Of a DNA stretch of 64,000 nucleotides, positions 1 to 64,000 are shown piece after piece. The first letter of the stretch is position 1; each line of letters begins with the position of its first letter. The DNA comes from an uncultured Pseudomonadales bacterium (lineage in GTDB: Bacteria > Patescibacteriota > Microgenomatia > UBA1400 > MFAQ01): contig CAZGSP010000039.1 in NCBI GenBank assembly GCA_964528565.1, positions 10,411 to 74,410 of the forward strand, written 5' to 3'. Position numbers and translations under genes: made by a program. The notes below the pieces were generated by a model. The model was not told the origin of the DNA and did not search any database. It was given only the letters and a program-made list of their open reading frames with translations.

Positions 1-213
1 ACACCGATAAGGCGAACTTTGATTCCACCCTCGATTTCAAAAGTATCTCCGTCAATAATCCGGGTGACTTTTTCGGCAGACCGAGGTAAGATATTTTCAA
101 TAGTTGGTGCCAGGGTTTTTTCGTTGTGCTGGAAATAGAAATAGGCCAGGAAGATATACGAATAGGCAAAGAAGAAGACGGCTGCTATGGAGAAGTAGTG
201 TAGTTTTGGCTTC
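1..213 (-). CDS. Thermonuclease (staphylococcal nuclease/SNase-like) family protein, N-terminal fragment. The gene continues past the left edge of the window.
   Basis: Reverse-complement translation from the ATG at 213..211 gives MKPKLHYFSIAAVFFFAYSYIFLAYFYFQHNEKTLAPTIENILPRSAEKVTRIIDGDTFEIEGGIKVRLIGV. This is a signal/TM helix followed by the conserved SNase N-terminal motif (V-x-R-V-I-D-G-D-T ... V-R-L-I-G-V-D). It is not in the supplied ORF track because it is truncated by the window edge. Confidence 0.45.
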
Positions 214-214
214 A

Positions 215-1717
215 TTAATATTTAATTAGCTCGTAATTGTTGTAAGTCCTCAGATACAGTTTGAGCGGATCTATCGTTTGCGGATCATAGCGGGTAAAAT
301 CCTCAAATGAATTTTGAAGGTCGTAAAGAACAAATCGGCCGGCAGAATAAATAAAATTATCGGGGCAACGGGGAGGTGTCTTCTCGTCTGTGTCACCGTT
401 ATCACACAAACCGAGTCGATAGCCATCCGGAGCCGTCAGACCGGCTCTGGTAAGTAAGTATTGTAAAGAATAGGCATTCTCGTACGAGTTCGCAAAAACG
501 TATAAGGTGACCGGCGGATTAAGTTCTTTTTTGACAAAAGTTAAGAGTCTAATGGTTTCTCCGGAATTGGATTTGTTTCCGATAAGCGGCAAATATGAGA
601 AAAGCCCAAACAATAGAATAAGGATCACGGCTACAAACGTCAGAAGCCGATTTTTCTTTTCCACCAGTAGGGCAACAGTTAAAGAAAAAATATAAATGAT
701 GAAGAATTGGGTGAAAATTAAATATTCCGGAGATCTGGGTCCGCGATAATTACGGATGGAAAAAATTTCGAGGAGAAAAATTGCCAAGGCGAATAAAGAA
801 ATTTTGTCGATGTTCTTCTTATACAAGTGATAAACAATAACGAGAAAAGCGATAACCACTACGAAAATTCCTGTCTTTGGAATACTCCACAGAACCCCTC
901 CGAAACGCTCCGGCCAGAAGACGGTGATGTCGGTAAGCCAGCGAACCGGAGTGTAGAAACGGTACTGGCCAAAGGTGGCGTAATCAATGATGCTTTTAGT
1001 CCAGGCCAGATTATGTTGGATCTCAAAAACGATCATCGGCAACATACCAAGAACGAATCCGGATAGAGCAAGCAAGACTGATTTTATTTTCGAAAGATAT
1101 TTCTTTTTTTTGTTAAGGAAAAAGGGGCTAATAAGAAGAAAGAGTAACGGGACCGACTGAAGATGAGACTGGAAAGCCATCGAGATGGCGAAGCCCGCCA
1201 GTAGAAGATATGGATATTTCTGTGTTTTCAGGTACGACGAGACTCCAAAAAAACTAAGAAAAACGGCAAAAGAAACTAGGGATGTGTTCAGTAAATTGGT
1301 ACTATTAACAATCTCACCAAAAGAAGCTGCGGTGACAAAGGCCAGTATGATACCAAATCTCGAGTTGCGGGTGAAGGTGCCGATTTTGAAAGCGAGAAAA
1401 ACTGATAGTACAGAAAGGATGGTAAAACCAATCCATGGAGAATAAATGGAGGGAAGAAGTTGGGTGAATAGAATAATTACATAATAGTAAAGCGGGCCAA
1501 AATTGAATCCCCAGCTGGAAGATGGCGGCCCCAATAAAGGTAATGTATGGAGCCTGATCGCCTCCAGCCCGATGAGGGCATCTCTTCCCTGGTCTACGCT
1601 GAAGTTCAAACGATCAAAATAATGCCAAAACCTAAAAATAATCCCGATCATTAATATCAGAAATATCAAAACCGATCCTTTATTGGCCGAAATGAACCGA
1701 CTGATTCTCTTGATCAT
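215..1717 (-). CDS. Polytopic membrane protein, paralog A of an unassigned GT-C-like family (signature D-x-G-R-D ... GP-x-S ... GP-L-Y-Y-Y).
   Basis: 500-aa ORF with many hydrophobic segments. Its N-terminal loop, FDRLNFSVDQGRDALIGLEAIRLHTLPLLGPPSSSWGFNFGPLYYYVI, aligns with the same motif in the ORFs at 31020-32432, 49803-51353 and 55348-56934. Confidence 0.5.
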   Translation of the reverse strand: MIKRISRFISANKGSVLIFLILMIGIIFRFWHYFDRLNFSVDQGRDALIGLEAIRLHTLPLLGPPSSSWGFNFGPLYYYVIILFTQLLPSIYSPWIGFTILSVLSVFLAFKIGTFTRNSRFGIILAFVTAASFGEIVNSTNLLNTSLVSFAVFLSFFGVSSYLKTQKYPYLLLAGFAISMAFQSHLQSVPLLFLLISPFFLNKKKKYLSKIKSVLLALSGFVLGMLPMIVFEIQHNLAWTKSIIDYATFGQYRFYTPVRWLTDITVFWPERFGGVLWSIPKTGIFVVVIAFLVIVYHLYKKNIDKISLFALAIFLLEIFSIRNYRGPRSPEYLIFTQFFIIYIFSLTVALLVEKKNRLLTFVAVILILLFGLFSYLPLIGNKSNSGETIRLLTFVKKELNPPVTLYVFANSYENAYSLQYLLTRAGLTAPDGYRLGLCDNGDTDEKTPPRCPDNFIYSAGRFVLYDLQNSFEDFTRYDPQTIDPLKLYLRTYNNYELIKY

Positions 1718-2656
1718 TTATTCCTGCTCTGTGAAGCCATATTTCTTAAGGAGAGACTCTGTCTCTTTCCGGTGTTTATCGGTATAAATAAGACTGAAAT
1801 ATTTGGAATAAATCAGAAAATGATAGAAGGTATAAACAATCGAGACAATAAATCCATGAGTCCCTTCTTTATAAAATTTCCAGACAAAATACTTGTATAG
1901 GAATTCTTTCTTGGGAAGAAAGATCATTTTGAGAACAAGGATGGGTTTTGAGATGGAGGGATCTTTCTCGAAGAGAATTTTGGCTTCGCGGGTAGAATAA
2001 TGGTCGATTTTGCGGACAAAGTCAGAGATCGTAGGGTGAGATAGGTGAACCAAATGACCCCTAAGGGTTACGATCCCTTTCATTTTGTTCAAATACCAAG
2101 TCCTAAGCAAGGGTACCTTTAAGACCAATCTGCTCAACCGGTTTGGACTTTGCAAACTATTTGATTGGATTCCAAACCCTTCTGCGGTCCGGGCAGTTTG
2201 ATATGAGAAAGAACCCTTTCGAAATAGCCGGACAAAGGGTTTATTTTTTTGATCACTTTTATCAAAAATCTTTCCGAATTCGTAGTTTAGGAAACCTGTT
2301 TGGTAAATATCGGCTTTTTTGGGATATGTTCCGGAGACTATTGATATTATTTCTTTTTGAAGAGTCTCATCCATACGTTCATCGGCATCCAGTATTAAAA
2401 CCCAGTCATTTTTTGCTTCATTTGCGCCCCAATTTTTGTTATTAAAAACAATGCCTTTTGATTCCCCTTTATCCAGAAGCACTTTACATCCATGCTTCTC
2501 GGCTATGTCCGCGCTATTATCCACAGTACGCGAGTCGACGACGATAATTATTTCATCGGTAAAGTTCTCGATATGAGCGAGAAAGGATGGCAGGAGCTTC
2601 TCTTCGTTTAAGATAGCGGTGACGACAGAAAGGGGTGGGTTGGATGTATTAGACAT
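1718..2656 (-). CDS. Glycosyltransferase family 2, D-x-D-E-R subfamily.
   Basis: Motifs LSVVTAILNEEKLL ... DEIIIVVDSRTVDNS ... WVLILDADERMDETL (GT2 DxD-type). The track start at 2671 is a TTG. The first ATG (MSNTSNPP...) is at 2656, which removes the overlap with the upstream gene. Confidence 0.7.
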   Translation of the reverse strand: MSNTSNPPLSVVTAILNEEKLLPSFLAHIENFTDEIIIVVDSRTVDNSADIAEKHGCKVLLDKGESKGIVFNNKNWGANEAKNDWVLILDADERMDETLQKEIISIVSGTYPKKADIYQTGFLNYEFGKIFDKSDQKNKPFVRLFRKGSFSYQTARTAEGFGIQSNSLQSPNRLSRLVLKVPLLRTWYLNKMKGIVTLRGHLVHLSHPTISDFVRKIDHYSTREAKILFEKDPSISKPILVLKMIFLPKKEFLYKYFVWKFYKEGTHGFIVSIVYTFYHFLIYSKYFSLIYTDKHRKETESLLKKYGFTEQE

Positions 2657-2660
2657 GTGG

Positions 2661-4481
2661 TTATTTCGCAAACAGATAATTAAACTGAACAGTGTTTGAC
2701 GGAGCCCTGTCTAATGGTACTACCTTAATCGGACCAGACTTCGTAAGATCCGGGCTCGTTCTAAAGATTATTTTATCATCGGACCAATAGATCATATATT
2801 CTCCCTGCTCGATATCCCCAATATATAGTTTACCTACAAACGGAATATTGCGGAAGTTCTTACCGTAAATAACTACATCGGTCCAGGCTTCGCTCGTTAC
2901 GTCGGGAGAAACGGTAAGAATCTTGGGGAGCGTTTCGAATTCGATGGACTTGGAAACGATTTTCCCCGAAAGCAGATTGAAGGCCAAAATGGTCAGCATG
3001 AAGGCATAAATGGTTTTCTGGGTGACCTTTTTGAATACCCCAAAAGAGAAAAGGAGAAAAATAAGTTCGGGGATTAGCAAAGTGAGTAAATATTTCTGTG
3101 TGTAAGTATCCGGATAAAAAACCATAAACTTGGGCAGAACCCGATAGATATCCAATACAGGTAATAGAACAAATAAGTAAATAACCAAAATGGTTAACAA
3201 AACTACCAAGAGGGACACAATAAAAAATGAAAATATCTCCTTAACCAATCGAAGAATGGTCCTGAGCCAAAAGATAAGATCCTTTTCTTGTTTCGGATGA
3301 TTACGAATAATGGCCTCTAAGGAAAGCTTGTTTAAAGTGTTTAGATAAAAATTACTGAATTTTTTAGCATACACAGGAAGATCCCTAACCCAGTAGTTCT
3401 GAGCGACTTGGAACCGGTGGAAATTACTGAAGAAAGATTCCAGGCTGAAGGTAGCCGCGGGCCGGTATTTGGCCTCGTAAACTTGCTGTACTACGGTGAT
3501 GCAGAGAAAGAGATAGGCCCAAACGGCCGTTTTTTCGGCATGGGCTTGGTAACCAAAAATAAGCATTACAGGGGTTAAAACAAGGAAACCAAGAGCAAAG
3601 ACGGCGGCAACTCTGGACTCGAAGCGAAATCGCCGAACCACGAGAGCCCAAAAGAAAAGGAGGGAAAGAAAAAGAAAGTCGTAGCTTTTGGTCAGCCAAA
3701 AGACATCGTAAAGGGAAAAGGACAAGGCAATAAGAGTCAGATATTGATAGCTCAAGCCCTTTGTAAGCAAGAAGACAAAATAGAGAAGAAGGGGAAGAAA
3801 GAAAAAGAAAGTATTTAGAAGGATTTCCGGGTCACCGAAGAGATTGAAGAGTTTGTTGGTGATGAAGTAAATAAGTAACCTTCTATCGGAGAGTAGTTCG
3901 GCTTTGGGGAAAGAGGATTTGGCTGTAAATACCGGTGGTGTTTGATAATCCAGAAAAATGCCACTGCCGGTAGCCCCTCTAAGCGACTCCAACTGAAACT
4001 CGTAGTTCTTGCTGTCCGAGTTACTAATAACAGGAAAACCAAAGGGAAAGTGTTTATTGGGAAGAAATTGATCAGTCTCGTATTTGGCTTCGTAATACCA
4101 CCGATCTTGACCTTGTTCTTTGAGGCGGAACACCAAAGTGTCTTTGCTATCCCGATTCTGATTATTGAAACGAAGGGAGATAATGCCTAAATTGGTGTAT
4201 TTTGAGCGGAAAGTGCCCCAGACTTTATCCCCCTTTAGTAGTTCGCCGGACCTGCTAGCGACCATTTCATCCAGTGTACGCACATCCAGATTGGTGGCTC
4301 CGTATTCACCGGCCTGGAGATAGTTTAGCAAGCTAAATGCACCGATAACAAAAAGAAACAGAGGAAATATATACCATGTCAGGATAAATCTAATCTTTTG
4401 TTTCACAAAGCTATTATATAGATATAAATATCTAGGAAAGAAAATGAAAGACACTATTGAGAGTTTTTGCCAGACCTCCAC
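2661..4481 (-). CDS. Large polytopic membrane protein with a soluble C-terminal (probably extracytoplasmic) domain. Function unknown.
   Basis: 606-aa ORF with multiple TM segments and a hydrophilic C-terminal ~80 aa (…IYGKNFRNIPFVGKLYIGDIEQGEYMIYWSDDKIIFRTSPDLT…). The track start at 4481 is a GTG and overlaps the upstream GT2 by 50 nt. An in-frame GTG near 4406 (VKQKIRFILTWY…) is an alternative start. Confidence 0.45.
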   Translation of the reverse strand: MEVWQKLSIVSFIFFPRYLYLYNSFVKQKIRFILTWYIFPLFLFVIGAFSLLNYLQAGEYGATNLDVRTLDEMVASRSGELLKGDKVWGTFRSKYTNLGIISLRFNNQNRDSKDTLVFRLKEQGQDRWYYEAKYETDQFLPNKHFPFGFPVISNSDSKNYEFQLESLRGATGSGIFLDYQTPPVFTAKSSFPKAELLSDRRLLIYFITNKLFNLFGDPEILLNTFFFFLPLLLYFVFLLTKGLSYQYLTLIALSFSLYDVFWLTKSYDFLFLSLLFFWALVVRRFRFESRVAAVFALGFLVLTPVMLIFGYQAHAEKTAVWAYLFLCITVVQQVYEAKYRPAATFSLESFFSNFHRFQVAQNYWVRDLPVYAKKFSNFYLNTLNKLSLEAIIRNHPKQEKDLIFWLRTILRLVKEIFSFFIVSLLVVLLTILVIYLFVLLPVLDIYRVLPKFMVFYPDTYTQKYLLTLLIPELIFLLFSFGVFKKVTQKTIYAFMLTILAFNLLSGKIVSKSIEFETLPKILTVSPDVTSEAWTDVVIYGKNFRNIPFVGKLYIGDIEQGEYMIYWSDDKIIFRTSPDLTKSGPIKVVPLDRAPSNTVQFNYLFAK

Positions 4482-5223
4482 GGTGTTTTCGTATATAAAC
4501 GTTCAGTCCCTGCCGGTAGTTTAGGTTTTTTTGCCTGGTGTCTTGGTCGGAACTGGCTCCTCCAAAGTGAGTTATCTTCATATTCGGATTGTACAAGACC
4601 TTTATTCCGGCCTTTTTTAGTCTATAAGAGAAATCGAGATCTTCAAAATACATAAAAAAGTTTTTTTCATCCAGGAGACCCACCCGTTGAAGAACAGAGT
4701 CGTGGATCATCATGGCCGCACCGGTAAGCAATTCAACTTCCGTTGTCTTGCGGACTTCGGAACATTTCAGGAAACGTGGTCTGGCGAAAAGAAAGTTTAT
4801 CGGGTTGCGAAAAAGTGAATCAAAATAACCTACATTGTTCTGGGTTTTTCCGTCAGGCTGTATGAGTTTTGGGGCGGAGACAAGATATTTACTCTTCTTG
4901 GTTTCGGATAATAGTGCCAAAACATCTTCCGTGTTCACCAAAGTATCGCTATTTAGAAGAAACAACCACTCTCCGGAGGCCCTTGAGAGACCATAGTTAT
5001 TTCCGCCGGAAAATCCAAGATTTTTCCCGGTGAAATAATAGTGAACGTCGTTCCTTTTTGGCAATCTTTTGCTTAGAGTCTCAATCGGACTATTGTCCAC
5101 CAGGATTATTTCTACACCCGCGTGTGTCTTAAGTTGCCGCAAAAGGTTAAGGATCAGATCGTCGGTACAGTAATTGATGATGATGATACTTAAATCAAGT
5201 TCTTTTACTTTTCGATCTGCCAT
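4432..5223 (-). CDS. Glycosyltransferase family 2.
   Basis: LSIIIINYCTDDLILNLL ... VEIILVDNSPIE ... GFSGGNNYGLSRASGEWLFLLNSDTLV. This is the typical GT2 nucleotide-sugar binding fold (DxD/ED motifs). ATG start confirmed. Confidence 0.7.
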   Translation of the reverse strand: MADRKVKELDLSIIIINYCTDDLILNLLRQLKTHAGVEIILVDNSPIETLSKRLPKRNDVHYYFTGKNLGFSGGNNYGLSRASGEWLFLLNSDTLVNTEDVLALLSETKKSKYLVSAPKLIQPDGKTQNNVGYFDSLFRNPINFLFARPRFLKCSEVRKTTEVELLTGAAMMIHDSVLQRVGLLDEKNFFMYFEDLDFSYRLKKAGIKVLYNPNMKITHFGGASSDQDTRQKNLNYRQGLNVYIRKHRGGLAKTLNSVFHFLS

Positions 5224-5284
5224 ACAAGTTCATTGATAATAATAACGAGCTTTTCCGTTTCACGGTTTAATTATTCCACATTAT

Positions 5285-6778
5285 TTATATCCCCCAGGAG
5301 TAAATGCTGATACCCCAATGATCGTCTTCGTTATACGGCAGATCCTGAACCATGAATTCAAATTTTAAATTTTTTCGGATGTGATCTTTCAAGTCCTCCG
5401 GGGTTTGGCTCTGCCAGTCTTCGACGATTACAATCCCTGAGGGAAATGATCTTCTCTCAACTTCAAATTCCGGGATAGTACCGATCATTTTTTCACCGAA
5501 AACCGAGCCGGTCTTTCCTGCACCGCCTTTGATTAGATAAATATATTTTTGCCCCGGAAGATACCAAGGCACCCTGTCATTCCAGGCATCCATGACGATA
5601 ATATCTTGATTGTCTCCAATCAAGTCTTTGATCTTGTTAAAAGCGAACTTGTAATCCACGATGGGGTTTTCTCGAACATCTGCGTTGATTGAATAATAGT
5701 TTTTGGGCCAGGAGACAAATTTACCCGTAAGGCTTAAAAGTGCGAGGATTAAGGCCATAAGCATCCATCTTAGATATTCTTTTTTGGTAATTTTTTCGAC
5801 AACCGATACAACCCCCTCGGCAAAGAGAAAGTACATGAGGGGAAAAGCCGGAAGAGAATAGCGGATGTAATTTGGGTTAATTTTGAAGATGGCGATGGCG
5901 AATATGAAGACTATTGATCCACCCAGTAGCACAGACAGCTCTCTATTTCGTCTGAATAGGGTAAAAAAACCAATAATTGATCCAATGAACAGCCAAAGAT
6001 AGTTATGGGTGAGAAAAATGCGATAGTGGAGTGGGGAAAAATATATTTTGAAAATAATATCCAGGACAAAAGCCCAGCCCCCGGCCATGGAGCCATAAAC
6101 AAACAATGCGCCGATAATACCAAAAACGGGAATCGTTAAAAGATAAATAAATTTTTGGTGTTTAATAATTTTGTAGACGATTACTAAACAGACGAGTGCA
6201 AGGTTCAATAGACCTGTGCCGTGAAAAAGACATGATGTCAGGGATAGAATAACCGAAATTGCAAGATTTTTATTAAATAATTTCCAGGGGGATTTTATAT
6301 ATTGATATAAAAAGTAAGAAATCAGTAGAGTGAAAAGTTCGAGCCAGATATAGGGCCTTAGTTGAGTGGACCAGGCTAACTGAATTTGTGAGAATCCAAT
6401 TAAGAATGAGACCATCAGAGCTTTTCTGGAATTTAATATTTTTTTGCCAATTACAAATCCAGCAGTGACCAGTATGGCTCCGGCAAAGGCAGAGGGTAGT
6501 CTCCCGGTGAATTCAGAAATCGAAAATAACTTAAAAAACAAGGCGGTAAGGTAATACAGGGCTAGCTGATATACACCCATTGAACTTCCATGTGCGGTTA
6601 CGGGTTTGCCGAATTCCAATATCCCCCGAGACATCAGGGCGGTATGGCTTTCATCATTCCAAAAGGAGAGATTGTTTCTAAGAGAAACGATTCTGAAGAT
6701 AAATGAGATCACCAGAACGAAGAGAAAAACCACACCCACCCAGGTAATATTTATCTTATTTTTCTTTGCCGTTTTCAT
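5285..6778 (-). CDS. GT-C membrane glycosyltransferase, PMT_2/ArnT-like (GT39/83 family).
   Basis: 497-aa multi-TM protein. The first extracytoplasmic loop carries a DE motif (SFWNDESHTALMSRGILEFGKPV), as in ArnT/PMT enzymes. It is a distinct subfamily from the tandem array at 36.9-47.8 kb. Confidence 0.55.
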   Translation of the reverse strand: MKTAKKNKINITWVGVVFLFVLVISFIFRIVSLRNNLSFWNDESHTALMSRGILEFGKPVTAHGSSMGVYQLALYYLTALFFKLFSISEFTGRLPSAFAGAILVTAGFVIGKKILNSRKALMVSFLIGFSQIQLAWSTQLRPYIWLELFTLLISYFLYQYIKSPWKLFNKNLAISVILSLTSCLFHGTGLLNLALVCLVIVYKIIKHQKFIYLLTIPVFGIIGALFVYGSMAGGWAFVLDIIFKIYFSPLHYRIFLTHNYLWLFIGSIIGFFTLFRRNRELSVLLGGSIVFIFAIAIFKINPNYIRYSLPAFPLMYFLFAEGVVSVVEKITKKEYLRWMLMALILALLSLTGKFVSWPKNYYSINADVRENPIVDYKFAFNKIKDLIGDNQDIIVMDAWNDRVPWYLPGQKYIYLIKGGAGKTGSVFGEKMIGTIPEFEVERRSFPSGIVIVEDWQSQTPEDLKDHIRKNLKFEFMVQDLPYNEDDHWGISIYSWGI

Positions 6779-6806
6779 ATAACTTTCCAGTTTGTTGTTG
6801 TGAACT

Positions 6807-7889
6807 TCAAGATTTTATGGTGCCCGAAAAGATTCCCCCATACCGTAGCTTATATCCGAAATTCTTAAGGGGTTTAATCATAGCTAAAATTTCTTTATCG
6901 GAATAAAAACCAATGATTGGCGGGGTTAAATGATCGAACCAGTTGTGGGTAAGAAGCATAAAGTCCGGCTCCCTTTTTTGTGTCTTGTGGGTTGGATAAC
7001 TATCCTCCATGTCTCGGATATAGCTAGAGTTTTTTAAAATATTGCGGGGAAGTTTGAAGAACAGGTAAGAAGGCAGAGCCAAAAGTTTACTGATTATCAG
7101 GACCACCGGCAAAGGGAGGTGGAGAGTAAAAATCCTCAGAAACATGATGAAATTAACAAGAAGGGACATTAAAAAAGAATTTGGTTTTGTATAGACTGTC
7201 CCTGCGTAAAATCCGCCTTTTTTTATTTTTCTATAGACGATTTCAACCGCCTTTTTTGGATATGGCAAATGCTGAATGACACCAATCAAATATGCAAAGT
7301 CCAAGGATTTATCTTTTAAGAATTCGGTGTAAAGATCCGCCTGAATGATGATGACGTTGTTTTGCTTTTGGCATCTTTTAGCAGCGATATCGACAGCAAA
7401 TGAGAGATCACTCCCAATCATCAAACCACCCTTTCCAACCGCTTTCGATGCATTGAGAAGATCTCTTCCGTTTCCTACGGCAGGATCCCAGCCTGTCTTT
7501 CCTTGAAAAAATTCAGAATCTTTACCGACAATTTCGAGAAAATGATTTTCGGCAAAATCGGGTAACTTCTTCCAAATATGCCATTCATAGCCAAACTGTT
7601 GTTGAGTTTTTGATTTTTGCCGTTCAATCTTACTTTTCTCTTTTTTATCGGCAATTTTTTGAAAATAATTATTTAGGAGGTTGATATTGGAGACATAATC
7701 GTAATAAAAGGAATAGCAATTCTTGAGCAAATCCCCTCTTAGAAGTCTGGGGATTCCTTTGATGATCGGGAAACGGCTTTTACATCTAACGCACTCAATT
7801 AACCCGTAGTCATCCTTGTGTTTTGTTATCTTCAAGTCTCCGCCACAATTGATACAAATAATATGATTTTCTATAGCGGTGATGTTCAT
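6807..7889 (-). CDS. Class I SAM-dependent methyltransferase with an N-terminal Trm112-like zinc ribbon and a C-terminal TM segment.
   Basis: The N-terminus CINCGGDLKI...CVRCKSRFPIIKGIP has 4 Cys and looks like a Trm112 ribbon. Motif I-like GKGGLMIGSDLSFAVDIAAKR. Hydrophobic C-terminus. Confidence 0.6.
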   Translation of the reverse strand: MNITAIENHIICINCGGDLKITKHKDDYGLIECVRCKSRFPIIKGIPRLLRGDLLKNCYSFYYDYVSNINLLNNYFQKIADKKEKSKIERQKSKTQQQFGYEWHIWKKLPDFAENHFLEIVGKDSEFFQGKTGWDPAVGNGRDLLNASKAVGKGGLMIGSDLSFAVDIAAKRCQKQNNVIIIQADLYTEFLKDKSLDFAYLIGVIQHLPYPKKAVEIVYRKIKKGGFYAGTVYTKPNSFLMSLLVNFIMFLRIFTLHLPLPVVLIISKLLALPSYLFFKLPRNILKNSSYIRDMEDSYPTHKTQKREPDFMLLTHNWFDHLTPPIIGFYSDKEILAMIKPLKNFGYKLRYGGIFSGTIKS

Positions 7890-7900
7890 TTGTTTTGTTA

Positions 7901-10201
7901 TTAGCGTGTTTGGCTACGCTTTGTACATAATAAATAGATGAGACTGGAAATAAAAACTGTTCCTGAGACTAGCTCCCCTAAATATAACAGCCGCTGCGGC
8001 CAAAACACAATAATAAGTGAAAAGTTTAGGGATCCATCCGGATTAGTTGTGCACAAAACGCCTTCCCCTAGACAAAGGTCCTTGGGATTTAGAAGCCAGC
8101 CGTTAGCGTAACCGTTCACCACAAAATGATTATCGTCTTCGAGATTCTTTTTGAACCAGGTGTCGTATAACCTACCAATTCCGTTTTTGGTGTTAGGGTA
8201 CAGATACCAATTTTTGTTATAGGTCTCACTAAAGACCACCTGTACCGGACTACTCACTCTCACCAGAGAAATGGTATATTCTGTGGGACTAATTTTTGAG
8301 TAACTAATTTGTGAATTTGCCTGATACGGACTAGCGGAGATCTTATTAATAACAGTTGACTTTGTCTTGTTTTGTTGGGTAAAAATCACGGAAAATGTTT
8401 TATCTCCTTTGATTGAATCGAGGATGTCCGGAAACGCATTAATTTCACGGGTGGTAACGACAGCCTGCCCCGGTAGATAGATATGAGGGAAAAGGCCGGT
8501 CCGCGGTATTTCATATAAATTGAAATAGGTATTCGACTGATTCAGGGATACGACTCCCGCTTCAACCATGTGACGCATTTTACTTTTGGTCGAATTGTAA
8601 AAAACCTCTGCCACATCGTTATGATAAAGTAGATATTTGACATTCAATATTGACGCCAGCTTCACAATCCAATCTCCGGATGATGATGCCTCCGAGTTCC
8701 AATCCTCTCCATAACTCCATATCCCAAACGGAGACGGGTTATTCATTTGGACCACCGGCTTTTCAAACAGTTGAATGGTAGGGTCCGAACCAACCACTTT
8801 CCATTTTGGATAATTTACCCAGCCGACTGAGTTAATTACCGACCATGGCATACTCATAATTTTATAATCCTCTTTCTCCTCTTTTAGTTTATCCGCTAAG
8901 AAAAAATATTCCTGAGGAATTTTGATGACATAGGCGAACCTGCTATCGTGGTATGATTTGTGGTCTTCCAGCCCAACCTTGTAAAGGTAGACATTTCTCG
9001 ATAAAACAACTAAGAAGGGGACGGTGGCGGTAAACAACACAAAATACAACCACCTTTTGGAAATTTTCTTAAAGGAAATCAAGATGGTTCCCAGATAGAA
9101 AAAAGGCAAATAAATTAAAGATTTGTCTATGCTCCGTATGGAATTTAGGATGACGTTGTTGAACAAAAAGAGGGTTTGTTCTTTGGAAACAATTCCCCGT
9201 CCTTTGTTGGCGAGTAAGATAACGAACAGGGCCATTGCCGTTAGGATAAGAATATTGGTTGAATCCTCTTCGTGTTTCTCTTTTTGATTCTTAACTACTT
9301 GGGAAAGAAAAAACAATACCGGAATAACCAGGACACCGGTTAGAACCCAGTTCGAGAAAAGGAGGGTTATGTTGAGCACACTATCAGAAAGAAACAGGGC
9401 ATCTTTCAAGCTTAAGGATTGCCAATAGATCCAGCCGGCAAGGTCAAAGGACATGGTTCCGGCCTTGAACCCCTGAGACATTGAAAACAAGGTCGGTGTT
9501 TGAGGGATAATGCTAACAAAGGTAATCAGAAAAAGACTGAGGTAATAAACAAACATCTTGATCACAAAAATGAGATCCGTACTTATTTGAGAGACATAAT
9601 GGTGCAAGATGATAAAGATGAATAACAGGATATTCAAGGAAACAAAGAAGGGTGCGTTTCCAAAGGCGGTGTTGGCAAAGAACATGACTATGACGAGCTT
9701 GGCCAGATCTCTTGAAAGCAAACGATTGGAAGAAAAATATTGCTTTGTAAACAGAAAAATCACCGGCACAAAAACGTAGATTGAGATATATGGGGCAGGG
9801 GTGAGGGCTCTAATAAAGGTGAATGCGTTTAGGGCGTAGAGGGTTGAAACCGTCACCGACCAAAGAGTGTTTTTCTTTTTAAGGAATTCTCTAGAGAAGA
9901 CAAAAAAAGATATAAATCCACCCATAAATATAAAAATGGGGTTGAACAAAAAGCCATAGTTGTGTCCGGAGGCGGACTCAAAGAGTGAAAGAAGCCAATA
10001 ATAAGGATAATAAGAAAAAAGAGTGCTCATGTTCCCTTCACCAAACGTTTGCCAGAGTTGACCAAGCTGATACAAAATGTAGGGGTAGTTGATTATTGTG
10101 CCAAAATCTCCGCCGGCAAAGACATAACCATGAGGGAGATTCTGTCTGGTGATAGCAATGAACAAAGAAAATATGGGAATTAAACTTAAAAATAAACTCA
10201 T
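7901..10201 (-). CDS. Large polytopic membrane protein with a long extracytoplasmic C-terminal domain. Possibly YfhO-like or GT-C-like.
   Basis: 766 aa. About 12 predicted TM segments in the N-terminal ~450 aa, then ~300 aa of hydrophilic C-terminus. The N-terminal region (…GGDFGTIINYPYILYQLGQLWQTFGEG…) resembles YfhO-type topology only weakly. Confidence 0.4.
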   Translation of the reverse strand: MSLFLSLIPIFSLFIAITRQNLPHGYVFAGGDFGTIINYPYILYQLGQLWQTFGEGNMSTLFSYYPYYWLLSLFESASGHNYGFLFNPIFIFMGGFISFFVFSREFLKKKNTLWSVTVSTLYALNAFTFIRALTPAPYISIYVFVPVIFLFTKQYFSSNRLLSRDLAKLVIVMFFANTAFGNAPFFVSLNILLFIFIILHHYVSQISTDLIFVIKMFVYYLSLFLITFVSIIPQTPTLFSMSQGFKAGTMSFDLAGWIYWQSLSLKDALFLSDSVLNITLLFSNWVLTGVLVIPVLFFLSQVVKNQKEKHEEDSTNILILTAMALFVILLANKGRGIVSKEQTLFLFNNVILNSIRSIDKSLIYLPFFYLGTILISFKKISKRWLYFVLFTATVPFLVVLSRNVYLYKVGLEDHKSYHDSRFAYVIKIPQEYFFLADKLKEEKEDYKIMSMPWSVINSVGWVNYPKWKVVGSDPTIQLFEKPVVQMNNPSPFGIWSYGEDWNSEASSSGDWIVKLASILNVKYLLYHNDVAEVFYNSTKSKMRHMVEAGVVSLNQSNTYFNLYEIPRTGLFPHIYLPGQAVVTTREINAFPDILDSIKGDKTFSVIFTQQNKTKSTVINKISASPYQANSQISYSKISPTEYTISLVRVSSPVQVVFSETYNKNWYLYPNTKNGIGRLYDTWFKKNLEDDNHFVVNGYANGWLLNPKDLCLGEGVLCTTNPDGSLNFSLIIVFWPQRLLYLGELVSGTVFISSLIYLLCTKRSQTR

Positions 10202-11517
10202 TATGAATTTTTGTAGTTTTCAACGACGAATGAAGACTCGAGTTTGGAAGTTCTGACAAATTTTTCCATGTCACGGATAAGCTTGAGAGTTACATCTTCC
10301 TCCTTGAATGAGTTTACAACAAGTTCACGGCCCTTTTGAGCGATGTTTCTGAGCTCGGTTTGGTGTGCCTGATAATATTTAATCTTCTGTGTGAGCCCAG
10401 CCAGAGTTCCATCGTAAGCAATATAATTGACTCCGTCCTGTAAACCCAGATCTTTGTACATATAGCTATCTAAACCGATATAAGCACAGCCGCAAGCCAT
10501 ACCTTCGATAAAATTGATGGAGGGGAGGCCAATATTCTCCTCCGGGCATACAAACATCTTGTATTGGTTGTACTTCTCTACGATATCAAAACTATGGTAT
10601 TTTTTTAGGTCAGAATTAGTGAGGCTTGCCCAGATTTTTAAAATAGCCCAGCCTGAATAAAAGTATTTTTTTGGGCTGTGTTTTTCATTTGTTTGAGGAG
10701 AGATAAAACAATCGATGTATTTCTTAACAATATCCCTTTTTTCATAGATTTCTTTTCTCATGGTGTGAAGAGCGTTGGTATGAAAAAAGTTCATATAATC
10801 AGAGTGGGCACCGCTAACAGCTTCATAGGTATCCGAAAGCAGAAGAAGAGTGCCTACGGCGAAACACTTATTAGACCGTTTGGCAAATGGCACCCGAGAC
10901 TGGTACCGGTCCTTGAGCACAAAGGGTAAAACATATACTTTTTTGATAAAACTAAAATATTTCCGAAAAAAAGAGTTTTTAGCGATGTTTGCCTCACCAA
11001 GAAGATGTCTGACACCCACGCTTTGAACGTTTTTGGCAACTTGGGCCGTTCTACCAAAATAATGAGTGGCGTGGAGTAGTTTCTTACCCTTAAACGTTTT
11101 TAGAAATGATTTTTTGATCACCTTATCGTTGAGAAAGGTATCTGTCAGTGAACAAAAACCAAAAACCAGGTCACGCTTCTTGTCTAAGTAATTCTTGTCA
11201 AAAATTATCTTTTCTTTGAATGGATTTAGGCCGTTGAGCCAACACCAGATATATATTTCCAAAAAAGAGATGATTTTCAGAAGAAAATAATTATCAGAAA
11301 TGAACTTAATCAAGGAAGACCCGGAGGTTATGGAGGAGGCAGTTCCATCTACTACTAAAGCTGTCGGGCATGGCTTAGATTTGATAATATCCAGGAATAA
11401 ATCGTTTTTTTTGTTGTGAGCCTTTCTAAGTACAAATGAAATGAAGGTTCTGCCAATGGAGGTGTGGGGATTATAAAAGCTTAATCTCATGTGTGTATGT
11501 TCTAAGGAGTGAAACAT
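10201..11517 (-). CDS. Glycosyltransferase with a GT-B fold. The C-terminal domain is GT1/GT4-like.
   Basis: C-terminal motif FVCPEENIGLPSINFIEGMACGCAYIGLD matches the GT4 E-x7-E / G-x-P-x-x-E-A-M-A region. The N-terminal half is divergent. Confidence 0.5.
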   Translation of the reverse strand: MFHSLEHTHMRLSFYNPHTSIGRTFISFVLRKAHNKKNDLFLDIIKSKPCPTALVVDGTASSITSGSSLIKFISDNYFLLKIISFLEIYIWCWLNGLNPFKEKIIFDKNYLDKKRDLVFGFCSLTDTFLNDKVIKKSFLKTFKGKKLLHATHYFGRTAQVAKNVQSVGVRHLLGEANIAKNSFFRKYFSFIKKVYVLPFVLKDRYQSRVPFAKRSNKCFAVGTLLLLSDTYEAVSGAHSDYMNFFHTNALHTMRKEIYEKRDIVKKYIDCFISPQTNEKHSPKKYFYSGWAILKIWASLTNSDLKKYHSFDIVEKYNQYKMFVCPEENIGLPSINFIEGMACGCAYIGLDSYMYKDLGLQDGVNYIAYDGTLAGLTQKIKYYQAHQTELRNIAQKGRELVVNSFKEEDVTLKLIRDMEKFVRTSKLESSFVVENYKNS

Positions 11518-11657
11518 GTCTGGTTGTTTGGTGTTTGTTATTATTTTAACTTAATGTCATTCCCGTATTGCAATGAGACGTTAACTTAAACACATATTAT
11601 AAGTGTTTGTGTATTATAATCGGGTATAATCCGAATTCATTTAATATAACCAAACTC
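11518..11657 (+). promoter_or_regulatory. Divergent intergenic region. Candidate promoter for the plus-strand sugar-activation operon.
   Basis: 140 bp, AT-rich. Two TATAAT hexamers (about 11615-11620 and 11625-11630) sit upstream of the ATG at 11658. There is a direct repeat TTAACTTAA (about 11548 and 11581). No Shine-Dalgarno is evident. Confidence 0.35.
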
Positions 11658-12191
11658 ATGAAAAAAAATACGAAGTCTATGCTACCAAAATATTTTGTTC
11701 TGGACGTTGACGGTGTTATGACTGATGGACAATTTCATTATACCGTTGATGGTAAGGTGTCGAAAGTTTTCGGTCCCGAAGATAACGACGCTCTGTGTCT
11801 TCTTCAAGATAAGCTGAAAATATATTTTGTGACCGGCGATAAAAGGGGGTTCGAAATTTCTAAAAGGAGAATTGTTGATGATATGCATTTTCCTCTTGAA
11901 CTCGTCAGTACTTTCGAGAGAATTGAATGGATTAAGAGTAAGTTGGACTTGGAAAATGCCATTTATATGGGAGATGGTATTTTTGATTCGATCGTCTTTA
12001 ATCAAATCGGTTATGGTATCGCTCCAGCCAATGCCTTTTTCAAAACCAAAGAGTATGCCGACTTTGTAACCAACTCCAGAGGTGGCGAGGGCGCTGTAGC
12101 AGAAGCTTGTCTTCATATAATGGAAAAGTTTTTCGAACCATTTGATCCATTGAAAATAAAGGTTAAAAAGGTTGGTGTTTGGGGACAATAG
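11658..12191 (+). CDS. HAD-IIIA phosphatase of the KdsC/YrbI family (3-deoxy-ulosonate 8/9-phosphate phosphatase-like).
   Basis: MKKNTKSMLPKYFVLDVDGVMTDG… has the DxDGV motif. Also …YFVTGDKRG… and …IYMGDGIFDS…. The track start (11607) is a TTG, so the ATG at 11658 was used. Confidence 0.7.
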   Translation: MKKNTKSMLPKYFVLDVDGVMTDGQFHYTVDGKVSKVFGPEDNDALCLLQDKLKIYFVTGDKRGFEISKRRIVDDMHFPLELVSTFERIEWIKSKLDLENAIYMGDGIFDSIVFNQIGYGIAPANAFFKTKEYADFVTNSRGGEGAVAEACLHIMEKFFEPFDPLKIKVKKVGVWGQ

Positions 12192-12192
12192 A

Positions 12193-13011
12193 ATGATAAG
12201 CAAAGACACAATAATGTGCATCTCGATTGCCGAACGGCCGGGAAGTCTGGGGGCAACGATCTTCAACAACGCATTTAAGAGGCTGTCACTGGATTATATA
12301 TATAAACCCTTGCTTGTAGAATCAAAGAACCTGGAGATTTCTATTTTAGCGATTAGAGCTTGGGGGATCAGGGGATGTGGTGTATCTATGCCACACAAAA
12401 TTGAGGTCATGAAATACTTGGATAAGATTGATGGTACGGCCAAAAAGATCGGTGCGGTGAATACCATCGTAAATAGTGATGGAATATTGACTGGCTACAA
12501 TACGGATTTTGAAGGTGCCAAAATAATTACCAAGAGAGATTTTGACGTAAAGGGAGCGGACGTTTTGATTGCTGGCGCCGGAGGTGCTGCCCGAGCAATC
12601 ATTCAGGCTCTGATCGAGAACAAATCCTCAAAGATATATCTCACAAATAGAGATGAGCAAAAATCAAGGATGGTTGCAAAAGAGTTTAAGATCCGCTTCC
12701 TCCCCTGGAGAGATAAGGACCTAATGTCAGGTAAATTGCTAATTAACGCTACACCATTAGGAATGAGGTCTGAGGACAAGTGTATCTTTGCGGATGAGAC
12801 AATTAGACAATTTGATGCGGTGATGGACGTGGTCGTAAGTCTGCATGATACCCTTCTGATTAAAAAGGCTAAGAAATTTGGCAAGGTTGCCCTGCCTGGA
12901 ATACGCATGTCATCTCTCCAAGGGATGGTTCAATTTAAGTTGTATACTAGGAAAAATATTCCGATAAGAATAATTGAGGAAGGAATTCAACAATTTTTAA
13001 AAAAACACTAA
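12193..13011 (+). CDS. Shikimate/quinate 5-dehydrogenase family oxidoreductase (AroE-like). Its substrate in this setting is unknown.
   Basis: FNNAFKRLSLDYIYKP … GCGVSMPHKIEVMKYLD…AKKIGAVNTIVNSDGILTGYNTDFEGA … VLIAGAGGAARAI. These are the AroE substrate-binding and Rossmann motifs. Confidence 0.65.
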   Translation: MISKDTIMCISIAERPGSLGATIFNNAFKRLSLDYIYKPLLVESKNLEISILAIRAWGIRGCGVSMPHKIEVMKYLDKIDGTAKKIGAVNTIVNSDGILTGYNTDFEGAKIITKRDFDVKGADVLIAGAGGAARAIIQALIENKSSKIYLTNRDEQKSRMVAKEFKIRFLPWRDKDLMSGKLLINATPLGMRSEDKCIFADETIRQFDAVMDVVVSLHDTLLIKKAKKFGKVALPGIRMSSLQGMVQFKLYTRKNIPIRIIEEGIQQFLKKH

Positions 13012-13012
13012 T

Positions 13013-14599
13013 ATGGATTACAAAGTATGTATTCTCGCCGCTGGTGCAGGTACAAGAATGGGCAAATTGTCCGATGGTATCAATAAGGCCATCTTGCCGG
13101 TAAATGCAAAAGCCGTAATTTCTCACATTATCGAAAAGTTTCCCCCGAACGTCGAAATAGTCATCGCAGTCGGGCACAAAAAAGAAACGGTAATTGATTA
13201 TGTGAAGCTGGCTTATCCGGAAAGAACTTTTGTCTTTGTCGACGTTGACAAGTATATTGGACCAGGAACGGGACCGGGTTACTCTCTTTTGCAATGCCGG
13301 AGTCAGTTGCAGTGCCCTTTTGTATTTTTTGCCGCCGACACAATTGTGCTGGAGGACGTACCCGACCCAGACCATAACTGGTTTGGAATTGCGCCCGTCA
13401 AAGAAACAGAACCATATTGTACTGTTCAAATAAAGAACAACCTGGTTTTTCAACTTGATGACAAAACAAAAAACGATAACAAATTTGCTTTTATTGGACT
13501 GGCCGGAGTGAGAGACTATGAAATATTCTTTACTTCACTGGAGAACAATAAGTCGGGTAACGGTGGCGAAATTCAAGTCTCAAATGGATTTAATGGTTTG
13601 ATTGAGCAAGAACTTATCCCGATCGGATTTACCTGGTTCGACACAGGTACGGAAGAAAACTATATTGAAACAAATAAGAATTTCACAAAAAGCAATAAAT
13701 TCGACTTCGGTAAGGACAACGAATTTATTTACTTTGTTAATGGTAAGGTGATTAAATTCTTTGCAGATGAGAAAATCGCCAAAAATAGATACGAGCGAGC
13801 GACTAAACATTTGTTGGGTCTGTGCCCAAGAATTGAAGGCTACCGTGGTAATTTTTATGCCTACAACAAGTTAGCTGGTCAAACTCTATATGATGTCTTA
13901 AATAACCATACCGTAAAGACTTTCCTAAACTGGGCCAGACTCAATTTGTGGAAAAATAGTGAAATATCTTCCGCTGAGAAAAAGATTTTTAAGAAGGCGT
14001 GTAAAGATTTTTACTATGAAAAAACATTAAAGCGGCTCAAAAAGTTTTATGAGAAGACCGGGATCGAGGATGGGGAGACTGTCATTAATGGTATTTCAGT
14101 CCCGTCGCTCAAAGATTTGATGGTTAAGATTGATTGGAAACATATTACCGACGGTGTTCCTTCTAACTTCCACGGCGACCTCCAATTTGACAATATTTTG
14201 GTTACCCGCGATCCTGTCAGTAATTTGGAAAAATTTGTTTTATTGGACTGGAGACAAGACTTCGGAGGGTTGACAAACATGGGTGATCTGTATTATGACC
14301 TAGCCAAACTTTATGGCGGAACAACACTCTCTTATCAACTAATCAAACAGGGAATGTTTAACTTTGACGCTAGCGGCTCCAGTGTATATTATAACTTTTA
14401 TCTTAAAAATGATCTCCTAGAAGCCAAAGAAGAATTTGAATCGTTCATTATCAAGAACCATTTTGATCTAAATAAAATTAAGATTATTACGGCGTTAATA
14501 TTTCTGAACATGTCTCCATTACACAACGACCCATTTGATTTGATGCTATATCACTTGGGCAAAAGCCAACTTTACAGATTACTTAACAATAAACAATAA
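13013..14599 (+). CDS. Bifunctional protein. N-terminal sugar-1-phosphate nucleotidyltransferase (LicC/MurU-like). C-terminal APH/choline-kinase-fold kinase (LicA/AmgK-like).
   Basis: N-terminus ILAAGAGTRMGKLSDGINKAILPV is the G-x-G-T-R-M NTP-transferase signature. The C-terminal half has HGDLQFDNILVT (Brenner motif of the APH/ChoK fold) and LLDWRQDFGG (Mg-binding D). Confidence 0.65.
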   Translation: MDYKVCILAAGAGTRMGKLSDGINKAILPVNAKAVISHIIEKFPPNVEIVIAVGHKKETVIDYVKLAYPERTFVFVDVDKYIGPGTGPGYSLLQCRSQLQCPFVFFAADTIVLEDVPDPDHNWFGIAPVKETEPYCTVQIKNNLVFQLDDKTKNDNKFAFIGLAGVRDYEIFFTSLENNKSGNGGEIQVSNGFNGLIEQELIPIGFTWFDTGTEENYIETNKNFTKSNKFDFGKDNEFIYFVNGKVIKFFADEKIAKNRYERATKHLLGLCPRIEGYRGNFYAYNKLAGQTLYDVLNNHTVKTFLNWARLNLWKNSEISSAEKKIFKKACKDFYYEKTLKRLKKFYEKTGIEDGETVINGISVPSLKDLMVKIDWKHITDGVPSNFHGDLQFDNILVTRDPVSNLEKFVLLDWRQDFGGLTNMGDLYYDLAKLYGGTTLSYQLIKQGMFNFDASGSSVYYNFYLKNDLLEAKEEFESFIIKNHFDLNKIKIITALIFLNMSPLHNDPFDLMLYHLGKSQLYRLLNNKQ

Positions 14600-14603
14600 C
14601 ATT

Positions 14604-15608
14604 ATGGGAAGCCGGGTTAATGCCAAGATTGGAATTGGACCAATGAGTAGTGAGGTCATAGAAGCAGTTTACCGTTACTCTCACTTCTATCGGAAGCAAT
14701 TGATGTTGATTGCATCGAAAAATCAGATTGATCACGCCGGCGGATATGTAAACGGTTGGACCACAAAGCAATATTGCCTTTTCCTAAAAGAAATGAAGAA
14801 AACTTATGGAAACAGCGATGTGATTATATGTCGCGATCATTGTGGTCCTGGTTTTAACGGGATAGATGACTTAAGAGATACTTACGAAACAATTAAAAAT
14901 GATATTGACAATGGGTTTGACCTAATACATATCGATTTTTGTCATTTCAAAGGAAACAGAGAAGAAAAATTGAATGAGTCGAAAAAGGCAATCGAGTATG
15001 CATTAGGCTTAAACCCGAATATACTCTTGGAAGTGGGTACCGACGAAAATCTCGGGACTAATTATAGTTTACCAAACCTTTCAGAGATAGAAAGGGAAAT
15101 AACGTTTATAAAAGGTTTTTGTAACCCTGAATTCTATGTGGTCCAAACCGGTAGCTTGGTAAAAGAAATTAATCAAGTAGGAAATTTTAATAAGGATTTC
15201 GTGTCAAAAATAGCGACAATTGCCAAAGAAAACGGAATCAAAATTAAAGAACACAATGATGACTATCTCGATAAAGAGACAATAAAAATAAAAAGAGAGT
15301 TGGTTGATGCAATGAATATTGCGCCACAATTTGGAGTTGTCCAGACTCAATTGGTCATTACCAAGTGTTTACAGTATGGTATAAATTTTGATCGATTTCT
15401 AAAGGATGTATATGATAGCGGAAAGTGGAAGAAGTGGTTAATGAACAACACCGCGGAGAACAAAATGCTTTGTTCTGTAATCGCCGGCCACTATGGATTT
15501 AATTACGAAAGCTACAAGGATATTATTCAACAATTAAGCACCCGTCTCGACATTAAGGAGTTCATTATTAATTCAATTTCCGATCTTATTGCTCACTATG
15601 ATATATAA
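14604..15608 (+). CDS. GatZ/KbaZ-like TIM-barrel protein (tagatose-bisphosphate aldolase accessory / tagatose-6-P kinase family, PF08013-like).
   Basis: From memory the sequence aligns with E. coli GatZ: IGIGPMSSEVIEAV / ASKNQIDHAGGYVNGWT / VIICRDHCGPGF / LIHIDFCHF / EVGTDEN. I could not verify this against a database. Confidence 0.45.
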   Translation: MGSRVNAKIGIGPMSSEVIEAVYRYSHFYRKQLMLIASKNQIDHAGGYVNGWTTKQYCLFLKEMKKTYGNSDVIICRDHCGPGFNGIDDLRDTYETIKNDIDNGFDLIHIDFCHFKGNREEKLNESKKAIEYALGLNPNILLEVGTDENLGTNYSLPNLSEIEREITFIKGFCNPEFYVVQTGSLVKEINQVGNFNKDFVSKIATIAKENGIKIKEHNDDYLDKETIKIKRELVDAMNIAPQFGVVQTQLVITKCLQYGINFDRFLKDVYDSGKWKKWLMNNTAENKMLCSVIAGHYGFNYESYKDIIQQLSTRLDIKEFIINSISDLIAHYDI

Positions 15609-16032
15609 CGCATCACCAAAAGTTGTTACTAAGCCTTGGGGAAAAGAACTGTGGCTTGAGTTAAATGACCGGTACTGTTACAAAAGAATTTATCTTAAGG
15701 CAGGTACCAGAACAAGTTATCAATATCATGAGTATAAGATAGAGACCAACTATATTATCGAAGGAGAGGCAGAGGTGTGGCTGGAAAACGAGAATGGCGG
15801 GATTGAGAAAATAATGATGAAGGCCAATGACATTTTTAACGTACGTCCACCCCAAAAACATAGGGTAATAGCCAAAACAGACGTGATACTTCAGGAGGTT
15901 TCGACACCCGAGGTTGACGACGTCATTAGAATTGAAGATGATTCAGCCAGAGGAAGTGGAAAAATAGAATCCGAACATAAAAGGGTATTGAGTGGAGATG
16001 TCCTTCCCAAAAAAAAATCTAACAAAGTATGA
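15598..16032 (+). CDS. Cupin-domain protein resembling the C-terminal cupin of type II mannose-6-phosphate isomerase / GDP-mannose pyrophosphorylase.
   Basis: KPWGKELWLELNDRYCYKRIYLKAGTRTSYQYHEYKIETNYIIEGEAEV matches PWG-x-E-x-W … S-x-Q-x-H … G-x-A. The start is set at the M4 ATG. It overlaps the upstream gene by about 10 nt. Confidence 0.55.
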   Translation: MIYNASPKVVTKPWGKELWLELNDRYCYKRIYLKAGTRTSYQYHEYKIETNYIIEGEAEVWLENENGGIEKIMMKANDIFNVRPPQKHRVIAKTDVILQEVSTPEVDDVIRIEDDSARGSGKIESEHKRVLSGDVLPKKKSNKV

Positions 16033-16065
16033 GGGCGGACCGGTATCAATTGATGAGCCAATAAA

Positions 16066-16857
16066 CTACTTGGTAACTGTAATATAAAGGCTATTTAAAC
16101 CTAGGGTTGAGAGTAGCTGATCCGGAAGAATTGCGGATAGTTTTTCCAGGTAATCAGAACACCATAAGTTCTTATATGGATAAAAGTAATTCAACAGATT
16201 GGGATTGATAATGGGTCTGAAAGACTCGGTGAAGCCCATCTCTCTACTTAAGTCATGGATTGATTTGTAAGAGTATCTGCCAACGTGATGGTAAACTGAG
16301 ACCTGAGAGAAGAAATTATTTGCAGTTTTGTCCTTTTTAATCCTGATGGATGAAGGACAAATAATTAGATATCGACCGCCTTTTTTTAGCAAGGAATGGA
16401 CTTCAGCTAAGTGCCTTTTAATATCTTTTGGATGAATATGCTCCACCACATGATGCGAGAAGGCACAATCAACTTTAAGATTTCTGACTTGTTCAAGGTC
16501 AAGCTCGTAGTTTTTATCGCGATTCAGCTGGACGGTGTTTGCGGGGAAGTTACCCTTTAGTTTTGGGATTGCAGAGAAGTATACCTTTTTGAATTTTAAA
16601 GCAAAAAGTTTTATCTCAGCCAGCGAAGGGCTGATTAAATAAACAGTGAGAGTGGAAGTATCCCCTGAAAAAAAAGTAGGTAGTTTACGGTTTGAGACAG
16701 TACTCTCGTTCCCCAAATCCAATTTGGCGACCTCTTGGTACCAACCAGAATAGTATTCTTCGGCAAGACGCATTCGAGATTTGTAGCTTTGCTGAAGGTT
16801 AATTTCCTTATAAAAATTCTTGGCCTCAGCCAACACCTTCTGTTTGTTCATAATCAA
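16066..16857 (-). CDS. Class I SAM-dependent methyltransferase (Methyltransf_11/12-like).
   Basis: CAFSHHVVEHIHPKDIKRHLAEVHSLLKKGGRYLIICP is the motif II / post-I region of small-molecule MTases. Confidence 0.5.
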   Translation of the reverse strand: MIMNKQKVLAEAKNFYKEINLQQSYKSRMRLAEEYYSGWYQEVAKLDLGNESTVSNRKLPTFFSGDTSTLTVYLISPSLAEIKLFALKFKKVYFSAIPKLKGNFPANTVQLNRDKNYELDLEQVRNLKVDCAFSHHVVEHIHPKDIKRHLAEVHSLLKKGGRYLIICPSSIRIKKDKTANNFFSQVSVYHHVGRYSYKSIHDLSREMGFTESFRPIINPNLLNYFYPYKNLWCSDYLEKLSAILPDQLLSTLGLNSLYITVTK

Positions 16858-16861
16858 CAGG

Positions 16862-18442
16862 CTATGCCGGAATTCTTTTTTTACTAACGGGCGTATAAAG
16901 AATAGACCTGGTCGTATTTTTTAGAAAGCTTCTAGTAAATAATTTCACGCCCGTATATATCAATTTCGCAGTATACCTAAAATCCTCGAAGCTATTAATT
17001 TTATTTAGTATTCTAATTGGATTTAGATATGACATTGCTCGATAAGCTATGAAACTCCGATAGGCATGTAAATGAAGTTTTTTAATTTCATCTTTGTCAA
17101 AATTCATAGTAGGTGCCGCCTCTTCGTTCAGCATTTTATACATTTCCTGATACTTCTTTTGATCAAATTTCATTGTTTTGAAGATATCATCAAAATTTAA
17201 TAAACCTTCCTTTTTAAAATCTTCATAAACGGGAGATGTGGGTTGAGGGCTGAGGGTGAAAAAGGCGGCGAAGTCTGTTCCGGAATGTTTAGCAAAATTT
17301 ATAGTATCGAGTATTTGCTCTTTTGTTTCATATGGGAATCCCAAAATGTGGGTACAGATAGTCCACATGCCGATTTTATTGGCATATTGTATTAACTCTT
17401 TTGCCTGCGCCAAGCTATGAGTTTTGTGAATATATTCTCTAATGTCTTTATTTCCGGATTCTATGCCAAAAGTGATACGGTAGCAGCCGGCTTTTTTCAT
17501 CTTTTTGATCAACCGCTTATCAAGGGTCCAATGGGCGATTCCATTCGGAGTGGTCCACCTAATATCCAGTTTTCTTTTAATTATTTCATCACAGATTTCT
17601 CCCCATCTTTTCTTATTAACGGCAGCAGAATCGTCCAAAAAGCCGATTTCGTTTATGCCATAGGTGTTGTGGAGCAACTCTAGTTCGTCGACTGTTTTGA
17701 CTGCGCTTTTACCTCTCCAAGTTCTACCCCATACTGCCCTTACGGTGCAGTAAACACAATCGCCGGGACAGCCGCGACTGGACATAATTCCCAAAACGGG
17801 TGTCCTCATGGTATAAATACTTCCCTTGGATAGACCGGCATACTTTTTGACATCGACCAAAGAATAATCTAAGGGCGGAAGTTTGTTCAGGTCCCAAATA
17901 AGCCGACGCTTTTCGTTTTCGATGATTTTTCTTCCTTTTTTGTAGACTAGCCCTTTTATATCTGAGACATCTAGATTTTTTTCTAATAGATGACGGCTTA
18001 ATTCCAGTAAAGTTTCTTCTCCCTCTCCGACCACTACATAGTCAAACATGCCCATGCCAACAATCCATTTGGCGAAAGAGGATGCATGATTACCTCCGGT
18101 GACAATCTTTATTTTTGGATTTATCTTTTTGATGTAGGTCGCCAAGTTAACAATATCTTGGAAATGTCTGGAATACATACAAGACAAACCAATCAAGATT
18201 GGTTTCTTTTCGTTAATTATTTTTTTGATTTCAGCATTAGATTTACCACATCTTTTCCGTTTACCGTCTGTGATCCAATCATTGAAATCAAACATTCCTA
18301 ATTCTTCGATGCTACATGAGACGCCATTGGCGTTGAGATAGGTTGCAAGATTTAGTAAATTTAGTGGAAGGCTGGCCAAAATCAACTCCTGAGAGTCTTC
18401 CTCCACTGTGTAGTATTGATTGAAAAGCAGAACATTTGACAT
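16862..18442 (-). CDS. B12-binding-domain radical SAM enzyme (class B radical SAM, candidate methyltransferase).
   Basis: N-terminal cobalamin-binding-like domain (…IGLSCMYSRHFQDIVNLATYIKKINPKIKIVTGGNHAS…). Radical SAM CxxxCxxC motif SSRGCPGDCVYCT. ATG start confirmed. Confidence 0.75.
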   Translation of the reverse strand: MSNVLLFNQYYTVEEDSQELILASLPLNLLNLATYLNANGVSCSIEELGMFDFNDWITDGKRKRCGKSNAEIKKIINEKKPILIGLSCMYSRHFQDIVNLATYIKKINPKIKIVTGGNHASSFAKWIVGMGMFDYVVVGEGEETLLELSRHLLEKNLDVSDIKGLVYKKGRKIIENEKRRLIWDLNKLPPLDYSLVDVKKYAGLSKGSIYTMRTPVLGIMSSRGCPGDCVYCTVRAVWGRTWRGKSAVKTVDELELLHNTYGINEIGFLDDSAAVNKKRWGEICDEIIKRKLDIRWTTPNGIAHWTLDKRLIKKMKKAGCYRITFGIESGNKDIREYIHKTHSLAQAKELIQYANKIGMWTICTHILGFPYETKEQILDTINFAKHSGTDFAAFFTLSPQPTSPVYEDFKKEGLLNFDDIFKTMKFDQKKYQEMYKMLNEEAAPTMNFDKDEIKKLHLHAYRSFIAYRAMSYLNPIRILNKINSFEDFRYTAKLIYTGVKLFTRSFLKNTTRSILYTPVSKKRIPA

Positions 18443-18506
18443 GAGTTTGATTATTTATTTGGAAGGTTTTGACAATAAGAGATTGTAACCCCTGTTGGTG
18501 TATTTT

Positions 18507-20342
18507 TCATCCATGTTGAGATAGCCAGTAGTTGACGGCGAATATTCTTAGTAATTTGAATTGGTTGTCTTGAAGACCACCCATGTGGTCACCGTATAGC
18601 TTGTTAACGTATTTTTGATTGAATACATTATTTTTTTGATGAAGATAATAAGAAAAAGTTTCCTTTAGTTCTTTCTTTATCCATTTATCCAATGGTACCC
18701 CAAATCCCCTCTTGGGTCGGTAGATGAATTCCTTGGGATAGAATCTTTCAGCCAATTTCTTGGTTAGATATTTGGTGACACCATCTTTAATTTTCCAGTT
18801 TCCGCCTAAGGAGAATGCGTATTCGGCCAGGTCAGTGTCCAAAAACGGATTTCTCATCTCGACCGAAGCGGCCATACAAGCCCGGTCTCCTTTCACCAAA
18901 TACCAGTCAGGTAACTGAATCCGGCAATCCAAGTAAAGGCTTTTGTTAACTATGTCATTCTGTTCAAACTCGGTCTCAGCCAAATAGGCCTCCGAAAAGA
19001 CCTCTGCCACAGACAGTTTGTGATTAAACAATTGTTCGGCTTCTTCTCTCATAAAACTGCCGCTGCCGAAAATGAACTGCCTTTCGGGAAATTGGTATTG
19101 ATAGCCAGATAATAGTTTGTTGATATTTGGGCTGATTGACATGCGACCCAGCAAATATGCAAGTGGTTTGAGATACTTAGTTCTTTCGATCAAGGACTGT
19201 GCCCTGTATTTTTCGTATCCTCCGAAGATCTCATCCCCACCGTCGCCGCTCAGGACCACCGTCATATCCTTCTTGGCCTGTTTAGCTACAAAGTACAGCG
19301 GTACGACGGCAGCATCCGCCAAAGGCTCATCTAGATAATCCATGATCTCTAAGAAAGTTGCCTGAACATCTTTTCCACTGAATTCACACAGATGATAATC
19401 TAAATCGTATTGGTCGACCACTTGCCTCACATGTTTTGATTCATCTGCCTCCGGGGTGTCTTTGTAGCTTACCGTGTAGGTACAGATATTTGAGGCATGT
19501 TTGGACATATAATGGGCAATCAGACTACTGTCGATGCCTCCACTTAAGAACAAACCCAACGGGACATCAGACATCAATCTCTTTTCCACAGCACTGTCCA
19601 GAAGCCGATCAATCTTGTTAACTATTTCAGTTTCACCCAGTTGGCCGACAGTTTTGATTTGACCAAGATCCCAATATCTTTTTTTGTTGGTTAGTTTCCA
19701 GTTTCTTATATCAAATTGTATGGTGGTAGCAGCCTCAAGTTTAAAAATGTTTTTATAGATAGTTTCCGGGGAAGGAATATATCCATAAAAAATAAATTTT
19801 TCGATGGCCTGATAGTTTATAGACACTTTCTTACTAATTTGAGGATTCGAGACGATTGCTTTCAACTCTGAGGCGAAGCAGAAGGTACTATCATCGAGAT
19901 AATAATAGAGAGGTTTCTTGCCAAATCTGTCCCTGCCTAGAGTAATTAGGTCCTTCGTTTGATCGTACAATCCGAATGCAAACATACCGTCAATACGCTT
20001 GACGATTTCTTGCCCATATTCTTCGTAACCATGGATTATAGATTCGGTGTCAGAGACGCTATTCCACGTGTGTTTTCTTTTTAGCGACTTCTTTACATGT
20101 AAGAAATTGTAGATTTCGCCATTGAAAACTATGGCAATCGTTTTGTCTTCATTGAACATGGGTTGTCTGCCATTTTCAGATAGATCGACGATTGATAACC
20201 TGGTTTGCCCCAGAGCAATATTACGGGAAAAGTATTGACCTTTCTGGTCCGGACCACGTCTACCGAGAGACGAGAGCATTTTCTCAAAAACATGAGGATC
20301 TACTTTGTTCTTATTGTTAACTTGTCCAACAATTCCGCACAT
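18507..20342 (-). CDS. asnB: Asparagine synthase (glutamine-hydrolysing) family amidotransferase.
   Basis: N-terminal MCGIVGQV has the class-II glutamine amidotransferase Cys2 nucleophile. PP-loop SGGIDSS. 611 aa. Confidence 0.8.
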   Translation of the reverse strand: MCGIVGQVNNKNKVDPHVFEKMLSSLGRRGPDQKGQYFSRNIALGQTRLSIVDLSENGRQPMFNEDKTIAIVFNGEIYNFLHVKKSLKRKHTWNSVSDTESIIHGYEEYGQEIVKRIDGMFAFGLYDQTKDLITLGRDRFGKKPLYYYLDDSTFCFASELKAIVSNPQISKKVSINYQAIEKFIFYGYIPSPETIYKNIFKLEAATTIQFDIRNWKLTNKKRYWDLGQIKTVGQLGETEIVNKIDRLLDSAVEKRLMSDVPLGLFLSGGIDSSLIAHYMSKHASNICTYTVSYKDTPEADESKHVRQVVDQYDLDYHLCEFSGKDVQATFLEIMDYLDEPLADAAVVPLYFVAKQAKKDMTVVLSGDGGDEIFGGYEKYRAQSLIERTKYLKPLAYLLGRMSISPNINKLLSGYQYQFPERQFIFGSGSFMREEAEQLFNHKLSVAEVFSEAYLAETEFEQNDIVNKSLYLDCRIQLPDWYLVKGDRACMAASVEMRNPFLDTDLAEYAFSLGGNWKIKDGVTKYLTKKLAERFYPKEFIYRPKRGFGVPLDKWIKKELKETFSYYLHQKNNVFNQKYVNKLYGDHMGGLQDNQFKLLRIFAVNYWLSQHG

Positions 20343-20350
20343 ATTTTTGT

Positions 20351-21265
20351 TTATTCGTGAAACGACCAGTTTAATTTACCGGTTATTAAATACGTTATTC
20401 CATCGAGAAAACCAAGCCAGTAAAGTTTGATCAAACTGAAATTTAGTTTTTTAAGAACCAGAAGCGAGTAGACTACCGGCCAGAACCAAGAAAAAATGAT
20501 TAGATAAACAGCCTTTTGCGTCAAACTTCCATACCTGGAAACTATCACGGTCCGATTCCTCATCAGACAGTAGGCCTTTTGTCTAAACATTCCACCCAGG
20601 CTCCTGGGTTTGAAATTATCCTCTTTACTGGTTTGATGATATGTTTTGGCGCTTTTGAGAATGACACAGCCAATACCGTGTTTCTTGGCATTGAGAGCGA
20701 AGTCCGGCTCAGTAAACGTTTGAACCAGTTGTTCATCAAAGTATCCGCATTTTTCGAATACGGATTTTTTAATTAAAAATACATTTGGCACTCCATCGGA
20801 GTTGCAGGTATGACTTCTGGTGTTGTCGACATGACCGGTTGTTTTGCCGGTATAGAAATTTATCTTTTGAAAATCCAGATACTTTTCGCCGTTTGAATAG
20901 TACATCGATGGTCCGATAATGCCGATCTTAGGATGTTCGTTGGCAAATCCAACTAAATTCTTTATCATTTCTCTATCCACAATATTATCGTCATCAACAA
21001 AGAGAATCAGCTCACCTTTGGCTTTCTTAGCGCCTTCATTGCGACTTTTGACCATCATATACTGTTCACGATTGTGGACGATGGTGCCGGGAATGGAAAA
21101 TTGTTTTAATGTAGCACCAGAAATGCTCCTGGTTTTGTCCGAAGAAAAATCGTCGACTATGATCAGTTCAGTTTGAGTGGGTAGTGAGGACAGGGATAAT
21201 GATTTTACACACCGTATTAGATCTTCATAGCGATTCCTGGTAGTGATGACAATGCTGAGTGTCAT
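20351..21265 (-). CDS. Glycosyltransferase family 2.
   Basis: LSIVITTRNRYEDLIRCVKSL … ELIIVDDFSSDKT … ILFVDDDNIV. Confidence 0.7.
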   Translation of the reverse strand: MTLSIVITTRNRYEDLIRCVKSLSLSSLPTQTELIIVDDFSSDKTRSISGATLKQFSIPGTIVHNREQYMMVKSRNEGAKKAKGELILFVDDDNIVDREMIKNLVGFANEHPKIGIIGPSMYYSNGEKYLDFQKINFYTGKTTGHVDNTRSHTCNSDGVPNVFLIKKSVFEKCGYFDEQLVQTFTEPDFALNAKKHGIGCVILKSAKTYHQTSKEDNFKPRSLGGMFRQKAYCLMRNRTVIVSRYGSLTQKAVYLIIFSWFWPVVYSLLVLKKLNFSLIKLYWLGFLDGITYLITGKLNWSFHE

Positions 21266-22194
21266 TTGGTAGCAATTACCTTGACCATCGGCCAGAACAA
21301 ACGGCTGTTTTCTGCCAGCCAGATAAAGATTGGCCTTATTTGTTTTGGTAAAAATGAGAACTGAAGGGCAATTTTGAACCTGTCGACTGTCACTTTTTTG
21401 AATCCAACGGCTCTATGAACCTTAACCAAGGTAGACGCCAAAAAAGACATCTCGTATCCAAATATCATATGAGTGCCCTTGAGTACTTTGATATGAATAA
21501 ACTCGGCTAGTTGCTTTAGAACCGGAACATTGGGTATATTGCCCCACAGTTGTCGATAGGTCAATGACGCCAAGTTCAGGTACGGGACGGTGTTAATGGC
21601 AAGACCACGAGGTTTTAAGACCCGATACATTTCTTGAACCGATCCCTTGGTGTCTTTGAAATGCTCGATCACTCCACCTCCGTAAATTACGTCTATCGAA
21701 TTATTTTTGATGGGTAAATGCAGGATGTTTCCCTGAATTAGAATAAAATTTTTGATTTTCCGGTCGGAAAGCATTTTTTCGGCAATCTGAAGCGCAGAGA
21801 GACTGAGATCGATGCCAACAATTTGTTTATAGAGTGGAGCAAGTTCCTGGCCAAGAAAAAAATTTCCGCAGCCTATTTCAAGATAAATGTGGTTTTTTTG
21901 GTTATGCAGGTCGAGCGGGAACACATTAAGGACATCCTTTAAATAGTGTCTTTGGTAATAACGGTGTTCGGCCTTGTATTTTTTTTCTGTGTTTTGTCCC
22001 TTATAAAAGTCGTCCCACTTTTCTGAAGATAGAATTAAATCTTGACTTAATGTATCGGCGAAGGAGTAAATGTTTCCTATTTTTTTACCCAAAACTGACC
22101 CACATTTGTCACAAACAATGTGCAATTTGTTATTGATATTGACATATCCATGACACAATGGGCAACTTAAAATCTCCTTAATAGGTGCGGACAT
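21262..22194 (-). CDS. Class I SAM-dependent methyltransferase with an N-terminal Trm112-like zinc ribbon.
   Basis: LSCPLCHGY…CDKCGS ribbon. Motif I YLEIGCGNFFLGQELA … IVGIDLS. Confidence 0.6.
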   Translation of the reverse strand: MSAPIKEILSCPLCHGYVNINNKLHIVCDKCGSVLGKKIGNIYSFADTLSQDLILSSEKWDDFYKGQNTEKKYKAEHRYYQRHYLKDVLNVFPLDLHNQKNHIYLEIGCGNFFLGQELAPLYKQIVGIDLSLSALQIAEKMLSDRKIKNFILIQGNILHLPIKNNSIDVIYGGGVIEHFKDTKGSVQEMYRVLKPRGLAINTVPYLNLASLTYRQLWGNIPNVPVLKQLAEFIHIKVLKGTHMIFGYEMSFLASTLVKVHRAVGFKKVTVDRFKIALQFSFLPKQIRPIFIWLAENSRLFWPMVKVIATK

Positions 22195-22894
22195 CTTTAA
22201 AAATCGAGTTTAAGCCGTTGTTAATAACTAATTTGTATTCCTGTGAAACTAAGAGCTTTTTAATTTCTGAATTTTCATTTGTATTGTTTTGTGTTACATT
22301 TTCGACACAAATTACTTCCGGCCTGTATTTTTCCCAGTCGTTGCTCTTCAGTATGATCACATCATAACCCTCGGTATCTATCGTCAGAAAATCAATGTTT
22401 CTGACGTTGAACTTTTTAAGTAAATTTTTCAGAGGCAATGTGTCGATTTTCTTGATGGATTCAATATCAAAACCCTGTTTAACATAGTTGTCAGCTTCCT
22501 TTTTCGAAAAAGTCGAGAGAGTGTCGGTGTGGAAATTATAAAAAGATAGTTTTTCTTTGGTGTCGCTAATGCCTACGTTAATGTTCGTATCTTCAGGCCT
22601 TATCCTTTTTAATCTTTCAAACTTCTTGGTATTTGGCTCAACATTAATTCCCCTCCACCCTTTGAGATAAAATCTGTAAGTGTTATTAAATCTAACAGGG
22701 TCGTTAGCCCCAATGTCAACGAAGAAGCCTTTGGTTTTATATCCGTGCAGTTTATCGACAATTAGATCTTCTTGCTGTTGACTGTATGAACCGAGTACGA
22801 ATCTGTAAAAGACGATATATTTTATTTCGCTAATCAGGTACCGGAAGCTCTTTAGCAGACCATAATTAATAATCTTTTTAATTGTGTTTTTCAT
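22178..22894 (-). CDS. FkbM-family methyltransferase.
   Basis: FFVDIGANDPVRFNNTYRFYLKGWRGINVEPN is the FkbM signature (V-D-I-G-A-N … E-P). Confidence 0.55.
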   Translation of the reverse strand: MKNTIKKIINYGLLKSFRYLISEIKYIVFYRFVLGSYSQQQEDLIVDKLHGYKTKGFFVDIGANDPVRFNNTYRFYLKGWRGINVEPNTKKFERLKRIRPEDTNINVGISDTKEKLSFYNFHTDTLSTFSKKEADNYVKQGFDIESIKKIDTLPLKNLLKKFNVRNIDFLTIDTEGYDVIILKSNDWEKYRPEVICVENVTQNNTNENSEIKKLLVSQEYKLVINNGLNSIFKDVRTY

Positions 22895-24032
22895 TTAGCG
22901 CTTGTGGGAATATCTGTCTCCAGGAGAGTGATTTGGCGTATGTAATTGTGTTTTGGCTTAAACTTTTTAACTTTGTTTTATCTATTAGAATATCAACAAT
23001 ATCTTTACTCAAGTCGTTTCTTATTATAGCTCCACAACTGTTGTTTTCTATCTCTTTTGCATTATACGGAACGTCCGATACAAGTACGGGTAAACCACAG
23101 GCCATATAGAGCTTTAACTTGGCCGGATCGGCAAAATATGTAAAGGAGAGGTGTCCTTTGTCGTCGTACTTTTCGTAGGGTGCGATGGCTAGAGAGTACT
23201 GCGGGAGTTGAGCCTCAATATCTTTGTGATCTTTAATATACCCTTTGAACTCTACAAATTTGGATACATTTAGATTAACGGAGAGATCCTTTAGGGTATC
23301 CAGGTAGTCTCCCCCGCCAAAGACAACAAACTTGAAGTTGGGTATTTTTTTGATTATTGTTGGGATCACTTCTATGACGTCTTGAATTCCTTGCTTCTTG
23401 GTGATGTGGCCCATGAAAACGAGTGAATTAGGAATTTTAGTAACATTCTGATTGATGCGTTCGGTCCAAACACCGACCGGTACAACTTTCTGATGCCCAC
23501 CCGTGAAACCAAAGTATTTCCTCCTCCCCCATTCCATACGAGGTGAGAGATTCCAGGTTTCATCGGCGTGTCTGACACAGAACTGATCTATTTGATGGTA
23601 GATGTAGTTTAGGGCTTTGTTCTCGAAACGGTAGGGGTTGTAGTCAATGACATAATAAATAACCTTCTTTACATGTCCCCGCTTTTTAAGAAATATGCCG
23701 GATAAAGCATTGAGATTGTCGCTACCCACGAACAAATCCCATTTTCTCCCCGTCTGTCCTACCCACTTTATGGTTAGCCAAATATCTTTTAAGTAGGAAA
23801 AAATTGCCGGTGTCTTCTTGATAGGTGCATAGTTTTCTTCCGTAAGCTTACCATTCCGGTATCTTTCACAGCCTGACCCCTTGAGTTTCATGTCAAAAAA
23901 TAGTGGGTGGCCGATAAACAAAAGATTCTCTATAGTCTCTCCGTTAAGGTAGTCCTTCAGATCCTGGGCCGGACCTGTTGTATAGACGTGTGTGGCTATA
24001 ACTACGGAAGCTAAGGTAAGTTTTCTGTTCAC
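22878..24032 (-). CDS. Glycosyltransferase family 4 (GT-B fold).
   Basis: The C-terminal domain has …FKFVVFGGGDYLDTL… and …MACGLPVLVSDV…, typical of GT4. The track start is a GTG. Confidence 0.7.
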   Translation of the reverse strand: MNRKLTLASVVIATHVYTTGPAQDLKDYLNGETIENLLFIGHPLFFDMKLKGSGCERYRNGKLTEENYAPIKKTPAIFSYLKDIWLTIKWVGQTGRKWDLFVGSDNLNALSGIFLKKRGHVKKVIYYVIDYNPYRFENKALNYIYHQIDQFCVRHADETWNLSPRMEWGRRKYFGFTGGHQKVVPVGVWTERINQNVTKIPNSLVFMGHITKKQGIQDVIEVIPTIIKKIPNFKFVVFGGGDYLDTLKDLSVNLNVSKFVEFKGYIKDHKDIEAQLPQYSLAIAPYEKYDDKGHLSFTYFADPAKLKLYMACGLPVLVSDVPYNAKEIENNSCGAIIRNDLSKDIVDILIDKTKLKSLSQNTITYAKSLSWRQIFPQALNEKHN

Positions 24033-24044
24033 GGTTGTTGGATC

Positions 24045-24980
24045 TTAGTTCTTGAAGTTGTTTAGGAACCAATCGTATTCTATACCGATTCCCTTTTCCT
24101 GTTCCATTTGAGGTTTCCAACCAAGCGAGAGAAGTTTAGAAACATCTAACAATTTTTTGGGGGTGCCGTCCGGTTTGGTTGAATCCCAAACTATTTTTCC
24201 TTTGAAACCGACGATTTTTTTGATAATTTGGGCAAGCTCTTTAATTTTGAGATCCACTCCGGTGCCAATGTTAATGATTTCTGAGCTATCATAATGCTCC
24301 ATAAGATAGACACAAGCGTCGGCCATATCATCGACGTAAAGAAATTCTCGATAGACGTTTCCCGTTCCCCACAAGACGACCTCTTTTTTATGCCCAATTT
24401 TGGCATCATGGAATTTACGAATTAAGGCAGGAAGGACGTGAGAGCTATCTAAATCAAAGTTGTCATGTGGTCCGTAAAGATTCGTAGGCATGACAGAAAT
24501 GAAATTAGTTCCATATTGCTCGTTGTAGCTTTGGCACATCTTGATACCTGCAATTTTGGCAATGGCATAAGCGTCGTTTGTCTCCTCTAGAGGGCCGGTC
24601 AATAAATATTCCTCTTTGATCGGCTGTGGAGCTAATTTTGGATAGATACAGGAACTTCCCAAGAACATCAGTTTTTTCACTTTATATTCCCAAGCGGAAT
24701 GGATTACATTATTCTGAATTTGAAGATTGTTATATATAAAATCTGCTTTTTTGGTTTTGTTTGCCATAATCCCCCCCACCAAAGCGGCTGCCAGAAATAC
24801 ATACTCAGGTTTTTCCTTTTTGAAGAACAACTCCACCTGTTCCGGCTTTTCTAAATCCAGTTCCGATCTTGTTTTGGTAATAATATTTGTATAACCCCGT
24901 CGCTTAAGGGATCGGACGATTGCCGTTCCCACCAATCCACTCTGGCCGCCGGCTACATAGATTTTTGCATTCTTGTTCAT
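24045..24980 (-). CDS. fcl: GDP-L-fucose synthase (GDP-4-keto-6-deoxy-D-mannose 3,5-epimerase/4-reductase).
   Basis: N-terminal KIYVAGGQSGLVGTAIVRSL Rossmann fold and overall collinearity with Fcl (…YNLGTG…). The track start (24992) is a TTG. The ATG at 24980 (MNKNAKIYVAGG…) gives a 1-nt overlap with the upstream GT2. Confidence 0.75.
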   Translation of the reverse strand: MNKNAKIYVAGGQSGLVGTAIVRSLKRRGYTNIITKTRSELDLEKPEQVELFFKKEKPEYVFLAAALVGGIMANKTKKADFIYNNLQIQNNVIHSAWEYKVKKLMFLGSSCIYPKLAPQPIKEEYLLTGPLEETNDAYAIAKIAGIKMCQSYNEQYGTNFISVMPTNLYGPHDNFDLDSSHVLPALIRKFHDAKIGHKKEVVLWGTGNVYREFLYVDDMADACVYLMEHYDSSEIINIGTGVDLKIKELAQIIKKIVGFKGKIVWDSTKPDGTPKKLLDVSKLLSLGWKPQMEQEKGIGIEYDWFLNNFKN

Positions 24981-25999
24981 TATTGTTTCCAATTATTACG
25001 ATTTGATTCAGCCGGAATAATTTTACCTCTTACCCACCCATAAATATATATAAATAGGGTAGCGTAACAGGCAATGGGGTGGAAGAACCACGCCAGGTCG
25101 GGTTTTCTAATGTACCCGATGACCATCTGGTAAAGTATGGGAAAAATCAGAATGCAAGAAAAGACGAACTTAAGAATACCTGTCATAAACGAACCTTCCC
25201 AATCGACATCCCTATTCTTCTTGGCTTTGTGAAAGGACATATCGTTGATCCTTCGGAGTTGTTTACGGAAAAACTTGGCGACGTCGTTTTCGACGAAGGT
25301 GTGAATGATGCCGGCCTCTACTTTGGCAATTTTGACGGCACCTTCCGAGCGGATGAGTTTTAGAAGAATATCGATGTCAAATAAATAATCTGAGTGCTTG
25401 GTGGCTTTTTGGAGATATTCTTTTCGAAAAATAGTGCCATTTGCACCGATAGTTGGTATTGGCTCGTGATCGAGGGTTACTTCCAGATAGCCACTTTTCT
25501 GTGCCTCAGGAAATTTAAGATCAGTCCAACGATTGGTAATATACGAAAAACGATCGTAGTTCCCAATGAAGAGACAAATTGGGTCGTTCATGCCCAATAA
25601 GGCAAAATAGCGTGTAAGGAGTGGATCTTGCCGGCGGTAGGTATAGCGAATTGGTTCGGAGACAATAATGCTCTGGTCGGTAAAAGGTTGCACCATATCG
25701 GAGAGCCAATGATTGTTGGGGAGAATATTGTCGGAATCGATAAGTGCTATCAGGTCGCCTTTGGCGGCTTTGACGGCCACAGCTTTTCCCGATTCGCCGG
25801 TTCTAAGTTTGTTTGGGATAACGGTCGCACGGTACTTTTTGGCTAAACTAACAGTATTGTCTGTCGACCCTCCGTCCCCTATCAGAATTTCTATTTTCGT
25901 TTTCGGATATTTTTGAATGGATATAGACCTCAGACACTTTTCCAGGACCATTCCGGAGTTGAGAGTAGGGATGACAATTGATATTGATGGCTGGTTCAT
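24980..25999 (-). CDS. Glycosyltransferase family 2 with C-terminal transmembrane helices (candidate ArnC/DPM1-like polyprenyl-phosphate glycosyltransferase).
   Basis: ISIVIPTLNSGMVLEKCL … IEILIGDGGSTDNT … LIALIDSDNIL, plus a hydrophobic C-terminus (…FVFSCILIFPILYQMVIGY…). Confidence 0.65.
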   Translation of the reverse strand: MNQPSISIVIPTLNSGMVLEKCLRSISIQKYPKTKIEILIGDGGSTDNTVSLAKKYRATVIPNKLRTGESGKAVAVKAAKGDLIALIDSDNILPNNHWLSDMVQPFTDQSIIVSEPIRYTYRRQDPLLTRYFALLGMNDPICLFIGNYDRFSYITNRWTDLKFPEAQKSGYLEVTLDHEPIPTIGANGTIFRKEYLQKATKHSDYLFDIDILLKLIRSEGAVKIAKVEAGIIHTFVENDVAKFFRKQLRRINDMSFHKAKKNRDVDWEGSFMTGILKFVFSCILIFPILYQMVIGYIRKPDLAWFFHPIACYATLFIYIYGWVRGKIIPAESNRNNWKQ

Positions 26000-26001
26000 G
26001 T

Positions 26002-27573
26002 TTAACTACTCAGGACATCTCCGTGTTGGCCAAGCTGTTTGGGTGAAAAGTCCATCATGTGACCGAGAAAGCGCCAGCCGGCCATGAAAAGGAATTTTAT
26101 ATCATCTAGATTTCTGATCTCGGTGATTTTTCTCATCATAAATTTTGGACTGAGAAAAGATTTATAGAGGTCTTGGGTTAGTTCCAACACCTGTTTCTCG
26201 GTAAGTGAAGATTTCATCACTGGCTTGCGCATGTCGTAGTCGTCGTAGTCTTCGGACAGAAGCCAGCCTTCTTTCTTGCATTCTTTCCATAGTGGAGTAC
26301 CGGGATAAGGAATTACTACAGTGGCTTGAAGTGTATCCACATAACCTTTTTCAAAACATTTCTTGGCCAGGTCAACAGTATTCCTGGCGTCCTCATATGT
26401 TTCCCAAGGGTACCCCATCATTATAGTAAGGTGAGGGTCTAGTCCACCCTTCTTGGCCATACGCACTCCCTCCTCTATTTGTTCGACCTTCAATCCCTTA
26501 TCCAAATGATCAAGGGTGTATTGGTTGGCGGATTCCATACCGTAAAGAATGAAACGGAAATTGGCCTTGCCCATAAGATCGTAATGCTCTTGCTTTAGGG
26601 CATTGAGACGCATATTGCAGCCGTAGACCACTTTCTTACTGTAGCCGGATTCAATCATCATGTTGCAAAAATCCATTAGAGGTTTGCCGATCATAAAAGT
26701 GCCGGCGTCATCAAAGATTTCTTTGACGTGATACTTGTCCACCACATATTTGACTTCATCAAATAATCTTTGTGGGGTAAACCTGCGGTATGAACCAACC
26801 GGGTTGATGGTGTGATCCCAAACACAGAAAGTGCAACGATTCCACCAACAGTCGCGACCGGAGTACATATAGGTAGCGGGGGTGTACTTGTAATTGCCGT
26901 TGTAAACAGAATAGAGTTCCCACTTGGTCAGGTTGCGGTCGACGAACGGAAGTTCGTTTAGATCGTGAGCGATGCTGGGTTTGCCGGAATTAGCATAGGC
27001 GGCTTTGCCTTTTCTCTTAATGGTTTCTGCCGGTTTTTGTTTGATCTTCTTGTCCCCCACTCTCCACCAGATACCGCCTTCCAGCTCCGTCCCCATGGTG
27101 AGGTGATCAAGCAGATTAACAATACCGAAATCATAATCGCCGCCGGTGATGAGGTAATCGACCTTGCTGTTATCCATCATTTCTTCAGGGGCAAAGGTAA
27201 CATGGTCCCCCACCCAGACCAAAAGTAATTTAGGGAGTTCTTTCTTGAGGATCCGGGTCAGAGCCCAGTGTTTTTTGACGATCGGAGACTTGGTTTCGAC
27301 CATGAGGATGTCCGGTTGGAATCTCTTCAGCTCCTTGAGCCACTGCTCAAATGTCTGCTCTTCGGCGATACCGTCCATCCATTTCACTTTGTAACCATGC
27401 GTCTTAGCATTTGAGGCCGCGTAGGCCGGAACCATAGGGTAGATGTAGGTCTTGGCGTTGAAATATTGGAACTGGCGGTTTTGAGACAAGAGCATGACTC
27501 CCTTGTCCGAGGGCATGGGTGGATAGCCGACGACTAAGCGTAATTGTTTTGATTTTGGGGATTTTTTTAACAT
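26002..27573 (-). CDS. B12-binding-domain radical SAM enzyme (second copy).
   Basis: Radical SAM motif RDCWWNRCTFCVWD and an N-terminal B12-binding-like region (…LLVWVGDHVTFAPEEM…). The track start at 27645 is a GTG and overlaps the ferredoxin ORF by 58 nt. The ATG at 27573 avoids that overlap. Confidence 0.75.
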   Translation of the reverse strand: MLKKSPKSKQLRLVVGYPPMPSDKGVMLLSQNRQFQYFNAKTYIYPMVPAYAASNAKTHGYKVKWMDGIAEEQTFEQWLKELKRFQPDILMVETKSPIVKKHWALTRILKKELPKLLLVWVGDHVTFAPEEMMDNSKVDYLITGGDYDFGIVNLLDHLTMGTELEGGIWWRVGDKKIKQKPAETIKRKGKAAYANSGKPSIAHDLNELPFVDRNLTKWELYSVYNGNYKYTPATYMYSGRDCWWNRCTFCVWDHTINPVGSYRRFTPQRLFDEVKYVVDKYHVKEIFDDAGTFMIGKPLMDFCNMMIESGYSKKVVYGCNMRLNALKQEHYDLMGKANFRFILYGMESANQYTLDHLDKGLKVEQIEEGVRMAKKGGLDPHLTIMMGYPWETYEDARNTVDLAKKCFEKGYVDTLQATVVIPYPGTPLWKECKKEGWLLSEDYDDYDMRKPVMKSSLTEKQVLELTQDLYKSFLSPKFMMRKITEIRNLDDIKFLFMAGWRFLGHMMDFSPKQLGQHGDVLSS

Positions 27574-27587
27574 TTGAGTTGGTTTAT

Positions 27588-27854
27588 CTAGGGGAAGATT
27601 TGCTTCCCGTTTTGGTCTTTTATAAATATAGCAAGAATGGGACACGATCTGGCGGCTTCTTTTACTTTCTCAAGAGAATCGCCATCCGGATCAATGATAA
27701 TGGCCTTGCCGTCCGAATCTCTTAGATAAAAGGTCAATGGAGCGGCAATAGAACATGGACCGGCCGATATGCATTTATTAAGATCTACCGTTATGGTATA
27801 GCCATCCTTACGAGTAGCCTCACTTTTATCTTCGGTGGTATTAACTTGGACCAT
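27588..27854 (-). CDS. Small ferredoxin-like iron-sulfur protein (single [4Fe-4S]/[3Fe-4S]-type).
   Basis: 88 aa. Contains DLNKCISAGPCSIAAP … DSLEKVKEAARSCPILAI, a Cys pattern (C-x-x-x-x-C…C-P) like mono-cluster ferredoxins. The ATG overlaps the upstream GT2 stop by 1 nt. Confidence 0.5.
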   Translation of the reverse strand: MVQVNTTEDKSEATRKDGYTITVDLNKCISAGPCSIAAPLTFYLRDSDGKAIIIDPDGDSLEKVKEAARSCPILAIFIKDQNGKQIFP

Positions 27855-28852
27855 TATTGTATTAGTTTACCAGTAAATAGAAACCCCTGAATAAACCTAA
27901 CTCCGTACCAGAGATGGGTGATGAAAATAACGGGAATTGACAAGAGAGCTTGAAAGAGATTGGATCGCCTCAAGATCCACAGAGCGTTGAACAAAAGAAC
28001 AAGTAGATAAAGACTAGAAATAACCACTCCGATATTCCATACTTTAATTATCAATATATTTTGAATTCCAAAAACATCGACAAACAACATAAACAATAAA
28101 CCTAAAAGCATGAGAGAAGGGAGAAAATATATTGGTTTGAGAGAGGTTTCGGGAAGTATCCGGGCGAAATATCCACGGTGGATGCCGAAGTTCCCGTTTT
28201 GTCTGAGATGCGGAGCAAGAATGGGTCGACGGTGATGATAAACAATAACCTTTGGATCGTAAATAATTTTTTTACCAAGTCTGTGAGTAAGATCCAGACA
28301 TAGTTTGGTGTCTTCACCGGGCCAGTATTTTGAGTCAAAACCGCCGACCTTTTCGAAATCAATCTTCCGAATCGCCAGGTTCATGGAAGGATAGTCGTCT
28401 ACATATTGTTTTTTGTCCGGTAAGAACCGGTACCGATACATCCCCGCCCCGACGGGAGAAGCAGAAGCCCAACCCGAAGCTTCCTCTTGCCAGGAAACTC
28501 CCGGCGGTGTCATCCCGGGGCCTCCAACTCCTGCGATGTTGCTTTTTTTGAAATGGGAAACTAGTGACTTGAGCCAATCGGGCGAAGGATAAGCATCATC
28601 GTCGATAAAGGCAAGAATCTCACCTTTGGCCATCTTGGCTCCAATATCTCTTTTTTCGGCCGGTCCGACATAATGCCCAAAGTATTTTTGACGGAGTTTG
28701 GGATAATCCAAATTTACCCGATAATCACAGACTAAAATGATTTCGAATTTCCTGAAGGTTTGTTTCTCTATCGCATTTAAACACTCAATCAAATAGGGAT
28801 TCTTCTTTTTGTAATCCACTACGATAATAGAAACCAGCGGAACGTATTCCAT
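27854..28852 (-). CDS. Glycosyltransferase family 2 with a C-terminal TM region.
   Basis: VSIIVVDYKKKNPYLIECLNAIEKQTFRKFEIILVCD … ILAFIDDDAYPSPDWL. The C-terminal ~90 aa are hydrophobic. Confidence 0.7.
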   Translation of the reverse strand: MEYVPLVSIIVVDYKKKNPYLIECLNAIEKQTFRKFEIILVCDYRVNLDYPKLRQKYFGHYVGPAEKRDIGAKMAKGEILAFIDDDAYPSPDWLKSLVSHFKKSNIAGVGGPGMTPPGVSWQEEASGWASASPVGAGMYRYRFLPDKKQYVDDYPSMNLAIRKIDFEKVGGFDSKYWPGEDTKLCLDLTHRLGKKIIYDPKVIVYHHRRPILAPHLRQNGNFGIHRGYFARILPETSLKPIYFLPSLMLLGLLFMLFVDVFGIQNILIIKVWNIGVVISSLYLLVLLFNALWILRRSNLFQALLSIPVIFITHLWYGVRFIQGFLFTGKLIQ

Positions 28853-29763
28853 TACTTATATCTTAACCTGAGATTCGGATCCCCGTCCCAGAGATCGGAG
28901 TGACCATCGTCATAATAACGGAGAATGTGTGTTCGATAAATGATGGCCAGATAGTCAATAAAATAATTCTGGATTGAGGATAATCCAACATTGCTGGAAA
29001 AATTGTAGGATATTTCTACCGGTGATTCATAGATTCGTTTAAACCCCAAATGGTTGGCTACCGTTAAAATTTCAAGATCAAAAGCCCATCTCTTAACAAT
29101 TAAACGAGGAAGAACGTTTACCAAGACTTCTCTTTTGAAAACTTTGAGTCCTGTCTGGGTATCGGAAACGTCAAGACCAAAGACAAATTTGGTGGCTTTC
29201 TGAACAAAATAAGAAAGGATTCTTCTCTGTAAGGGATAGATTACTTTGCTGGCATGATGACGTTTACTGCCGATAATAATATCGGCGTTGTACCACTTCA
29301 TGTGTTCGAGAGCAAGACCGATACCTTTGGCGTGAAGATCCGATCCTGCATCGATAAAGGCAATTATTCCTCCTTTTGCTCGAGCCATCCCGTAACGAAT
29401 AGCATAACCCTTGCCTTTGTTTTCAGGATAAAAATATATTTGTGTACTCCTGAACTTGATTTTTTTGGCCAGTTCGTAAGTTTTATCCTTGGGTGTTTTC
29501 CGACCATCTACCACGCAAATAATCTCGTAAGGACGATTCAGGAAATCCAAATGAAGTTTGATAAAGGCCAGGTCTTTATCGATCGTCTTGCAATTGAACG
29601 CAGGAACGATAACCGAAAGTAAGTTTGGATCGACTTTGGATACTTTATTTGAGGCGGCAATGGGCATGAGGAGATTATATACTTTAGTGAGAGTCGTAGG
29701 TGCAAAATTATTAACGACTTGGGTGAAATACCTTATGATCGTTGCGGGAGAGTAGAAAGACAA
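28852..29763 (-). CDS. Glycosyltransferase family 2, DPM1/GtrB-like (candidate polyprenyl-phosphate hexose synthase).
   Basis: LSVIVPAFNCK … YEIICVVDGRKTPKD … ENKGKGYAIRYGMARAKGGIIAFIDAGSDL resembles the DPM1/GtrB/ArnC catalytic core. Confidence 0.6.
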   Translation of the reverse strand: MSFYSPATIIRYFTQVVNNFAPTTLTKVYNLLMPIAASNKVSKVDPNLLSVIVPAFNCKTIDKDLAFIKLHLDFLNRPYEIICVVDGRKTPKDKTYELAKKIKFRSTQIYFYPENKGKGYAIRYGMARAKGGIIAFIDAGSDLHAKGIGLALEHMKWYNADIIIGSKRHHASKVIYPLQRRILSYFVQKATKFVFGLDVSDTQTGLKVFKREVLVNVLPRLIVKRWAFDLEILTVANHLGFKRIYESPVEISYNFSSNVGLSSIQNYFIDYLAIIYRTHILRYYDDGHSDLWDGDPNLRLRYK

Positions 29764-30979
29764 TGAGGAAGGTAGTGAGTAGAAGGTGGAGGCCGAAATT
29801 CGACCAGATCACGAGCGGGAATGAACCTCGAAAAACATAAAATAATATCGGCTGAGCGATGGTAGCCACCAAAAGAAAAATATTGGCTCGGGGGCGGCCA
29901 ATGGCCATAAGGTAGGAAAGAATGAACTGGCTGAGCGCGAAGAAGACCATGGTGAAAGCAAAGATCGAAAGAAAAGGGGCGGCTTCCAGGTAGGCCGAGC
30001 CCGAGAGAACTCTAATTATGAGAGTTGGAAATAGGCTAAAAATGCCGGCACCGGTGGCTCCGAAAAGGAGTACAACGGCACCGAGTTTCATCAGAATAGA
30101 TCTCGCCGAACCGGAAGCCGCATGTCGATGCGCGGCAATAGGAAGAACCAGAGCTACAAGTGGCGTAAGACCAAAAAGGATCATGCGACCCAAAATTGAA
30201 AGGGCTGAGTAAATACCGGAAAGGTGTGGATCAAAAAGAGCCCTAACCATCAGAATATCGGTGGAGATAAGAGACATGGTACCAAGTGCATAAATGAAGC
30301 TGTAACCCATTAAGCCGCCTAAAGAAAAATGCGGAGATTTCTTGATAACGATTTTCGGATAAACCGATGGACGGACGTTGAGAAAGATAATGACGGAAGT
30401 GGCAACGCTGCCCAGGAGTTGACCGATGACGGCGCCGGTAGCTCCAAAACCGAGTCGGATAAAGAAAATTGACAGGACGATAGTAACAAGAACCCCGGCG
30501 AAGCCGACAATGGTTTGGAAAACAAACTTTTGATAAGCTACCAGATATGAGCCAATGATAGTTTGATAGAGGGAAATGAAGACACTAATACCTAAGACAA
30601 TAAAGGCTAGTGAGTTGGCTTTGAAAATAAAGGATAAGGGGCCGGATAAAAAAATCAAAGCAATCCCCAAAAAGACAGCGATGGGGGTCACCGTACGAAG
30701 GAGATAATGGAAAAAGAGGTTGATGGAAACCTTATCGTCTTTGCCTTTAAATTCGGCGACATATTTGATAATGACTGTGGCAATGGTGCCGGTGGGGATT
30801 CCCAGAAGATAAATAAGTGACAAATAGGATAAAAATTCACCGTACGCGGCCGGAGCCAATAAGCGAAGCAGTATCAAATGGAAGAGATACCGAAAAATAC
30901 TCAAACCAAAACTACCGAAGTAAAAGACGGCTGATGAACGCGCTGTAGGTGTGGAAATGGCACGGAAAATTCGCTTCAT
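29711..30979 (-). CDS. MOP-superfamily flippase (Wzx / polysaccharide biosynthesis protein family).
   Basis: 422 aa, about 12 TM helices. Its N-terminal region (…LLRLLAPAAYGEFLSYLSLIYLLG…) is typical of Wzx-like oligosaccharide flippases. Confidence 0.55.
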   Translation of the reverse strand: MKRIFRAISTPTARSSAVFYFGSFGLSIFRYLFHLILLRLLAPAAYGEFLSYLSLIYLLGIPTGTIATVIIKYVAEFKGKDDKVSINLFFHYLLRTVTPIAVFLGIALIFLSGPLSFIFKANSLAFIVLGISVFISLYQTIIGSYLVAYQKFVFQTIVGFAGVLVTIVLSIFFIRLGFGATGAVIGQLLGSVATSVIIFLNVRPSVYPKIVIKKSPHFSLGGLMGYSFIYALGTMSLISTDILMVRALFDPHLSGIYSALSILGRMILFGLTPLVALVLPIAAHRHAASGSARSILMKLGAVVLLFGATGAGIFSLFPTLIIRVLSGSAYLEAAPFLSIFAFTMVFFALSQFILSYLMAIGRPRANIFLLVATIAQPILFYVFRGSFPLVIWSNFGLHLLLTTFLIVFLLSRNDHKVFHPSR

Positions 30980-31019
30980 GGCTAATATAGTTTACGCTAT
31001 ATGGCAGTACAATAATATT

Positions 31020-32432
31020 ATGAATTGGATGAAAAGAAACTGGTTGTGGCCCGTTGCAATACTTCTGATGGGAGTGTTTTGGTGGATGAGGTTTAGCGAT
31101 ATCAGAACATCTTTCTTCTTTTTCAATGATATGGGCAGGGACTCTTTGGTGTTATGGGATTGGAAAGCCACAGGCAAACCTCCTCTCTTGGGCCCACAGG
31201 CCAGTGCGATGCCGATGAACCAAAGTGCCGTCTATTATTACATGCTATATCCATTGTTTCTGGTGTTCGGAGGAGCGACAATTAGCGCTTTATATACAAA
31301 CGCAACTTTGTATATCGTGTGTTTTATTTCGGGATTAATACTCCTAAAAAATCATAAAAAATTACAGATGGCAGTGCTTGTGTTATTTTTTCTGGCCACT
31401 ATGCACCCACAATATATAATCCAAAATCGATTTGTCTGGAATCCTTCATTTATACCTCCGCTCCTATCGATATCATTTATAAGTTTGTTTTTGTTGACGG
31501 AAAAATATAATTTGCGAAGATTGATGGTTTTTTCGATCTCAATGGCTTTAGCCGTAGCTATCCATTTTCCTGCCGGTCCGTTCATGTTGGCGGCTATGAC
31601 ATACATAGCCTTATTTTGGAAAAAGAATAGAGCCAATTCAATTATTGTTTTGATTGGTTTTTTGGTATTTTTTAATCTTCCTACTTTTGTGTTTGAAGCC
31701 AGACACGACTTTCTCATCACCAAAAGTCTATTAAGTCACCAGTGGATTGGTACACAGCAATTTACAGTAGTTCAAAATATTGACAGATTGGCCAACTTTA
31801 CATTTTCGTTGGAGAACAAGACCATTGATTTGTTTTTACTGGTAACTGTACTTATCTATGGAAGTTACATATTTATAAAAAAACCAAAAGAATTTGAAGG
31901 AATGTTGGGATTTTTATTTGTGTTTTCCTTTTTAGTCACCATTGCCAGCAAAATGGCTTTCCATTCTCATTATATTTTCGGATTCACTACATTGATATTT
32001 TTACTAATTTCCGGACTTCCAAAATACTTAAAATGGATGGTTATTGTAGTTTTGGGCCTGGTCTATCTGAATCCAAATGTGACCAAACAGTATTTTGTGA
32101 CGGCACCCAGAACAGTAGAACAAATGGAACAATGTTTTGCCAAAGTATGTGGAGAAATCAAAGAACCCATCTTTGTCTCGACTCAAGCCGGATTTCACTC
32201 ATTTCACAATGGTCCGGAACACAGATTTCTGATGAAGAAAGCCGGATGCGAGGTGAAATATGTAGAAGATCCTTCTCAAATAGCTAATTTGATGGCGGTA
32301 GTGCTGGATGGCTCCAATTATGTACAAGGAGCAACCAACTATAACGAACTGACACTCTTTGGAAAAAGCAAGGAAATCAAAAGGTTTGCTTGTCAAGATA
32401 ATTTTGGGGTGGTGATATTGGAGAGAAATTAA
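31020..32432 (+). CDS. Polytopic membrane protein, paralog B of the D-x-G-R-D / GP…GP-YYY family.
   Basis: FFFFNDMGRDSLVLWDWKATGKPPLLGPQASAMPMNQSAVYYYMLYP. Multi-TM. The start is moved to the internal ATG (MNWMKRNW…), since the track start overlaps the divergent flippase gene. Confidence 0.5.
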   Translation: MNWMKRNWLWPVAILLMGVFWWMRFSDIRTSFFFFNDMGRDSLVLWDWKATGKPPLLGPQASAMPMNQSAVYYYMLYPLFLVFGGATISALYTNATLYIVCFISGLILLKNHKKLQMAVLVLFFLATMHPQYIIQNRFVWNPSFIPPLLSISFISLFLLTEKYNLRRLMVFSISMALAVAIHFPAGPFMLAAMTYIALFWKKNRANSIIVLIGFLVFFNLPTFVFEARHDFLITKSLLSHQWIGTQQFTVVQNIDRLANFTFSLENKTIDLFLLVTVLIYGSYIFIKKPKEFEGMLGFLFVFSFLVTIASKMAFHSHYIFGFTTLIFLLISGLPKYLKWMVIVVLGLVYLNPNVTKQYFVTAPRTVEQMEQCFAKVCGEIKEPIFVSTQAGFHSFHNGPEHRFLMKKAGCEVKYVEDPSQIANLMAVVLDGSNYVQGATNYNELTLFGKSKEIKRFACQDNFGVVILERN

Positions 32433-33851
32433 CTAGATTCCCAGATCACGAAGCAGATTTATTTTTATTGAGCTCTGATTGTTTGATTTTTGGACGCCGT
32501 AAATCCAGCCAAAAGCTTCATCTGCGGGACACGAGAGCGGATTACCGGCATATGTCCGAAAGAGATAACACCAGCCACCGTAGGCAGAGTAGCCAACTTC
32601 ATCTTGTGTTCCTAATATGATGGAGTAAGGCTGGTTTTGGATATCTTTGGTAATTTTGATAATTCTTTCCCTTCGGGATATCAAACCATACTTTGACTGT
32701 TCACAAGTAAAAATTGTAATAGCTGAGAAGAAAACAAGAATGAGAATCAGGAACCAGGAAATTTTGGGGCTTAAGGAAGAAAGAAGTGTCCCCGAGAAAA
32801 TGGAAAATAGGGTAAAGAAACTGAGAAGGTAGTATTCGATCACGTTACCGGGATAAAGAAGATAGGAGGTAATTGAAATAATAAGCATCACGAAAAGAAG
32901 GCAGAATTTTTTGTCTATCTTGGCCCTGAAAAACGAAAGAACCAAGATACCCAAAGAAAAGGATGAAAGGAGAAGGATGGAACCTGTTGGTGTACCCGCA
33001 CCTCCGAAGCCCATTTCGGCCTGAACTGACGTCCGAGGACGTAGATACCAGAAACGACTAAGCGAGTTCCAAGTGGTGGACAAACGGCCAGGCATTCGAT
33101 CTATCATGGAGGTATTGCTTTGGGAAGTGAGCATGCGAAGCGGAGTGCGCAGATTGTCAAAGTTATGGACTTTGTCGAAGACAAGAAGTGGAGAAATCAA
33201 AACCAGATATACGACGACGGAAGATATCCAGGTACTAAAAGTGATTCTTTTGAAGGACTTAAAAACGAGAAAAATAATTACCGGCCAGAACATGAGCAGT
33301 GAAAGGTGAACATGGAGCACCGTGGCCATAATGGCCGAAACGAGAATGAACCAACGAGTATCTTTCTGAGATTTGTATAAAGAATATAACAGCCAAATAG
33401 TCAGTAGCGGAATGGGAGATGGATTCCAGAAACGACGATCAAAGAAATTCAAGAGAGGAGATCCGGCGTATATAAGTGAAGAAAAAATGGCTACCGAGGG
33501 CGAAAACAATTGAGACGAAACAAAGTATAAGGAAATAACCGTAGCCAGACCAAGTAACGGGGCAAAGTAAGCAAGAATAAGGGGGTCTCCTCCCGAGAAG
33601 AAGAATAATAGGGCATTTAAATAGGTGAAGGCGGGTCCAAGATAAAAACCGGTATTTCCGGCGCTCACTCCAATCCAGATGGGATGAAAATCCTGGACCT
33701 GTGACCAAGCAAGAAAAGCCTGATATTCTTCGTCAAAATTGAAACTAAACCACTCACCTGCTTTCCAAAAACGGAGTACCACCAGAAAAACAAATAAGAC
33801 GGCTACGACGAATTTGTATAGATTGTTTGTTGATGAAGATTCTTTGGCCAC
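32433..33851 (-). CDS. GT-C membrane glycosyltransferase, PMT_2/ArnT-like.
   Basis: The first loop carries SFNFDEEYQAFLAWSQ (DE motif). 472 aa, multi-TM. Confidence 0.5.
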   Translation of the reverse strand: MAKESSSTNNLYKFVVAVLFVFLVVLRFWKAGEWFSFNFDEEYQAFLAWSQVQDFHPIWIGVSAGNTGFYLGPAFTYLNALLFFFSGGDPLILAYFAPLLGLATVISLYFVSSQLFSPSVAIFSSLIYAGSPLLNFFDRRFWNPSPIPLLTIWLLYSLYKSQKDTRWFILVSAIMATVLHVHLSLLMFWPVIIFLVFKSFKRITFSTWISSVVVYLVLISPLLVFDKVHNFDNLRTPLRMLTSQSNTSMIDRMPGRLSTTWNSLSRFWYLRPRTSVQAEMGFGGAGTPTGSILLLSSFSLGILVLSFFRAKIDKKFCLLFVMLIISITSYLLYPGNVIEYYLLSFFTLFSIFSGTLLSSLSPKISWFLILILVFFSAITIFTCEQSKYGLISRRERIIKITKDIQNQPYSIILGTQDEVGYSAYGGWCYLFRTYAGNPLSCPADEAFGWIYGVQKSNNQSSIKINLLRDLGI

Positions 33852-33866
33852 AGAAATAGTTTAGTA

Positions 33867-34997
33867 CTAGGCGACGAAGTAGCCGCGAGTAAAGAAAATG
33901 ATGGAGAGAATAGACAAGACGGTGCAAACAGCATAGAGACCATACTTAACAAAAGGATGTTGTTTCTCCAACCAATAAGCCATGACCATGAACACGGGGA
34001 AAAGCACCAAAGTAAACCGGGGCATACTCATAAAAGTGCCGGAAAATGTGGGAAGAGCGAACGACAACAGAACAAATAACCAATAAGAAAAACGGATTCT
34101 CTTGAAGAAAAAAATTAGGATGGTGATAATCAACAAGGCCGAAAGCAACTCCATGACAACGGTAAAGTAGAGAGGATCCCAGTCGGTGAAAATTAGCATT
34201 TTGAAATACCGGAAAAAGACTTGGTGAAGAAGGATGAGTTTGTCCACGGTTCGGCCACCGAAAACAGACTGGATATGAAAAAAGAATAACGGATCCCCGG
34301 TCTTGAGATACTGAAAACGCATGAATGAAAAAAGCCCCAGTGGAGGAAGCAGCAACCATATGGCAGATAGATTAACCGACTTTCTAAAATCTTTGCCGTA
34401 CATGAGCCAGTATTCATAAATGATGGAGGGCCAGAGAAAAAATCCGGTGATTCGGGTGGCCGAAGCGATCGCGGCCAAAAGACAGGCCAGGAAGAAGTGT
34501 TGGCGGCGAAGCAAATAAAAAGTCAGGATAACCAGTAAGAGAAACAAAGACTCGGTATAGACGGAGCCAAAAAAGAAGGCTGTGGGAAAAAGAAGAAGTA
34601 AATAAATAGTACTCTTGGCGATCTTGGGTTTGAAGTCGAGTAGAACTAGTTTGTAGAGGAAATAGAGAGCCAGAATAAGGGAGACGTGTGAGACAAATAA
34701 TCCCGAAGCAAGATAATTACCGAAATAGTTGAAGGTTCGAACCGACCACGGGTAGACAGGGAAAAAAGCATAATCCATATCGGTTTTGTGCTGATAGCCA
34801 TAGCCGTATTGAGCAAGATCCAGGTAATGAAGTCCGTCAAAGTTTGACCACATGGAGAAGATATTACTGACCGAAGGCTTTTCCGTCAGATTGGTGAAGC
34901 GGGTACGGGGAGAAAGGAGGAACATGGCCGGAAGGGCAATAAGAACGATTAGTAGCCGCCAACCCAGAACGAGTTTGAAGATCTCTTTTAGTGACAT
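33867..34997 (-). CDS. GT-C membrane protein resembling the PIG-V / GT76 mannosyltransferase family.
   Basis: WSNFDGLHYLDLAQYGYGYQHKTDMDYAFFPVYPW matches the W-D-x-x-x-Y-x-x-I-A-x-x-G-Y … AFFPLYP signature of PIG-V-like proteins. Confidence 0.45.
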   Translation of the reverse strand: MSLKEIFKLVLGWRLLIVLIALPAMFLLSPRTRFTNLTEKPSVSNIFSMWSNFDGLHYLDLAQYGYGYQHKTDMDYAFFPVYPWSVRTFNYFGNYLASGLFVSHVSLILALYFLYKLVLLDFKPKIAKSTIYLLLLFPTAFFFGSVYTESLFLLLVILTFYLLRRQHFFLACLLAAIASATRITGFFLWPSIIYEYWLMYGKDFRKSVNLSAIWLLLPPLGLFSFMRFQYLKTGDPLFFFHIQSVFGGRTVDKLILLHQVFFRYFKMLIFTDWDPLYFTVVMELLSALLIITILIFFFKRIRFSYWLFVLLSFALPTFSGTFMSMPRFTLVLFPVFMVMAYWLEKQHPFVKYGLYAVCTVLSILSIIFFTRGYFVA

Positions 34998-36001
34998 AGG
35001 GTTTTGTAAACTTCTAGGGTGAGGTGGGCGGTTTTGGACCAGCTGAAATCGCGAGAACGCTTTTTGGCCAGTTCGATCTGCTTGGCCTTGGCTGAAGATG
35101 ATAGATTTAGAGCATTGGCGATTGCTTTTTCCATCGATTTTAATTTTCTTGGGTTAAAGACGATCGCCTCTTCGTGGTAGACCTCCGGGAGACTGGAGGT
35201 CTTGGAACTGGCCACCAGACAACCGGCTGTCATCGCTTCGAGTAGTGGAAGACCAAACCCTTCGTAGAGGGAGGGCTGGACATAAAGTTCGGCCAAATGA
35301 AGCATGGCATTAAAGTCATCGTTTGGGACGTAACCCGGATAAATAATGTGGTTATAGACCTGAAGTCGGACAAGATCGATAAGCTCGGGTTCGACCGGTT
35401 TGACGATCTCCTGCAGCATACCTTTTCCGACTATGACGAGCGGTATTTCCAGACGATCGGTGACTTCTGCCAGTGAAGGGAGATTCTTGTTCGGGTTGGG
35501 ACCGGCGGCGAGAGTCAGAACAAATTTGTCGGGTAAATGATATTTTTCTTTTACCTCCTTAAGTTTGGATGCCGAGGGAACTTTTCGGTATGCCTCGTCC
35601 ACAGCCAGAGGGGTAACAAATATTTTCTCCGGAGCGGTGCGGAAGTACTTGATGATATCTTCTTTGGAATTTCCGGAATCGGTGATAATGGCAGAGACGG
35701 TTCTGAGTGACCACCACTGAATGAGAAGTTTTATGGTTCCCCTAATGCCTTTGGGGTATTTATCGGCCAGAACCAAGGGTGTCAGATCGTGGATGGTGAC
35801 AACGGTCGGTCTTTCTTTTTTTAAGGGTAAGGTGAGATAAAAAGGATCGAAAAAAGGATAGTGAATAATGTCGGGATCTTTATCGGTCAGCTCAATTTTC
35901 GGTAATTTTTCGAGGGCAGTTCGAAGATGTTCGGCATAGACACCGACTCCCCTACCGGAAGAGTGTCCACCACCATCGAGAAAGACTTTAATTGGTGCCA
36001 T
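34988..36001 (-). CDS. Glycosyltransferase family 4 (GT-B).
   Basis: …VVTIHDLTPLV… and …EGFGLPLLEAMTAGCLVASSKTSSLPEV…. Confidence 0.7.
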   Translation of the reverse strand: MAPIKVFLDGGGHSSGRGVGVYAEHLRTALEKLPKIELTDKDPDIIHYPFFDPFYLTLPLKKERPTVVTIHDLTPLVLADKYPKGIRGTIKLLIQWWSLRTVSAIITDSGNSKEDIIKYFRTAPEKIFVTPLAVDEAYRKVPSASKLKEVKEKYHLPDKFVLTLAAGPNPNKNLPSLAEVTDRLEIPLVIVGKGMLQEIVKPVEPELIDLVRLQVYNHIIYPGYVPNDDFNAMLHLAELYVQPSLYEGFGLPLLEAMTAGCLVASSKTSSLPEVYHEEAIVFNPRKLKSMEKAIANALNLSSSAKAKQIELAKKRSRDFSWSKTAHLTLEVYKTLCH

Positions 36002-36869
36002 ATTCTTCGTCTTTATAGAGTTCCCATAGTTTCATATAGGAGAAAGCGTGATGAAGACCGGAATAGAGTGAAAAAACAAAGCCTGGAAAACCATCCATGA
36101 AGCCGCGGTAACGGAAATAGAGACTGCAGAAAGTGCCGAGGGGTTTAAAAAATAAATAGTTTAGCGTATTAAAGATGTTGATCTTGACTCCGGCTTCTTT
36201 TAATTGATGAGCCTTCAGACTAGAGTACGTATTTTCTCTCAGGAGATATCGGGAAAAATGAGGGGTGGCGTAATGATCCAGATCCGACACCAACCAACCG
36301 GTAACGCCGTGGACCACCATTTGCTCGTGAACGTCCTTGGCCGGAAGAACAGCTTTCCCTTTTTGAAAGAGACGGATGACCGGATCGGGGTACTGACCGG
36401 CGTTTTTGAGATAACGATTCAGAAAGAAGTTTTTACGGGGTAGCCAGTAGGCAGGGGCTGGTTCCGTCAATTTTTTTGGTCTGGGAAAAACAGTTAGATA
36501 TTTATTGACCGATGATTTGAGAGGAGAGATCCAGGAATCATAGCCAAAATACGTGCCCTCCAGAATACCGACGATCTCCTTCTTCATCCCGGGGGTAACT
36601 CTTTCGTCGGCATCCATCTGAAGAATCCAGTCGGACTGGGCTTCCCGGTTCGCGATGGCTTTTTGAATATGGAAGATCGGATTGTTTTCCCGGAGGAGGA
36701 TTTTGGCCCCATATTTCTTGGCGATCTCTACCGTCTTGTCCTGAGACCGGCCATCGACGATGATGATCTCGTCCGCAAAGTCTTTGACCGAGTCGAGACA
36801 GGCGGCGATGTTTGACTCTTCGTTGTAGGTAGCCAGGGTGACGGAGATAGTTTGGCGTTTTATTTTCAT
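35988..36869 (-). CDS. Glycosyltransferase family 2, D-x-D-E-R subfamily.
   Basis: ISVTLATYNEESNIAACLDSVKDFADEIIIVDGRSQDKT … WILQMDADERVTPGMKKEIVGIL. A paralog of the ORFs at 1718, 59631 and 62310. Confidence 0.7.
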   Translation of the reverse strand: MKIKRQTISVTLATYNEESNIAACLDSVKDFADEIIIVDGRSQDKTVEIAKKYGAKILLRENNPIFHIQKAIANREAQSDWILQMDADERVTPGMKKEIVGILEGTYFGYDSWISPLKSSVNKYLTVFPRPKKLTEPAPAYWLPRKNFFLNRYLKNAGQYPDPVIRLFQKGKAVLPAKDVHEQMVVHGVTGWLVSDLDHYATPHFSRYLLRENTYSSLKAHQLKEAGVKINIFNTLNYLFFKPLGTFCSLYFRYRGFMDGFPGFVFSLYSGLHHAFSYMKLWELYKDEEYGTN

Positions 36870-38503
36870 GGTGTGGCAATAAACTTGTACATAGGATGTC
36901 CCACAGGGTCGTTTATGATGTAGATGACCGCTTTGTCATCTACGGACTCATCAGCAGAGATTATAAGGGTTTTGACAAGCTTCCGGTCCTCGGGATAGTT
37001 TATTTGCCTGAATTCGAACTTATCAAACGCCCGGACCGTGGAGAAACCGAACCTGTCCCGCGGGGTCATAACCAGTTCCTTTTGTAATTTTTGGGGTGGA
37101 TATTGAAGAAAGAAAGCCATCAAAATATAGGGCTGGTCGTAGCGGTCGGAGATCACGATACGGTCGTATTCATCGTAGTGTTCTTTGACGTAGCCGGCTA
37201 TTTGGTCAAAGCCATATTGCCATGCATAGGGTAATTCTTTGGGATAATGAACGTAGTACAGATGGAGATAACGGGCGACACAGTAGCCACCGAAAAGAGA
37301 GATTAGGAAAACAAAGAGAGAAAAGACCACTTTGATGTTTATCTTCTTAAAAAATTCCATGGTCGCGGTAACACCAAAGGCACAGATAAATGTCAAAGGT
37401 ATCACCATATTTTGGGCGCGAAGGGCATGAGGACTTTGGAACGTCAGAGCCGCTGCCAAAGGAGAGATCAGGAACCAGATAAAAATCAATCGCTTTTCTT
37501 TTGATTCTAATTTCAACAAGGAAAGTAGCCCAAAAAAGTAAAACGGTATAAGGAACATATAGGTTTGCCCCATGCCGGGTACTTTACTGCGGGCGATTTC
37601 GTCCCCGGTGACAAAGAGGAAACGTGGCGAATAATGAGAAAGATAATTCTTCACAAACCTGAGACTGTAGGAAAGATATTGATTGTGGATGGCTTTTACA
37701 AAGATCGTTTCCGGAACATGGGCGCGGCGCATTTCCAGGGCCTGCCATAACGGACCGGTGTCGGCAAAGACGGAAACACCGGTAAAACGGGACTGGCCTT
37801 CTTTGGACAGTAGTTGACCGGCCAAGGGAAGTACGAGAACAAAACCGAGGACGGCGGCGGCAATAACTAGTTTTATCCTCTTCGGCGCCAAGTCGCCCAA
37901 TAAAGGTTTCCAATAAATAACCAGGAGAGATAAAACCAATAGTGGAGAAATGATTCGAGCGGAATGATAGGCGTACATGCCGGTTGCCATGGATGCTGCA
38001 AAAAGGAATAAGAGTTTAGTTTTTTCCAGACCTCTAAAAAAGGCCCAAAGTCCCAATAGGATAAAGAACAGAGCGGCATTTACTTCCCACCCGCCTCGGG
38101 AAAATTGAAGATGCCATGGTGAGATGGCCAGGAGCAAGGCCGAAATGACCGGTAAATATTTATTTTTGGGGAATAGTGATCGGGCCAATAAATAAACAAG
38201 ATAGACGGAAGCAATACCCAAGATGGCCGATGGAAGGCGGACAGCCCAGATGTTTAAACCGAGGATCTTCACAAACGGCAAAACCAAATAAAAATAGACC
38301 GGGGGTTTGAAGTCGTCAAAAGACCGGAAGACCAGTGGCCAGGAAGCTCCGTGTTCATCCTTGCCGGTTTGGATCAGGGACCAGGCGTTGTAACCGATGG
38401 CGGCTTCGTCGGCGTTTAGACCGGCGGGGAATTTATCCAGAGCAAAAAGTCTTAGGGCCGAAGCTAAAAGAAGAATTAAAATGATGGATAAATATTTTTT
38501 CAT
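36866..38503 (-). CDS. GT-C membrane glycosyltransferase, PMT_2/ArnT-like. Tandem paralog 1 of 6.
   Basis: MKKYLSIILILLLASALRLFALDKFPAGLNADEAAIGYNAWSLIQTGKDEHGASWPLVFRSFDDFKPPVYFYL. Multi-TM. 4-nt overlap with the downstream GT2. Confidence 0.65.
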   Translation of the reverse strand: MKKYLSIILILLLASALRLFALDKFPAGLNADEAAIGYNAWSLIQTGKDEHGASWPLVFRSFDDFKPPVYFYLVLPFVKILGLNIWAVRLPSAILGIASVYLVYLLARSLFPKNKYLPVISALLLAISPWHLQFSRGGWEVNAALFFILLGLWAFFRGLEKTKLLFLFAASMATGMYAYHSARIISPLLVLSLLVIYWKPLLGDLAPKRIKLVIAAAVLGFVLVLPLAGQLLSKEGQSRFTGVSVFADTGPLWQALEMRRAHVPETIFVKAIHNQYLSYSLRFVKNYLSHYSPRFLFVTGDEIARSKVPGMGQTYMFLIPFYFFGLLSLLKLESKEKRLIFIWFLISPLAAALTFQSPHALRAQNMVIPLTFICAFGVTATMEFFKKINIKVVFSLFVFLISLFGGYCVARYLHLYYVHYPKELPYAWQYGFDQIAGYVKEHYDEYDRIVISDRYDQPYILMAFFLQYPPQKLQKELVMTPRDRFGFSTVRAFDKFEFRQINYPEDRKLVKTLIISADESVDDKAVIYIINDPVGHPMYKFIATP

Positions 38504-40186
38504 TTATGGCTTGGTCTTGAGGACTCTAAAAAGAATTTTATGATCGGGGGTTTCGATCTGACGGAAATGTTCGACATTTGAGCCGGCGATATCGTATTGT
38601 CTATTGATATTACCCTCGGAGCCAATAAAAAGGGTGTCTTTCTGGGTGTTCATATCGGAATCTCCAAACTGGTGGAACTCCACGTTGCCGATCTTATCAA
38701 CACGTCCAACATCCAAACCGCCACTGACGAAGTCGTTGTTAGCTTGATATGTGGCGGGGTCGTAGGCGGTATAAAAAACATAATAGATATATGGCTGGCC
38801 AAAGACATCGGTGAAAACAATTTTTTTGGCGGGATAGTCTTTGATGGCTTGGACTACCTGTTTGTAGCCATAATTAAACTCCGAGGCAAAAACCGTTTGG
38901 CTATGGAAGAAATAAACATCAAAGGTGTAGAAGGTGAGGAGAACATACAAAGCCACCAGTGGTATGGAGAAGTATTTTAAAATTGAAAGACAATAATACG
39001 TACCGATACCGGAAATAATGGCTAGTGGTACGGTCATAAATAAAGCCCGAACGGTAGAAAATTCCGCAAGTGTTAATGAGGCGGGGATGGGGGCAATGAG
39101 TAACAGACCCAGGATGATCAAAGGTGTCTTATCAAATCCCTCGTGCGTACCGTTAACTATTAATCTCGATAGATAGATCAAACCGAAGATAAGCCAGATA
39201 AATTCGAGGGGGTTCAAGATTCCCAGAGATGGAACGTGTCCCCTCTCGGTAATGGTGGGACCCTCGTAAAAAAGTACTTCCGGTGAAAAATGGTAAACAT
39301 ACCTGGACAGAACCAGCGAGGTCGAGAGCTGAAGCTGGTTGTGAAATAACGGAATGGTCCCGGAGCCCGCGCCGTCGATCGGTGCCAATTTGGCAGTGAG
39401 ATCCGGCTTGTAGTTGAAAATACTCAGGGTGCTAAGCCTGTTCCCGGCACTGCCCAAAATCGAACCAAAGAAGATCCAAAGTCCGAAAAGAACAAAGGGT
39501 GCAAGAAGTAATAATTTTTTAGGTTTAAGGTAAACTGGAATTTGTTGCCAAAAATCTTTCCGGTAAATAGCTAGAAATAAAAGAAAAACGAGTGGAGTAA
39601 GAAGTTTGGCGGCTTGATACATGGCCAGGGAAAGGCAGGCAAATAGCAAAGACGGAAAAATGGACGAACTCCCCTTGAGGAATCTAAGGAAGTAATACAA
39701 AGCAAAAATGGTCAGTGTGGTAAATACATTCACTTCCCACGCGCCATGACTAAAATGGACATGCCAAGGCGAAATAGCCAGTGCGAGGGCGGCGAGGTCC
39801 CAGGGGAACAACTCAAAGCCGAGGATTTTAAAACCTTTTGTCTTTGAATCAATAAAAATTTCTTTGGTTAGGAGATAGACTCCCCAGATGGCCAAAATAC
39901 CGGCAAGAGCGCTAGGAAAGCGGACTGCAAATTCATTTAAACCAAATATGGCCACCATGGGAACGGTGAGATAAATGTAGGCGCCGGGTTTGTAATCACC
40001 AAAACTTTTGAAAATAAGGGGGAGAAAAGCGCCGTGCTCGTCCCTGCCGGTCTTGAGAATGGAATAGGCGTTGTAACCAATGGCCGCTTCATCCCAGGTA
40101 AGCCCGTTGGGAACAGCTGACAACATCCATAGCCTAAGAAAAGATCCGATGACCAACGCAATAATTAGAATAAGGTATTTCTTCAT
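38504..40186 (-). CDS. GT-C membrane glycosyltransferase, PMT_2/ArnT-like. Tandem paralog 2 of 6.
   Basis: MKKYLILIIALVIGSFLRLWMLSAVPNGLTWDEAAIGYNAYSILKTGRDEHGAFLPLIFKSFGDYKPGAYIYL. Confidence 0.65.
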   Translation of the reverse strand: MKKYLILIIALVIGSFLRLWMLSAVPNGLTWDEAAIGYNAYSILKTGRDEHGAFLPLIFKSFGDYKPGAYIYLTVPMVAIFGLNEFAVRFPSALAGILAIWGVYLLTKEIFIDSKTKGFKILGFELFPWDLAALALAISPWHVHFSHGAWEVNVFTTLTIFALYYFLRFLKGSSSIFPSLLFACLSLAMYQAAKLLTPLVFLLFLAIYRKDFWQQIPVYLKPKKLLLLAPFVLFGLWIFFGSILGSAGNRLSTLSIFNYKPDLTAKLAPIDGAGSGTIPLFHNQLQLSTSLVLSRYVYHFSPEVLFYEGPTITERGHVPSLGILNPLEFIWLIFGLIYLSRLIVNGTHEGFDKTPLIILGLLLIAPIPASLTLAEFSTVRALFMTVPLAIISGIGTYYCLSILKYFSIPLVALYVLLTFYTFDVYFFHSQTVFASEFNYGYKQVVQAIKDYPAKKIVFTDVFGQPYIYYVFYTAYDPATYQANNDFVSGGLDVGRVDKIGNVEFHQFGDSDMNTQKDTLFIGSEGNINRQYDIAGSNVEHFRQIETPDHKILFRVLKTKP

Positions 40187-41877
40187 GGTACAGAGGTAAT
40201 TGTAAACGCCGGGGAGCCATCCAGGAAGTTAATCGTTTCGATCACGTGGGCATTGACCGGAACGTGGTCCGGCGAGGTAACTAGCAGACCCCTGGCAGTC
40301 GAGATCTCTTGTCCACTTTCAATAGGCAAGGAATTTATCCCTATGGTGGGGATTTGCCAATCGTTGACAAAATAAACGTTATCAATCTTGTCCGTCCAGA
40401 ACCAATCGGACTTTTCATAACGGATGTTCTCCGGTCCCGGTTGGAGCTTTTCGGGAGACAGCCCGGTAAAGAAAACATAGAAAATATGCGGTTCGCCGTA
40501 ACGTTTGGTGATAAAGATGCGGTCGTATTCCGACCAGTGCTCCGAGATATAATCCATGACTTGTTCGTAACCATACTGCCAGGAAGAAGAGAACTTGGTC
40601 TTGTAATCACCTGCGTATTGTCCCAGGTAATAGCCGAAGGAAAGTAAGGTCCAGAGAGAAAAAAGAGAGACAAAAATCAATTGTCTCTTTTCTGGTATGA
40701 GGACCAAAAGCCTGGCCAGACCCAAACAAGCCAAAATAACAACTGCGGGTATCATGGGATTTGGCCGGAGAGCTTGGGGCGGATCAATGGTCAGGCTGGC
40801 GGCGACGGGGGAAAGGAATAACCAGGCATAGAGCATTTGGAAGGCCTTGTCACTTTTGACGTGAGGTAGATAGAAAATGAAACCCAAAAGAGCCAGAAGG
40901 AAGACCGGAAGGGTCAGCAGGTTTTCCTTGGGAATAGCAAACTGGTATTGGGCTCCCCACTTTTGAGAAAAGAAATCCGGAGAGAAATAGCCGAGATAGT
41001 TCTTCGAGAAAATAGTGAGGAAATAAACGGGCCGGTTGTAAATAAGTCTGGCCACAAGTGAAGGAAGGGGGCTTTGGGCTCTATTTTCTCCGATTTGAAA
41101 GACTGATGAGGGCGAAAGAATTTTTAGTTTGTCATAACGGGCCGTCCCCTCTCCTAAATATACTTGAAAGATAACGAGGCCGGAGAAGAGCAATGCCATG
41201 AATATCGATAGACCGGTTTTGAAATTTATCTTTATTTTGGGCCGGTAGATTAAAAAGGACAAGATCACCATGAGAGGGACAAAGACCCTGGCTGTGTTGT
41301 AAGTATGCAAAGATAAACCAAGTAAAACGACGGAGGGTAGAATGGAGGCCTTATTCCCAAAAAATTTTAGTAAGAAATAAAATCCGAAGATGATGAGGGT
41401 CAGAGATAAGTTGGCTTCCAGTGCCGGTCTGGAGATAAAAAAGTGCCAGGGAAGAATGGCTAGTAACAAAGCGGTTAGAAAGCCAAGATTTATTTTGCGC
41501 TTAAATAAATTTTGGGAAAGGTTGGGGAAAATCTCATTGGTCAGTAAATATATACCGGGAATAGCAAGAGTACCCGCAAAGGCAGAGATAAACCTGACAG
41601 CAAAGGCATTGAGGCCAAAAAGCCAAACCGGAATAACCGAAAGATAGATATATAGAGGAAGTTTGAAATCGCCAAAGGCGCGGAAAATTAGCGGAAAGGT
41701 TTTGCCCCATTCGTCCTTGCCCGTCTGTAAAATCGAAAGGGCGTTGTATCCGTGACTCACTTCGTCCCAGTTTAAAGAGACGGGTAATGATCCAAGTTTC
41801 CAAAATCTTAAGATACCGCTGACTATCGTCAGAATGAGGAGGACTAAAAAGCTATGGTTTTTAAAAATGGACTTCAT
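40183..41877 (-). CDS. GT-C membrane glycosyltransferase, PMT_2/ArnT-like. Tandem paralog 3 of 6.
   Basis: …LNWDEVSHGYNALSILQTGKDEWGKTFPLIFRAFGDFKLPLYIYL…. Confidence 0.65.
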   Translation of the reverse strand: MKSIFKNHSFLVLLILTIVSGILRFWKLGSLPVSLNWDEVSHGYNALSILQTGKDEWGKTFPLIFRAFGDFKLPLYIYLSVIPVWLFGLNAFAVRFISAFAGTLAIPGIYLLTNEIFPNLSQNLFKRKINLGFLTALLLAILPWHFFISRPALEANLSLTLIIFGFYFLLKFFGNKASILPSVVLLGLSLHTYNTARVFVPLMVILSFLIYRPKIKINFKTGLSIFMALLFSGLVIFQVYLGEGTARYDKLKILSPSSVFQIGENRAQSPLPSLVARLIYNRPVYFLTIFSKNYLGYFSPDFFSQKWGAQYQFAIPKENLLTLPVFLLALLGFIFYLPHVKSDKAFQMLYAWLFLSPVAASLTIDPPQALRPNPMIPAVVILACLGLARLLVLIPEKRQLIFVSLFSLWTLLSFGYYLGQYAGDYKTKFSSSWQYGYEQVMDYISEHWSEYDRIFITKRYGEPHIFYVFFTGLSPEKLQPGPENIRYEKSDWFWTDKIDNVYFVNDWQIPTIGINSLPIESGQEISTARGLLVTSPDHVPVNAHVIETINFLDGSPAFTITSVP

Positions 41878-43558
41878 AGAATAACGGCTCTCCCGAGGGT
41901 AAGTATATTATGGCATCTTTTATGGCCGTGGAGTCGATGTCGGTACCTTCGACTTCCGCCCTGGTTAGGAAATAGATGGCGCCGGGAAGTGAGTTCTCCC
42001 GGACATTCTTTGAATCTACCAGGTTGGCAATGTATAGCTCCGAATCCCCTATCCGATTGCCTTCCAAATTATTTCTACCTTGAGTTGAAGTGAAAGCAAG
42101 ATCGTTTTTGACAAAGTTTTGGAAACGCTTGGGGTCGAATTCGGTGTAGAACAAATAGAACATGAGGGGAGGATCGTACTTTGGTGAAATAATGATCGGC
42201 CGACCGGGGTGTTTCTGGGCCAACTCAACAACTTCTTTTAATCCGGCACTAAAAGCTCTCTCCGAACTGTAACGATAATGGAACCAGTAATCATGAATAA
42301 AGAAAACCGATTCCAAAAGAATAAGGCCAACAAAAAAGTAAAATAACGATTTTCGGTTACTGTATAGATAAGAAAGGGCGAGACCCGAAATAATTACCGT
42401 CGGCTGTAACATCATGAACGAACGGCTGGCGTGACCGGCACCATCCCGGGTGATCGCCGAAGTGGAAACGGCGATCATCGTTAACAAACCCAATACCAGA
42501 AGAAGGCGGTCATGCCGGTGACGGATTAAGAAAAATATGCCGATCAGTAATAACGGCCCCATAGATCGGTAAAGCATTCCCGATCCGGCCGGTGAATGTC
42601 GAAGATTGGGATCCCCTTTCGTAAAGAGGAAGTCTGTAGAAAAGAGACCAAAAACATTATTAATGAGATTGCCGGCAAACCAGAAAGGTTTATTGTGGAA
42701 GAATTTAGTAGGGATCGAGGGTGAGGAACCGACGGGGGCACCGGGACCGATATCCAGTTGGCGCTGGAAATTAATTTCTGTCGCGGCCGTAGGATCGGAA
42801 AATATGGAAATATAATCGAACCGGGCGGTTGTTCCGCCTCCAACGAACATGATCACCAGAGGAATGAACATTGCCAAAAGAGCAATTTTGACCGAAAGGC
42901 TCTTTTTGAATAATTCAAACGATCCGGGGAGCAGAAGTAAAACCACCGGATATGCGATAACGGACATTTTGGCCGTGTTGTAAACCATGGGCGAAAGGCC
43001 TAAAAACAAAACCGAGAGATATAAATAGGTATTTTTTCTTTTGATCAAAAATTCGGTAAAGAAATAAAAACCCGCCGTAACAAAGAAATAAAGCATCGCC
43101 AGGGCAAAACCGATCCGTGAATAAGTGAAATGCCAGGGAACGAGAGTCAGGATCAGAGCCCCAAACAGACCGGCGTGAGGGAGATCCAGATCAAATAGTT
43201 TCTTGGATGAAAGATTTCCGATCAATAAATAAGTGAAGAGAATTCCTAATAAGCCAAAAAGTGCCGGAACAAGACGGATGGAAAGATCCAAGGGGACACT
43301 TAGAAGGTGGGCTAGGGCAATCAAATATATTGGAATGGGTGGTTGAACATCACTGAAGGAATGGAATTGAACAGGCAGACAAAAACCGGAATAATCACAC
43401 CCCGTCTTAATGAGAGACAGGGCTTGATAGCCCATATCCACTTCATCGGAGTAAAGACTGATAGGATTTAGGAGGAGTCCATAAAGCCTGAGAGCTCCGC
43501 CAAGCAAGACCACCAGGATCAATGGCCAATACTTGAGTGGTAGTTCTTTTATTTTCAT
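41861..43558 (-). CDS. GT-C membrane protein, PMT_2/ArnT-like. Tandem paralog 4 of 6, with a degenerate second acidic motif.
   Basis: …SLYSDEVDMGYQALSLIKTGCDYSGFCLPVQFHSFSDVQPPIPIYL…. The first DE is retained. The TG[KR]DE[HWF]G motif is replaced by TGCDYSG. Confidence 0.6.
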   Translation of the reverse strand: MKIKELPLKYWPLILVVLLGGALRLYGLLLNPISLYSDEVDMGYQALSLIKTGCDYSGFCLPVQFHSFSDVQPPIPIYLIALAHLLSVPLDLSIRLVPALFGLLGILFTYLLIGNLSSKKLFDLDLPHAGLFGALILTLVPWHFTYSRIGFALAMLYFFVTAGFYFFTEFLIKRKNTYLYLSVLFLGLSPMVYNTAKMSVIAYPVVLLLLPGSFELFKKSLSVKIALLAMFIPLVIMFVGGGTTARFDYISIFSDPTAATEINFQRQLDIGPGAPVGSSPSIPTKFFHNKPFWFAGNLINNVFGLFSTDFLFTKGDPNLRHSPAGSGMLYRSMGPLLLIGIFFLIRHRHDRLLLVLGLLTMIAVSTSAITRDGAGHASRSFMMLQPTVIISGLALSYLYSNRKSLFYFFVGLILLESVFFIHDYWFHYRYSSERAFSAGLKEVVELAQKHPGRPIIISPKYDPPLMFYLFYTEFDPKRFQNFVKNDLAFTSTQGRNNLEGNRIGDSELYIANLVDSKNVRENSLPGAIYFLTRAEVEGTDIDSTAIKDAIIYLPSGEPLFYEVHF

Positions 43559-45231
43559 TTGGATTGTGGGTTGGTTCTTAATATTCTGATGGCAACATCT
43601 CCATTAGGTAGTTTCACTTCCTTTATTATAGAGAGGTGGTGTTCCGCTATCTGGACCGGCCCGATAGCAATATTTTCGGCTACGATATACTGATCGACGT
43701 GATCGGTATCTATACCCCATTGAAAGTTCTTGACGGTGATTCTTCCGAGATTTTTGGTGGGGTTCCGTTCCATGTTTATGTAATACTCGTCTAACGGTAC
43801 TTCGAAGTTGTCTTTTTGATAAATGGCCGGGTCATATTTCATAAAAAATAACATTAAGATATAGGCGTCACCACGGGACCCGTCAACGATCACCGGCAAT
43901 GTGGTGTCCAGTTTGGGAATTTCTTCTGCTATCTGCTCCCATCCATAGTTCCAATAAGTGGACGTAAAATGGTCATTTAAATAAAAAATGGAAATAAACA
44001 TTTGAGTCGAAGAAAATAGAATTAAAATACCCAGAACGAGAAGTTTGTATTTGTTGAGTGCCGGCAAAATAATCTCCCAGAGTTTAATAAGGCCGAAGGA
44101 AATAAGTATGGTTTGGGGAATAACCAACGAGAGAGCTCTTAGGGTTGAATAGGGGTCCCTGGTGAGAGCTGCCGGCACCGGAGAAATAAGAAGTAGAACA
44201 AAAGTAAATATTTTTAAACCTTTACGATCTTTTTCTTTAATTAAAAAGTAAAGACCGGCAAGATAAAACAGAAGCAACCAGGGGAAAAAGGTACCCATAT
44301 CGGGATACGGCTTCCTGGGTCCGGAGTCCCCTAATTGAAACATATACCGGGGGGATAGATAAGAGGAATAAAGTGAAAAAAATTCTTTGGCTGAGAGCGT
44401 CTGAGGAATATTGACAATTCTCCGGAGAGTTGAACCGTCTTCTTTTAAACCCCAAGGATTTTGACGGGACGAAAGAATATTTAGACTGGAAGTGCGGGCT
44501 TGGAATCCCGGAGTCCTCATTATCGTGAGCATGGGTACGACAAGAACAAAACCAAGAATAAAGCTGATGATGACGGGGATGATAAAAGTCTTTTTGCCAG
44601 CCAAGAGTTCTTTGTAATGTCCGATTGCCAGAGCCAGTACCAAAACGGGGACTATTAATGTTTCGGCCCGGTAGGCCGAAAAGGATAACGCATAAAAAAT
44701 CGCAGAAGCAACAAACAACCATGGCCTCTTGAGAGCATAAAAGAACATTAAGGAGCCGAGGATTAGGAGAAAGAGAGCAACGTTTGTTTCGTAGGCGGTA
44801 CGGCTATAAGCAATATGCCAGGGAGAAACAGCAAGGAAAAAGGTGGAAATCAAAGCTAAGATGCTTCCATATTTTTCCGTCGAAATTTTCTTCACCAAAA
44901 AATACAGGAGAGGAATCGTGAGAATTCCAAGAATGACGGAGGGCAAACGAACAGAAAGAGGGTTTAGTCCAAAAACCGCTATAACCGGTACGGTGATATA
45001 GGTATATACAGGACTTTGAAAGGTAGCGAAGGAACGAAACATGGCCGGAAATGATTTCCCAAATTCATCTTTGCCTGTTTGGAGAATTGAGTAAGCGTTA
45101 TAGCCTAGTGCCGCCTCATCGACATAAAAACCTTTAGGTGTTTCTCCGATCCGGTACAGCCGGAAAAAGCCGGCTATAAGGATAATGAGTATCAATAATA
45201 GTGCCGGTAAATACCTGAAGGAGAATTTCAT
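43555..45231 (-). CDS. GT-C membrane glycosyltransferase, PMT_2/ArnT-like. Tandem paralog 5 of 6.
   Basis: …GFYVDEAALGYNAYSILQTGKDEFGKSFPAMFRSFATFQSPVYTYI…. Confidence 0.65.
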   Translation of the reverse strand: MKFSFRYLPALLLILIILIAGFFRLYRIGETPKGFYVDEAALGYNAYSILQTGKDEFGKSFPAMFRSFATFQSPVYTYITVPVIAVFGLNPLSVRLPSVILGILTIPLLYFLVKKISTEKYGSILALISTFFLAVSPWHIAYSRTAYETNVALFLLILGSLMFFYALKRPWLFVASAIFYALSFSAYRAETLIVPVLVLALAIGHYKELLAGKKTFIIPVIISFILGFVLVVPMLTIMRTPGFQARTSSLNILSSRQNPWGLKEDGSTLRRIVNIPQTLSAKEFFSLYSSYLSPRYMFQLGDSGPRKPYPDMGTFFPWLLLFYLAGLYFLIKEKDRKGLKIFTFVLLLISPVPAALTRDPYSTLRALSLVIPQTILISFGLIKLWEIILPALNKYKLLVLGILILFSSTQMFISIFYLNDHFTSTYWNYGWEQIAEEIPKLDTTLPVIVDGSRGDAYILMLFFMKYDPAIYQKDNFEVPLDEYYINMERNPTKNLGRITVKNFQWGIDTDHVDQYIVAENIAIGPVQIAEHHLSIIKEVKLPNGDVAIRILRTNPQSK

Positions 45232-46049
45232 GATCGATAGATAATTATCCGAGCTAATTCAATAAATGAAATCAGAACAAAGACTACAGAAAAAATCAAA
45301 AAATATTTGGCGGATAGGGTCTTTAGTTTTTTCAAACCAAAGATAGACATAATGGAAACCGGAACACACAAGAGAATATCGAACCGATCCTGGTTATTTA
45401 TGAAACTAATTGAAAGCACCATGGCCAGAAAGACACTCACAAGCCAAGCTTTGTCTCGGCTATCTTTTAGGTAGAACAAACCCAAAAGAAAAGGAATAAT
45501 TGCCAGGTAGGAATATTTTATGAGGTTTTGATTGTCCCCCGATTCTCTCGGGTGTAGAGCAAAAAAGTAGTTATTGGGGTCAAGCGAGACAAATAGGTTT
45601 GCCTTGTATTTATTTTGAAAAACAGTGGTTTTGTTTTCAAATATCCGGGCTAGGTTACGATTTGGGATCAGGGAAATTTTCTTAATTAAAGTATCTTTGG
45701 CTAAGGGATCGGGGGTGAAGATGGAATAAGCGTAAAAAGTCTTCCAGGAGAAAAGGGAAACGAGAAACAATAGAAAAGAAAAAATAAAGAGTCCGGTTTT
45801 GTCGAAGTTCTTAATGTTTAATAAAAAGATGAGAAAGGGAATCAATAAGTAGGCCGGGTGAATCAAAGGCAGTAGCAGATATATAAAGTAACGTAATTTG
45901 TTGCCGGTGCGAAACAAAAAGTAATCGAGGAGAACTAATGAGGCGGCCAGAATGAACGGAACCCAGGAATCGGAATTGGATAAAATAAAGGAAAGGGGCC
46001 AGAAGGCCAGTATCAAAACAGCCGAGATCCAAAATAAAAACGTTTTCAT
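45228..46049 (-). CDS. Hypothetical polytopic membrane protein (273 aa).
   Basis: Highly hydrophobic, about 8 TM segments, no recognisable motif. It lies inside the GT-C operon and overlaps the upstream gene by 4 nt. Confidence 0.4.
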   Translation of the reverse strand: MKTFLFWISAVLILAFWPLSFILSNSDSWVPFILAASLVLLDYFLFRTGNKLRYFIYLLLPLIHPAYLLIPFLIFLLNIKNFDKTGLFIFSFLLFLVSLFSWKTFYAYSIFTPDPLAKDTLIKKISLIPNRNLARIFENKTTVFQNKYKANLFVSLDPNNYFFALHPRESGDNQNLIKYSYLAIIPFLLGLFYLKDSRDKAWLVSVFLAMVLSISFINNQDRFDILLCVPVSIMSIFGLKKLKTLSAKYFLIFSVVFVLISFIELARIIIYRS

Positions 46050-46072
46050 GTTAACTAGACAAATTATATGCG

Positions 46073-47764
46073 TTATCTATCCGAAATAGCATAAAGTCCT
46101 GAAGAATTATTAAGGAAAGGCGCGTAAGCTTTTTGGTTTTGGGAATCAATCAATTCTTTCGGGATACTCCAAGGGCTGGAAATATAAAGATTGTTCCGGG
46201 TGTGATCAATATCCGGCCAGTTTATAGGGCCAAAAAAATAATTCTCGAAATCGGTTCCACCGGTATTCCTGACGGAGCCGGTATTGTATGAGGACGGATC
46301 GTATTGCGAATAAAAAAGAAAGTATAAATAAGGAACACCGTAAGTATATGGACCATCCGTGCCAAACCGAGGGTCGATATAAACTTTCTCGTATTCCGAG
46401 TGGTGATTTCGTGCGTAGATGGCCATTTGTTTCCAACCATACGATCTGGCTTCCGACAACTCAATGGGATAGTGAAGGGTGTAGTAGTCGACAAACCTCA
46501 GTATTCCCAAAAGATAACCACCAACGACGACTACTGCGAGGAGAGATTTCCAGAAAGTATTCTTAAACTTCCCGTAAACAAATAACATTCCCAAAGAGAT
46601 GAGAATCGAAAAGACGGGAACTATATTTAGAGTGCGCAGAGCGTGTTGACTGTTATTGGTAATGGAGGCAGGAATAAGGGCGATGAAAAACCACACGGCT
46701 AAAACATTTGCCGTAAATTTTCCGGATAAATAATCGGTTACAAATTTGTGTCGGAAGAAAAGTAGAAGTGAACCGATGATCAAAAAGGGGTATTCAATCA
46801 TATAAATTACACCCTGTCCCGGATGACCCGGAGTGGCTAGACCTAAGCCATCGGAAAGGTAAAAATTTGGGGAAAAATACTCTAGGAAACGCTTGTACCA
46901 GAAAGAGATCAGGCCAACAGCAGAGGTAAGCCAAGAGAGGGGATGTCCGGAAATAAAAGGTAATATACCGTTGGTGTAGTCGTAATCTTTCGTTAACAGG
47001 GTCATACCGGCGCGGGTGCCACCGGATCCAAGAATGAAGTTCTTGACGAAAAAAACAGTAATAAAGAATAACGCAAATGAAATGAAGAAAAGAGAATTTT
47101 TCTTGTTGGAATACCAAGAGGTAATACTAGACTTGAAGAATCGGTAATTGGCGAAAATTATAAATAAATTTAACAATGGGACTACGATCTTGGTAGAGTG
47201 ATAAGTAATGGCGGAAAAGTAGGCAAAAATAACCATTAAGAAGAAGTCGGATATTTTTTCCGATCGCCGCCAACGAAAGGTAAAGATCAAATTTAGAAGC
47301 AAAAACGATAATGCCGTAATGGCTTCGAATCCGGAACGGGAAAATGGTACTAGCCACGGAGATAGAGTAAAAATAAAAGTGGCTAAATAAGACAGTTCTG
47401 CCGACTTATTGCTAAAAATGAAACGGCTGATTAAAATCCAAAACAAAAAGACATTTAAGGCAGAAAAAACTGCCACCGGGAGACGGGTGCCCAGCTCGGT
47501 CAAGCCAAACAATTTTATAAAGGGAACTGTCACATAGATGAGTACCGGCGCCTTGTAGTCGCCAACCGACTTAAAAGATATAGGGAGAAAAGACCCCCAC
47601 TCGTCTCTCCCGGTCTTAAGAATTGAGTAGGCATTGTAACCGATTGAGACTTCATCGATCGAAAGAGACGGTGGATATGACGTCAGCTTGTAAAACTGGG
47701 TGAAGAAAACAATGACTCCGATAATTAGCCAAAAAATTATTTTGTAATGATTTTTTCTCATCAT
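46073..47764 (-). CDS. GT-C membrane glycosyltransferase, PMT_2/ArnT-like. Tandem paralog 6 of 6.
   Basis: …PSLSIDEVSIGYNAYSILKTGRDEWGSFLPISFKSVGDYKAPVLIYV…. Confidence 0.65.
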   Translation of the reverse strand: MMRKNHYKIIFWLIIGVIVFFTQFYKLTSYPPSLSIDEVSIGYNAYSILKTGRDEWGSFLPISFKSVGDYKAPVLIYVTVPFIKLFGLTELGTRLPVAVFSALNVFLFWILISRFIFSNKSAELSYLATFIFTLSPWLVPFSRSGFEAITALSFLLLNLIFTFRWRRSEKISDFFLMVIFAYFSAITYHSTKIVVPLLNLFIIFANYRFFKSSITSWYSNKKNSLFFISFALFFITVFFVKNFILGSGGTRAGMTLLTKDYDYTNGILPFISGHPLSWLTSAVGLISFWYKRFLEYFSPNFYLSDGLGLATPGHPGQGVIYMIEYPFLIIGSLLLFFRHKFVTDYLSGKFTANVLAVWFFIALIPASITNNSQHALRTLNIVPVFSILISLGMLFVYGKFKNTFWKSLLAVVVVGGYLLGILRFVDYYTLHYPIELSEARSYGWKQMAIYARNHHSEYEKVYIDPRFGTDGPYTYGVPYLYFLFYSQYDPSSYNTGSVRNTGGTDFENYFFGPINWPDIDHTRNNLYISSPWSIPKELIDSQNQKAYAPFLNNSSGLYAISDR

Positions 47765-48450
47765 ATCGGGAAATATGTGGTAACTCTTAAGTGATAGAGA
47801 AGATAGAGGACGTTTAAGATGGCAAAAAATATCGTTGTTTTCCTTGAGGAAGAATAGTATCCCTGAGCCGACAGTAAGGCGAGGAAAAAGATGACGCCGA
47901 AACTATAAAGCATGGCCTGATCTACATAGATGAATCCCGTCAGTAGTAATAAAGAAGATAAGGATATCAAAAACGGGAGGTAAGAATAGCTAATTTTGTG
48001 CTTATTGTGCTTGAAATAGCTATAGATAAAGTAAATATCCCAGGGAAAAAGATAGCCTAAAGGGTAAAAAGAACCGATTTTGTGCCAGAAACCGGAGGCA
48101 AAAATAGCGGCCGGTGAAAGTAATTTGTCGAAATTTTCGATAAAAGAATAGGACAACTCTGTTTTGTTATGAATCAGTTTGGCCACAAAATTTCCGGCAA
48201 AATCGGGGTGCTCGCCTCTTTGAGAGTTGATAGCATTTAGTAGCCCCATATCCAGACCCAGTCTGGGCTTTATGATAAACAAGGAGACTGCCAGAACCAT
48301 AAGAAAAATCAGTAATTGATAACTCTTGGGTTTGGTAAATAAAACATATAAAAGTAAACCCAGGACAAAGGATGTTAAAAGCAAAAAAATACTTTGACCG
48401 GAAAAAAGAATAATGGGTAGCGTGGAGAGATAAAAAACAACGAAGATCAT
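47761..48450 (-). CDS. Hypothetical membrane protein (229 aa).
   Basis: About 6 TM segments. 4-nt overlaps with both neighbours. Confidence 0.4.
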   Translation of the reverse strand: MIFVVFYLSTLPIILFSGQSIFLLLTSFVLGLLLYVLFTKPKSYQLLIFLMVLAVSLFIIKPRLGLDMGLLNAINSQRGEHPDFAGNFVAKLIHNKTELSYSFIENFDKLLSPAAIFASGFWHKIGSFYPLGYLFPWDIYFIYSYFKHNKHKISYSYLPFLISLSSLLLLTGFIYVDQAMLYSFGVIFFLALLSAQGYYSSSRKTTIFFAILNVLYLLYHLRVTTYFPI

Positions 48451-49691
48451 TGCGTCTTGAGACGGGGCTTAAATAAGTCGGCGATCAAAAAAATGCTAAC
48501 GCCGGCAAATAGACTCCTAACCGAACTCTTGAGAAAAATCAAGTCGGTTTTTCCGGCCAGTAACTTGTCCATTCCGGGAAAATTATTTAGATTCCGATTA
48601 ATCACGGCGAAAAGGCCTACCGAAAGCGAGTTATCAAAGGTTAAGACAATAAAGACATAACAAGCAAAAAGTGTAAGATCCAGCCAAAGGTTGTGCCAAC
48701 TACTATCCACCAACTCAATAACAATAAAGGGGGCGACCCAGATGAACCATTGAGGGTGATAATGGGTGACGGAAAAAAGAATCAGGAAATAGGCAAGATA
48801 ATACTTCCAAAGATTTTGAACTAAGTTTGAGTTTCTGAAGGCGTGTAAATAGACAAGGACAACACCGATCAAGTATGGATATATCCCCTCTGCGGCCGTC
48901 ACCATCCATTCCATATAAAACATTTTTTGCGACTTGGCGCCGAAGACCATGTATTTAAATGCAGAAGAGCCAAGAAAGGGCGCGATGGTAATGAGATAAG
49001 GCAAAACTCCACAAAGGGTAACTTTGAAGCCCGTCCAAAAATCCTTGGCACTAAAGATAATAAACGGTAGTAAAAAAATCGGGTACTGCTTAAAAGCGGC
49101 TCCGAGCGAGATCATGACCGCGGCCAGGTAAAGATTTTTCTTTTTGGCAAAGTACAAAGAAAGCACGGTAAAGAGCACGGGAATGATATCGAAAACACCC
49201 ATGGCAAAAGTGGCATAAAGGGTGACCGGATTAAATAGCCAGAGGAGAAAAGCCCATCTTTTTTTCTTCACATCTTCAAAAAGAGAACTCAGGGCAAAAG
49301 CAACCCCGATATCAACTAATAAGTAAGGTAACTTAAGAAGGATCAGGTTGAAAGAAAGGGCGGGCAATTTGTAGACCGAAATACCGTTCATCAGACTAAG
49401 AAAGAAATTTTCCGGAATGATCAAGGTAAAGAGCTTAAGAAATGATCCCAAGGTAAAGTACGTTAAAGGCGGATAGATAAAGATATCCCCTACTCCGAAA
49501 TTTTGGACCAAAGGATGAGTGGCCGGTAGACTAACCAGATAGTCATAAATGTTAAAAACATTTTTATAGGCGAAAAAATAACTTGTGAGAACCTGGCCGG
49601 ACAAATCGGGATGAAAGGTAATGCCGGAAATAACCAGCCTGAGGACGATAGCCGATATTAGTGCTATGACCAGACCCTTGGTGAATTTCAT
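48447..49691 (-). CDS. Polytopic membrane protein. First gene of the long minus-strand GT-C operon. Possibly GT-C-like (DUF2029/GT87-like).
   Basis: 414 aa, about 11 TM segments. Loop motifs …GVGDIFIYPPLTYF…. No confident family assignment. Confidence 0.4.
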   Translation of the reverse strand: MKFTKGLVIALISAIVLRLVISGITFHPDLSGQVLTSYFFAYKNVFNIYDYLVSLPATHPLVQNFGVGDIFIYPPLTYFTLGSFLKLFTLIIPENFFLSLMNGISVYKLPALSFNLILLKLPYLLVDIGVAFALSSLFEDVKKKRWAFLLWLFNPVTLYATFAMGVFDIIPVLFTVLSLYFAKKKNLYLAAVMISLGAAFKQYPIFLLPFIIFSAKDFWTGFKVTLCGVLPYLITIAPFLGSSAFKYMVFGAKSQKMFYMEWMVTAAEGIYPYLIGVVLVYLHAFRNSNLVQNLWKYYLAYFLILFSVTHYHPQWFIWVAPFIVIELVDSSWHNLWLDLTLFACYVFIVLTFDNSLSVGLFAVINRNLNNFPGMDKLLAGKTDLIFLKSSVRSLFAGVSIFLIADLFKPRLKTQ

Positions 49692-49802
49692 GGTTTAAGT
49701 ATATCAAGACTTGGAGTACGATATCTTAGTGAAGAATTTCTTCATATTTTTAGGCAGGTGGGATGTTTATGTCAAAAAATAAATTTTTGCTAAAATTAAG
49801 CG
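49692..49802 (-). promoter_or_regulatory. Divergent intergenic region. Candidate promoters for the about 13-gene minus-strand GT-C operon and for the plus-strand gene at 49803.
   Basis: 111-bp AT-rich spacer between divergently oriented starts. It is the only sizeable non-coding gap between 32.4 kb and 49.8 kb. Confidence 0.3.
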
Positions 49803-51353
49803 GTGACAAAAAAGAAATGGTGGATTTTGGTATTTATCTTTGTGCTCGCACTCATGGTTCGATTTTATGCTTTTCGGGAAAGTATTTACTTTGGTTTTGA
49901 TCAGGCCAGAGATGCCTATTTATCACAAGAAATATATTTAAAACACGATATAAAGCTGATCGGTCCGCCTGTTTCCGGTGATGTTGGGTTGTTCCACGGT
50001 CCATTATTTTGGTACTTAGTTGGACCGGTTTATTTGATTTTTAAAGGCGATCCGGCAATGGTGTCGGCAGTTTTTAGGGTATTAAACGCTTTGGGAGTAT
50101 TTTTGGTTTTTGGGATTGGTAGTTCTTTATTCACGCCATTCGCGGGTTACCTGGCCGCAGTTTTTTATGCGGTATCTTTCGAGGAGAGTCAATATGCCAT
50201 GTACGTTGGGAACCCGAGTCTTGGGGTACTTTCAATCCTTTTGATATTTTCGGGGGCTACTCTAATTTATAAGAAAAGTAAATACGCAAAATGGAGCCCT
50301 ATTCTGATGCTTGGAGGAGCGGCGTTATCGACTCAAATGAACCTTATGTTCGTCTATACATTTTTCATGGTCGCTGCCTTACTTCTTGTTCTCAGAAAGC
50401 AAACTTCAACGATATCCAAGAAAATGTGGTTCGCCGGGGTTGGCGTGGCGGGGGCAATTCTTTCATCTTTTCTGTTGGTAGAGCTTAAATATGGATTTAG
50501 AAGTTTTAAGCTAGCTTATTCATTATTTACAAAGGGATATGGGGTAATGGATTCTCATGCATCAAAGTACATACTTTTCATTAGTAAATTCCTGAGAATG
50601 TTTAGAGATAATATCATCGGTGTTGATGCTTATATTTTGGTTGGACTTGTAGCAATATTTGTTTCCATATGGTTGCTTTACCATGCTCAAAAAAAAGTAT
50701 CATTCCGAATTTTGGCGATATGGGTGTTTGGTTGGGTCTTTCTAATGTTTCTGGGAGGACATACAGCCTACTATACAAATGCCGGTTTGGGAGTAGCGGT
50801 AATTATAGCCCTGGCTGTGCTAATTGAGAGAATCGGCAGTCAAAATAAATGGCTGGGGATCTTCTTTGCCACCTTCATAGTCTTTGGAAATTTAAATTTG
50901 ATCCGGTTTCAATCACCGAACAGTTTGATCCAGGAAATTATCACCCAGCCGATGATGCGGCTTTCCGATGAATATAAAATGATAGACAAAATGTATGAAG
51001 TGGTAGGGGGAAGGGGCTTTACCGTCCGGATTACGGGAGTACCGTACAGTATCCCTACCGTGTGGGCATATCTATTTCATTTTTATGGTTTAAAGAAATA
51101 TGGCTACCTCCCATATTGGGAAACCGGAAACATATTGGGTTTCCCGGGAGAGATGCCGGTTCCGACAAACGGAACTACGTGTTTTAGATTTTTAGGGAGG
51201 GAACCAATGCGCGGATTACCTCAAGTGCTTGTCGATTACGATGAGGGTCGGGAAAGGCCGTTCTCGACAGTGGTAAATATGGATTCGATTGGTGAGTTTA
51301 CCCTCGAAACCAGATGGGTAGTGAACTTAAGATGTCACAACCGGCGTCCTTAG
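49803..51353 (+). CDS. Polytopic membrane protein, paralog C of the D-x-[GA]-R-D / GP…GP-x-[YW]-Y family.
   Basis: IYFGFDQARDAYLSQEIYLKHDIKLIGPPVSGDVGLFHGPLFWYLVGP. Multi-TM. The stop codon overlaps the convergent GT2 stop (TTAG). Confidence 0.5.
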   Translation: MTKKKWWILVFIFVLALMVRFYAFRESIYFGFDQARDAYLSQEIYLKHDIKLIGPPVSGDVGLFHGPLFWYLVGPVYLIFKGDPAMVSAVFRVLNALGVFLVFGIGSSLFTPFAGYLAAVFYAVSFEESQYAMYVGNPSLGVLSILLIFSGATLIYKKSKYAKWSPILMLGGAALSTQMNLMFVYTFFMVAALLLVLRKQTSTISKKMWFAGVGVAGAILSSFLLVELKYGFRSFKLAYSLFTKGYGVMDSHASKYILFISKFLRMFRDNIIGVDAYILVGLVAIFVSIWLLYHAQKKVSFRILAIWVFGWVFLMFLGGHTAYYTNAGLGVAVIIALAVLIERIGSQNKWLGIFFATFIVFGNLNLIRFQSPNSLIQEIITQPMMRLSDEYKMIDKMYEVVGGRGFTVRITGVPYSIPTVWAYLFHFYGLKKYGYLPYWETGNILGFPGEMPVPTNGTTCFRFLGREPMRGLPQVLVDYDEGRERPFSTVVNMDSIGEFTLETRWVVNLRCHNRRP

Positions 51354-52165
51354 TCGCGGAACTTTTTCCGGCGAAGAATTACCTGCCACTTGTGGCCGAT
51401 CCATAATACCGTATTCAGGATTGACGAATAGACAGGACCGTAATAGATTTGAGCGGACTTGAGAAGAGGGCTTTTTAGATGGGAGACAAAGTTCCCGCTG
51501 GCACCGTGGGCGTGTTGGACTTTTGCGCGGGGGAGATAATAAACCGGCAAGCCTGACCGGTAAAGGCGCCGACAAAATTCAACATCTTCATAGTAAAGAA
51601 AAAACCGTTCGTCTAAACCCCCGACTTGATCGAAGGTAATCTTTGGAACCAGGAAAGCGGCCATTACAGCCACTTCGACTTTGGTCACTTCATCACCGGG
51701 ATTATATTTTTTGAAACAATTTTTGCAGCCGAAAAAGTTGTATTTTATGGCATTCCAAATGGTCGGGAATTTGGAACAAGACGGCTGAATGCTGCCGTCG
51801 TAATTTAATAGCCGGGGAGCGACGGCTCCCAGGCCTGGATGCTCTTTGGCAAAATCAAGTAATAATCTTAGGGCCGAACCAACGATCCTGGTGTCGGGGT
51901 TGATAAGGAGAACATATTTCCCTTTGGCTGCCTTTATCCCCCGGTTTACCGCTTTGGCAAAACCAACGTTTTCGGTGTTTCGAATAACGGTTGGCTTGAG
52001 GGAGTGTTTCTCGGCTTTATCCGCTCCTTTATCGGCCGGGTAGTTATCTACCACGATGATTTCCTTGGCAATGCCGTCGCGATTTTTCTTGATAGAGTCC
52101 AAAAAGGGACCGATGGTGTCTTCCGATTTGTAGCCGACAGTGATGATGGAGAGCTCCGGTTTCAT
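51350..52165 (-). CDS. Glycosyltransferase family 2.
   Basis: LSIITVGYKSEDTIGPFL … EIIVVDNYPADKG … NVGFAKAVNRGIKAAKGKYVLLINPDTRI. The start is moved to the ATG (MKPELSII…), giving a 4-nt overlap with the upstream GT2. Confidence 0.7.
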   Translation of the reverse strand: MKPELSIITVGYKSEDTIGPFLDSIKKNRDGIAKEIIVVDNYPADKGADKAEKHSLKPTVIRNTENVGFAKAVNRGIKAAKGKYVLLINPDTRIVGSALRLLLDFAKEHPGLGAVAPRLLNYDGSIQPSCSKFPTIWNAIKYNFFGCKNCFKKYNPGDEVTKVEVAVMAAFLVPKITFDQVGGLDERFFLYYEDVEFCRRLYRSGLPVYYLPRAKVQHAHGASGNFVSHLKSPLLKSAQIYYGPVYSSILNTVLWIGHKWQVILRRKKFRD

Positions 52166-53070
52166 ATTGATTTTGAGATGTGGGACAGGACGTTTGAGTC
52201 GGAAATAATAAAGTTCCGTTTCAAATGAGGATGGGTCATGAACCTCCACAACGAAGACCAAACAACCCGAAGATATCCGGGGTGTTTAAGAGAGTGAGTG
52301 ATGAGAAAAATTAGGTGACCAAATACCAAACCAGGATCCTTAACGTTTAACCAATTAAAAAGTAATTCGTTTCTTTGTTTTATTAGACTGATATAACGAG
52401 GATCCAACTTTTTTGAGGTGGATTCGTGATCGTGAATAACTGATGCCGAGGGTTCCCAAATTATTTTGTAGCCGCTTTTCCAGGCGCGATAACCAATGTC
52501 GATATCTTCCCAATAAAACGGCGCGTAGATCTCATCCATCCCGCCCAACTCATTCCAAATACTTCTTCTAAAGATGGCGCTACCGCCGGACGCCCAGGCG
52601 GAGAGAACCGGTTTTGTTTTATCTTTGCCGTGAGTAAACTGCATCTTGCCACCCGCCCAATACATGTCCGGCCATGAAGCCCCCTCTTCGTTGAAAGTAA
52701 CAGCAAAAACTTCGGGGTCGTCAAAATATTTCATGACTTTGGCGTCGTATCCTTGAAGAGGACGAACGTCGTTGTTGATGAGGGTGAAAAATTCCGAGTC
52801 CGATTTGGCTATTCCCTGATTGACCGGTTTGGTATACCCCAAGTTGGTTTTATTTCTGACGATAATAGCCCGGGGGTAGTTCTTCTCTAGCCAAACCAAT
52901 GTGTCGTCTTCGCTCCCATTATCGATGACGATCAGACGCCCAAGGTTTTCAGTGTTCTCCACTATATAGGGAAGATTCTTCTCCAGTAGATAGCGCGCGT
53001 TGAAGCTGGGAATAATGATGTCGATCGTCTTTTGGTTAGCCACTACCTCTAGTATACCAAGGCTGGGCAT
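52162..53070 (-). CDS. Glycosyltransferase family 2.
   Basis: IDIIIPSFNARYLLEKNLPYIV … LIVIDNGSEDDT … NLGYTKPVNQGIAKSDSEFFTLINNDVRP. Confidence 0.7.
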   Translation of the reverse strand: MPSLGILEVVANQKTIDIIIPSFNARYLLEKNLPYIVENTENLGRLIVIDNGSEDDTLVWLEKNYPRAIIVRNKTNLGYTKPVNQGIAKSDSEFFTLINNDVRPLQGYDAKVMKYFDDPEVFAVTFNEEGASWPDMYWAGGKMQFTHGKDKTKPVLSAWASGGSAIFRRSIWNELGGMDEIYAPFYWEDIDIGYRAWKSGYKIIWEPSASVIHDHESTSKKLDPRYISLIKQRNELLFNWLNVKDPGLVFGHLIFLITHSLKHPGYLRVVWSSLWRFMTHPHLKRNFIISDSNVLSHISKSI

Positions 53071-53100
53071 AGGTTGAGAGTGTTAGAATTAAAATTGAAA

Positions 53101-55347
53101 ATGAAAAAAATCATAAGACTGTGGCCAGTTCTAGTTTTTGCCGTCGCCTGTTTTGTCTATTACTGGAAAGTATTCCTCAAGGGTTATGTTCCGTTCCCCG
53201 GAGACCTAATGGTGGGTGCTTATCTTCCGTGGCTGGAAAATAAATGGGGTTTCCCAACGGGAGTACCCGTAAAGAACCCTTTGATCTCCGATATATTTTC
53301 GCAATTTTATATGTGGAAAAGTTTGATTGGAGAAGGCTGGAGACATCTGACCATACCGTTATGGAATCCTTATTCTTATTCGGGATATCCACTTCTGGCG
53401 ACTTTTCACTCCGGAGTTTTTTATCCTTTTACCTTTATTTATGCTCTCCTGGGAGATATTAAGGGGTGGAATTTCTTAGTAATCTTTCCCTCTTTTGCCA
53501 CGGCTCTAACAATGTATTTCTTCTTGCGCCAAATTAAAGTCGGCAAGGTTGGCGCAGTTGTCGGAGGCTTGGTTTATGCGTATTCCGGATTTGCGATTAG
53601 CTGGGCACAGTTTGTGACCGCTGATCAGGCAATGATCTGGATGCCTCTGGTTTTAATTATTCTCGAAAAATATTTTGAATCAAAAAAGAAATATTATTTA
53701 TACTGGCTACCGATACTTTTCTTCTTATTGGTGACGGCGGGGCATTTTCAAATAATGGTGTATATCACAGTGCTATCCGCGGCGTACTTCGTCTGGAAGT
53801 GGATAGAAAAAAGGGACCTTAAGGATCTGGCGGTGATGATTGTTCCCGGGGTATTAACCTTTGGCCTTTCGGCTTTTCAACTGTTACCGACCTTGGAACT
53901 GACAAAGTACGGATTAAGATCGGTGGAAAATTATATCGCCCAATATAACTACGGTTTGCTACCGATAAAATATTTGGTGACATTAATTGCGCCAGATTAT
54001 TTTGGTAATCCGGCTACCGGCAATTTTTTTGGAGTTTTTAATTATCATGAGGCTATTTTTTATACCGGAATATTTGCGGTGTTCTGTTTCTTACTATCGC
54101 TTTTTATGTACCGTTCCAACAAGTACATTCGATTCTTTGTTTGGGTAGTGGTCTTTGCTTTTTTGTTTGGATTTGACACTTTTTTAGGCAAAGCGGTTTA
54201 TATATATAACGTCCCGGGAATCGCGACAAGTGCAGCGGGGAGAGTGGCCGTAATTTTTTCGATGGGTCTTGCGGTTTTAGCCGGAATTATAATTTCAAAC
54301 CTCGAAAAGATAAGTTACAAGAAAATACTGCTGACTATAGGAATCGTCTCAACAATATATATCTTGTTGTATTATCTGGCTAAGTTTAGTGACGGGATGT
54401 TGCTTACTCCCGATAATCCAAATATGCTGTTGGCGGTCAGGCGTGCAGTAACATTGCGCAATCTCTTGCTTCCGGGTGCTTTGGTTGGAGCATATTCGAT
54501 ACTTCTGCTTCTTTCTCGAAAATGGCGGATTTTTTCGGCCGCCATCATAGTCCTTGTCTGCCTGGAGATGTTTCGGTTTGGATGGAAATACATCCCGTTT
54601 GTCCCCGAAAGAATCGTCTATCCGGAAACTCCCATTACTCAGTACCTGGAAGAAAAGGGTAGGTCCGAGGTTTTTAGAATCGACCGTGAGCGGGCTGAAG
54701 TATTGCCTCCGGCCACTTGGATGCAGTACCGACTTATGAGCCCTTCAGGATACGACCCAATGGCTATAAGGGGCTATGCCGAGATCTATCAGAAAGTAAT
54801 CAATGGGAATTTAAGTGGACAAGTAGGAAGATATTCCGAGTTGGAGAGATATGATTCAAAGGCTCTGGGGGAATTCAATGTGAAATATTTGGTGGTGGTG
54901 AAGAGAGATAAAGTTGGAAAGTTGGGAGGAGATTTTATCAACTTTTCCATTGATCAAAAGGAATGGAAGAAAGCTTTTGAAACCTCGGAAACAGCGATTT
55001 TGGAAAACACAAATTACCGGCCCAGAGCAAGATTTGTCGATTCAACAGATAGTGAAGCAAAAATTACTTCTTATACCCCAAACACCATCAAAATTTCATT
55101 TAGTAAGGGAGCCGGTAAAACTCTTTTGCTCGCCGATACCTGGTATCCGGGATGGAAGGCTTATGTAAACGGCTCTGAGGTGGTGATTGATAAGTGTGAT
55201 GGCATTTTTAGATGTATTAAATTAACCGACGATAATGGAGAAGTTATCTTTGATTACCGGCCGGCCAGTTTTCGGATAGGATTAATGATCAGTATTTTGA
55301 GTTTGATAGGGACAGTGATCGCCTTGGCTGTCCTAAAAAAGAAGTGA
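53101..55347 (+). CDS. YfhO-family polytopic membrane protein (GT-C-like) with a large C-terminal extracytoplasmic domain.
   Basis: GYVPFPGDLMVGAYLPWLEN … LISDIFSQFYMWKSLIGEGWRHLTIPLWNPYSYSGYPLLATFHSGVFYP matches the YfhO N-terminal signature (…P-L-W-N-P-Y…G-x-P). 757 aa. Confidence 0.55.
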   Translation: MKKIIRLWPVLVFAVACFVYYWKVFLKGYVPFPGDLMVGAYLPWLENKWGFPTGVPVKNPLISDIFSQFYMWKSLIGEGWRHLTIPLWNPYSYSGYPLLATFHSGVFYPFTFIYALLGDIKGWNFLVIFPSFATALTMYFFLRQIKVGKVGAVVGGLVYAYSGFAISWAQFVTADQAMIWMPLVLIILEKYFESKKKYYLYWLPILFFLLVTAGHFQIMVYITVLSAAYFVWKWIEKRDLKDLAVMIVPGVLTFGLSAFQLLPTLELTKYGLRSVENYIAQYNYGLLPIKYLVTLIAPDYFGNPATGNFFGVFNYHEAIFYTGIFAVFCFLLSLFMYRSNKYIRFFVWVVVFAFLFGFDTFLGKAVYIYNVPGIATSAAGRVAVIFSMGLAVLAGIIISNLEKISYKKILLTIGIVSTIYILLYYLAKFSDGMLLTPDNPNMLLAVRRAVTLRNLLLPGALVGAYSILLLLSRKWRIFSAAIIVLVCLEMFRFGWKYIPFVPERIVYPETPITQYLEEKGRSEVFRIDRERAEVLPPATWMQYRLMSPSGYDPMAIRGYAEIYQKVINGNLSGQVGRYSELERYDSKALGEFNVKYLVVVKRDKVGKLGGDFINFSIDQKEWKKAFETSETAILENTNYRPRARFVDSTDSEAKITSYTPNTIKISFSKGAGKTLLLADTWYPGWKAYVNGSEVVIDKCDGIFRCIKLTDDNGEVIFDYRPASFRIGLMISILSLIGTVIALAVLKKK

Positions 55348-56934
55348 TCATCTAGAGCATTGGGCCATCATCTGCACTTTGGCGTGCCAGGGAAAAATGA
55401 CTTCCTTGACCAGACATAATTTAGAGAAATTTCCCAGCCAAGCTGCTGTTCTTTGTGGCATATCGAAATCTTCTTCAATGATCAGGAAGGTTAAATTATT
55501 TTCACCTACGGATCTTTTTTTCGTCCACAGTTTATCAACGTCTTTAATATATTCGGGTTGATTGGGAAGATAAGCAACGTCGGCCGGTTGATAGCCGAAG
55601 GTTTTGGTGCCGTACCACCAAAAAAGATGGTTATAAGGAAAATCGTAGACGGAAGGAAGGTAACTATAGACCTTGAATCCCTTTCCGGCGGCGTTTTGAT
55701 ATACCCAATCAATTGCCCGGAGTTCGTTTCTCATATTACTTCTGTCGTCCGATGGTTTAAAGGCGACATCTCTGGTGTAGTCTATTTGTGACTTGAGCGA
55801 ATAGTAAATTGTCAGTCCTACAAGACAAAGGGCAAAGACTTTAATGACCGGAGTTTTTGATTCAAAGAGAAAATTTACAAAGGAGGCGAAGAAGATGACG
55901 ATGGGTATGGATAAACCAAGCGTGTACCAAATCTTCAGACTTTGGGGGAAAAGAAGATAAAAAACGGCGGCAAATAGAATGAAATAAAAAGACACGGACC
56001 AGACTGCAAATTCATCGGTCTTTGACTTTTCCCGAAGGGTCAAGAGAATAAAGAGAAAAATAATTAGACCAATGATAAACAGGTACGGCAGGTAGTTTGG
56101 CGGCAGATGACTGGAGCGGAAGACCAAAAGTTGGAAGTGATCCCAACGCTGAAGTAGTTTGTCACTCAAACTTATTTTTTCTCCCAACATGGTCCCCTTT
56201 CCGGTAACTTCACCAATTAACAACTTGGTCATAATAAACCCATGCTTTAACTCAAAAAGGGCCTGCGGAAGTAAGGTGATGGTGAATCCGATTATTAAAT
56301 TTAATAATTTTTTGATATTGGTTTTATCAAATAAAAGATAGATTAAGGCAAAAGGAAAAAGAAGAATACCAAAAGCGGCCTCAATTTGCAGAGCTAGCCC
56401 AGCGACCAGCCCTAACAGGAGAGTGTTTCTATCACTTTTATGACGTATGGCAGCTACGAGGACCGCAAAAAAGAAGATCGTAAAGAAAGGCATGGAGTTG
56501 GCATTCCAAAAGTAGCGGGCGGTATTAAACCCGGTGGGCATAAGAAAGAGAAAGAGAGCAGTAATACCGGCCAGGGAAACACTCTTCTTTTTGAGAACCA
56601 GCCACAAGACGATGACCGATATTTGATACCAAAGTATCTGCCAGTAGACTATGGCCGATGGGTTTCCTCCACTTAGAATAAAGGGGATCAGGTTAAAGTA
56701 ATACCAGAATGGTCCTAAGAGGACCCCATTGATGCTGGTAGTGGGTCCGACAAGTCTGGGGGAAAAGGTAACAACCATATGACGGATATCGACCATGTCC
56801 CGACCCTGATCCATGGTAAAGGGATAATTGCCACCCGTCACTTCGGCTACTTTGATGATTGATGTGGTTACCAGAATAATGACCAAAGGGATCGGCCAAA
56901 TATTTTTTGAAATAACATTCAAGAGTTTCTTCAT
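55348..56934 (-). CDS. Polytopic membrane protein, paralog D of the D-x-G-R-D / GP…GP-x-[YW]-Y family.
   Basis: FTMDQGRDMVDIRHMVVTFSPRLVGPTTSINGVLLGPFWYYFNL. The start is moved to the ATG (MKKLLNVISKNIWP…), giving a 4-nt overlap with the upstream GT4. Confidence 0.5.
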   Translation of the reverse strand: MKKLLNVISKNIWPIPLVIILVTTSIIKVAEVTGGNYPFTMDQGRDMVDIRHMVVTFSPRLVGPTTSINGVLLGPFWYYFNLIPFILSGGNPSAIVYWQILWYQISVIVLWLVLKKKSVSLAGITALFLFLMPTGFNTARYFWNANSMPFFTIFFFAVLVAAIRHKSDRNTLLLGLVAGLALQIEAAFGILLFPFALIYLLFDKTNIKKLLNLIIGFTITLLPQALFELKHGFIMTKLLIGEVTGKGTMLGEKISLSDKLLQRWDHFQLLVFRSSHLPPNYLPYLFIIGLIIFLFILLTLREKSKTDEFAVWSVSFYFILFAAVFYLLFPQSLKIWYTLGLSIPIVIFFASFVNFLFESKTPVIKVFALCLVGLTIYYSLKSQIDYTRDVAFKPSDDRSNMRNELRAIDWVYQNAAGKGFKVYSYLPSVYDFPYNHLFWWYGTKTFGYQPADVAYLPNQPEYIKDVDKLWTKKRSVGENNLTFLIIEEDFDMPQRTAAWLGNFSKLCLVKEVIFPWHAKVQMMAQCSR

Positions 56935-57995
56935 AATAAAACCTTGATTTTTTCGTAGAAGTTTTCTGTCGAGAAAATCTTTGATCTTTCCAGGGCACAT
57001 GTGGACATTCCGATCTGCTCTTTGGGGTTGTCTATTAGAGTGGCGGTCACTTTGGCGATCTCCGTATCATTCTCACATAGGAAGCCGGAGTCGGGTGTAA
57101 TAATTTCTTTCTGACCACCTTTGTTGATGACTATCGGAATACAGCCGGAGGCCATAGCTTCCACCGTGGTCATACCAAAGTGCTCCACCTTGTCCGGATC
57201 GGTTTGCTCATTGACTTCGTAACCGGCGGCATGCCAGAAAAATCTGGCTTTGGAGTAAAGCTTCTTTAATTCGTTAAAGTCCGGATTAACAACAAACTCG
57301 ACAGGGAGTCCTTTAGCCATCTTAACTATTTTTTGCATGATCACCTCGTCACCCTTTAAACCACCGGCCAAAATGAGTTTGTAGCCCTTGACCTTCTTGG
57401 ATAACTTTTTGAAGGCCTCGATAAGGACGTCCTGCCGTTTGCCGTGTGAGGGAGAATCGAAACGGGCAACCGAAAGAATAACATCTTCTTTTTTACCCGG
57501 AGTGAAACTATCTATGTCGATAGGCGGATAAAGGACGAATCCTTTGTCTTTAGGTAGATTTTTTTCAAGGACGTTTCGGGTAAAGTCGGAGTTGTAAACG
57601 AACTTTTTGATAAAGACATTCTTGAGATTGTTTACCGTGGGATTGCCACCCAACTTTTTGAAGGGTACCTGAAAGTGAATGATATTGTTCTTGGAAAACA
57701 AGAAGGGGAGACTTCCGTCACTGACCCAAAAGATCAGATCGTAGTCTTTGGTGAACTGGAGCCGTTCGGTGTAAGCGGATTTTTGACTGCAAAGGCCGTA
57801 TGCTTCCTCATCAATAGATATTTTGGAGAGATCCAGACCAAAGCGAAGCTCGGCGGACTTTAATTCATTTTTACTGGGCCAGGCCAGGACGACCGAGTAA
57901 CCGTTTTTAATTAATCCCAGGGCGAAGGTAAGGATATATCTCTCCCCTCCTCCAAGGGTATCGATGTACGGATCGAAAATTAAAGCTTTTTTCAT
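56931..57995 (-). CDS. Glycosyltransferase family 4 (GT-B).
   Basis: …EHFGMTTVEAMASGCIPIVINKGGQKEII… and an N-terminal GGGERY motif. Confidence 0.7.
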   Translation of the reverse strand: MKKALIFDPYIDTLGGGERYILTFALGLIKNGYSVVLAWPSKNELKSAELRFGLDLSKISIDEEAYGLCSQKSAYTERLQFTKDYDLIFWVSDGSLPFLFSKNNIIHFQVPFKKLGGNPTVNNLKNVFIKKFVYNSDFTRNVLEKNLPKDKGFVLYPPIDIDSFTPGKKEDVILSVARFDSPSHGKRQDVLIEAFKKLSKKVKGYKLILAGGLKGDEVIMQKIVKMAKGLPVEFVVNPDFNELKKLYSKARFFWHAAGYEVNEQTDPDKVEHFGMTTVEAMASGCIPIVINKGGQKEIITPDSGFLCENDTEIAKVTATLIDNPKEQIGMSTCALERSKIFSTENFYEKIKVLL

Positions 57996-58008
57996 ATTTG
58001 TATATAGA

Positions 58009-59649
58009 CTATTCTAATCCAGATGACGATTTTTCTGACTTGTAGATAGACACAAGTGTATTCGAATATATCAAGGGATAGCCAAATTTTTCAAAATTGG
58101 CTGATGAGGATGCATAGATGTATTTTATCCCATATTCGGAAATGATGTTTTCAATAGAGATTACATCGGTGCCGGACAGGAAAAAAGATTCCTGGACCGA
58201 CTCCCTTTTGGTGCCATCAATGCCCAGCAACCATGGTATTATACCGCCGGTAAAAAACGTCCTTCTCTCGGCGAGGGCCGATACTTTAGTTTTTTTGTTG
58301 TCAAAAATCGGATCAACCATGACGATCGCATCTTTGCCGGAATTTATTTTTAGATAGTCCAGAGCCATGATTTCTTCCTTGGGAATCACATATTCATGGA
58401 ATTTACCGGAGTTAAAGAAGTCGTGACCTAGAGAGTAAATAACCAAGGGTGATAGAACGAATAAAAGAAGCAGACCGTATTTATTTTTGGCTAAGAAAAC
58501 CCCCAAAAGAAATCCTAGGAAAATAACAGCAACCTGTCCAAATTGAACCGCATTAAATGGATCCGGTTGCGGAGTAATCACCAGGGGTAGGGACAGGGAA
58601 ACTAAGATACAAAGACCAAGAAAAATATTTTCTTTGAATGATCTTTTGAACGATTTGATTAAATATATCAAACCTAATAATTTGATCCAAAAATTGCCCA
58701 AAATATAAATGAATATTTTTTCCATTTCCATCTGAGCGAGCCGAGGCCAATTATTTTTTGATTGATAGTGTAAGTATTTCAGGTAAAAACCATTCAAGCT
58801 AAACCTCTCCGGATCTTCAACCATCTTGGTCAGGAGCCAGCCCGGTCTAAAAGTGAGAGGTGCATTATGACTAAAACCTGTCTTATCGCTGATTGAGAAA
58901 AAGATAATACCCGACAGAATAATGAGTAAGATGGCGGGAAAGATGTTTTTATATTTATTTTTTTCGATTTGAAGTAGACAGACAACACCAAAGGCAACGA
59001 CCATCGGTAAGGCAAAAAATATTTTGACTCCAAATAGAAGAGACAAAGTAATCGCGGCAAGATAACCGTATTTTATTGATTTGGATGATATCCATTGAAG
59101 GACTAAATAAGTACCCAGAATAATCAGGATATATCCAATACCGGTATGTAAATTGATTAGCTGGTCGTAAGGCTGGTCTAGTATGAAGGCGTTGCCGCTC
59201 CAATCCGAACCCTTTATAAACAATGGTTTAATAAAAGCTGCCGAACCAAAAAATAAAGTAGTAATGACACATATCACAGACCAAAAATCGTTTAGAGAAA
59301 ATTTCTGGGCTAACTTAAAAATGAGAAATACCAATAAAAAGGTAACCGATAGTGAACCTATTTGAAAGTAAGTAATAGCAATCGGAATACCGGAAAGAAG
59401 GCTGATCGTGCCCCAGAGAGCATCGCTGAAATAATGATAATTTTTTAGAGGAATTCCACTCATTAACGGAAAAGTTGGGGGGATTTGCTTCGTCGTCTCC
59501 ACCGCTAAACTGAGATGCCAAAGATTGTCTCCGCTGCCATTTATGAGCATCGTACCGTTCGGAAGAAGCCTACTAAGAAGCAAGGGAGAGGTGAGAATAA
59601 CCGCAAAGATTAGAAGAAATAATAGAACTATTATTCTTGCTTTTCCCAT
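58009..59649 (-). CDS. Hypothetical polytopic membrane protein with a soluble C-terminal domain.
   Basis: 546 aa. About 12 TM segments, then a hydrophilic C-terminal ~120 aa. It sits just downstream of a DxDER-type GT2, a GT2/GT-C-like pairing. Confidence 0.4.
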   Translation of the reverse strand: MGKARIIVLLFLLIFAVILTSPLLLSRLLPNGTMLINGSGDNLWHLSLAVETTKQIPPTFPLMSGIPLKNYHYFSDALWGTISLLSGIPIAITYFQIGSLSVTFLLVFLIFKLAQKFSLNDFWSVICVITTLFFGSAAFIKPLFIKGSDWSGNAFILDQPYDQLINLHTGIGYILIILGTYLVLQWISSKSIKYGYLAAITLSLLFGVKIFFALPMVVAFGVVCLLQIEKNKYKNIFPAILLIILSGIIFFSISDKTGFSHNAPLTFRPGWLLTKMVEDPERFSLNGFYLKYLHYQSKNNWPRLAQMEMEKIFIYILGNFWIKLLGLIYLIKSFKRSFKENIFLGLCILVSLSLPLVITPQPDPFNAVQFGQVAVIFLGFLLGVFLAKNKYGLLLLFVLSPLVIYSLGHDFFNSGKFHEYVIPKEEIMALDYLKINSGKDAIVMVDPIFDNKKTKVSALAERRTFFTGGIIPWLLGIDGTKRESVQESFFLSGTDVISIENIISEYGIKYIYASSSANFEKFGYPLIYSNTLVSIYKSEKSSSGLE

Positions 59650-60434
59650 TCGGAAATTATTTGGCGGTCGATGTTATCGTAAGTATCTTTTAAAGAAGGC
59701 TTTCTTTGCATCTCCCAAAGACGCTCGTAGGTAACGAACTTACTGAACATCTGGTAGATGATCTCGATCCAGCCCTCGGTGCCGTCCCGCCATAACCCTT
59801 GTCGGACACACCGGTACCAGAACTCGGAAAACATAATGCGGATAAAACGCCAACCGGCCATAGGCGGGTGATGGGCTGAAAGAAGCATTTGGGCTTCGTA
59901 TTTGGACCAGACTAGGGTGTTCGGGAGTTTTTCGTCGATATTTTTATGAGAAAGGTGGACCATCTGTTGTTTGAGCTTACCTACCGGGCCATTGATCTTC
60001 GGCTGTTCGTGAAGCTTGCCTTCCCAACGGACGAGTGCGGAACGCTTCATAAGACGGAGGACCCGGGGATCTCCCCAGTGACCCAGATGTTTCCCTAGAA
60101 AGACTTCGTAGCGGCTAATGGTGTAGGCGGCGTAGTCCGGATTTTGAATGGTGGTCAGAATTTCTCTGGCGAGCTTGACCGGGATCCTTTCGTCGGAGTC
60201 CAGATAGAGGAGCCACTCCCCTTTGGCCGCCTTGGCGCCGTCGTTGCGCCACTTGGAAAAACTATCGGTAGTGGTGTGGACGATCTTAACCCCCATTTGG
60301 CGACAAATATCCAGAGTCCCGTCGGTAGAGCCCGTATCTACGGCAATTATTTCGTCGGCAAATTGAGAAGATTTGATCGCCGGAATGATCTCGTTTTTGA
60401 CGTTGCGAGAAAGAATGATGATAGATAGTTTCAT
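59631..60434 (-). CDS. Glycosyltransferase family 2, D-x-D-E-R subfamily.
   Basis: MKLSIIILSRNVKNEIIPAIKSSQFADEIIAVDTGSTDGT … WLLYLDSDERIPVKLAREI. The start is moved to the internal ATG, since the 171-nt N-terminal extension in the track overlaps the upstream gene. Confidence 0.7.
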   Translation of the reverse strand: MKLSIIILSRNVKNEIIPAIKSSQFADEIIAVDTGSTDGTLDICRQMGVKIVHTTTDSFSKWRNDGAKAAKGEWLLYLDSDERIPVKLAREILTTIQNPDYAAYTISRYEVFLGKHLGHWGDPRVLRLMKRSALVRWEGKLHEQPKINGPVGKLKQQMVHLSHKNIDEKLPNTLVWSKYEAQMLLSAHHPPMAGWRFIRIMFSEFWYRCVRQGLWRDGTEGWIEIIYQMFSKFVTYERLWEMQRKPSLKDTYDNIDRQIISEWEKQE

Positions 60435-60435
60435 A

Positions 60436-61365
60436 TTATTGTTTTCCGGGTACGGATACCTTTTTGTTCCAGCTACCCCAGCCAAAATTCCGGGTGAAGA
60501 AGTCCCTGACGGCGATTTTCTGAGCCGGAGTACCGATAAGTAATTTTTTGACCGCCTCGCGGATGAGAGCAAACTTGGTGCGGGTCCCGGCATAGGTAGT
60601 GCCAAAGAGGAGTCTGTTCCTTGTCAGAAAATAATCGTTTAAGGGCGATCCAATACCCGAGCTCTGGGCCACTTTGTGCCAAAGCTTAATTTGGGGATCG
60701 ATGACCAATTTAAGTCCGGCTTTTTTGACGCGCATACAAAGATCGGAGTCTTCGAAATAAAGACAGTAGCGTTCATCAAAAAGACCTACATTTTCCAAAA
60801 CACTTCTTCTCACGATAAATAAACAGCCGGTAATAAAGTCCGTAGTCCTGATGCCGTCGAACTGCCCTCTGTCCACCTCATCGACACCGAGATGGGTGGC
60901 GTAGACATTGTTCCAGTCGTGTTTGCCTCCGGCGTACCAGATGACTTTACCCAAGTCGGCCGGTAGGTAATTTTCCTTGAACTCGAAGCCTTTGGCAAAA
61001 TAAATGAGTCCACCGACAACGCCGACACCGGTGTCGCTAATGGGAGAGGACAAAATGTTTTTGACTAAGTCTTTGGGAACCACCGTGTCGTTATTGATGA
61101 GAACCACGATGTCGACCTTGTCCTTGAGAGCGCGTTTGAAGCCGATGTTGTTCCCGGCGGCAAAACCCACGTTTCCGGGTGAGTCCAAGTAGACGGTGTG
61201 GGGGTATTTGACCAGGATTTTCCGGAGACTTTCCGAGCAAGAGTTATCCACACAGTAAGTAACTATTTCGACACCTTTGGGAAGGGAGTTTTCCTCCAGT
61301 TGAGTGACGACTCCGATCGTATCTTCGTCACTGTGAAAGTTAACCGTAATAAAGCCAATTTTCAT
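60436..61365 (-). CDS. Glycosyltransferase family 2 (rhamnosyl/galactosyl-transferase-like).
   Basis: IGFITVNFHSDEDTIGVVTQL … VEIVTYCVDNSCSES … NVGFAAGNNIGFKRALKDKVDIVVLINNDTVV. Confidence 0.7.
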   Translation of the reverse strand: MKIGFITVNFHSDEDTIGVVTQLEENSLPKGVEIVTYCVDNSCSESLRKILVKYPHTVYLDSPGNVGFAAGNNIGFKRALKDKVDIVVLINNDTVVPKDLVKNILSSPISDTGVGVVGGLIYFAKGFEFKENYLPADLGKVIWYAGGKHDWNNVYATHLGVDEVDRGQFDGIRTTDFITGCLFIVRRSVLENVGLFDERYCLYFEDSDLCMRVKKAGLKLVIDPQIKLWHKVAQSSGIGSPLNDYFLTRNRLLFGTTYAGTRTKFALIREAVKKLLIGTPAQKIAVRDFFTRNFGWGSWNKKVSVPGKQ

Positions 61366-61408
61366 TGACTTAATTATAACCTAAGCATAGGCAGTGAACA
61401 CGAATGAG

Positions 61409-62005
61409 CTATTTTGATCTAAAGTACTCTTCTCCTTCTTCCAGACTCTCTTTTATTTCTGCAGGATCGATACCGAGAGCCACCATGGAGGCGTTGTCGG
61501 TAGGTAAAATGAGGGCTCTTTGTTTCCAAAACCTGACCGATTCTTCATACTCCGGCGTCCCGGGGGTGAGACTTGGGTCGCTGGGCTCGCGTCTGGCGCA
61601 CGGACCCCAATAAGCGGTGTAGAGCTCAAATTTATCAGCCTGACGTTTCAAAACTATGGTCATCAAGTTTGTCTCCAGCTCTTTCCCTCCGACCACAAAA
61701 CGGGTGTACCAGGTACGGGGCTTGCGTTTGGCAAAAACCACTTTATCACCTTCGTTGATCGGCACACAGATCGAACTTCCGGGGATCCCTTCGGTTTCCA
61801 CTCCAAGGTGGGCAATCCCGTCTTTGTCGACCGATAGAGTGGCCGAGTCTATTTTTGACAACGCAGGCCCGATGGCCTCGTGGATATCTGGGTGGGTATA
61901 GTAGTGAGACTCCGGGGTGACAAAAACCTCTTCTCCGGATCCGAGGAATCCAATGGTTTGGGCAGTGTCCGCCTCTCCGGCTTTGGTTGTCTCAGGTGAA
62001 TTCAC
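61409..62005 (-). CDS. Hypothetical soluble protein (198 aa) in a compositionally atypical, GC-richer segment.
   Basis: No recognisable motif. Acidic and Gly/Pro-rich. It is the only sizeable ORF across 61.4-62.0 kb, and several antisense ORFs appear here, which is consistent with locally elevated GC. Confidence 0.4.
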   Translation of the reverse strand: MNSPETTKAGEADTAQTIGFLGSGEEVFVTPESHYYTHPDIHEAIGPALSKIDSATLSVDKDGIAHLGVETEGIPGSSICVPINEGDKVVFAKRKPRTWYTRFVVGGKELETNLMTIVLKRQADKFELYTAYWGPCARREPSDPSLTPGTPEYEESVRFWKQRALILPTDNASMVALGIDPAEIKESLEEGEEYFRSK

Positions 62006-62050
62006 GGAGTAATTATACCTCTATATCCGCCATAAATCTCTTGAGGTGTC

Positions 62051-62290
62051 CTACAATCTTTGAGGCAACTGGAGGTGAGCCTCGATTTTGGTTATCCGTT
62101 TTTCGTGCCCCATGTACTCGTGGTCAAAGAAATCAATCGTACCATCCAGATCTTTTTGAATTTTATTTAGCTTCTTGTGGATGGGTTTTAGCTTTTCTTC
62201 TAGTTTTTGCTCAAGCTTTTCTTCTACAACCAGCTCAACTTCCTCTCTAATTATGGTTCTGAGTTTGGAGAATTCTTGGTCAGTGATCAT
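62051..62290 (-). CDS. Small hypothetical protein (79 aa), predicted coiled coil.
   Basis: EEVELVVEEKLEQKLEEKLKPIHKKLNKIQKDL is heptad-like and charged. Confidence 0.3.
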   Translation of the reverse strand: MITDQEFSKLRTIIREEVELVVEEKLEQKLEEKLKPIHKKLNKIQKDLDGTIDFFDHEYMGHEKRITKIEAHLQLPQRL

Positions 62291-62309
62291 AATTCCAGTA
62301 TAACAATTA

Positions 62310-63224
62310 TCAAAGCAATTTTCGTTTTAATTTGAGAAAGAAGCTTTCGGTTTTTGACTCGGAATTTTCGAGTTTCGAGGTCAGAAACCAGTAGCGGAAC
62401 TCTTTGAATTTTTCCCGGAAACCGGCTTGCCAAATAGGAGTGAACTCTCTTTCGTTGCGGGGTTTGCTTCCTTCCGCTTGCCAAACCTTGAGATAGACAA
62501 GCAAAATGGAGAAAAATTGAAGCAAAGCGACCACCAGTCCGTGAAGACCGTCTTTGTAGCCTTCACCGGCAAAGAAACGGGAGAGAAACTCTCCGGTGGG
62601 TTTTTTGATCAGATCGGCCGGGTCGAACTTATAACCCGAGTCGATAAGCTCTTTGGACTGCTGACCGGAGTAGCGCAGTGCCCTCAGGAAATATTCGTCG
62701 ATCGTGCGGTAATGATGGTGCTCCAGTGCTTGGCCCACTTCTTCTTCCAGATTGATGCCCGTACCATAGGTTATCGGGACCGAATGAATTTCGTCTTGCC
62801 ATTCGACCGAGCCTTTTTTAAAAAAGCGGATGTTGAAGTCCGGCCACCAGCGGGAGTGCCGGAGCCATTGACCGAATACAAGATTTTTTCGCGGGACGCG
62901 GACAAAATCAACTTCATTTTTGTCGGCAATTTCGATCAACTTGGCGGCTAAAGTTCTCGGAACCCGTTCATCCGCGTCGACAACAAATATCCAGTCACCT
63001 AAAGCCTTCCTGATAGCATAATTCCGGCCGGGTTCGACGTAACCTACCGCTTTGTGATCGTAGATGCGGTCGGTGAATTGCTTGGCGATTTCCTTGGTGT
63101 TATCTTCCGACTCCATATCGACCACGACAATTTCATCACAAAATCCGAGAGACTTGAGACAGTCAAAAATGTTTTCCGATTCGTTCCGGGTATTGACGAC
63201 GGCAGAAATTTTTACTTTGGCCAT
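62310..63224 (-). CDS. Glycosyltransferase family 2, D-x-D-E-R subfamily.
   Basis: ISAVVNTRNESENIFDCLKSLGFCDEIVVVDMESEDNT … WIFVVDADERVPRTLAAKLIEI. Confidence 0.7.
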   Translation of the reverse strand: MAKVKISAVVNTRNESENIFDCLKSLGFCDEIVVVDMESEDNTKEIAKQFTDRIYDHKAVGYVEPGRNYAIRKALGDWIFVVDADERVPRTLAAKLIEIADKNEVDFVRVPRKNLVFGQWLRHSRWWPDFNIRFFKKGSVEWQDEIHSVPITYGTGINLEEEVGQALEHHHYRTIDEYFLRALRYSGQQSKELIDSGYKFDPADLIKKPTGEFLSRFFAGEGYKDGLHGLVVALLQFFSILLVYLKVWQAEGSKPRNEREFTPIWQAGFREKFKEFRYWFLTSKLENSESKTESFFLKLKRKLL

Positions 63225-63226
63225 AA

Positions 63227-63940
63227 TTAATTATATCTGTATACTTTTATTTCACCGGAGTCAAAGATCGTCTCCAAATTCAGATCAATTGGCGCCAGTT
63301 TAATTTTTTGAAGGCGGGTTTCATAAACATATTTAATCTGGTTTTTTTGCAGAAACGCGATCCCCCACTCTTTGTCCTCCGTATCATAAAAACGCTGAAT
63401 GTCTCTCGCCCTACTAATATAATTGAAGCCGGTAATGTCCAGATTGAGGATGTCGGACAAGAACTCCGGCTGGCCGGAAAGGGCTGAGATGTAAGCGGTG
63501 GAGACATAAGAGTAGAGGGGTTTGGGAGTGGAGACGCGGCTTGAGGCGGGTACGCTAAAAAGCGGGGACAAGACAATCCCCCTGGGTTGGTCTCTCAGAG
63601 TGTCCAACGCCCGGAGCTCGGTGAAACTAACCCGTGAGGCAGAGAAATAACCGATGTAGTCTTTGAGGGTTCCGACCGAAGTAACGGTAGCCAACAAAAG
63701 CAGGAACAGGATCAGGATAGGTCTAAGGCGCACTATATATTTGGCCATAAAGATCCCCAGAAAGAAAAGGGCGTAGTACATGAACTGGATGGTGTTCCAG
63801 GGATTTACATTTTGGACAAATAATAAGGGCAGGAGTAAACCGAAAGCGATGATCCACCGGACCAGAGATTCCGATAACCCGGAGCTTTTGGTTTTGATCA
63901 TTTCAAAAAAGCCCAGGAAACGAAGGCCCAGGTTGCCCAA
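63227..63940 (-). CDS. Hypothetical polytopic membrane protein. The true start may lie upstream of the track start, given the open frame towards the window end.
   Basis: 237 aa with several TM segments and a soluble C-terminal region. It lies immediately upstream of a DxDER-type GT2. Confidence 0.4.
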   Translation of the reverse strand: MGNLGLRFLGFFEMIKTKSSGLSESLVRWIIAFGLLLPLLFVQNVNPWNTIQFMYYALFFLGIFMAKYIVRLRPILILFLLLLATVTSVGTLKDYIGYFSASRVSFTELRALDTLRDQPRGIVLSPLFSVPASSRVSTPKPLYSYVSTAYISALSGQPEFLSDILNLDITGFNYISRARDIQRFYDTEDKEWGIAFLQKNQIKYVYETRLQKIKLAPIDLNLETIFDSGEIKVYRYN

Positions 63941-64000
63941 AAGGAAAACGACGAGAGCAAAAAGATTGATGGCACTTAATTTGAGGAAGCTGCCCGAAGC

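Follow-up and report, generated by a model that had tools for sequence, protein, structure and literature searches.

To be active, ArnT, the undecaprenyl-phosphate-L-Ara4N:lipid A transferase (GT83; PDB 5ezm/5f15), needs the RYA and YFEKP motifs of its first periplasmic loop, including their Tyr and Lys (PMC5377068). PMT relies on the DE motif in the loop between TM1 and TM2 to catalyse inverting transfer (PMC12705809). In the three-component extracytoplasmic glycosylation systems (GtrA/GtrB/GtrC, CsbB/YfhO and the GT136 pentofuranose system), a GT2 polyprenyl-phosphate-sugar synthase, a flippase module and a GT-C transferase are encoded together (PMC11127046), and the archaeal Agl23 is functionally paired with Agl22, a GT2 Dol-P-hexose synthase (PMC11182771). 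Here we compare these systems with a set of membrane-protein genes in a 64-kb window (the whole stretch of DNA that was analysed), which almost certainly encode membrane sugar-transferases of the known GT-C (ArnT/PMT-like) kind.

Results

All four ORFs singled out by the initial annotation were found at their coordinates together with the motif peptides quoted for them (Table 1), although their lengths are 470-528 aa rather than about 500-550 aa. The shorter starts chosen there (31020 and 56934) agree with the lengths of orthologues: that of paralog 2 (P0175) has 470 aa and 91% identity, and that of paralog 4 (P0108) has 528 aa and 63% identity over 527 aa. The four ORFs are genuine relatives of one another, as had been proposed. 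In a set of 51 ORFs, BLASTP connected them with E values of 1e-14 to 7e-4 and 22-30% identity, the similarity being mostly confined to the N-terminal 200-250 aa; the pair 31020/49803 was the only one among the four with no direct match in this set.

Table 1. Features of the window discussed in the text.
Feature	Coordinates	Strand	Details
Paralog 1, GT-C family	215-1717	-	500 aa; motif VDQGRDAL...LLGPPSSSWGFNFGPLYYY at 1481-1594
GT2	1718-2671	-	abuts paralog 1 start; Glycos_transf_2 44.5 bits
GT2, polyprenyl-phosphate-sugar-synthase type	28852-29763	-	NCBIfam PpgS 51 bits, 4-208 of 226 model positions
Unannotated 11-TM protein	29711-30979	-	divergently transcribed from paralog 2; 11 hydrophobic segments
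Paralog 2, GT-C family	31020-32432	+	470 aa; motif NDMGRDSL...LLGPQASAM...AVYYYM at 31128-31244
Fifth family member	32433-33851	-	472 aa; overlooked in the initial annotation
Six tandem canonical PMT_2/ArnT-like paralogs	36866-47764	-	invariant D-E motif; in-window comparator
Paralog 3, GT-C family	49803-51353	+	516 aa; motif FDQARDAY...LIGPPVSGDVGLFHGPLFWYL from 49899
GT2	51350-52261	-	convergent with paralog 3, 3' ends overlap by 4 nt; Glycos_transf_2 71.6 bits
Paralog 4, GT-C family	55348-56934	-	528 aa; motif MDQGRDMV...LVGPTTSINGVLLGPFWYY at 56698-56811
GT4	56931-57995	-	overlaps paralog 4 start by 4 nt; Glycos_transf_1 77.9 bits

A six-frame translation of the window contains exactly four instances of the loop motif D-x-[GA]-R-D...GP-x-x-S, and 200 codon-shuffled windows contain none. 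In an alignment of 290 family proteins, conservation was 93% for D42 (the remainder being N-terminal gaps), 92% for R45, 95% for D46, 99% for G63, 89% for P64, 93% for S67, 93% for N144 and 97% for Y332 (these residue numbers refer to ORF 215-1717). D-x-x-R-D, whose conservation in homologs the initial annotation had proposed as a check, is near-invariant in the family. Among the orthologues of paralog 2 (n=116), D37 is present in 102 of the 102 aligned sequences, G39, R40 and D41 in 98-99%, and LLGPQTS is kept at 92-100%. The near-invariant family residues are all retained by the four copies, bar minor substitutions in paralog 3, and the second G-P is absent from paralog 2. Among relatives, 33 of 140 motif instances have the form D-E-[GT]-R-D.

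Two AF2 models (pLDDT 89.9 and 93.5; pTM 0.91 each) were compared with the PDB by Foldseek. The best 45 matches were GT-C-fold proteins, nearly all of them glycosyltransferases, and TM-scores were 0.59/0.56 for ArnT and 0.48-0.50 for PglB. The structure comparison suggested in the initial annotation returned a GT-C fold, with ArnT above PglB, and the family has a polytopic GT-C transmembrane architecture. The models predict ~11 TM helices, a post-TM7 loop of ~45 residues and a small alpha/beta C-terminal domain of ~100-120 aa, which in the alignment of the 116 paralog-2 orthologues is conserved, predicted to be extracytoplasmic and provided with disulfides. D42 lies at the start of modelled helix 41-56, after TM1 (residues 13-30). 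That an acidic motif just after TM1 mirrors the GT-C catalytic loop was borne out, D42 being invariant where aligned and placed in the predicted first extracytoplasmic loop. From the predicted topology, we assume that the conserved residues cluster in a single pocket.

In profile searches, Pfam PMT_2 (PF13231; gathering threshold 26.1 bits) was matched by three of the four ORFs, above threshold by 55348-56934 (28.1 bits) and below it by 215-1717 (23.7) and 49803-51353 (19.5); paralog 2 had no Pfam or NCBIfam match. PMT_2 was also matched by 20 of 24 relatives at E<=0.01. Because the model spans residues ~75-222, most of the loop motif lies outside it. NCBIfam NF047440 (LA_3751/LA_3752) matched 55348-56934 alone, at 28.9 bits against a cutoff of 200.

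With a family HMM from which its own sequence had been left out, the fifth family member reached 150.9 bits (E 1.4e-46); it matched 49803 and 55348 in BLASTP (1.7e-11 and 1.5e-7, respectively), and its PMT_2 score was 31.6 bits, above threshold. The motif of this protein (FDEEYQ...IGVSAG...LGPAFTY) is degenerate, lacking R45, D46 and the first G-P-x-x-S; its D is aligned with D42, and FDEEYQ keeps the D-E form.

The six tandem PMT_2 paralogs share 24-35% identity in BLASTP, score 47.6 bits with PMT_2 and have invariant D32 and E33. Alignment of the family to them by hhalign (98.9% probability, E 1.1e-17, 407 columns) put D42 in register with D32 of their D-E, and F73-G74-P75 in register with K-P-P, which is itself aligned to YFEKP of ArnT. 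The initial annotation had set the loop signature apart from the DE motif; this register, the PMT_2 matches and the D-E-[GT]-R-D form indicate instead that it is the form which the ArnT/PMT first-loop motifs take in this family. The description 'unrecognised family' stands in so far as the proteins are uncharacterised and have no dedicated model, but they are not separate from named families. Likewise, the proposed 'novel GT-C-like glycosyltransferase family' has the GT-C fold and, judged by sequence, is a divergent, uncharacterised branch within the PMT_2/ArnT-like GT-C group.

In Collierbacteria, a 65%-identical orthologue of the GT2 abutting paralog 1 precedes the paralog-1 orthologue by 6 nt, and the two form a conserved gene pair; P0140 carries this GT2 subtype as a fusion with a family GT-C. 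In P0168, a GT2 of the subtype seen at 51350-52261 is joined in one protein to two family GT-C modules. Of the claim that each copy sits beside a GT2 or GT4, the part concerning paralogs 1, 3 and 4 is correct, but paralog 2 is flanked by the 11-TM gene and the fifth member, the nearest GT2 being two genes off. With ~12 GT2 and four GT4-type genes in the island, such adjacency is near unavoidable; neither the GT2 beside paralog 1 nor the one beside paralog 3 is obviously of the polyprenyl-phosphate-synthase type, and the gene that precedes paralog 4 is a GT4. No GtrA-type gene was found within the 64 kb. The GT2 at 28852-29763 is the best match in the window (84 bits) to an HMM of the ArnC/DPM1-like GT2 domains that are fused to family members, and has an orthologue in the same position in Collierbacteria; on these similarities it is a candidate for the maker of the lipid-linked donor for paralog 2. 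The arrangement of the 11-TM gene and paralog 2 is also kept in Collierbacteria. The 11-TM protein, with no match in Pfam, NCBIfam or PDB, is a putative flippase or polymerase.

Clustered at 50% identity, the family comprises 3,883 clusters when the cutoff is E<=1e-30 and 9,958 when it is E<=1e-10; it is mostly from Microgenomates and is frequent in tiny uncultured CPR bacteria. In 78 of the 80 genomes with the 'FLGDEGRDA' subfamily, its gene immediately follows that of a GT2+GtrA polyprenyl-phosphate-sugar synthase, and the two exceptions are both at contig ends. The partner GT2 (377 aa, with a C-terminal GtrA/DPMS TM domain) is on the same strand, 0-85 bp upstream (~240 bp by ORF call in one case, L043); the genes before it encode Ugd and three sugar-modifying enzymes of the SDR type. 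'FLGDEGRDA' is a sister subfamily, nearest to the fifth paralog, and includes none of the four. Eight of the best 150 family representatives are GT2-GT-C fusions, whose GT2 parts best match ArnC, PgfS, PpgS, DolP-hexose transferase and AglJ. The genome-context survey proposed at the outset thus revealed co-occurrence with GT2 in this subfamily and in the fusions, and the linkage to GT2+GtrA and the fusions support a lipid-linked sugar as the donor.

Discussion

We consider it likely, with a probability of about 0.75 that covers branch membership and mechanism jointly, that the four ORFs and the fifth member are paralogs in a large CPR-enriched branch of ArnT/PMT-like glycosyltransferases (Pfam PMT_2, GT-C class A). 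The kind of enzyme is already known; what is new is that these are members of a large unstudied CPR branch. In the mechanism that we propose, a cytoplasmic GT2 would move a sugar from a nucleotide sugar onto polyprenyl phosphate, and flipping would bring the lipid-linked sugar to the membrane's outer face, where the GT-C enzyme would take it at the interface. D42, at the N-terminal end of the helix in the first extracytoplasmic loop, would activate the acceptor hydroxyl, and the sugar would be transferred with inversion. R45, D46, both G-P turns, N144, F231-E232..H235 and Y332 probably shape the site for the donor phosphate and sugar, and the C-terminal alpha/beta domain probably helps in acceptor recognition. 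The acceptor may be an envelope component, such as a surface protein, a cell-wall polymer or a glycolipid; within one large surface-glycan island, the paralogs probably differ in the sugar that they add or in the acceptor that they serve.

A GT2/GT-C pair or fusion would suit a synthase and flippase as well as a synthase and transferase, and the proteins might be Agl23-like flippases of lipid-linked sugars, or coupled flippase-transferases, that move polyprenyl-phosphate sugars with no transfer to an acceptor. Agl23 purified from Haloarcula moves lipid-linked oligosaccharide across the membrane of proteoliposomes, and Agl23 rescues a yeast rft1 deletion (PMC11182771), coupled flipping by PMT was raised as a possibility in the Pmt4 structure paper (PMC12705809), and the fused relatives and ORF 5285-6778 match TIGR03663 (Agl23) at 32-42 bits. 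These scores are, however, far under the cutoff of 126.25 bits, and the four ORFs, with no match at E<=1, were not assigned to TIGR03663. Moreover, the predicted outer-face loops contain the conserved residues, among them the Asp that aligns with the catalytic DE; the GT2 of the best-linked subfamily already bears a GtrA/DPMS TM domain, which is the module usually put forward as a flippase; and a pure flippase would poorly explain a conserved, predicted extracytoplasmic C-terminal domain with disulfides. We therefore regard this explanation as improbable.

Somewhat less probable still is that the proteins transfer glycans en bloc from polyprenyl diphosphate, as PglB/AglB-like oligosaccharyltransferases or as ligase-like enzymes. 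The many cytoplasmic GT2 and GT4 of the island could assemble such lipid-linked glycans, and translation of paralog 4 is coupled to that of a GT4. A WWDYG-type motif in a large C-terminal domain is a feature of STT3, PglB and AglB. The motif is absent from the sequences of the four ORFs, which are 470-528 aa long with a far smaller C-terminal domain, and Pfam STT3 was unmatched by them and matched by one of 24 relatives at 1e-3; membership of this group was rejected. The TM-scores, the sequence homology to PMT_2/ArnT-like proteins and the monophosphate-sugar-synthase type of the GT2s found as fusion and linkage partners also argue against en-bloc transfer. Least probable, and in our view very unlikely, is that some of the five copies are catalytically inactive or serve as scaffolds, being partners or regulators of the other GT-C enzymes of the island. 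The residues lost from the fifth member and the second G-P lost from paralog 2 would fit such a role, but the four copies keep the near-invariant residues, with the exceptions noted for paralog 3, the motif is under strong purifying conservation among the paralog-2 orthologues, and the fifth member scores above the PMT_2 threshold and has the D-E that characterises active PMT/ArnT enzymes.

As ArnT/PMT-like glycosyltransferases, the proteins resemble ArnT in size and in the small C-terminal extracytoplasmic alpha/beta domain, and the family motif D-[EQ]-x-R-D-A...x-F-G-P has the same spacing as (D-E-x-)R-Y-A...Y-F-E-K-P. The ArnC-like GT2 partner and, in one subfamily, Ugd and SDR sugar-modifying genes recall the arn operon. 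Unlike ArnT, with which identity is ~10%, the family has ~11 predicted TM helices rather than 13, Asp in place of the Tyr of RYA, Phe or Asn in place of the Lys of YFEKP (Arg and Pro are retained) and Asn at the second carboxylate position. Neither phmmer nor profile hmmsearch against PDB sequences matched ArnT (5ezm/5f15) at E<=10, and with this and the missing Tyr and Lys the proteins were not placed in GT83. Since Asn (N144) occupies the second acidic position and the ArnT Tyr and Lys are replaced, donor-binding chemistry may differ; assuming that the CPR host is the guide, lipid A is probably not the acceptor.

The weak to threshold-level PMT_2 matches, the ~11 TM helices and the loop-1 acidic motif in register with the catalytic DE (PMC12705809) are shared with PMT/POMT (GT39; PF02366) and the bacterial PMT_2 group. 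PF02366 and MIR were not matched by the four ORFs at E<=1, and these proteins, with no MIR domain between TM7 and TM8, were excluded from GT39. Their motif, in contrast to that of PMT, is extended to D-x-x-R-D, the four copies in the window usually having Q or M where PMT has E, and the donor would be a bacterial polyprenyl phosphate instead of dolichyl phosphate. Agl23/TIGR03663 is a distant sequence relative, by way of the N-terminal GT-C module of fused members, but the activity reported for Agl23 is to translocate lipids rather than to transfer sugars. Compared with the three-component systems, the GT-C protein is of the PMT_2/ArnT-like branch rather than GtrC, YfhO or GT136, and the GtrA module is fused to the GT2; the order of a GT2 with a GtrA domain followed by a GT-C, seen in 78 of the 80 loci and occasionally as a fusion, is like theirs.

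Results

All four ORFs that the initial annotation had proposed as dispersed paralogs of an unrecognised membrane-protein family (paralogs 1–4; coordinates in the table) are present in the window and translate to the motif strings quoted there. The choice of shorter starts for paralogs 2 (31020) and 4 (56934) matches the lengths of orthologues (P0175, 470 aa, and P0108, 528 aa, the latter 63% identical to paralog 4), and the start at 56934 is also consistent with a 4-nt overlap with the GT4 gene upstream. BLASTP among the four gave E values of 1e-14 to 7e-4 and 22-30% identity, chiefly over the first 200-250 residues, indicating that they are homologous to one another. A six-frame translation of the window contains the pattern D-x-[GA]-R-D...G-P-x-x-S exactly 4 times; 200 codon-shuffled windows contain it not once. 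The count of four paralogs, however, overlooked a fifth member, which matches paralog 3 (1.7e-11) and paralog 4 (1.5e-7) by BLASTP and reaches 150.9 bits with a family HMM built without it. Its loop (FDEEYQ...IGVSAG...LGPAFTY) retains the first Asp; the R-D and the first G-P-x-x-S are gone. Paralog 1 matches 'hypothetical protein ACD_61C00186G0011 [uncultured bacterium]' at 100% identity; the next-closest relatives come from Candidatus Collierbacteria (57-60% identity), which places the window in a metagenomic CPR/Patescibacteria genome of Microgenomates type.

An exhaustive profile search over 1.84 billion cluster representatives yielded 40,347 matches at E<=1e-3, 9,958 at E<=1e-10 and 3,883 at E<=1e-30. 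Across 290 family proteins aligned to the HMM (residue numbers of paralog 1), loop 1 is highly conserved: D42 93% (the remaining sequences being N-terminal gaps), R45 92%, D46 95%, G63 99%, P64 89%, S67 93% and Y77 83%. Beyond the loop, the same holds for N144 (93%), F231 (90%) and Y332 (97%), with H235 at 72%. In addition, the 116 orthologues of paralog 2 (33-91% identity) retain N-D-M-G-R-D, L-L-G-P-Q-T-S, N-Q-S, Y-F-Y, W-N-P-S, F-E..H and H-Y, and keep four Cys of the C-terminal domain at 92-100%. The motif is thus conserved in orthologues, where its absence had been named as grounds for rejecting it, and the alignments indicate that it is real and under selection. Literature searches on GT-C enzymes in CPR bacteria and on the motif turned up no description of a D-x-x-R-D family.

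Profile libraries recognised these proteins poorly. Pfam PMT_2 (PF13231; threshold 26.1 bits) scored 23.7, 19.5, 28.1 and 31.6 bits for paralogs 1, 3, 4 and the fifth member, respectively, and matched 20 of 24 relatives at E<=0.01; paralog 2 had no Pfam match. The weak scores are partly due to the PMT_2 model starting around residue 75, which leaves most of loop 1 uncovered. NCBIfam had no model for these proteins and assigned none of the five members to a family; searches of the PDB with paralog 4 and the family alignment, by sequence and by profile, returned nothing relevant. The link to solved GT-C structures therefore comes through fold comparison only. Structures were predicted for paralog 1 (pLDDT 89.9, pTM 0.91) and paralog 2 (pLDDT 93.5, pTM 0.91). 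In a Foldseek comparison with the PDB, the first 45 matches were GT-C-fold proteins, nearly all glycosyltransferases, and the best length-normalised match was ArnT (TM 0.59/0.56). At the level of predicted models this settles the fold as GT-C, as the initial annotation had surmised.

The same annotation had regarded the loop signature as different from the DE motif, and the family as apart from PMT/ArnT. This view is contradicted by profile-profile comparison of the broad family alignment with that of the six canonical PMT_2 paralogs arrayed in tandem in the window, which have an invariant D32-E33 (98.9% probability, E 1.1e-17, 407 columns). V-D-Q-G-R-D-A lies opposite A-D-E-A-A-I-G, placing D42 on the D of DE, and F-G-P-L-Y-Y-Y lies opposite K-P-P-V-Y-F-Y, the K-P-P segment of which aligns with Y-F-E-K-P-P of ArnT 5ezm. 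Among 140 motif instances in relatives we found DEGRDA (21), DEGRDV (9), DEGRDM (2) and DETRDA (1), so a D-E form exists inside the family. On these alignments, the signature is the form that the ArnT/PMT loop-1 motifs take in this family.

DSSP and hydropathy of the predicted models suggest a cytoplasmic N-terminus, TM1 at about residues 13-30 and about 11 TM helices in total. The first outer loop (about 31-92) would contain two short helices, 41-56, beginning at D42, and 76-87, after G-P. The near-invariant residues all map to loops or helix ends that are predicted to face outward, and are probably gathered in one pocket; at the C-terminus, an alpha/beta domain of some 100-120 residues is predicted to lie outside.

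The window (about 40-48% GC, coding sequence nearly without gaps) is a glycan island. It holds about 21 polytopic membrane ORFs, at least 13 of them GT-C-like (12 genes are PMT_2-like), beside about 12 GT2 and 4 GT4-type genes, so surface glycans are evidently a major investment for CPR bacteria. An SDR epimerase, a nucleotidyltransferase, a cupin, two B12/radical-SAM enzymes, an AsnB-like gene and several methyltransferases complete the set.

Features of the glycan island, by position in the window
Feature	Position	Strand	Length (aa)	Remarks
Paralog 1	215-1717	-	500	adjoins GT2
GT2	1718-2671			
Large polytopic protein	2661-4481	-	606	
PMT_2-like protein	5285-6778	-		weak Agl23/TIGR03663 match, 34.9 bits
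Large polytopic protein	7901-10201	-	766	
Cupin-like ORF	15589-16032	+	147	WGxExW-type N-terminus (called by eye)
B12-binding radical SAM enzyme	16862-18442	-		
AsnB-like amidotransferase	18507-20342			
FkbM methyltransferase	22178-22894			
B12-binding radical SAM enzyme	26002-27645	-		
PpgS-like GT2	28852-29763			
11-TM protein	29711-30979	-	422	
Paralog 2	31020-32432	+	470	
Fifth member	32433-33851	-		directly downstream of and convergent with paralog 2
PIG-V-like	33867-34997	-		25.3 bits
Tandem array	36866-47764	-	~550 each	six PMT_2/ArnT-like paralogs
Small polytopic ORF	45228-46049		273	7 TM
Small polytopic ORF	47761-48450		229	5 TM
GT87-like	48447-49691	-		19.7 bits, below threshold
Paralog 3	49803-51353	+	516	convergent with GT2
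YfhO	53074-55347	+		71.6 bits
Paralog 4	55348-56934	-	528	coupled to GT4
Large polytopic protein	58009-59649	-	546	

The pair formed by GT2 1718-2671 and paralog 1 has an orthologous counterpart in Collierbacteria (65% and 58% identity, respectively), with the genes 6 nt apart. Paralog 2 is divergent from the unannotated 11-TM ORF, which itself follows the PpgS-like GT2; Collierbacteria keep this arrangement and lack the fifth member. Shared gene order with Collierbacteria suggests that four of the five copies in the window are ancient lineages. The 11-TM protein, for which searches of Pfam, NCBIfam and PDB sequences gave no match, may serve as the flippase or polymerase in a three-component module. 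The window was also searched for a separate GtrA-type flippase gene and has no space for one, its single sizeable intergenic gap (15609-16065) being occupied by the cupin-like ORF.

Several other genes of the island deserve mention. Members of the tandem array share 24-35% identity, and the array is also found in Collierbacteria (L084); the small polytopic ORFs interleaved there have no Pfam or NCBIfam match. The three large polytopic proteins, with 8-10 hydrophobic segments, have no Pfam, NCBIfam or other match, and the 766-aa protein has a Collierbacteria counterpart with just a 'faint' GT-C_AftD match. Possibly they are additional GT-C-like enzymes that are still harder to recognise, and their novelty arguably exceeds that of the D-x-x-R-D family. 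The two radical SAM enzymes (24% identical to each other) lie near the AsnB-like amidotransferase, the FkbM methyltransferase and several class I methyltransferases, a set that suggests unusual sugar tailoring, e.g. C-methylation or amidation.

An N-terminal GT2 is fused to the GT-C module in 8 of the best 150 representatives. Six of these GT2 parts are of the ArnC/PgfS/PpgS/DolP-hexose-transferase/AglJ type; one is of the subtype found beside paralog 1 and one of that beside paralog 3. Two metagenomic relatives are unusual in architecture: P0168 (1092 aa) joins a GT2 and two successive GT-C modules in a single polypeptide, and in P0052 (913 aa) a soluble extension of about 450 aa and then a C-terminal TM segment come after the family GT-C.

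Genome context was analysed for the 'FLGDEGRDA' sister subfamily, closest to the fifth member, in 80 genomes, and bears on the four ORFs indirectly. A contig scan gave at least 565 loci, of which 80 (L001-L080) were examined. The genomes are mostly Levybacteria/Microgenomates MAGs, many of the records carrying the title 'uncultured Gammaproteobacteria', apparently a placeholder. At 78 of the 80 loci the gene immediately upstream, in the same orientation, encodes a 377-aa GT2 that has a GtrA/DPMS TM domain at its C-terminus; the remaining 2 are cut by contig ends. Further upstream are UDP-glucose 6-dehydrogenase (Ugd) and three SDR sugar dehydratase/epimerase genes, giving the order Ugd, three SDR (one Gmd-like), GT2+GtrA, GT-C (e.g. 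L062, 430-7551). DUF4446, DUF3048, SecD and SecF follow downstream in most Levybacteria-type genomes. A UDP-GlcA-derived pentose, like that of the Arn pathway, was considered for the sugar of this operon, but the NCBIfam matches of its SDR enzymes do not single out a sugar: one is Gmd-like at 386 bits (below the cutoff of 415) and the others are ambiguous.

Discussion

We consider it probable (about 0.75) that the family comprises inverting GT-C transferases. Such an enzyme would take a sugar from a polyprenyl-phosphate carrier at the outer face and, with D42 acting as the catalytic base in an inverting transfer, add it to an envelope acceptor; the DE motif of PMTs offers the catalytic parallel for D42 (PMC12705809). 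A flippase role like that of Agl23 (PMC11182771) could draw on the weak TIGR03663 matches among relatives, but the catalytic-type conservation sits on the predicted outer face, the partner GT2 already has a GtrA domain, and the extracytoplasmic domain is conserved, and we regard this role as improbable. Equally improbable is a bacterial counterpart of Agl23 in which the GT-C-fold protein moves the polyprenyl-phosphate sugar made by the partner GT2 across the membrane, with or without coupled transfer; if true, it would mean a widespread CPR family of lipid-linked-sugar flippases. Less likely are an OST-like enzyme transferring glycans en bloc, for which we see little chance, and inactive scaffold paralogs, for which we see least.

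CPR/Patescibacteria have tiny genomes and are mostly uncultured and often epibiotic. Within the ArnT/PMT_2-like GT-C enzymes the family is an uncharacterised branch enriched in CPR bacteria; it is very large, with thousands of 50%-identity clusters, and is poorly captured by annotation pipelines. It does not reveal a new enzyme type or mechanism and, while a useful target for annotation and enzymology, would come as no surprise to a glycobiologist. A dedicated profile and an ArnT/PMT-like, GT2+GtrA-partnered identity would make many 'hypothetical proteins' testable glycosylation modules. At somewhat under even odds, its characterisation would establish a new CAZy GT-C family whose D-x-x-R-D active site contains Asn.

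The Ugd/SDR, GT2+GtrA and GT-C gene order parallels the arn operon in its logic, as it does three-component extracytoplasmic glycosylation systems (PMC11127046); this supports a polyprenyl-monophosphate-sugar donor. R45-D46-A47 and F73-G74-P75 of the family are spaced equally to RYA and YFEKP of ArnT, two motifs of its first periplasmic loop on which activity depends (PMC5377068), but the Tyr of RYA is replaced by Asp and the Lys of YFEKP by Phe/Asn. Likewise, where the family has Asn (N144, W-N-P-S/N), the canonical PMT_2 paralogs of the window carry an acidic residue.

Follow-up and report, generated by a model that had tools for sequence, protein, structure and literature searches.

Which step of glycan assembly is carried out by a group of GT2 glycosyltransferases that are encoded side by side with polytopic membrane proteins? 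The question is raised by the 64,000-nucleotide stretch of DNA analyzed here (hereafter, the window), an island of glycan-assembly genes in a Collierbacteria-like Microgenomates (CPR) genome, where an initial annotation had noted four such pairs and interpreted them as repeated modules of a polyprenyl-phosphate-sugar synthase and a GT-C transferase. The observation is confirmed by the analysis described below, and the interpretation as a whole is partly supported. The island contains about 12 GT2 genes. Its GT-C-like genes, at least 15 in number, comprise PMT_2, YfhO, GT87-like and one unclassified GT-C family, and 21 of the 52 genes in the window (~40%) encode proteins with at least 5 predicted transmembrane (TM) segments. 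None of the window genes scanned matched the heptosyltransferase, Kdo transferase or O-antigen ligase families, and no phosphoglycosyl-transferase for priming was identified within the window; to our knowledge, CPR bacteria lack LPS.

The four GT2 ORFs (Table 1) were confirmed and align over their full lengths with 26-31% identity. They share the motif DEIIxVD…W…D[AS]DER, in which the D-E of DEIIxVD and the D-x-D-E-R are invariant, among other positions. In an all-against-all phmmer comparison, the four proteins matched each other with 53-91 bits, the remaining eight GT2 genes in the window with at most 27 bits, and Escherichia coli ArnC and GtrB with ~0 bits; because these scores split them off, they form a distinct paralog group and not a chance motif match. 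The paralogy that had been proposed thus holds; the four genes are ancient paralogs within one GT2 clade. The C-terminus of each is a ~90-aa region that ends in a conserved, moderately hydrophobic helix. For GT2 35988-36869, 5751 relatives were found, the best 120 of which were 69-100% identical.

Table 1. Glycosyltransferase and membrane protein genes discussed in the text, with window coordinates
Feature	Position	Strand	Remarks
PMT_2-like GT-C, 'DQGRD' subfamily	215-1717	-	500 aa, 8 predicted TM
GT2 paralog 1	1718-2656	-	312 aa; Pfam PF00535 on N-terminal part only; 0 TM
Non-GT-C membrane protein	2661-4481	-	N-terminal TM, CBM-like β-sandwich, ~8 TM helices, C-terminal IPT/TIG domain
TM-less DPM1/ArnC/GtrB-like GT2	28852-29667	-	best window candidate for polyprenyl-phosphate-sugar synthase
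GT4	34988-36001	-	Pfam Glycos_transf_1 and Glyco_transf_4; directly downstream of GT2 35988
GT2 paralog 2	35988-36869	-	293 aa; highly conserved in Collierbacteria/Woesebacteria
GT-C (PMT_2)	36866-38503	-	closes a tandem array of six paralogs, just upstream of GT2 35988
Five more tandem PMT_2-type GT-Cs	38504-40186, 40183-41877, 41861-43558, 43555-45231, 46073-47764	-	
7-TM gene	45228-46049	-	273 aa; within tandem PMT_2 block 38504-47764
GT-C-fold glycosyltransferase	58009-59649	-	546 aa, 10 predicted TM
GT2 paralog 3	59631-60434	-	267 aa
Rhamnosyltransferase-like GT2 (Glyco_tranf_2_3)	60436-61365	-	between GT2 paralogs 3 and 4
GT2 paralog 4	62310-63224	-	304 aa
C-terminal part of 58009-family GT-C	63227-64000	-	gene cut by window end

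Profile searches of the PDB with the GT2s returned the GmaR glycosyltransferase domain as the best match (E 8e-28, query positions 3-177, 175 residues), followed by SunS (2e-13); DPMS (6e-10) and GtrB (6e-4) were matched over the N-terminal ~100 residues only. Alignment of the four paralogs to ArnC and GtrB with hhalign covered 97 columns and ended just past the DxD motif, the likeness being confined to the N-terminal nucleotide-binding half. The motif itself is DADER in the four GT2s, whereas GtrB, ArnC and DPMS have in common DADLQ, the Gln of which helps metal binding, and no TM helices are predicted in any of the four, compared to two each in ArnC and GtrB. These features, together with the closer kinship to GmaR, led us to reject the ArnC/GtrB/DPM1-type assignment made initially: to judge from sequence, the four GT2s fall outside that clade and are TM-less, probably membrane-peripheral Leloir glycosyltransferases. 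By contrast, homology to GmaR and SunS extends through all ~180 residues of the GT-A domain and takes in the acceptor half, with the shared motifs DEIIvVD, DADE, R-x-F/Y-K and HEQ; in type, the catalytic domain as a whole is that of GmaR and SunS.

The GmaR domain transfers GlcNAc directly onto flagellin (PMC9638930). Unlike GmaR and SunS, the four GT2s lack a TPR or antirepressor domain and possess the C-terminal region with the hydrophobic end helix. Full-length homologs with 31-36% identity were also found in Betaproteobacteria, where their neighbors are either a Kdo transferase, an O-antigen ligase, or a heptosyltransferase together with an MsbA-like transporter, and no GT-C gene adjoins any of them; it is in such LPS-core surroundings that glycosyltransferases acting on a lipid-anchored saccharide are encoded. 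The LPS-core GT2s of Gram-negative bacteria to which the four are related are, we presume, the LgtF/WaaE β-1,4-glucosyltransferase group (CDD cd02511). With these enzymes, as with GmaR and SunS, the four GT2s have in common that they are soluble, non-processive Leloir enzymes, but they differ in their CPR host and in their synteny with GT-C genes.

The initial annotation named five membrane partners, and for four of these, the GT-C nature holds. The product of 36866-38503 matched Pfam PMT_2 above the cutoff (2.7e-12) and has an invariant D32-E33 in loop 1. The 215-1717 protein scored below the cutoff for the same family (6e-5), and hhalign linked its family to the tandem PMT_2 paralogs (97.3%, E 2e-11), D42 falling on their DE motif. 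The 58009-59649 protein, with 765 relatives in its family, matched no Pfam or NCBIfam model and, at the sequence level, no PDB chain, the only profile link being a remote one to the PMT_2 paralogs (hhalign, 94%). Its AF2 model (pLDDT 94, pTM 0.93) bears out the prediction of a GT-C: the best 30 Foldseek matches in the PDB were all GT-C enzymes (among them STT3, DPY19, PglB, AftA and ArnT), with E values from 6e-10 for STT3 to 4e-4 for ArnT and a TM-score of ~0.5. As in other GT-C(A) enzymes, including AglB, the model shows ~10 TM helices, a nearly invariant acidic residue in the first external loop (D41) and a C-terminal external α/β domain. The partner given as 63227-63940 had been taken for a full gene of 237 aa, which it is not: its frame runs on without a stop to base 64000, the similarity to the 58009-family profile (E 5e-45) is limited to profile positions 368-620, and the ortholog in locus L085 is 1033 aa long. 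It is the C-terminal fragment of a 58009-59649 paralog, a GT-C by homology as predicted. The prediction failed for 2661-4481, which from its annotated start encodes 581 aa (2661-4406); this candidate was rejected as a GT-C, the product being a membrane protein that carries a CBM-like β-sandwich as well as an IPT domain.

All four GT2 genes adjoin a polytopic membrane gene. The spacing or overlap of 0-4 nt initially reported is correct for three of them: 1718-2656 lies 0 nt from 215-1717 and 4 nt from 2661-4481, 35988-36869 overlaps 36866-38503 by 4 nt, and 62310-63224 lies 2 nt from 63227; the overlap of 59631-60434 and 58009-59649 is 19 nt. The chance of all four having a polytopic neighbor in the window is roughly 0.016. 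Polytopic genes are so abundant (35% of the soluble genes in the window have a neighbor with at least 5 TM segments) that adjacency within the window is by itself weak evidence, and conserved synteny in other genomes offers better support. The synteny of the GT2/GT-C pairs is conserved. In locus L088, a 58%-identical ortholog of 1718-2656 adjoins the 215-1717 ortholog; in L085, a 68%-identical ortholog of 59631 adjoins that of 58009 in reversed order, and a 64%-identical ortholog of 62310 directly follows that of 63227. In L085 and L088, pair adjacency is thus kept despite order swaps, of which there are two cases among the related Microgenomates. Tandem PMT_2-family arrays precede the 35988 ortholog in L005-L009, L012 and L016, and in six loci (L005, L006, L007, L009, L012 and L016), this ortholog comes immediately after a PMT_2 gene, at a distance of -11 to +21 nt. 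In Microgenomates loci, the GT4 gene usually lies no more than two genes away on the downstream side (directly after the GT2 in L005, L007 and L009, one gene further in L008 and L012), and the GT-C-array/GT2/GT4 block is met again in several Microgenomates lineages, with proteins that are only 40-50% identical. The trio of 62310-like, 60436-like and 59631-like genes is also present in the Levybacteria locus L024 and in L085. In L024, the order is 28852-like, Wzx-type flippase (Polysacc_synt), 62310-like, 60436-like, 59631-like and YfhO-like, the arrangement of a lipid-linked oligosaccharide pathway.

The ArnC/GtrB-like domain that the four paralogs lack is encoded in the window by 28852-29667. 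Its family aligned to ArnC and GtrB with hhalign over 168 columns, the whole GT-A domain (99.2%, E 2e-19); the best NCBIfam match was PpgS over the full model length (7e-14, far below the cutoff), and the best phmmer E-value against the PDB was only 0.008-0.016. Orthologs with 52-53% identity lie within the same clusters as the PMT_2 array and the 35988 ortholog in L005 and L009. By this remote similarity, 28852-29667 is a better candidate for an ArnC/GtrB-like donor synthase than any of the four GT2s.

The explanation that we favor, with about an even chance of being correct, is that the four GT2s draw on nucleotide sugars to glycosylate membrane-anchored acceptors before the GT-C steps take place. 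Working at the cytoplasmic face, each would transfer a sugar to either a glycolipid or a saccharide linked to polyprenyl-(di)phosphate; the glycosylated intermediate would then be flipped and elaborated outside the cell by the neighboring GT-C enzymes, for which, we infer, 28852-29667 may supply the polyprenyl-P-sugar donor. In this explanation, a single large cell-envelope glycan-assembly island fills the window. Several considerations go against this explanation. Four separate GT2 lineages that each remain beside a GT-C are what dedicated modules of a donor synthase and a GT-C would be expected to show; polyprenyl-P-monosaccharides are the normal donors of PMT_2-type GT-Cs, so that a non-donor role for the neighboring Leloir GT2 must be assumed; and the assignment of 28852-29667 relies on remote similarity.

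In the reading of the initial annotation, each D-x-D-E-R GT2 would be a polyprenyl-phosphate-sugar synthase charging the lipid carrier for the adjoining GT-C, in a two-gene module like ArnC/ArnT, GtrB/GtrC or Ppm1/PMT, which here would be built with a non-canonical, TM-less GT2 clade. Such modules share with the observed pairs a DxD-motif GT2 encoded beside a GT-C, and the three-component logic of extracytoplasmic glycosylation combines a cytoplasmic GT2 with an extracytoplasmic GT-C (PMC11127046). Beside the four pairs, however, no small flippase gene of the GtrA or ArnE/F kind was noticed. The adjacency kept in L085 and L088 and behind PMT_2 genes in six Microgenomates loci fits this account, as does the excess of at least 15 GT-C genes in the window over confident canonical synthases, of which there is none, and the C-terminal helix could lie along the membrane interface. 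Nevertheless, we consider it doubtful, and a donor-synthase-like action of the four GT2s is weakened as an idea: homology to ArnC, GtrB and DPMS stops just after the DxD motif, which is of the DADER form, TM helices are lacking, the nearest characterized relatives glycosylate proteins or peptides, and the proteobacterial homologs reside in LPS-core clusters without GT-C partners. Moreover, the separate 28852 family is present in the same clusters, D-x-D-E-R GT2 neighbors are lacking for the more distant 58009-family genes, and a single GT2 (35988) would need to serve six tandem GT-Cs.

Specific pairing might also be denied altogether, with the GT2s adjoining membrane genes by chance and through the shared ancestry of close genomes, and need not share one target molecule with their neighbors. 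Apart from the abundance of polytopic genes, it can be adduced that GT2s of other classes (4432, 51350, 52162 and 28852) adjoin such genes too, that no GT-C adjoins the 35988 ortholog in roughly half of the CPR-like loci in which it occurs, that the 2661-4481 family retains a GT-C neighbor and not the GT2, and that the distant 58009-family members stand apart from D-x-D-E-R GT2s. Two independent pairs that stay adjacent through local rearrangement and the recurrence of the GT-C-array/GT2/GT4 block at such low identity make this unlikely. Least probable, in our view, is a role as cytoplasmic protein or peptide glycosyltransferases, like GmaR on flagellin (PMC9638930) or SunS on sublancin, with GT-C adjacency reflecting merely shared membership of a surface-glycosylation island. 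Although no solved relatives rank above GmaR and SunS and the match includes the acceptor half, the C-terminal TPR/helical domains by which they recognize substrates are absent, no obvious substrate gene adjoins the four GT2s, the Gram-negative homologs occur in LPS-core contexts, and GT-C synteny is conserved.

At the system level, the island has analogs in lipoglycan and lipid-linked glycan pathways with many enzymes, namely the mycobacterial PIM/LM/LAM and eukaryotic ALG pathways, where cytoplasmic GT4/GT2 steps are combined with many GT-C steps. The island similarly mixes GT4, soluble GT2s, a DPM1-like GT2, and GT87-like, PIG-V-like, PMT_2 and YfhO families.

The window is nearly all coding, with the minus strand predominating, and the closest named relatives of its proteins belong to Candidatus Collierbacteria and Woesebacteria (Microgenomates, CPR). 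A gene-by-gene family scan recovered about 12 GT2 genes and another four of GT4 or GT1-like type. GT-C-like membrane genes number at least 15 and are of the PMT_2, PIG-V-like, GT87-like, and YfhO families or unclassified. Genomes of the CPR/Patescibacteria are tiny, yet here at least 64 kb are given to envelope glycosylation; a literature search on GT-C expansions in CPR/Microgenomates found no paper naming Patescibacteria together with GT-C glycosyltransferases. The central block of sugar-modification genes suggests an unusual modified sugar and includes, besides the members listed in the table, several methyltransferases (among them one of the FkbM type) and NAD-epimerase, GT4, shikimate-dehydrogenase-like, and HAD-like genes. 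Genes are called below by their first coordinate.

Features of the window discussed in the text, in order of position
Feature	Position	Strand	Remarks
PMT_2-like GT-C	215-1717	-	Pfam PMT_2 23.7 bits, slightly under cutoff
D-x-D-E-R GT2	1718-2656		
CBM/IPT membrane protein	2661-4481		
Rhamnosyltransferase-like GT2	4432-5223		
Possible unclassified GT-C	7901-10201	-	766 aa, 9 predicted TM segments, no Pfam match
Sugar-modification / sugar-nucleotide block	11600-28000		about 11-28 kb, central; family scan
ORFs, probably not genes	11682-12269, 12947-13453, 44237-44722, 62427-62951		long, inside or antisense to better-supported genes
Nucleotidyltransferase fused to kinase-like region	13013-14599		in block 11600-28000
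B12-binding radical SAM enzymes (two)	16862-18442, 26002-27645		family scan
AsnB-like amidotransferase	18507-20342		family scan
GT2 with C-terminal TM segments	24980-25999		
Candidate DPM1-like donor synthase	28852-29667		
Polytopic protein	29711-30979	-	422 aa, 11 predicted TM segments; directly upstream of 28852-29667
D-x-D-E-R GT2	35988-36869		
PMT_2 GT-C	36866-38503	-	Pfam PMT_2 47.6 bits, cutoff 26.1; invariant D32-E33 in loop 1
Tandem array of six PMT_2-type GT-C paralogs	36866-47764	-	28-34% identity, invariant loop-1 D-E
7-TM gene	45228-46049		273 aa, breaks up the tandem array
5-TM gene	47761-48450		229 aa, follows the tandem array
Rhamnosyltransferase-like GT2s	51350-52261, 52162-53070	-	
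YfhO-family GT-C	53074-55347	+	divergent from 52162-53070 and 51350-52261
PMT_2 gene	55348-57000		follows 53074-55347, on the opposite strand
Predicted GT-C, no Pfam/NCBIfam model	58009-59649		
D-x-D-E-R GT2	59631-60434		
Rhamnosyltransferase-like GT2	60436-61365		
Soluble ORF	61409-62005	-	198 aa, no Pfam match; phage family phrog_23674 at 9e-16 (function unknown)
D-x-D-E-R GT2	62310-63224		
GT-C by homology, 3' part	63227-64000		frame runs past the window end

The four D-x-D-E-R GT2 ORFs singled out by the initial annotation exist, and their products (267-312 aa) can be aligned along their whole length with 26-31% identity, with the D-E of DEIIxVD and the D-x-D-E-R motif invariant in the four-sequence alignment. 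In all-against-all phmmer comparisons, they score 53-91 bits among themselves, at most 27 bits against the eight other window GT2 genes, and about 0 bits against ArnC and GtrB of E. coli, a pair that itself scores about 155 bits; the four therefore form a real paralog group. All match Pfam Glycos_transf_2 (PF00535, 2e-11 to 2e-20), with coverage ranging from the first ~94 up to the first ~149 of 168 model positions, and none reaches the cutoff of any NCBIfam model. Each also adjoins a polytopic gene as had been described, with the exception that the spacing or overlap of 0-4 nt does not hold for 59631 and 58009, which overlap by 19 nt. By a rough estimate for the window, the chance of all four GT2s adjoining polytopic genes is about 0.016, and such adjacency is weak evidence because 21 of the 52 window genes have at least five predicted TM segments and 35% of the soluble genes have a neighbor of this kind.

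Assignment of these GT2s to the ArnC/GtrB/DPM1 type did not survive closer comparison. The three solved polyprenyl-phosphate glycosyltransferases, GtrB, ArnC, and PfDPMS, have in common a DADLQ(D/N/H) motif (positions 94-99, 100-105, and 89-94, respectively), in which the Gln helps to coordinate the metal, as well as C-terminal TM helices that come after a pair of amphipathic juxtamembrane helices (PMC12690121). In place of DADLQ, the four paralogs carry D[AS]DER[MVI]. When their profile was compared with ArnC and GtrB using hhalign, the alignment comprised 97 columns (residues 6-107) and ended just past the DxD, and in a PDB profile search DPMS (6e-10) and GtrB (6e-4) matched query positions 4-111 only, that is, the N-terminal ~100 residues; homology across the whole domain is absent, and the acceptor half is not matched. 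A hydropathy scan gave no TM segment for 1718, 35988, and 59631 and a single borderline one for 62310, the C-terminal helix being only moderately hydrophobic (<H> of the most hydrophobic 18-mer 0.34-0.75, versus 0.84-0.88 in ArnC and GtrB). The missing TM helices alone are not decisive because some members of the family, such as eukaryotic DPM1, likewise lack them, and the GT-A domain with its DxD, which the paralogs do possess (PF00535, invariant D-x-D), does not discriminate because it is generic to GT2. Three of the four defining features of ArnC/GtrB/DPMS that were tested are absent from the paralogs, and the DADER motif, the N-terminal-only homology, and the topology together rule out direct membership.

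The best PDB match of the four-paralog profile is GmaR (22ao_A, E 7.7e-28, query 3-177 against chain positions 8-183, 175 residues), with SunS second (E 2.4e-13, query positions 5-151), and the similarity to this catalytic-domain clade spans the complete ~180-residue glycosyltransferase domain. In GmaR, which is 637 aa long, TPR, linker, and antirepressor domains accompany the glycosyltransferase domain, and the latter glycosylates flagellin directly (PMC9638930). A Pfam scan of the four paralogs gave no TPR match, and the C-terminal TPR or helical substrate-recognition domain of GmaR/SunS is absent from them; they are therefore not orthologs of GmaR/SunS and have only the catalytic domain in common with these proteins. 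Full-length homologs (31-36% identity) are widespread, occurring in Acidobacteria, Nitrospira, Betaproteobacteria, and others. Those in Polynucleobacter, Dechloromonas, Polaromonas, and one further MAG adjoin genes for a heptosyltransferase and MsbA-like transporter, a Kdo transferase, or an O-antigen ligase, with no adjoining GT-C gene. These related LPS-core GT2s, whose catalytic domain the paralogs likewise share, are presumably of the LgtF/WaaE group, a label suggested by the LPS-core gene context; a literature search for a stated LgtF/WaaE-GmaR relationship yielded nothing usable.

The membrane partners had all been proposed as GT-C enzymes, which holds for 215, 36866, 58009, and 63227, and fails for 2661. 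The 215 family aligns with the PMT_2 paralogs (hhalign, 97.3%), its invariant D42 falling on their DE motif; in sequence-level PDB searches, it produced nothing meaningful, and the tandem PMT_2 family produced a marginal match to ArnT (0.034). Tandem PMT_2 arrays comparable to that of the window are present in the related Microgenomates loci L005-L009, L012, and L016.

Gene 58009 has no match in Pfam, NCBIfam, or, by sequence, the PDB, and its family comprises 765 relatives found by exhaustive HMMER search. An AF2 model built from a 60-sequence alignment (pLDDT 94, pTM 0.93) was searched with Foldseek, and the best 30 PDB matches were all GT-C enzymes, in the order STT3 (6e-10), DPY19, PglB, AglB, AftA, ArnT (4e-4), AftD, Emb, and Pmt1; comparison with the PMT_2 paralogs gave 94% in hhalign. 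GT-C enzymes have a conserved acidic residue in their first loop on the extracytoplasmic side, represented here by D41, which is at least 90% conserved across the 60 sequences and lies in the model at the start of the first-loop helix (39-54), after TM1. Based on this model, we confidently predict that 58009 represents a new GT-C family. The minus-strand gene 63227 matches the C-terminal 40% of the profile of this family (E 5e-45). It had been delimited as 63227-63940 and is an incomplete gene, with a 1033-aa ortholog in locus L085 (93-3194) in which the GT-C domain (residues 486-1029) follows an N-terminal extension of ~485 aa. Gene 7901 may encode another unclassified GT-C because a distant relative in locus L090 (2363-5008, 881 aa) has a weak GT-C_AftD match.

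The 581-aa annotated product of the minus-strand gene 2661 shows no GT-C fold, with a model (pLDDT 85) consisting of one TM helix, a β-sandwich, ~8 helices, and a C-terminal β-domain, and only 1.4% against PMT_2 in hhalign. The architecture of this newly recognized family is a TM segment, a CBM-like β-sandwich, ~8 TM helices, and an IPT domain, with the invariant residues clustered in the β-sandwich; its 59 matches come solely from Microgenomates-type records. Directly downstream of the homologs lies a GT-C or polytopic membrane gene (L088, L089, L090), and the neighbor they keep is the GT-C gene and not the GT2; in the window, GT2 1718 separates 2661 from GT-C 215. The family may be a glycan-binding accessory.

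Comparison with loci of related genomes indicates that the GT2/GT-C pairing is real in part, being kept in some loci and absent from others; this recurrent linkage of the D-x-D-E-R clade to GT-C genes in Microgenomates is a new observation. Of ~15 CPR-like loci that have an ortholog of 35988 (40-50% identity), about half contain the block of tandem PMT_2 genes followed by the GT2; downstream of it, a GT4 usually comes first or second in line, and in L005 and L009 the cluster also holds a 28852 ortholog (52-53% identity). The order in L085 is 63227-like, 62310-like, 60436-like, 58009-like, 59631-like, the last two swapped relative to the window yet adjacent, and in L088 it is 2661-like, 215-like, 1718-like, shuffled and still together. 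Locus L024, from Levybacteria, runs 28852-like, Polysacc_synt flippase, 62310-like, 60436-like, 59631-like, YfhO-like. The more distant members of the 58009 family lie among PMT_2 genes, and no D-x-D-E-R GT2 accompanies them. The rhamnosyltransferase-like genes (4432, 51350, 52162, 60436) constitute a second soluble GT2 class interleaved with GT-C genes.

Elsewhere in the window, GT2 28852 has PpgS as its best NCBIfam match, over the full model length, and its family aligns with ArnC and GtrB across the entire GT-A domain (hhalign, 99.2%, E 2e-19, 168 columns). A profile-profile comparison is needed to see this relationship because a single-sequence PDB search is marginal, with no match at 1e-3 and GtrB at 0.016. 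By these matches, 28852 is a candidate DPM1-like donor synthase, not a certain one. For another GT2, 24980, a proposed role as a GtrB analogue found no support: its PDB matches are generic GT2s only, confined to the N-terminal part (TarP-like, chondroitin synthase), with neither DPMS nor GtrB among them. The polytopic protein 29711, conserved in L007 at 28-30% identity, was rejected as a Wzx/MurJ-type flippase (no Pfam/NCBIfam match; 2.4% against three such flippases in hhalign), and a role as a carrier-lipid flippase would be no more than a guess. As far as gene layout tells, the window genes are tightly packed and have no small 4-TM gene of GtrA or ArnE/F type between them.

The acceptor, order of steps, and donor synthase that we infer are as follows. 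The four GT2s would be peripheral Leloir enzymes working at the cytoplasmic face, where they make or lengthen a glycan that is anchored in the membrane, probably through a polyprenyl link; the glycan would be flipped and then elaborated by the neighboring GT-C enzymes, using polyprenyl-phosphate sugar from a separate DPM1-like GT2. We give this reading about an even chance. Dedicated donor synthases, as the initial annotation had them, would now have to be built from a non-canonical clade; the pairs kept at some loci are consistent with this model, the homologs beside LPS-core genes speak against it, and we consider it doubtful. That the Microgenomates D-x-D-E-R GT2s are a new TM-less class of polyprenyl-phosphate sugar synthases, derived from the GmaR/LPS-core clade and each dedicated to its adjoining GT-C, appears rather unlikely; if true, the envelope would be decorated by many modular two-gene units of donor synthase and GT-C, unrelated by sequence to ArnC/GtrB/DPM1. 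The abundance of polytopic genes in the window would fit the absence of any specific coupling past common island membership; the groups retained through shuffling in L085 and L088 speak against this view, and we consider it quite improbable. Cytoplasmic protein glycosylation of the GmaR kind, suggested by the best PDB match and disfavored by the missing substrate-recognition domain, is highly unlikely.

Under automatic 'ArnC/ArnT-like' labels, the system would pass for a modification of the lipid-A type or of simple side chains; what the evidence suggests is a pathway of several steps that leads to a lipid-linked glycan or lipoglycan and has its own, separate donor synthase of the DPM1-like kind. 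Pathways such as LM/LAM and ALG, in which GT4/GT2 steps in the cytoplasm are combined with a DPM1-type synthase and numerous GT-C steps, resemble the window system. Overall, the findings would not greatly surprise a glycobiologist.

Between GT2s 62310 and 60436, the stretch 61409-62309, comprising the soluble ORF 61409 and a 300-nt non-coding gap, looks like an insertion because the 62310-like and 60436-like genes are contiguous in the syntenic L085. Six of the loci (L007, L009, L010, L012, L015, and L026), with GT2 orthologs at 42-49% identity, are labeled 'uncultured Gammaproteobacteria', and four of these (L007, L009, L012, and L015) also contain Microgenomates-type PMT_2 genes; the labels look doubtful.

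What the first reader, a model, noticed from the sequence alone, without database searches (positions are those of the whole stretch)
16066..27854. A methylation and tailoring block: two B12-binding radical SAM enzymes, a ferredoxin, four SAM methyltransferases and an AsnB amidotransferase.
Within 12 kb, interleaved with GT2, GT4 and fcl, sit several modifying enzymes. There are two class-B-like radical SAM proteins (CxxxCxxC plus N-terminal cobalamin-binding-like domains, 16862-18442 and 26002-27573). The second is directly preceded by an 88-aa ferredoxin-like gene (27588-27854), a plausible reductant for the [4Fe-4S] cluster. There is an FkbM-type MTase, two Trm112-ribbon MTases and one further class-I MTase. 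There is also an AsnB-type amidotransferase, and AsnB homologs in O-antigen loci amidate uronic acids. Together this predicts a heavily methylated glycan, possibly C-methylated (B12-rSAM chemistry as in GenK or Fom3) and amidated. The dedicated ferredoxin / radical SAM pairing inside a glycosylation locus is uncommon.
Basis: partly seen in the sequence, partly recalled or inferred. Interest (0 to 1): 0.65.

Follow-up and report, generated by a model that had tools for sequence, protein, structure and literature searches.

The report
Two-part glycan-tailoring operon in CPR bacterium
The flagged block is real, but it joins two things: a ferredoxin, radical-SAM enzyme and glycosyltransferase module conserved across many ultra-small (CPR) bacteria and not found described in the searched literature, and a strain-specific set of ordinary sugar-decorating genes.

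Summary
The genes exist as described, with corrections. The interval holds three methyltransferases, not four. The second radical SAM enzyme has a CX4CX2C cluster motif. Its B12-domain Pfam score is just under threshold, though its fold is class-B-like. It starts at ATG 27573. The ferredoxin has three Cys ligands (CxxAxxC…CP) in all 63 homologs, which is the [3Fe-4S] type.

The block is part of one 14-gene minus-strand operon (30979→16066) in a 64-kb glycosylation island of a Collierbacteria-like CPR bacterium. It has two evolutionary units.

- **Conserved core.** Wzx-like flippase, GT2_a, GT2_b, ferredoxin, rSAM2 and often GT2_c. It is syntenic across Collier-, Woese-, Roizman-, Gottesmanbacteria and WWE3. 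rSAM2 is 63–92% identical and 196 of 523 positions are ≥97% conserved. GT2_b lies upstream in 57/57 loci and the ferredoxin in 57/69. Some orthologs carry inteins inside the Fe-S motif.
- **Variable cassette.** Fcl, GT4, FkbM, ribbon methyltransferase, GT2_d, AsnB, a canonical B12-rSAM and a class-I methyltransferase. The full set was found in one other genome.

Most likely the ferredoxin feeds electrons to rSAM2, which modifies a polyprenyl-phosphate-linked sugar before flipping. Whether this is C-methylation or a non-methylating radical reaction is unresolved. The nearest curated family is HpnJ; the nearest folds are AprD4 and OxsB.

The parts
29711..30979 (-). Multi-pass membrane protein, candidate Wzx/MOP-type flippase.
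   Evidence: The window protein has no Pfam or NCBIfam hit. Its WWE3 counterpart at the same position hits PF13440 Polysacc_synt_3. A homolog lies upstream of rSAM2 in 41/57 loci, a count limited by the score threshold.
28852..29763 (-). GT2_a, a soluble-type GT2. Candidate polyprenyl-phosphate sugar synthase. The true start is probably the internal ATG giving 271 aa (28852-29667).
   Evidence: PF00535 56 bits. The best NCBIfam hits are PpgS (polyprenyl-phospho-GalNAc synthase, 51 bits) and AglJ, all far under cutoff. It was called as 271 aa on an identical contig. It lies upstream of rSAM2 in 50/57 loci. It is fused to GT2_b in L005, L033 and L039.
27854..28852 (-). GT2_b, a GT2 with a hydrophobic C-terminal region. 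The invariable partner of rSAM2.
   Evidence: PF00535 58 bits. The best NCBIfam hits are MftF (90 bits) and AglG (glucosyl-dolichyl-phosphate glucuronosyltransferase, 68 bits), both under cutoff. It lies upstream of rSAM2 in 57/57 loci with at least 5 kb of upstream sequence.
27588..27854 (-). 88-aa mono-cluster ferredoxin with three Cys ligands (C28-x2-A-x2-C34 … C71-P), the [3Fe-4S] type. It has a conserved C-terminal GKxx[YFW]P.
   Evidence: PF13370 39.1 bits and PF13459 34.8 bits, both above threshold. PDB relatives are 1rof, 1dax and 1f2g (D. gigas FdII). Among 63 homologs the first two Cys are invariant, the Ala replacing the usual second ligand is invariant, and the C-P motif is present in 62 of 63. 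It lies upstream of rSAM2 in 57/69 loci. Among 59 loci with all three genes it is adjacent to both GT2_b and rSAM2 in 42, to GT2_b only in 13 and to rSAM2 only in 4.
26002..27573 (-). rSAM2, a 523-aa radical SAM enzyme. It has an N-terminal Rossmann (B12-type) domain, a CX4CX2C cluster motif and three further invariant Cys (C303, C319, C432). It belongs to a CPR-wide family.
   Evidence: It is 63-95% identical to orthologs in Collier-, Woese-, Roizman-, Gottesmanbacteria and WWE3. 196 of 523 positions are at least 97% conserved. HpnJ is the best curated family at 165.9 bits against a cutoff of 577.6. The start at ATG 27573 is supported.
24980..25999 (-). GT2_c, a GT2 with a hydrophobic C-terminal region. 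A frequent but not obligatory downstream neighbour of rSAM2.
   Evidence: PF00535 73 bits. A homolog lies within 6 kb downstream in 23/51 loci.
24045..24992 (-). GDP-L-fucose synthase-like (Fcl) short-chain epimerase/reductase.
   Evidence: NF047922 480.4 bits, just under the cutoff of 500. PF01370 221 bits. No Gmd was found among the window ORFs I scanned.
22878..24032 (-). GT4 glycosyltransferase.
   Evidence: PF00534 69 bits.
22178..22894 (-). FkbM-family SAM methyltransferase.
   Evidence: PF05050 80.8 bits. TIGR01444 51.3 bits, above the 37.7 cutoff.
21262..22194 (-). Class-I SAM methyltransferase with an N-terminal CxxC…CxxC ribbon.
   Evidence: PF08241 70 bits. The N-terminus reads SCPLCHG…VCDKCGS.
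20351..21265 (-). GT2_d, a GT2 with a hydrophobic C-terminal region.
   Evidence: PF00535 88 bits.
18507..20342 (-). AsnB-type glutamine-dependent amidotransferase.
   Evidence: PF00733 282 bits and GATase_7 141 bits. TIGR01536 451.6 bits, above the 267.1 cutoff. TIGR03108 (EPS-associated amidotransferase) 455 bits, below its 817 cutoff. Cys2 is present (MCGIVGQ).
16862..18442 (-). rSAM1, a 526-aa canonical class-B (B12-binding) radical SAM enzyme and probable methyltransferase.
   Evidence: PF02310 59.2 bits and PF04055 86.7 bits. The motif is CPGDCVYC. The best NCBIfam hits are BchE and the Sden_1168 P-methyltransferase, both at 171 bits and far under cutoff. Distribution is patchy: Omnitrophota, Torokbacteria, Parcubacteria and Verrucomicrobiae at 50-63% identity. 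It sits next to class-I methyltransferases, and a paralogous B12-rSAM is fused to one in L087.
16066..16857 (-). MT_a, a divergent class-I SAM methyltransferase. Last gene of the operon, 4 nt after rSAM1.
   Evidence: PF08241 26.1 bits, above the 21.2 threshold. PF13489 26 bits, just under its threshold of 27. No NCBIfam hit.

Best explanation
The flagged 12 kb is the downstream four-fifths of one tightly packed 14-gene minus-strand operon (30979→16066). It lies inside a 64-kb glycosylation island of a Collierbacteria-like CPR bacterium and is a composite of two units.

**Unit 1, conserved core (30979-26002, plus GT2_c).** It comprises a Wzx-like flippase, GT2_a, GT2_b, a three-Cys ferredoxin and rSAM2. 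The proposed mechanism is as follows.
- GT2_a charges a polyprenyl phosphate with a sugar, and GT2_b extends or re-glycosylates it at the cytoplasmic face.
- The co-translated [3Fe-4S]-type ferredoxin passes an electron to the CX4CX2C [4Fe-4S] cluster of rSAM2.
- rSAM2 cleaves SAM to a 5'-deoxyadenosyl radical, abstracts a hydrogen from the lipid-linked sugar and installs a chemically difficult modification. This is either C-methylation through cobalamin or a non-methylating rearrangement or deoxygenation.
- The flippase then exports the product. The many GT-C (PMT_2/YfhO) enzymes of the island transfer it to envelope acceptors.

**Unit 2, strain-variable cassette (24992-16066).** It adds fucose-type, O-methyl, amide and probably C-methyl decorations. 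The genes are Fcl, GT4, FkbM, the ribbon methyltransferase, GT2_d, AsnB, rSAM1 and MT_a.

**Shown:** gene identities, the synteny statistics, the Cys patterns and the fold.

**Inferred:** electron transfer from ferredoxin to rSAM2, a lipid-linked sugar as substrate, and the reaction type.
For: - **Operon packing:**
- **Island context:** at least 9 PMT_2-type GT-C ORFs, YfhO, and at least 12 GT2 ORFs.
- **Core synteny:** the order is the same in WWE3, Roizmanbacteria and other Patescibacteria and across 80 species-level genomes. Among loci with at least 5 kb of upstream sequence, GT2_b is present in 57/57, GT2_a in 50/57 and the ferredoxin in 48/57. The ferredoxin is present in 57/69 loci with at least 1.5 kb upstream. 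GT2_a and GT2_b are fused in L005, L033 and L039.
- **Strong constraint on rSAM2:** 196 of 523 positions are at least 97% identical, and the CX4CX2C Cys are invariant. Inteins are inserted at the motif.
- **Ferredoxin conservation:** the three-Cys pattern holds across homologs.
- **Fold:** a class-B two-domain fold.
- **Family context:** relatives at 38-40% identity also lie in GT2 plus GT-C glycan clusters with several B12-rSAM paralogs.
- **GT2 affinities:** GT2_a resembles polyprenyl-P-sugar synthases and GT2_b resembles AglG, both weakly.
- **Variable cassette:** the full set occurs only in L010.
- **Precedents:** native ferredoxins support turnover of the class-B enzyme BchE (PMC13598231). 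A GT2 followed by an rSAM acting on a lipid-linked sugar is the HpnI/HpnJ arrangement (PMC13459092).
Against: - No substrate or product is known for any member of the rSAM2 family, and no paper was found on it.
- All similarities to curated families are far below cutoff.
- From general knowledge, a [3Fe-4S] cluster usually has a higher potential than is ideal for reducing a radical-SAM cluster or Co(II). The ferredoxin may therefore be a poor reductant or serve another role.
- The ferredoxin is absent from 12 of 69 loci. When the genes are separated it stays with GT2_b more often (13 loci) than with rSAM2 (4 loci).
- The flippase assignment rests on an ortholog's Pfam hit only.
- The promoter and terminator scans were uninformative, so the single-operon reading rests on gene spacing alone.
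Confidence: 0.6

Rival explanations
1. It is a cobalamin-dependent C-methyltransferase like GenK, Fom3 or MoeK5. It methylates an unactivated carbon of the glycan, with the ferredoxin supplying both electrons per turnover.
For: - The fold is class B and matches MgmA, TsrM, CysS and TokK.
- PF02310 is called in many orthologs.
- Most characterised class-B enzymes are methylases (PMC13598231).
- HpnJ groups with the methylases Fom3 and MoeK5 in the published sequence network (PMC9204698).
Against: - The B12-domain score is below threshold here.
- The top fold hit is AprD4, followed by the non-methylase OxsB. To my recollection AprD4 is cobalamin-free.
- The best curated family is HpnJ, a proposed non-methylase.
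- In BchE the native ferredoxins did not readily reduce cobalamin to Co(I).
- From general knowledge, a three-Cys cluster is an unlikely Co(II)/Co(I) reductant, and CPR bacteria cannot make cobalamin.
Confidence: 0.4
2. rSAM2 is a non-methylating radical enzyme acting on a lipid-linked sugar. The reaction would be ring contraction to a carbocycle (HpnJ/Cds-like), 1,2-diol dehydration or deoxygenation (AprD4-like), epimerisation or oxidation. The Rossmann domain would be structural or hold cobalamin in a non-methyl role. The ferredoxin would act as a catalytic one-electron donor or acceptor.
For: - HpnJ is the best NCBIfam hit, with near full-length alignment (residues 41-503 to profile positions 29-464). 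It scores 55 bits above BchE.
- AprD4 and OxsB are the top fold hits.
- The obligate GT2 partner mirrors HpnI/HpnJ.
- An invariant extra Cys (C319) lies in a predicted barrel strand (residues 316-320) and could act as an H-atom donor.
- A three-Cys ferredoxin suits a redox-neutral reaction that needs only priming.
Against: - The HpnJ score is 166 against a cutoff of 578. None of the ten relatives at about 30-35% identity that I scanned is a true HpnJ.
- No deacetylase (HpnK-like) or reductase (AprD3-like) partner lies in the core.
- Foldseek E-values for methylases are only 1-5 orders of magnitude weaker.
Confidence: 0.35
3. The ferredoxin and rSAM2 do not act on the glycan. They modify the lipid carrier or a scavenged membrane lipid, as the Tes, Grs, Gms or HpnR types do, or they modify a protein. 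Linkage to the GT2 genes would then reflect only shared envelope biogenesis.
For: - Many class-B rSAMs related to the BchE/HpnJ cloud act on lipids. Hits include rSAM_ladder_B12 at 56 bits and HpnR at 61 bits, and these enzymes are reviewed in PMC13459092.
- A ferredoxin next to a lipid rSAM has precedent in the Tes homolog.
- From general knowledge, CPR bacteria depend on scavenged lipids.
Against: - There is 100% linkage with a GT2 and frequent linkage with a flippase and a second GT2.
- Relatives are embedded in sugar-nucleotide and GT clusters.
- No lipid-synthesis genes were found among the window ORFs I scanned.
Confidence: 0.15
4. The ferredoxin is not the rSAM2 reductant. It could work with GT2_b or another redox step, or it could act as an iron or cluster donor or repair factor for the oxygen-labile rSAM cluster.
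For: - When the genes are separated, the ferredoxin stays next to GT2_b in 13 loci and next to rSAM2 in 4.
- 12 of 69 loci lack it.
- The cluster is the [3Fe-4S] type.
- Dph3 is a precedent for a small iron protein that converts [3Fe-4S] to [4Fe-4S] in a radical-SAM-type enzyme (PMC8251694, listed; seen only as title and abstract).
Against: - GT2 enzymes have no known redox requirement, and rSAM2 is the only redox enzyme in the core.
- The ferredoxin is adjacent to both genes in 42 of 59 loci.
Confidence: 0.2

Closest known systems
HpnI / HpnK / HpnJ (hopanoid bacteriohopanetetrol cyclitol-ether pathway)
   Same: A GT2 puts a sugar on a lipid, and a B12-domain radical SAM enzyme then remodels that lipid-linked sugar. 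HpnJ is the best-scoring curated family for rSAM2, with near full-length alignment. The biology is from PMC13459092 and PMC9204698.
   Different: The score is 166 against a cutoff of 578. There are no hopanoid genes and no HpnK-type deacetylase. GT2_b does not hit the HpnI model. The cluster motif is CX4CX2C. The module has a dedicated three-Cys ferredoxin and a flippase. The host is a CPR bacterium; from general knowledge these do not make hopanoids.
AprD4 (PDB 6fd2) and OxsB (PDB 5ul4)
   Same: These are the best structural matches to the rSAM2 model, with TM-score (query-normalised) 0.65 and 0.63. Both have an N-terminal Rossmann domain plus a radical-SAM barrel. Both act on sugar or nucleoside rings without methyl transfer.
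   Different: Sequence identity is only 14-15%. AprD4 needs the partner reductase AprD3, which is absent here. OxsB has extra domains and 729 residues.
Class-B cobalamin radical SAM methyltransferases (GenK, Fom3, MoeK5, TokK, CysS, MgmA)
   Same: rSAM1 has the canonical architecture, with PF02310 at 59 bits and a CX3CX2C motif. rSAM2 shares the fold. From my own recollection of the moenomycin pathway, MoeK5 together with the AsnB-like MoeF5 methylates and amidates a lipid-linked uronic acid. That parallels the adjacent AsnB and rSAM1 genes. This is not verified in the held papers.
   Different: Neither protein reaches any curated family cutoff. The substrate is unknown. The AsnB-rSAM1 adjacency recurs only in L010.
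Mono-cluster [3Fe-4S] ferredoxins (D. gigas FdII, PDB 1f2g/1fxd; P450-associated CxxAxxC ferredoxins)
   Same: It matches Fer4_13/Fer4_15 and has a CxxXxxC…CP layout with a non-Cys residue at the second ligand position.
   Different: It has a 20-residue N-terminal extension and a conserved C-terminal GKxx[YFW]P tail. It is fixed between a GT2 and a radical SAM gene rather than next to a P450.
Polyprenyl-phosphate sugar pathways with GT-C transferases (AglJ/AglG, PpgS, ArnC/ArnT, GtrB)
   Same: GT2 enzymes (best hits PpgS and AglJ for GT2_a, AglG for GT2_b), a flippase and many PMT_2/YfhO GT-C proteins lie in one island.
   Different: To my knowledge these pathways do not include a radical SAM or ferredoxin step.

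Membership tests
Class B (cobalamin-binding) radical SAM - rSAM1 (16862-18442) | Radical SAM core with a CX3CX2C [4Fe-4S] motif | tested here: met
   PF04055 86.7 bits. The sequence is CPGDCVYC.
Class B (cobalamin-binding) radical SAM - rSAM1 (16862-18442) | N-terminal B12-binding Rossmann domain recognised by profile | tested here: met
   PF02310 59.2 bits, above the threshold of 32.1.
Class B (cobalamin-binding) radical SAM - rSAM2 (26002-27573) | Radical SAM core with a three-Cys cluster motif | tested here: met
   PF04055 60.2 bits. The spacing is CX4CX2C (C242, C247, C250), invariant in 80 orthologs, which departs from the canonical CX3CX2C.
Class B (cobalamin-binding) radical SAM - rSAM2 (26002-27573) | N-terminal B12-binding domain recognised by profile | tested here: inconclusive
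   PF02310 28.6 bits, below the threshold of 32.1. Many but not all orthologs carry a precomputed PF02310 hit. The AF2 model shows a Rossmann domain, and Foldseek aligns both domains to OxsB, TsrM, TokK and AprD4.
Class B (cobalamin-binding) radical SAM - both enzymes | Actual binding and use of cobalamin | not testable with these tools
   This needs purified protein. To my recollection AprD4 shows that the fold alone does not prove cobalamin binding.
HpnJ (TIGR03471) | Score at or above the curated equivalog cutoff of 577.6 bits | tested here: not met
   rSAM2 scores 165.9 bits and rSAM1 144.7 bits. Seven of the ten relatives at about 30-35% identity that I scanned score 206-297 bits; the other three have no hit at E ≤ 1e-40.
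HpnJ (TIGR03471) | Genomic association with hopanoid genes (shc, hpnH, hpnI, hpnK) | tested here: not met
   None was found among the window ORFs I scanned or in the gene tables of the related loci viewed.
BchE (TIGR02026) | Score at or above 481 bits | tested here: not met
   rSAM1 scores 171 bits and rSAM2 111 bits.
Mono-cluster ferredoxin (Fer4_13, PF13370) | Profile score above the gathering threshold | tested here: met
   39.1 bits, above 24.5. PF13459 scores 34.8 bits, above 22.4.
[4Fe-4S] mono-cluster ferredoxin | Four Cys ligands (CxxCxxC…CP) | tested here: not met
   The pattern is CxxAxxC…CP. Ala occupies the second ligand position in the window protein and in all 63 homologs. This indicates the [3Fe-4S] type.
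Asparagine synthase B-type amidotransferase (TIGR01536) | Score above cutoff, Ntn Cys2 nucleophile and synthetase domain | tested here: met
   451.6 bits, above 267.1. The N-terminus is MCGI. PF00733 scores 282 bits. Use of a sugar uronate as acceptor rather than aspartate was not tested.
GDP-L-fucose synthase (NF047922) | Score at or above 500 bits | tested here: not met
   480.4 bits, a narrow miss. No Gmd was found among the window ORFs I scanned.
FkbM methyltransferase | PF05050 and TIGR01444 above their cutoffs | tested here: met
   80.8 bits (above 22.7) and 51.3 bits (above 37.7).
Wzx/MOP flippase | Polysacc_synt-type profile match | tested here: inconclusive
   The window protein has no hit. 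Its WWE3 ortholog hits PF13440.

The most novel reading that the evidence does not exclude
GT2_b, the three-Cys ferredoxin and rSAM2 form a lineage-wide CPR pathway that performs a non-methylating radical remodelling of a lipid-linked sugar. Examples would be ring contraction to a carbocyclic or cyclitol head group, or a deoxygenation, possibly without cobalamin. The product would be an acid- or glycosidase-resistant envelope component characteristic of Microgenomates and WWE3. This would be an HpnI/HpnJ- or Cds-like chemistry recruited to the cell surface of ultra-small bacteria.
Probability: 0.2. Interest if true: 0.75.

Novelty: new variant of a known kind. Interest (0 to 1): 0.5.

Why it matters
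From general knowledge, CPR/Patescibacteria have minimal metabolism, live attached to hosts and have a poorly understood envelope. This window shows a radical-SAM enzyme under unusually strong constraint: about 65% identity across candidate phyla, more than a third of positions at least 97% conserved, and inteins lodged in its Fe-S motif. It is always encoded with a membrane GT2 and usually with its own [3Fe-4S]-type ferredoxin and a flippase. That points to a chemically demanding glycan or lipid-linked-sugar modification that is a core trait of the Microgenomates/WWE3 envelope. It gives a compact four- to five-gene set that can be tested heterologously. It also corrects the view that the ferredoxin/rSAM pair is a peculiarity of this locus. 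The surrounding methyltransferase, AsnB and second rSAM genes are ordinary strain-variable tailoring.

Tried and rejected
- **GTG 27645 as the rSAM2 start.** Rejected. It lies inside the ferredoxin ORF in another frame, and the extension is a gap in over 90% of orthologs.
- **rSAM2 as a true HpnJ or BchE.** Rejected on curated cutoffs. None of the ten relatives at about 30-35% identity that I scanned is HpnJ either.
- **Long relatives (665-972 aa) as Rosetta-stone fusions revealing partners.** They turned out to be intein insertions, not fusions.
- **The ~320-aa gene between ferredoxin and rSAM2 in WWE3 loci.** It has no homolog in the window and gave no lead.
- **PDB 'Cake' and 'Scone' hits to the ferredoxin.** These are repeat-protein artefacts made of many 7-bit stretches.
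- **Promoter and terminator scan.** Counts were at or near shuffle expectation, so it was uninformative.
- **Literature searches for this module.** Four searches found nothing relevant.
- **afdb50 fold library.** Unavailable.
- **Zeng 2018 calditol paper.** Not held.
- **Spatial clustering of C303, C319 and C432.** Model coordinates are not exposed, so this could not be measured.
- **Ferredoxin homolog search.** Because of the word-index limit it reached only the close Collierbacteria clade, 62 hits.

Full report
**What is in the sequence**

Between 30979 and 16066 the minus strand carries 14 ORFs. Gaps or overlaps run from −17 to +64 nt once GT2_a is started at its internal ATG. A divergent plus-strand gene starts at 30951, and convergent plus-strand genes end at 16032. 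Profile searches give the following order:

| Gene | Coordinates | Assignment |
|---|---|---|
| Flip | 29711-30979 | multi-pass membrane protein |
| GT2_a | 28852-29763 | GT2 |
| GT2_b | 27854-28852 | GT2 with hydrophobic C-terminal region |
| Fd | 27588-27854 | Fer4_13 ferredoxin |
| rSAM2 | 26002-27573 | radical SAM |
| GT2_c | 24980-25999 | GT2 |
| Fcl-like | 24045-24992 | epimerase/reductase |
| GT4 | 22878-24032 | GT4 |
| FkbM | 22178-22894 | methyltransferase |
| MT_rib | 21262-22194 | Cys-ribbon class-I methyltransferase |
| GT2_d | 20351-21265 | GT2 |
| AsnB | 18507-20342 | amidotransferase |
| rSAM1 | 16862-18442 | radical SAM |
| MT_a | 16066-16857 | weak class-I methyltransferase |

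The rest of the 64-kb window is also glycosylation machinery. It holds at least nine PMT_2-type GT-C ORFs, including a tandem run at 36866-47764. It also holds YfhO, further GT2 and GT4 genes, and a sugar-nucleotidyltransferase/cupin set at 13013-16032. No tRNA genes were found. The ferredoxin is 100% identical to ACD_61C00186G0034 from an 'uncultured bacterium'. The closest rSAM2 orthologs are in Candidatus Collierbacteria. The window is therefore from a Collierbacteria-like member of the CPR/Microgenomates.

The gene inventory is essentially right, but several details are not.

- Only three methyltransferases lie inside 16066-27854. The second ribbon-type methyltransferase is at 6807-7889.
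- rSAM1 is a textbook class-B enzyme: PF02310 at 59 bits, PF04055 at 87 bits and the motif CPGDCVYC.
- The rSAM2 cluster motif is C242-WWNR-C247-TF-C250, i.e. CX4CX2C. Its B12-domain hit (28.6 bits) is under the Pfam threshold of 32.1.
- An AF2 model built on 30 orthologs (pLDDT 82, pTM 0.85) shows an N-terminal Rossmann domain plus a radical-SAM barrel.
- Foldseek aligns both domains to AprD4 (6fd2, TM-score 0.65), OxsB (5ul4), MgmA (9ccb), TsrM, CysS and TokK. The architecture is class B. To my recollection AprD4 shows that this fold does not guarantee cobalamin binding.
- The rSAM2 start is ATG 27573. The GTG at 27645 is inside the ferredoxin ORF in another frame, and the extra 24 residues align to gaps in over 90% of orthologs.
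- The ferredoxin is a genuine Fer4_13/Fer4_15 protein, related to the T. maritima, D. africanus and D. gigas ferredoxins. It has only three Cys.

**The ferredoxin**

I aligned 63 homologs taken from orthologous loci. The first two ligand Cys and the Ala in the pattern C-[IV]-[SGA]-A-[GA]-[PT]-C are invariant. The downstream C-P is present in 62 of 63. The usual second Cys ligand is Ala in every sequence. From established ferredoxin knowledge this is the signature of a [3Fe-4S] mono-cluster ferredoxin. The ORF is nonetheless clearly a conserved, selected gene. It has a family-specific C-terminal GKxx[YFW]P tail.

**Two evolutionary units**

rSAM2 belongs to a large family.

- More than 4,000 proteins score E<1e-10.
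- At least 154 species-level genomes carry a relative.
- 389 clusters at 50% identity score E<1e-30.
- Orthologs in Collier-, Woese-, Gottesman-, Roizmanbacteria and WWE3 are 63-92% identical to the window protein.
- 196 of 523 positions are at least 97% identical across 80 genomes. These include three extra Cys (C303, C319, C432) and an N-domain loop, LLSQNRQFQ·F.

Gene tables for WWE3, Roizmanbacteria and another Patescibacteria contig show the same order: flippase-like, GT2, GT2, ferredoxin, rSAM. I then ran a scripted synteny survey of 80 loci.

| Measure | Result |
|---|---|
| GT2_b upstream of rSAM2 (≥5 kb upstream available) | 57/57 |
| GT2_a upstream | 50/57 |
| Flippase-like gene upstream | 41/57 |
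| Ferredoxin upstream, same strand (≥1.5 kb upstream available) | 57/69 |
| … of which directly adjacent | 43 |
| … of which separated by an inserted gene or more | 14 |
| GT2_c within 6 kb downstream | 23/51 |

GT2_a and GT2_b are fused in L005, L033 and L039.

The rSAM1 family has a patchy distribution: Omnitrophota, Torokbacteria, Parcubacteria and Verrucomicrobiae at 50-63% identity. It travels with class-I methyltransferases. In L087 a paralogous B12-rSAM is fused to one (768 aa).

**What rSAM2 might do**

All curated-family scores are far under cutoff.

- HpnJ is best at 165.9 bits against 577.6. The alignment is near full length and scores 55 bits above BchE.
- HpnJ is the proposed ring-contractase that converts the GT2-installed glucosamine of bacteriohopanetetrol into a cyclitol ether. 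Cds is proposed to do similar chemistry on archaeal lipids (PMC13459092; PMC9204698).
- None of the ten relatives at about 30-35% identity that I scanned is a true HpnJ either. The family sits in the uncharacterised BchE/HpnJ-like cloud.
- Relatives at 38-40% identity lie in clusters with three to four B12-rSAM paralogs, GT2s, NDP-sugar enzymes and GT-C proteins. This supports a glycan-related role for the wider clade.
- Within that clade the spacing before CX2C varies (X3, X4, X9, X11), and some members have lost the Cys altogether.
- GT2_a weakly resembles polyprenyl-phosphate sugar synthases (PpgS, AglJ). GT2_b weakly resembles AglG, which extends a dolichyl-phosphate sugar.

**Proposed mechanism**

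The following is inferred, not shown. The two GT2s build a polyprenyl-phosphate-linked mono- or disaccharide. The ferredoxin primes the rSAM2 [4Fe-4S] cluster. rSAM2 modifies the sugar through a 5'-deoxyadenosyl radical. The flippase exports the product, and GT-C enzymes transfer it.

Native ferredoxins do support a class-B enzyme, BchE, and in that system they did not readily produce cob(I)alamin (PMC13598231). That finding, the three-Cys cluster, the HpnJ, AprD4 and OxsB affinities, and (from general knowledge) the inability of CPR bacteria to make cobalamin all keep a non-methylating reaction in play. The class-B fold and the predominance of methylases in the class keep C-methylation in play. 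I rate C-methylation at about 0.40, a non-methylating reaction at about 0.35, and a non-glycan substrate at about 0.15.

**The accessory cassette**

rSAM1 is a canonical class-B enzyme and a probable C-methyltransferase. AsnB has the Cys2 nucleophile and passes the TIGR01536 cutoff. It also scores 455 bits on the EPS-associated amidotransferase model TIGR03108, under that model's cutoff.

From my own recollection, moenomycin biosynthesis offers a precedent: an AsnB-like amidotransferase (MoeF5) and a B12-rSAM (MoeK5) act on the same lipid-linked uronic acid. The held papers confirm only that MoeK5 is a class-B enzyme that groups with HpnJ and Fom3. The AsnB-rSAM1 adjacency recurs only in L010. 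A methylated, fucosylated and amidated glycan is a fair prediction, but it is strain-specific decoration and not remarkable.

**Novelty and verdict**

I found no description of the core module in the searchable literature.

The kind is known: a class-B-fold radical SAM tailoring a sugar next to glycosyltransferases.

The variant has distinctive features:
- a CX4CX2C motif;
- an obligate GT2 partner;
- a dedicated [3Fe-4S]-type ferredoxin;
- conservation across several CPR candidate phyla;
- intein invasion at the cluster motif.

As submitted, the finding is partly right and of moderate interest.

Noticed in passing
P0242, P0243, P0244, P0245, P0247 (orthologs of window 26002-27573); insertion point corresponds to window residues F249|C250: Members of the rSAM2 family carry Hint/LAGLIDADG inteins, and P0245 has a mini-intein. 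In P0242 and P0245 the insertion is exactly inside the Fe-S motif (…RDCWWGKCTF|C-intein-N|C…). The +1 extein nucleophile is therefore the third cluster-ligand Cys.
   Followed up: partly
P0257, P0262, P0267, P0271, P0276 and P0258, P0272, P0275 (relatives at 30-38% identity): Some relatives in glycan clusters have lost all three radical-SAM Cys and may be pseudo-enzymes. Others have 9, 11 or more residues between the first and second Cys.
   Followed up: no
window 36866-47764: There is a tandem run of six similarly sized ORFs (545-565 aa) plus one of 273 aa. The three I scanned hit PMT_2 (GT-C). More PMT_2-like ORFs lie at 215-1717, 5285-6778, 32433-33851 and 55348-57000, and a YfhO at 53074-55347. 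This is a large GT-C paralog expansion.
   Followed up: partly
L087 1732-4038: A 768-aa fusion of a class-I SAM methyltransferase with a B12-binding radical SAM domain lies in a Parcubacteria glycan cluster. It sits close to an rSAM1 ortholog that is itself flanked by two methyltransferases.
   Followed up: no
L023 8915-9922, also L033, L034, L038, L040, L050, L061: WWE3-type loci carry a conserved gene of about 270-340 aa between the ferredoxin and rSAM2. Its counterpart in the WWE3 loci L001 and L002 has no precomputed Pfam hit, and it has no homolog in the window.
   Followed up: partly
window 26002-27573, residues 28-38: The invariant loop LLSQNRQFQ·F lies in the N-terminal Rossmann domain. 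Canonical class-B enzymes have PPLGL… at this position. The loop is predicted with low confidence (pLDDT about 50-60) and could be a cofactor or substrate contact.
   Followed up: no
window 24045-24992: The Fcl-like gene scores 480 bits against a cutoff of 500. No GDP-mannose 4,6-dehydratase was found among the window ORFs I scanned. The plus-strand genes at 13013-16032 (nucleotidyltransferase, weak GatZ-like protein, mannose-6-P-isomerase-type cupin) may supply the sugar nucleotide.
   Followed up: no
L031 4430-4678 and 9569-9907: One WWE3 genome has two copies of the three-Cys ferredoxin in the module. One lies next to the flippase-like gene and one next to rSAM2.
   Followed up: no
L089 and L090: Glycan clusters of uncultured bacteria hold four or five B12-type radical SAM genes each, interleaved with GT2, GT4, YfhO or PMT_2 genes and a SPASM rSAM. 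This suggests radical tailoring of glycans is widespread in these lineages.
   Followed up: no
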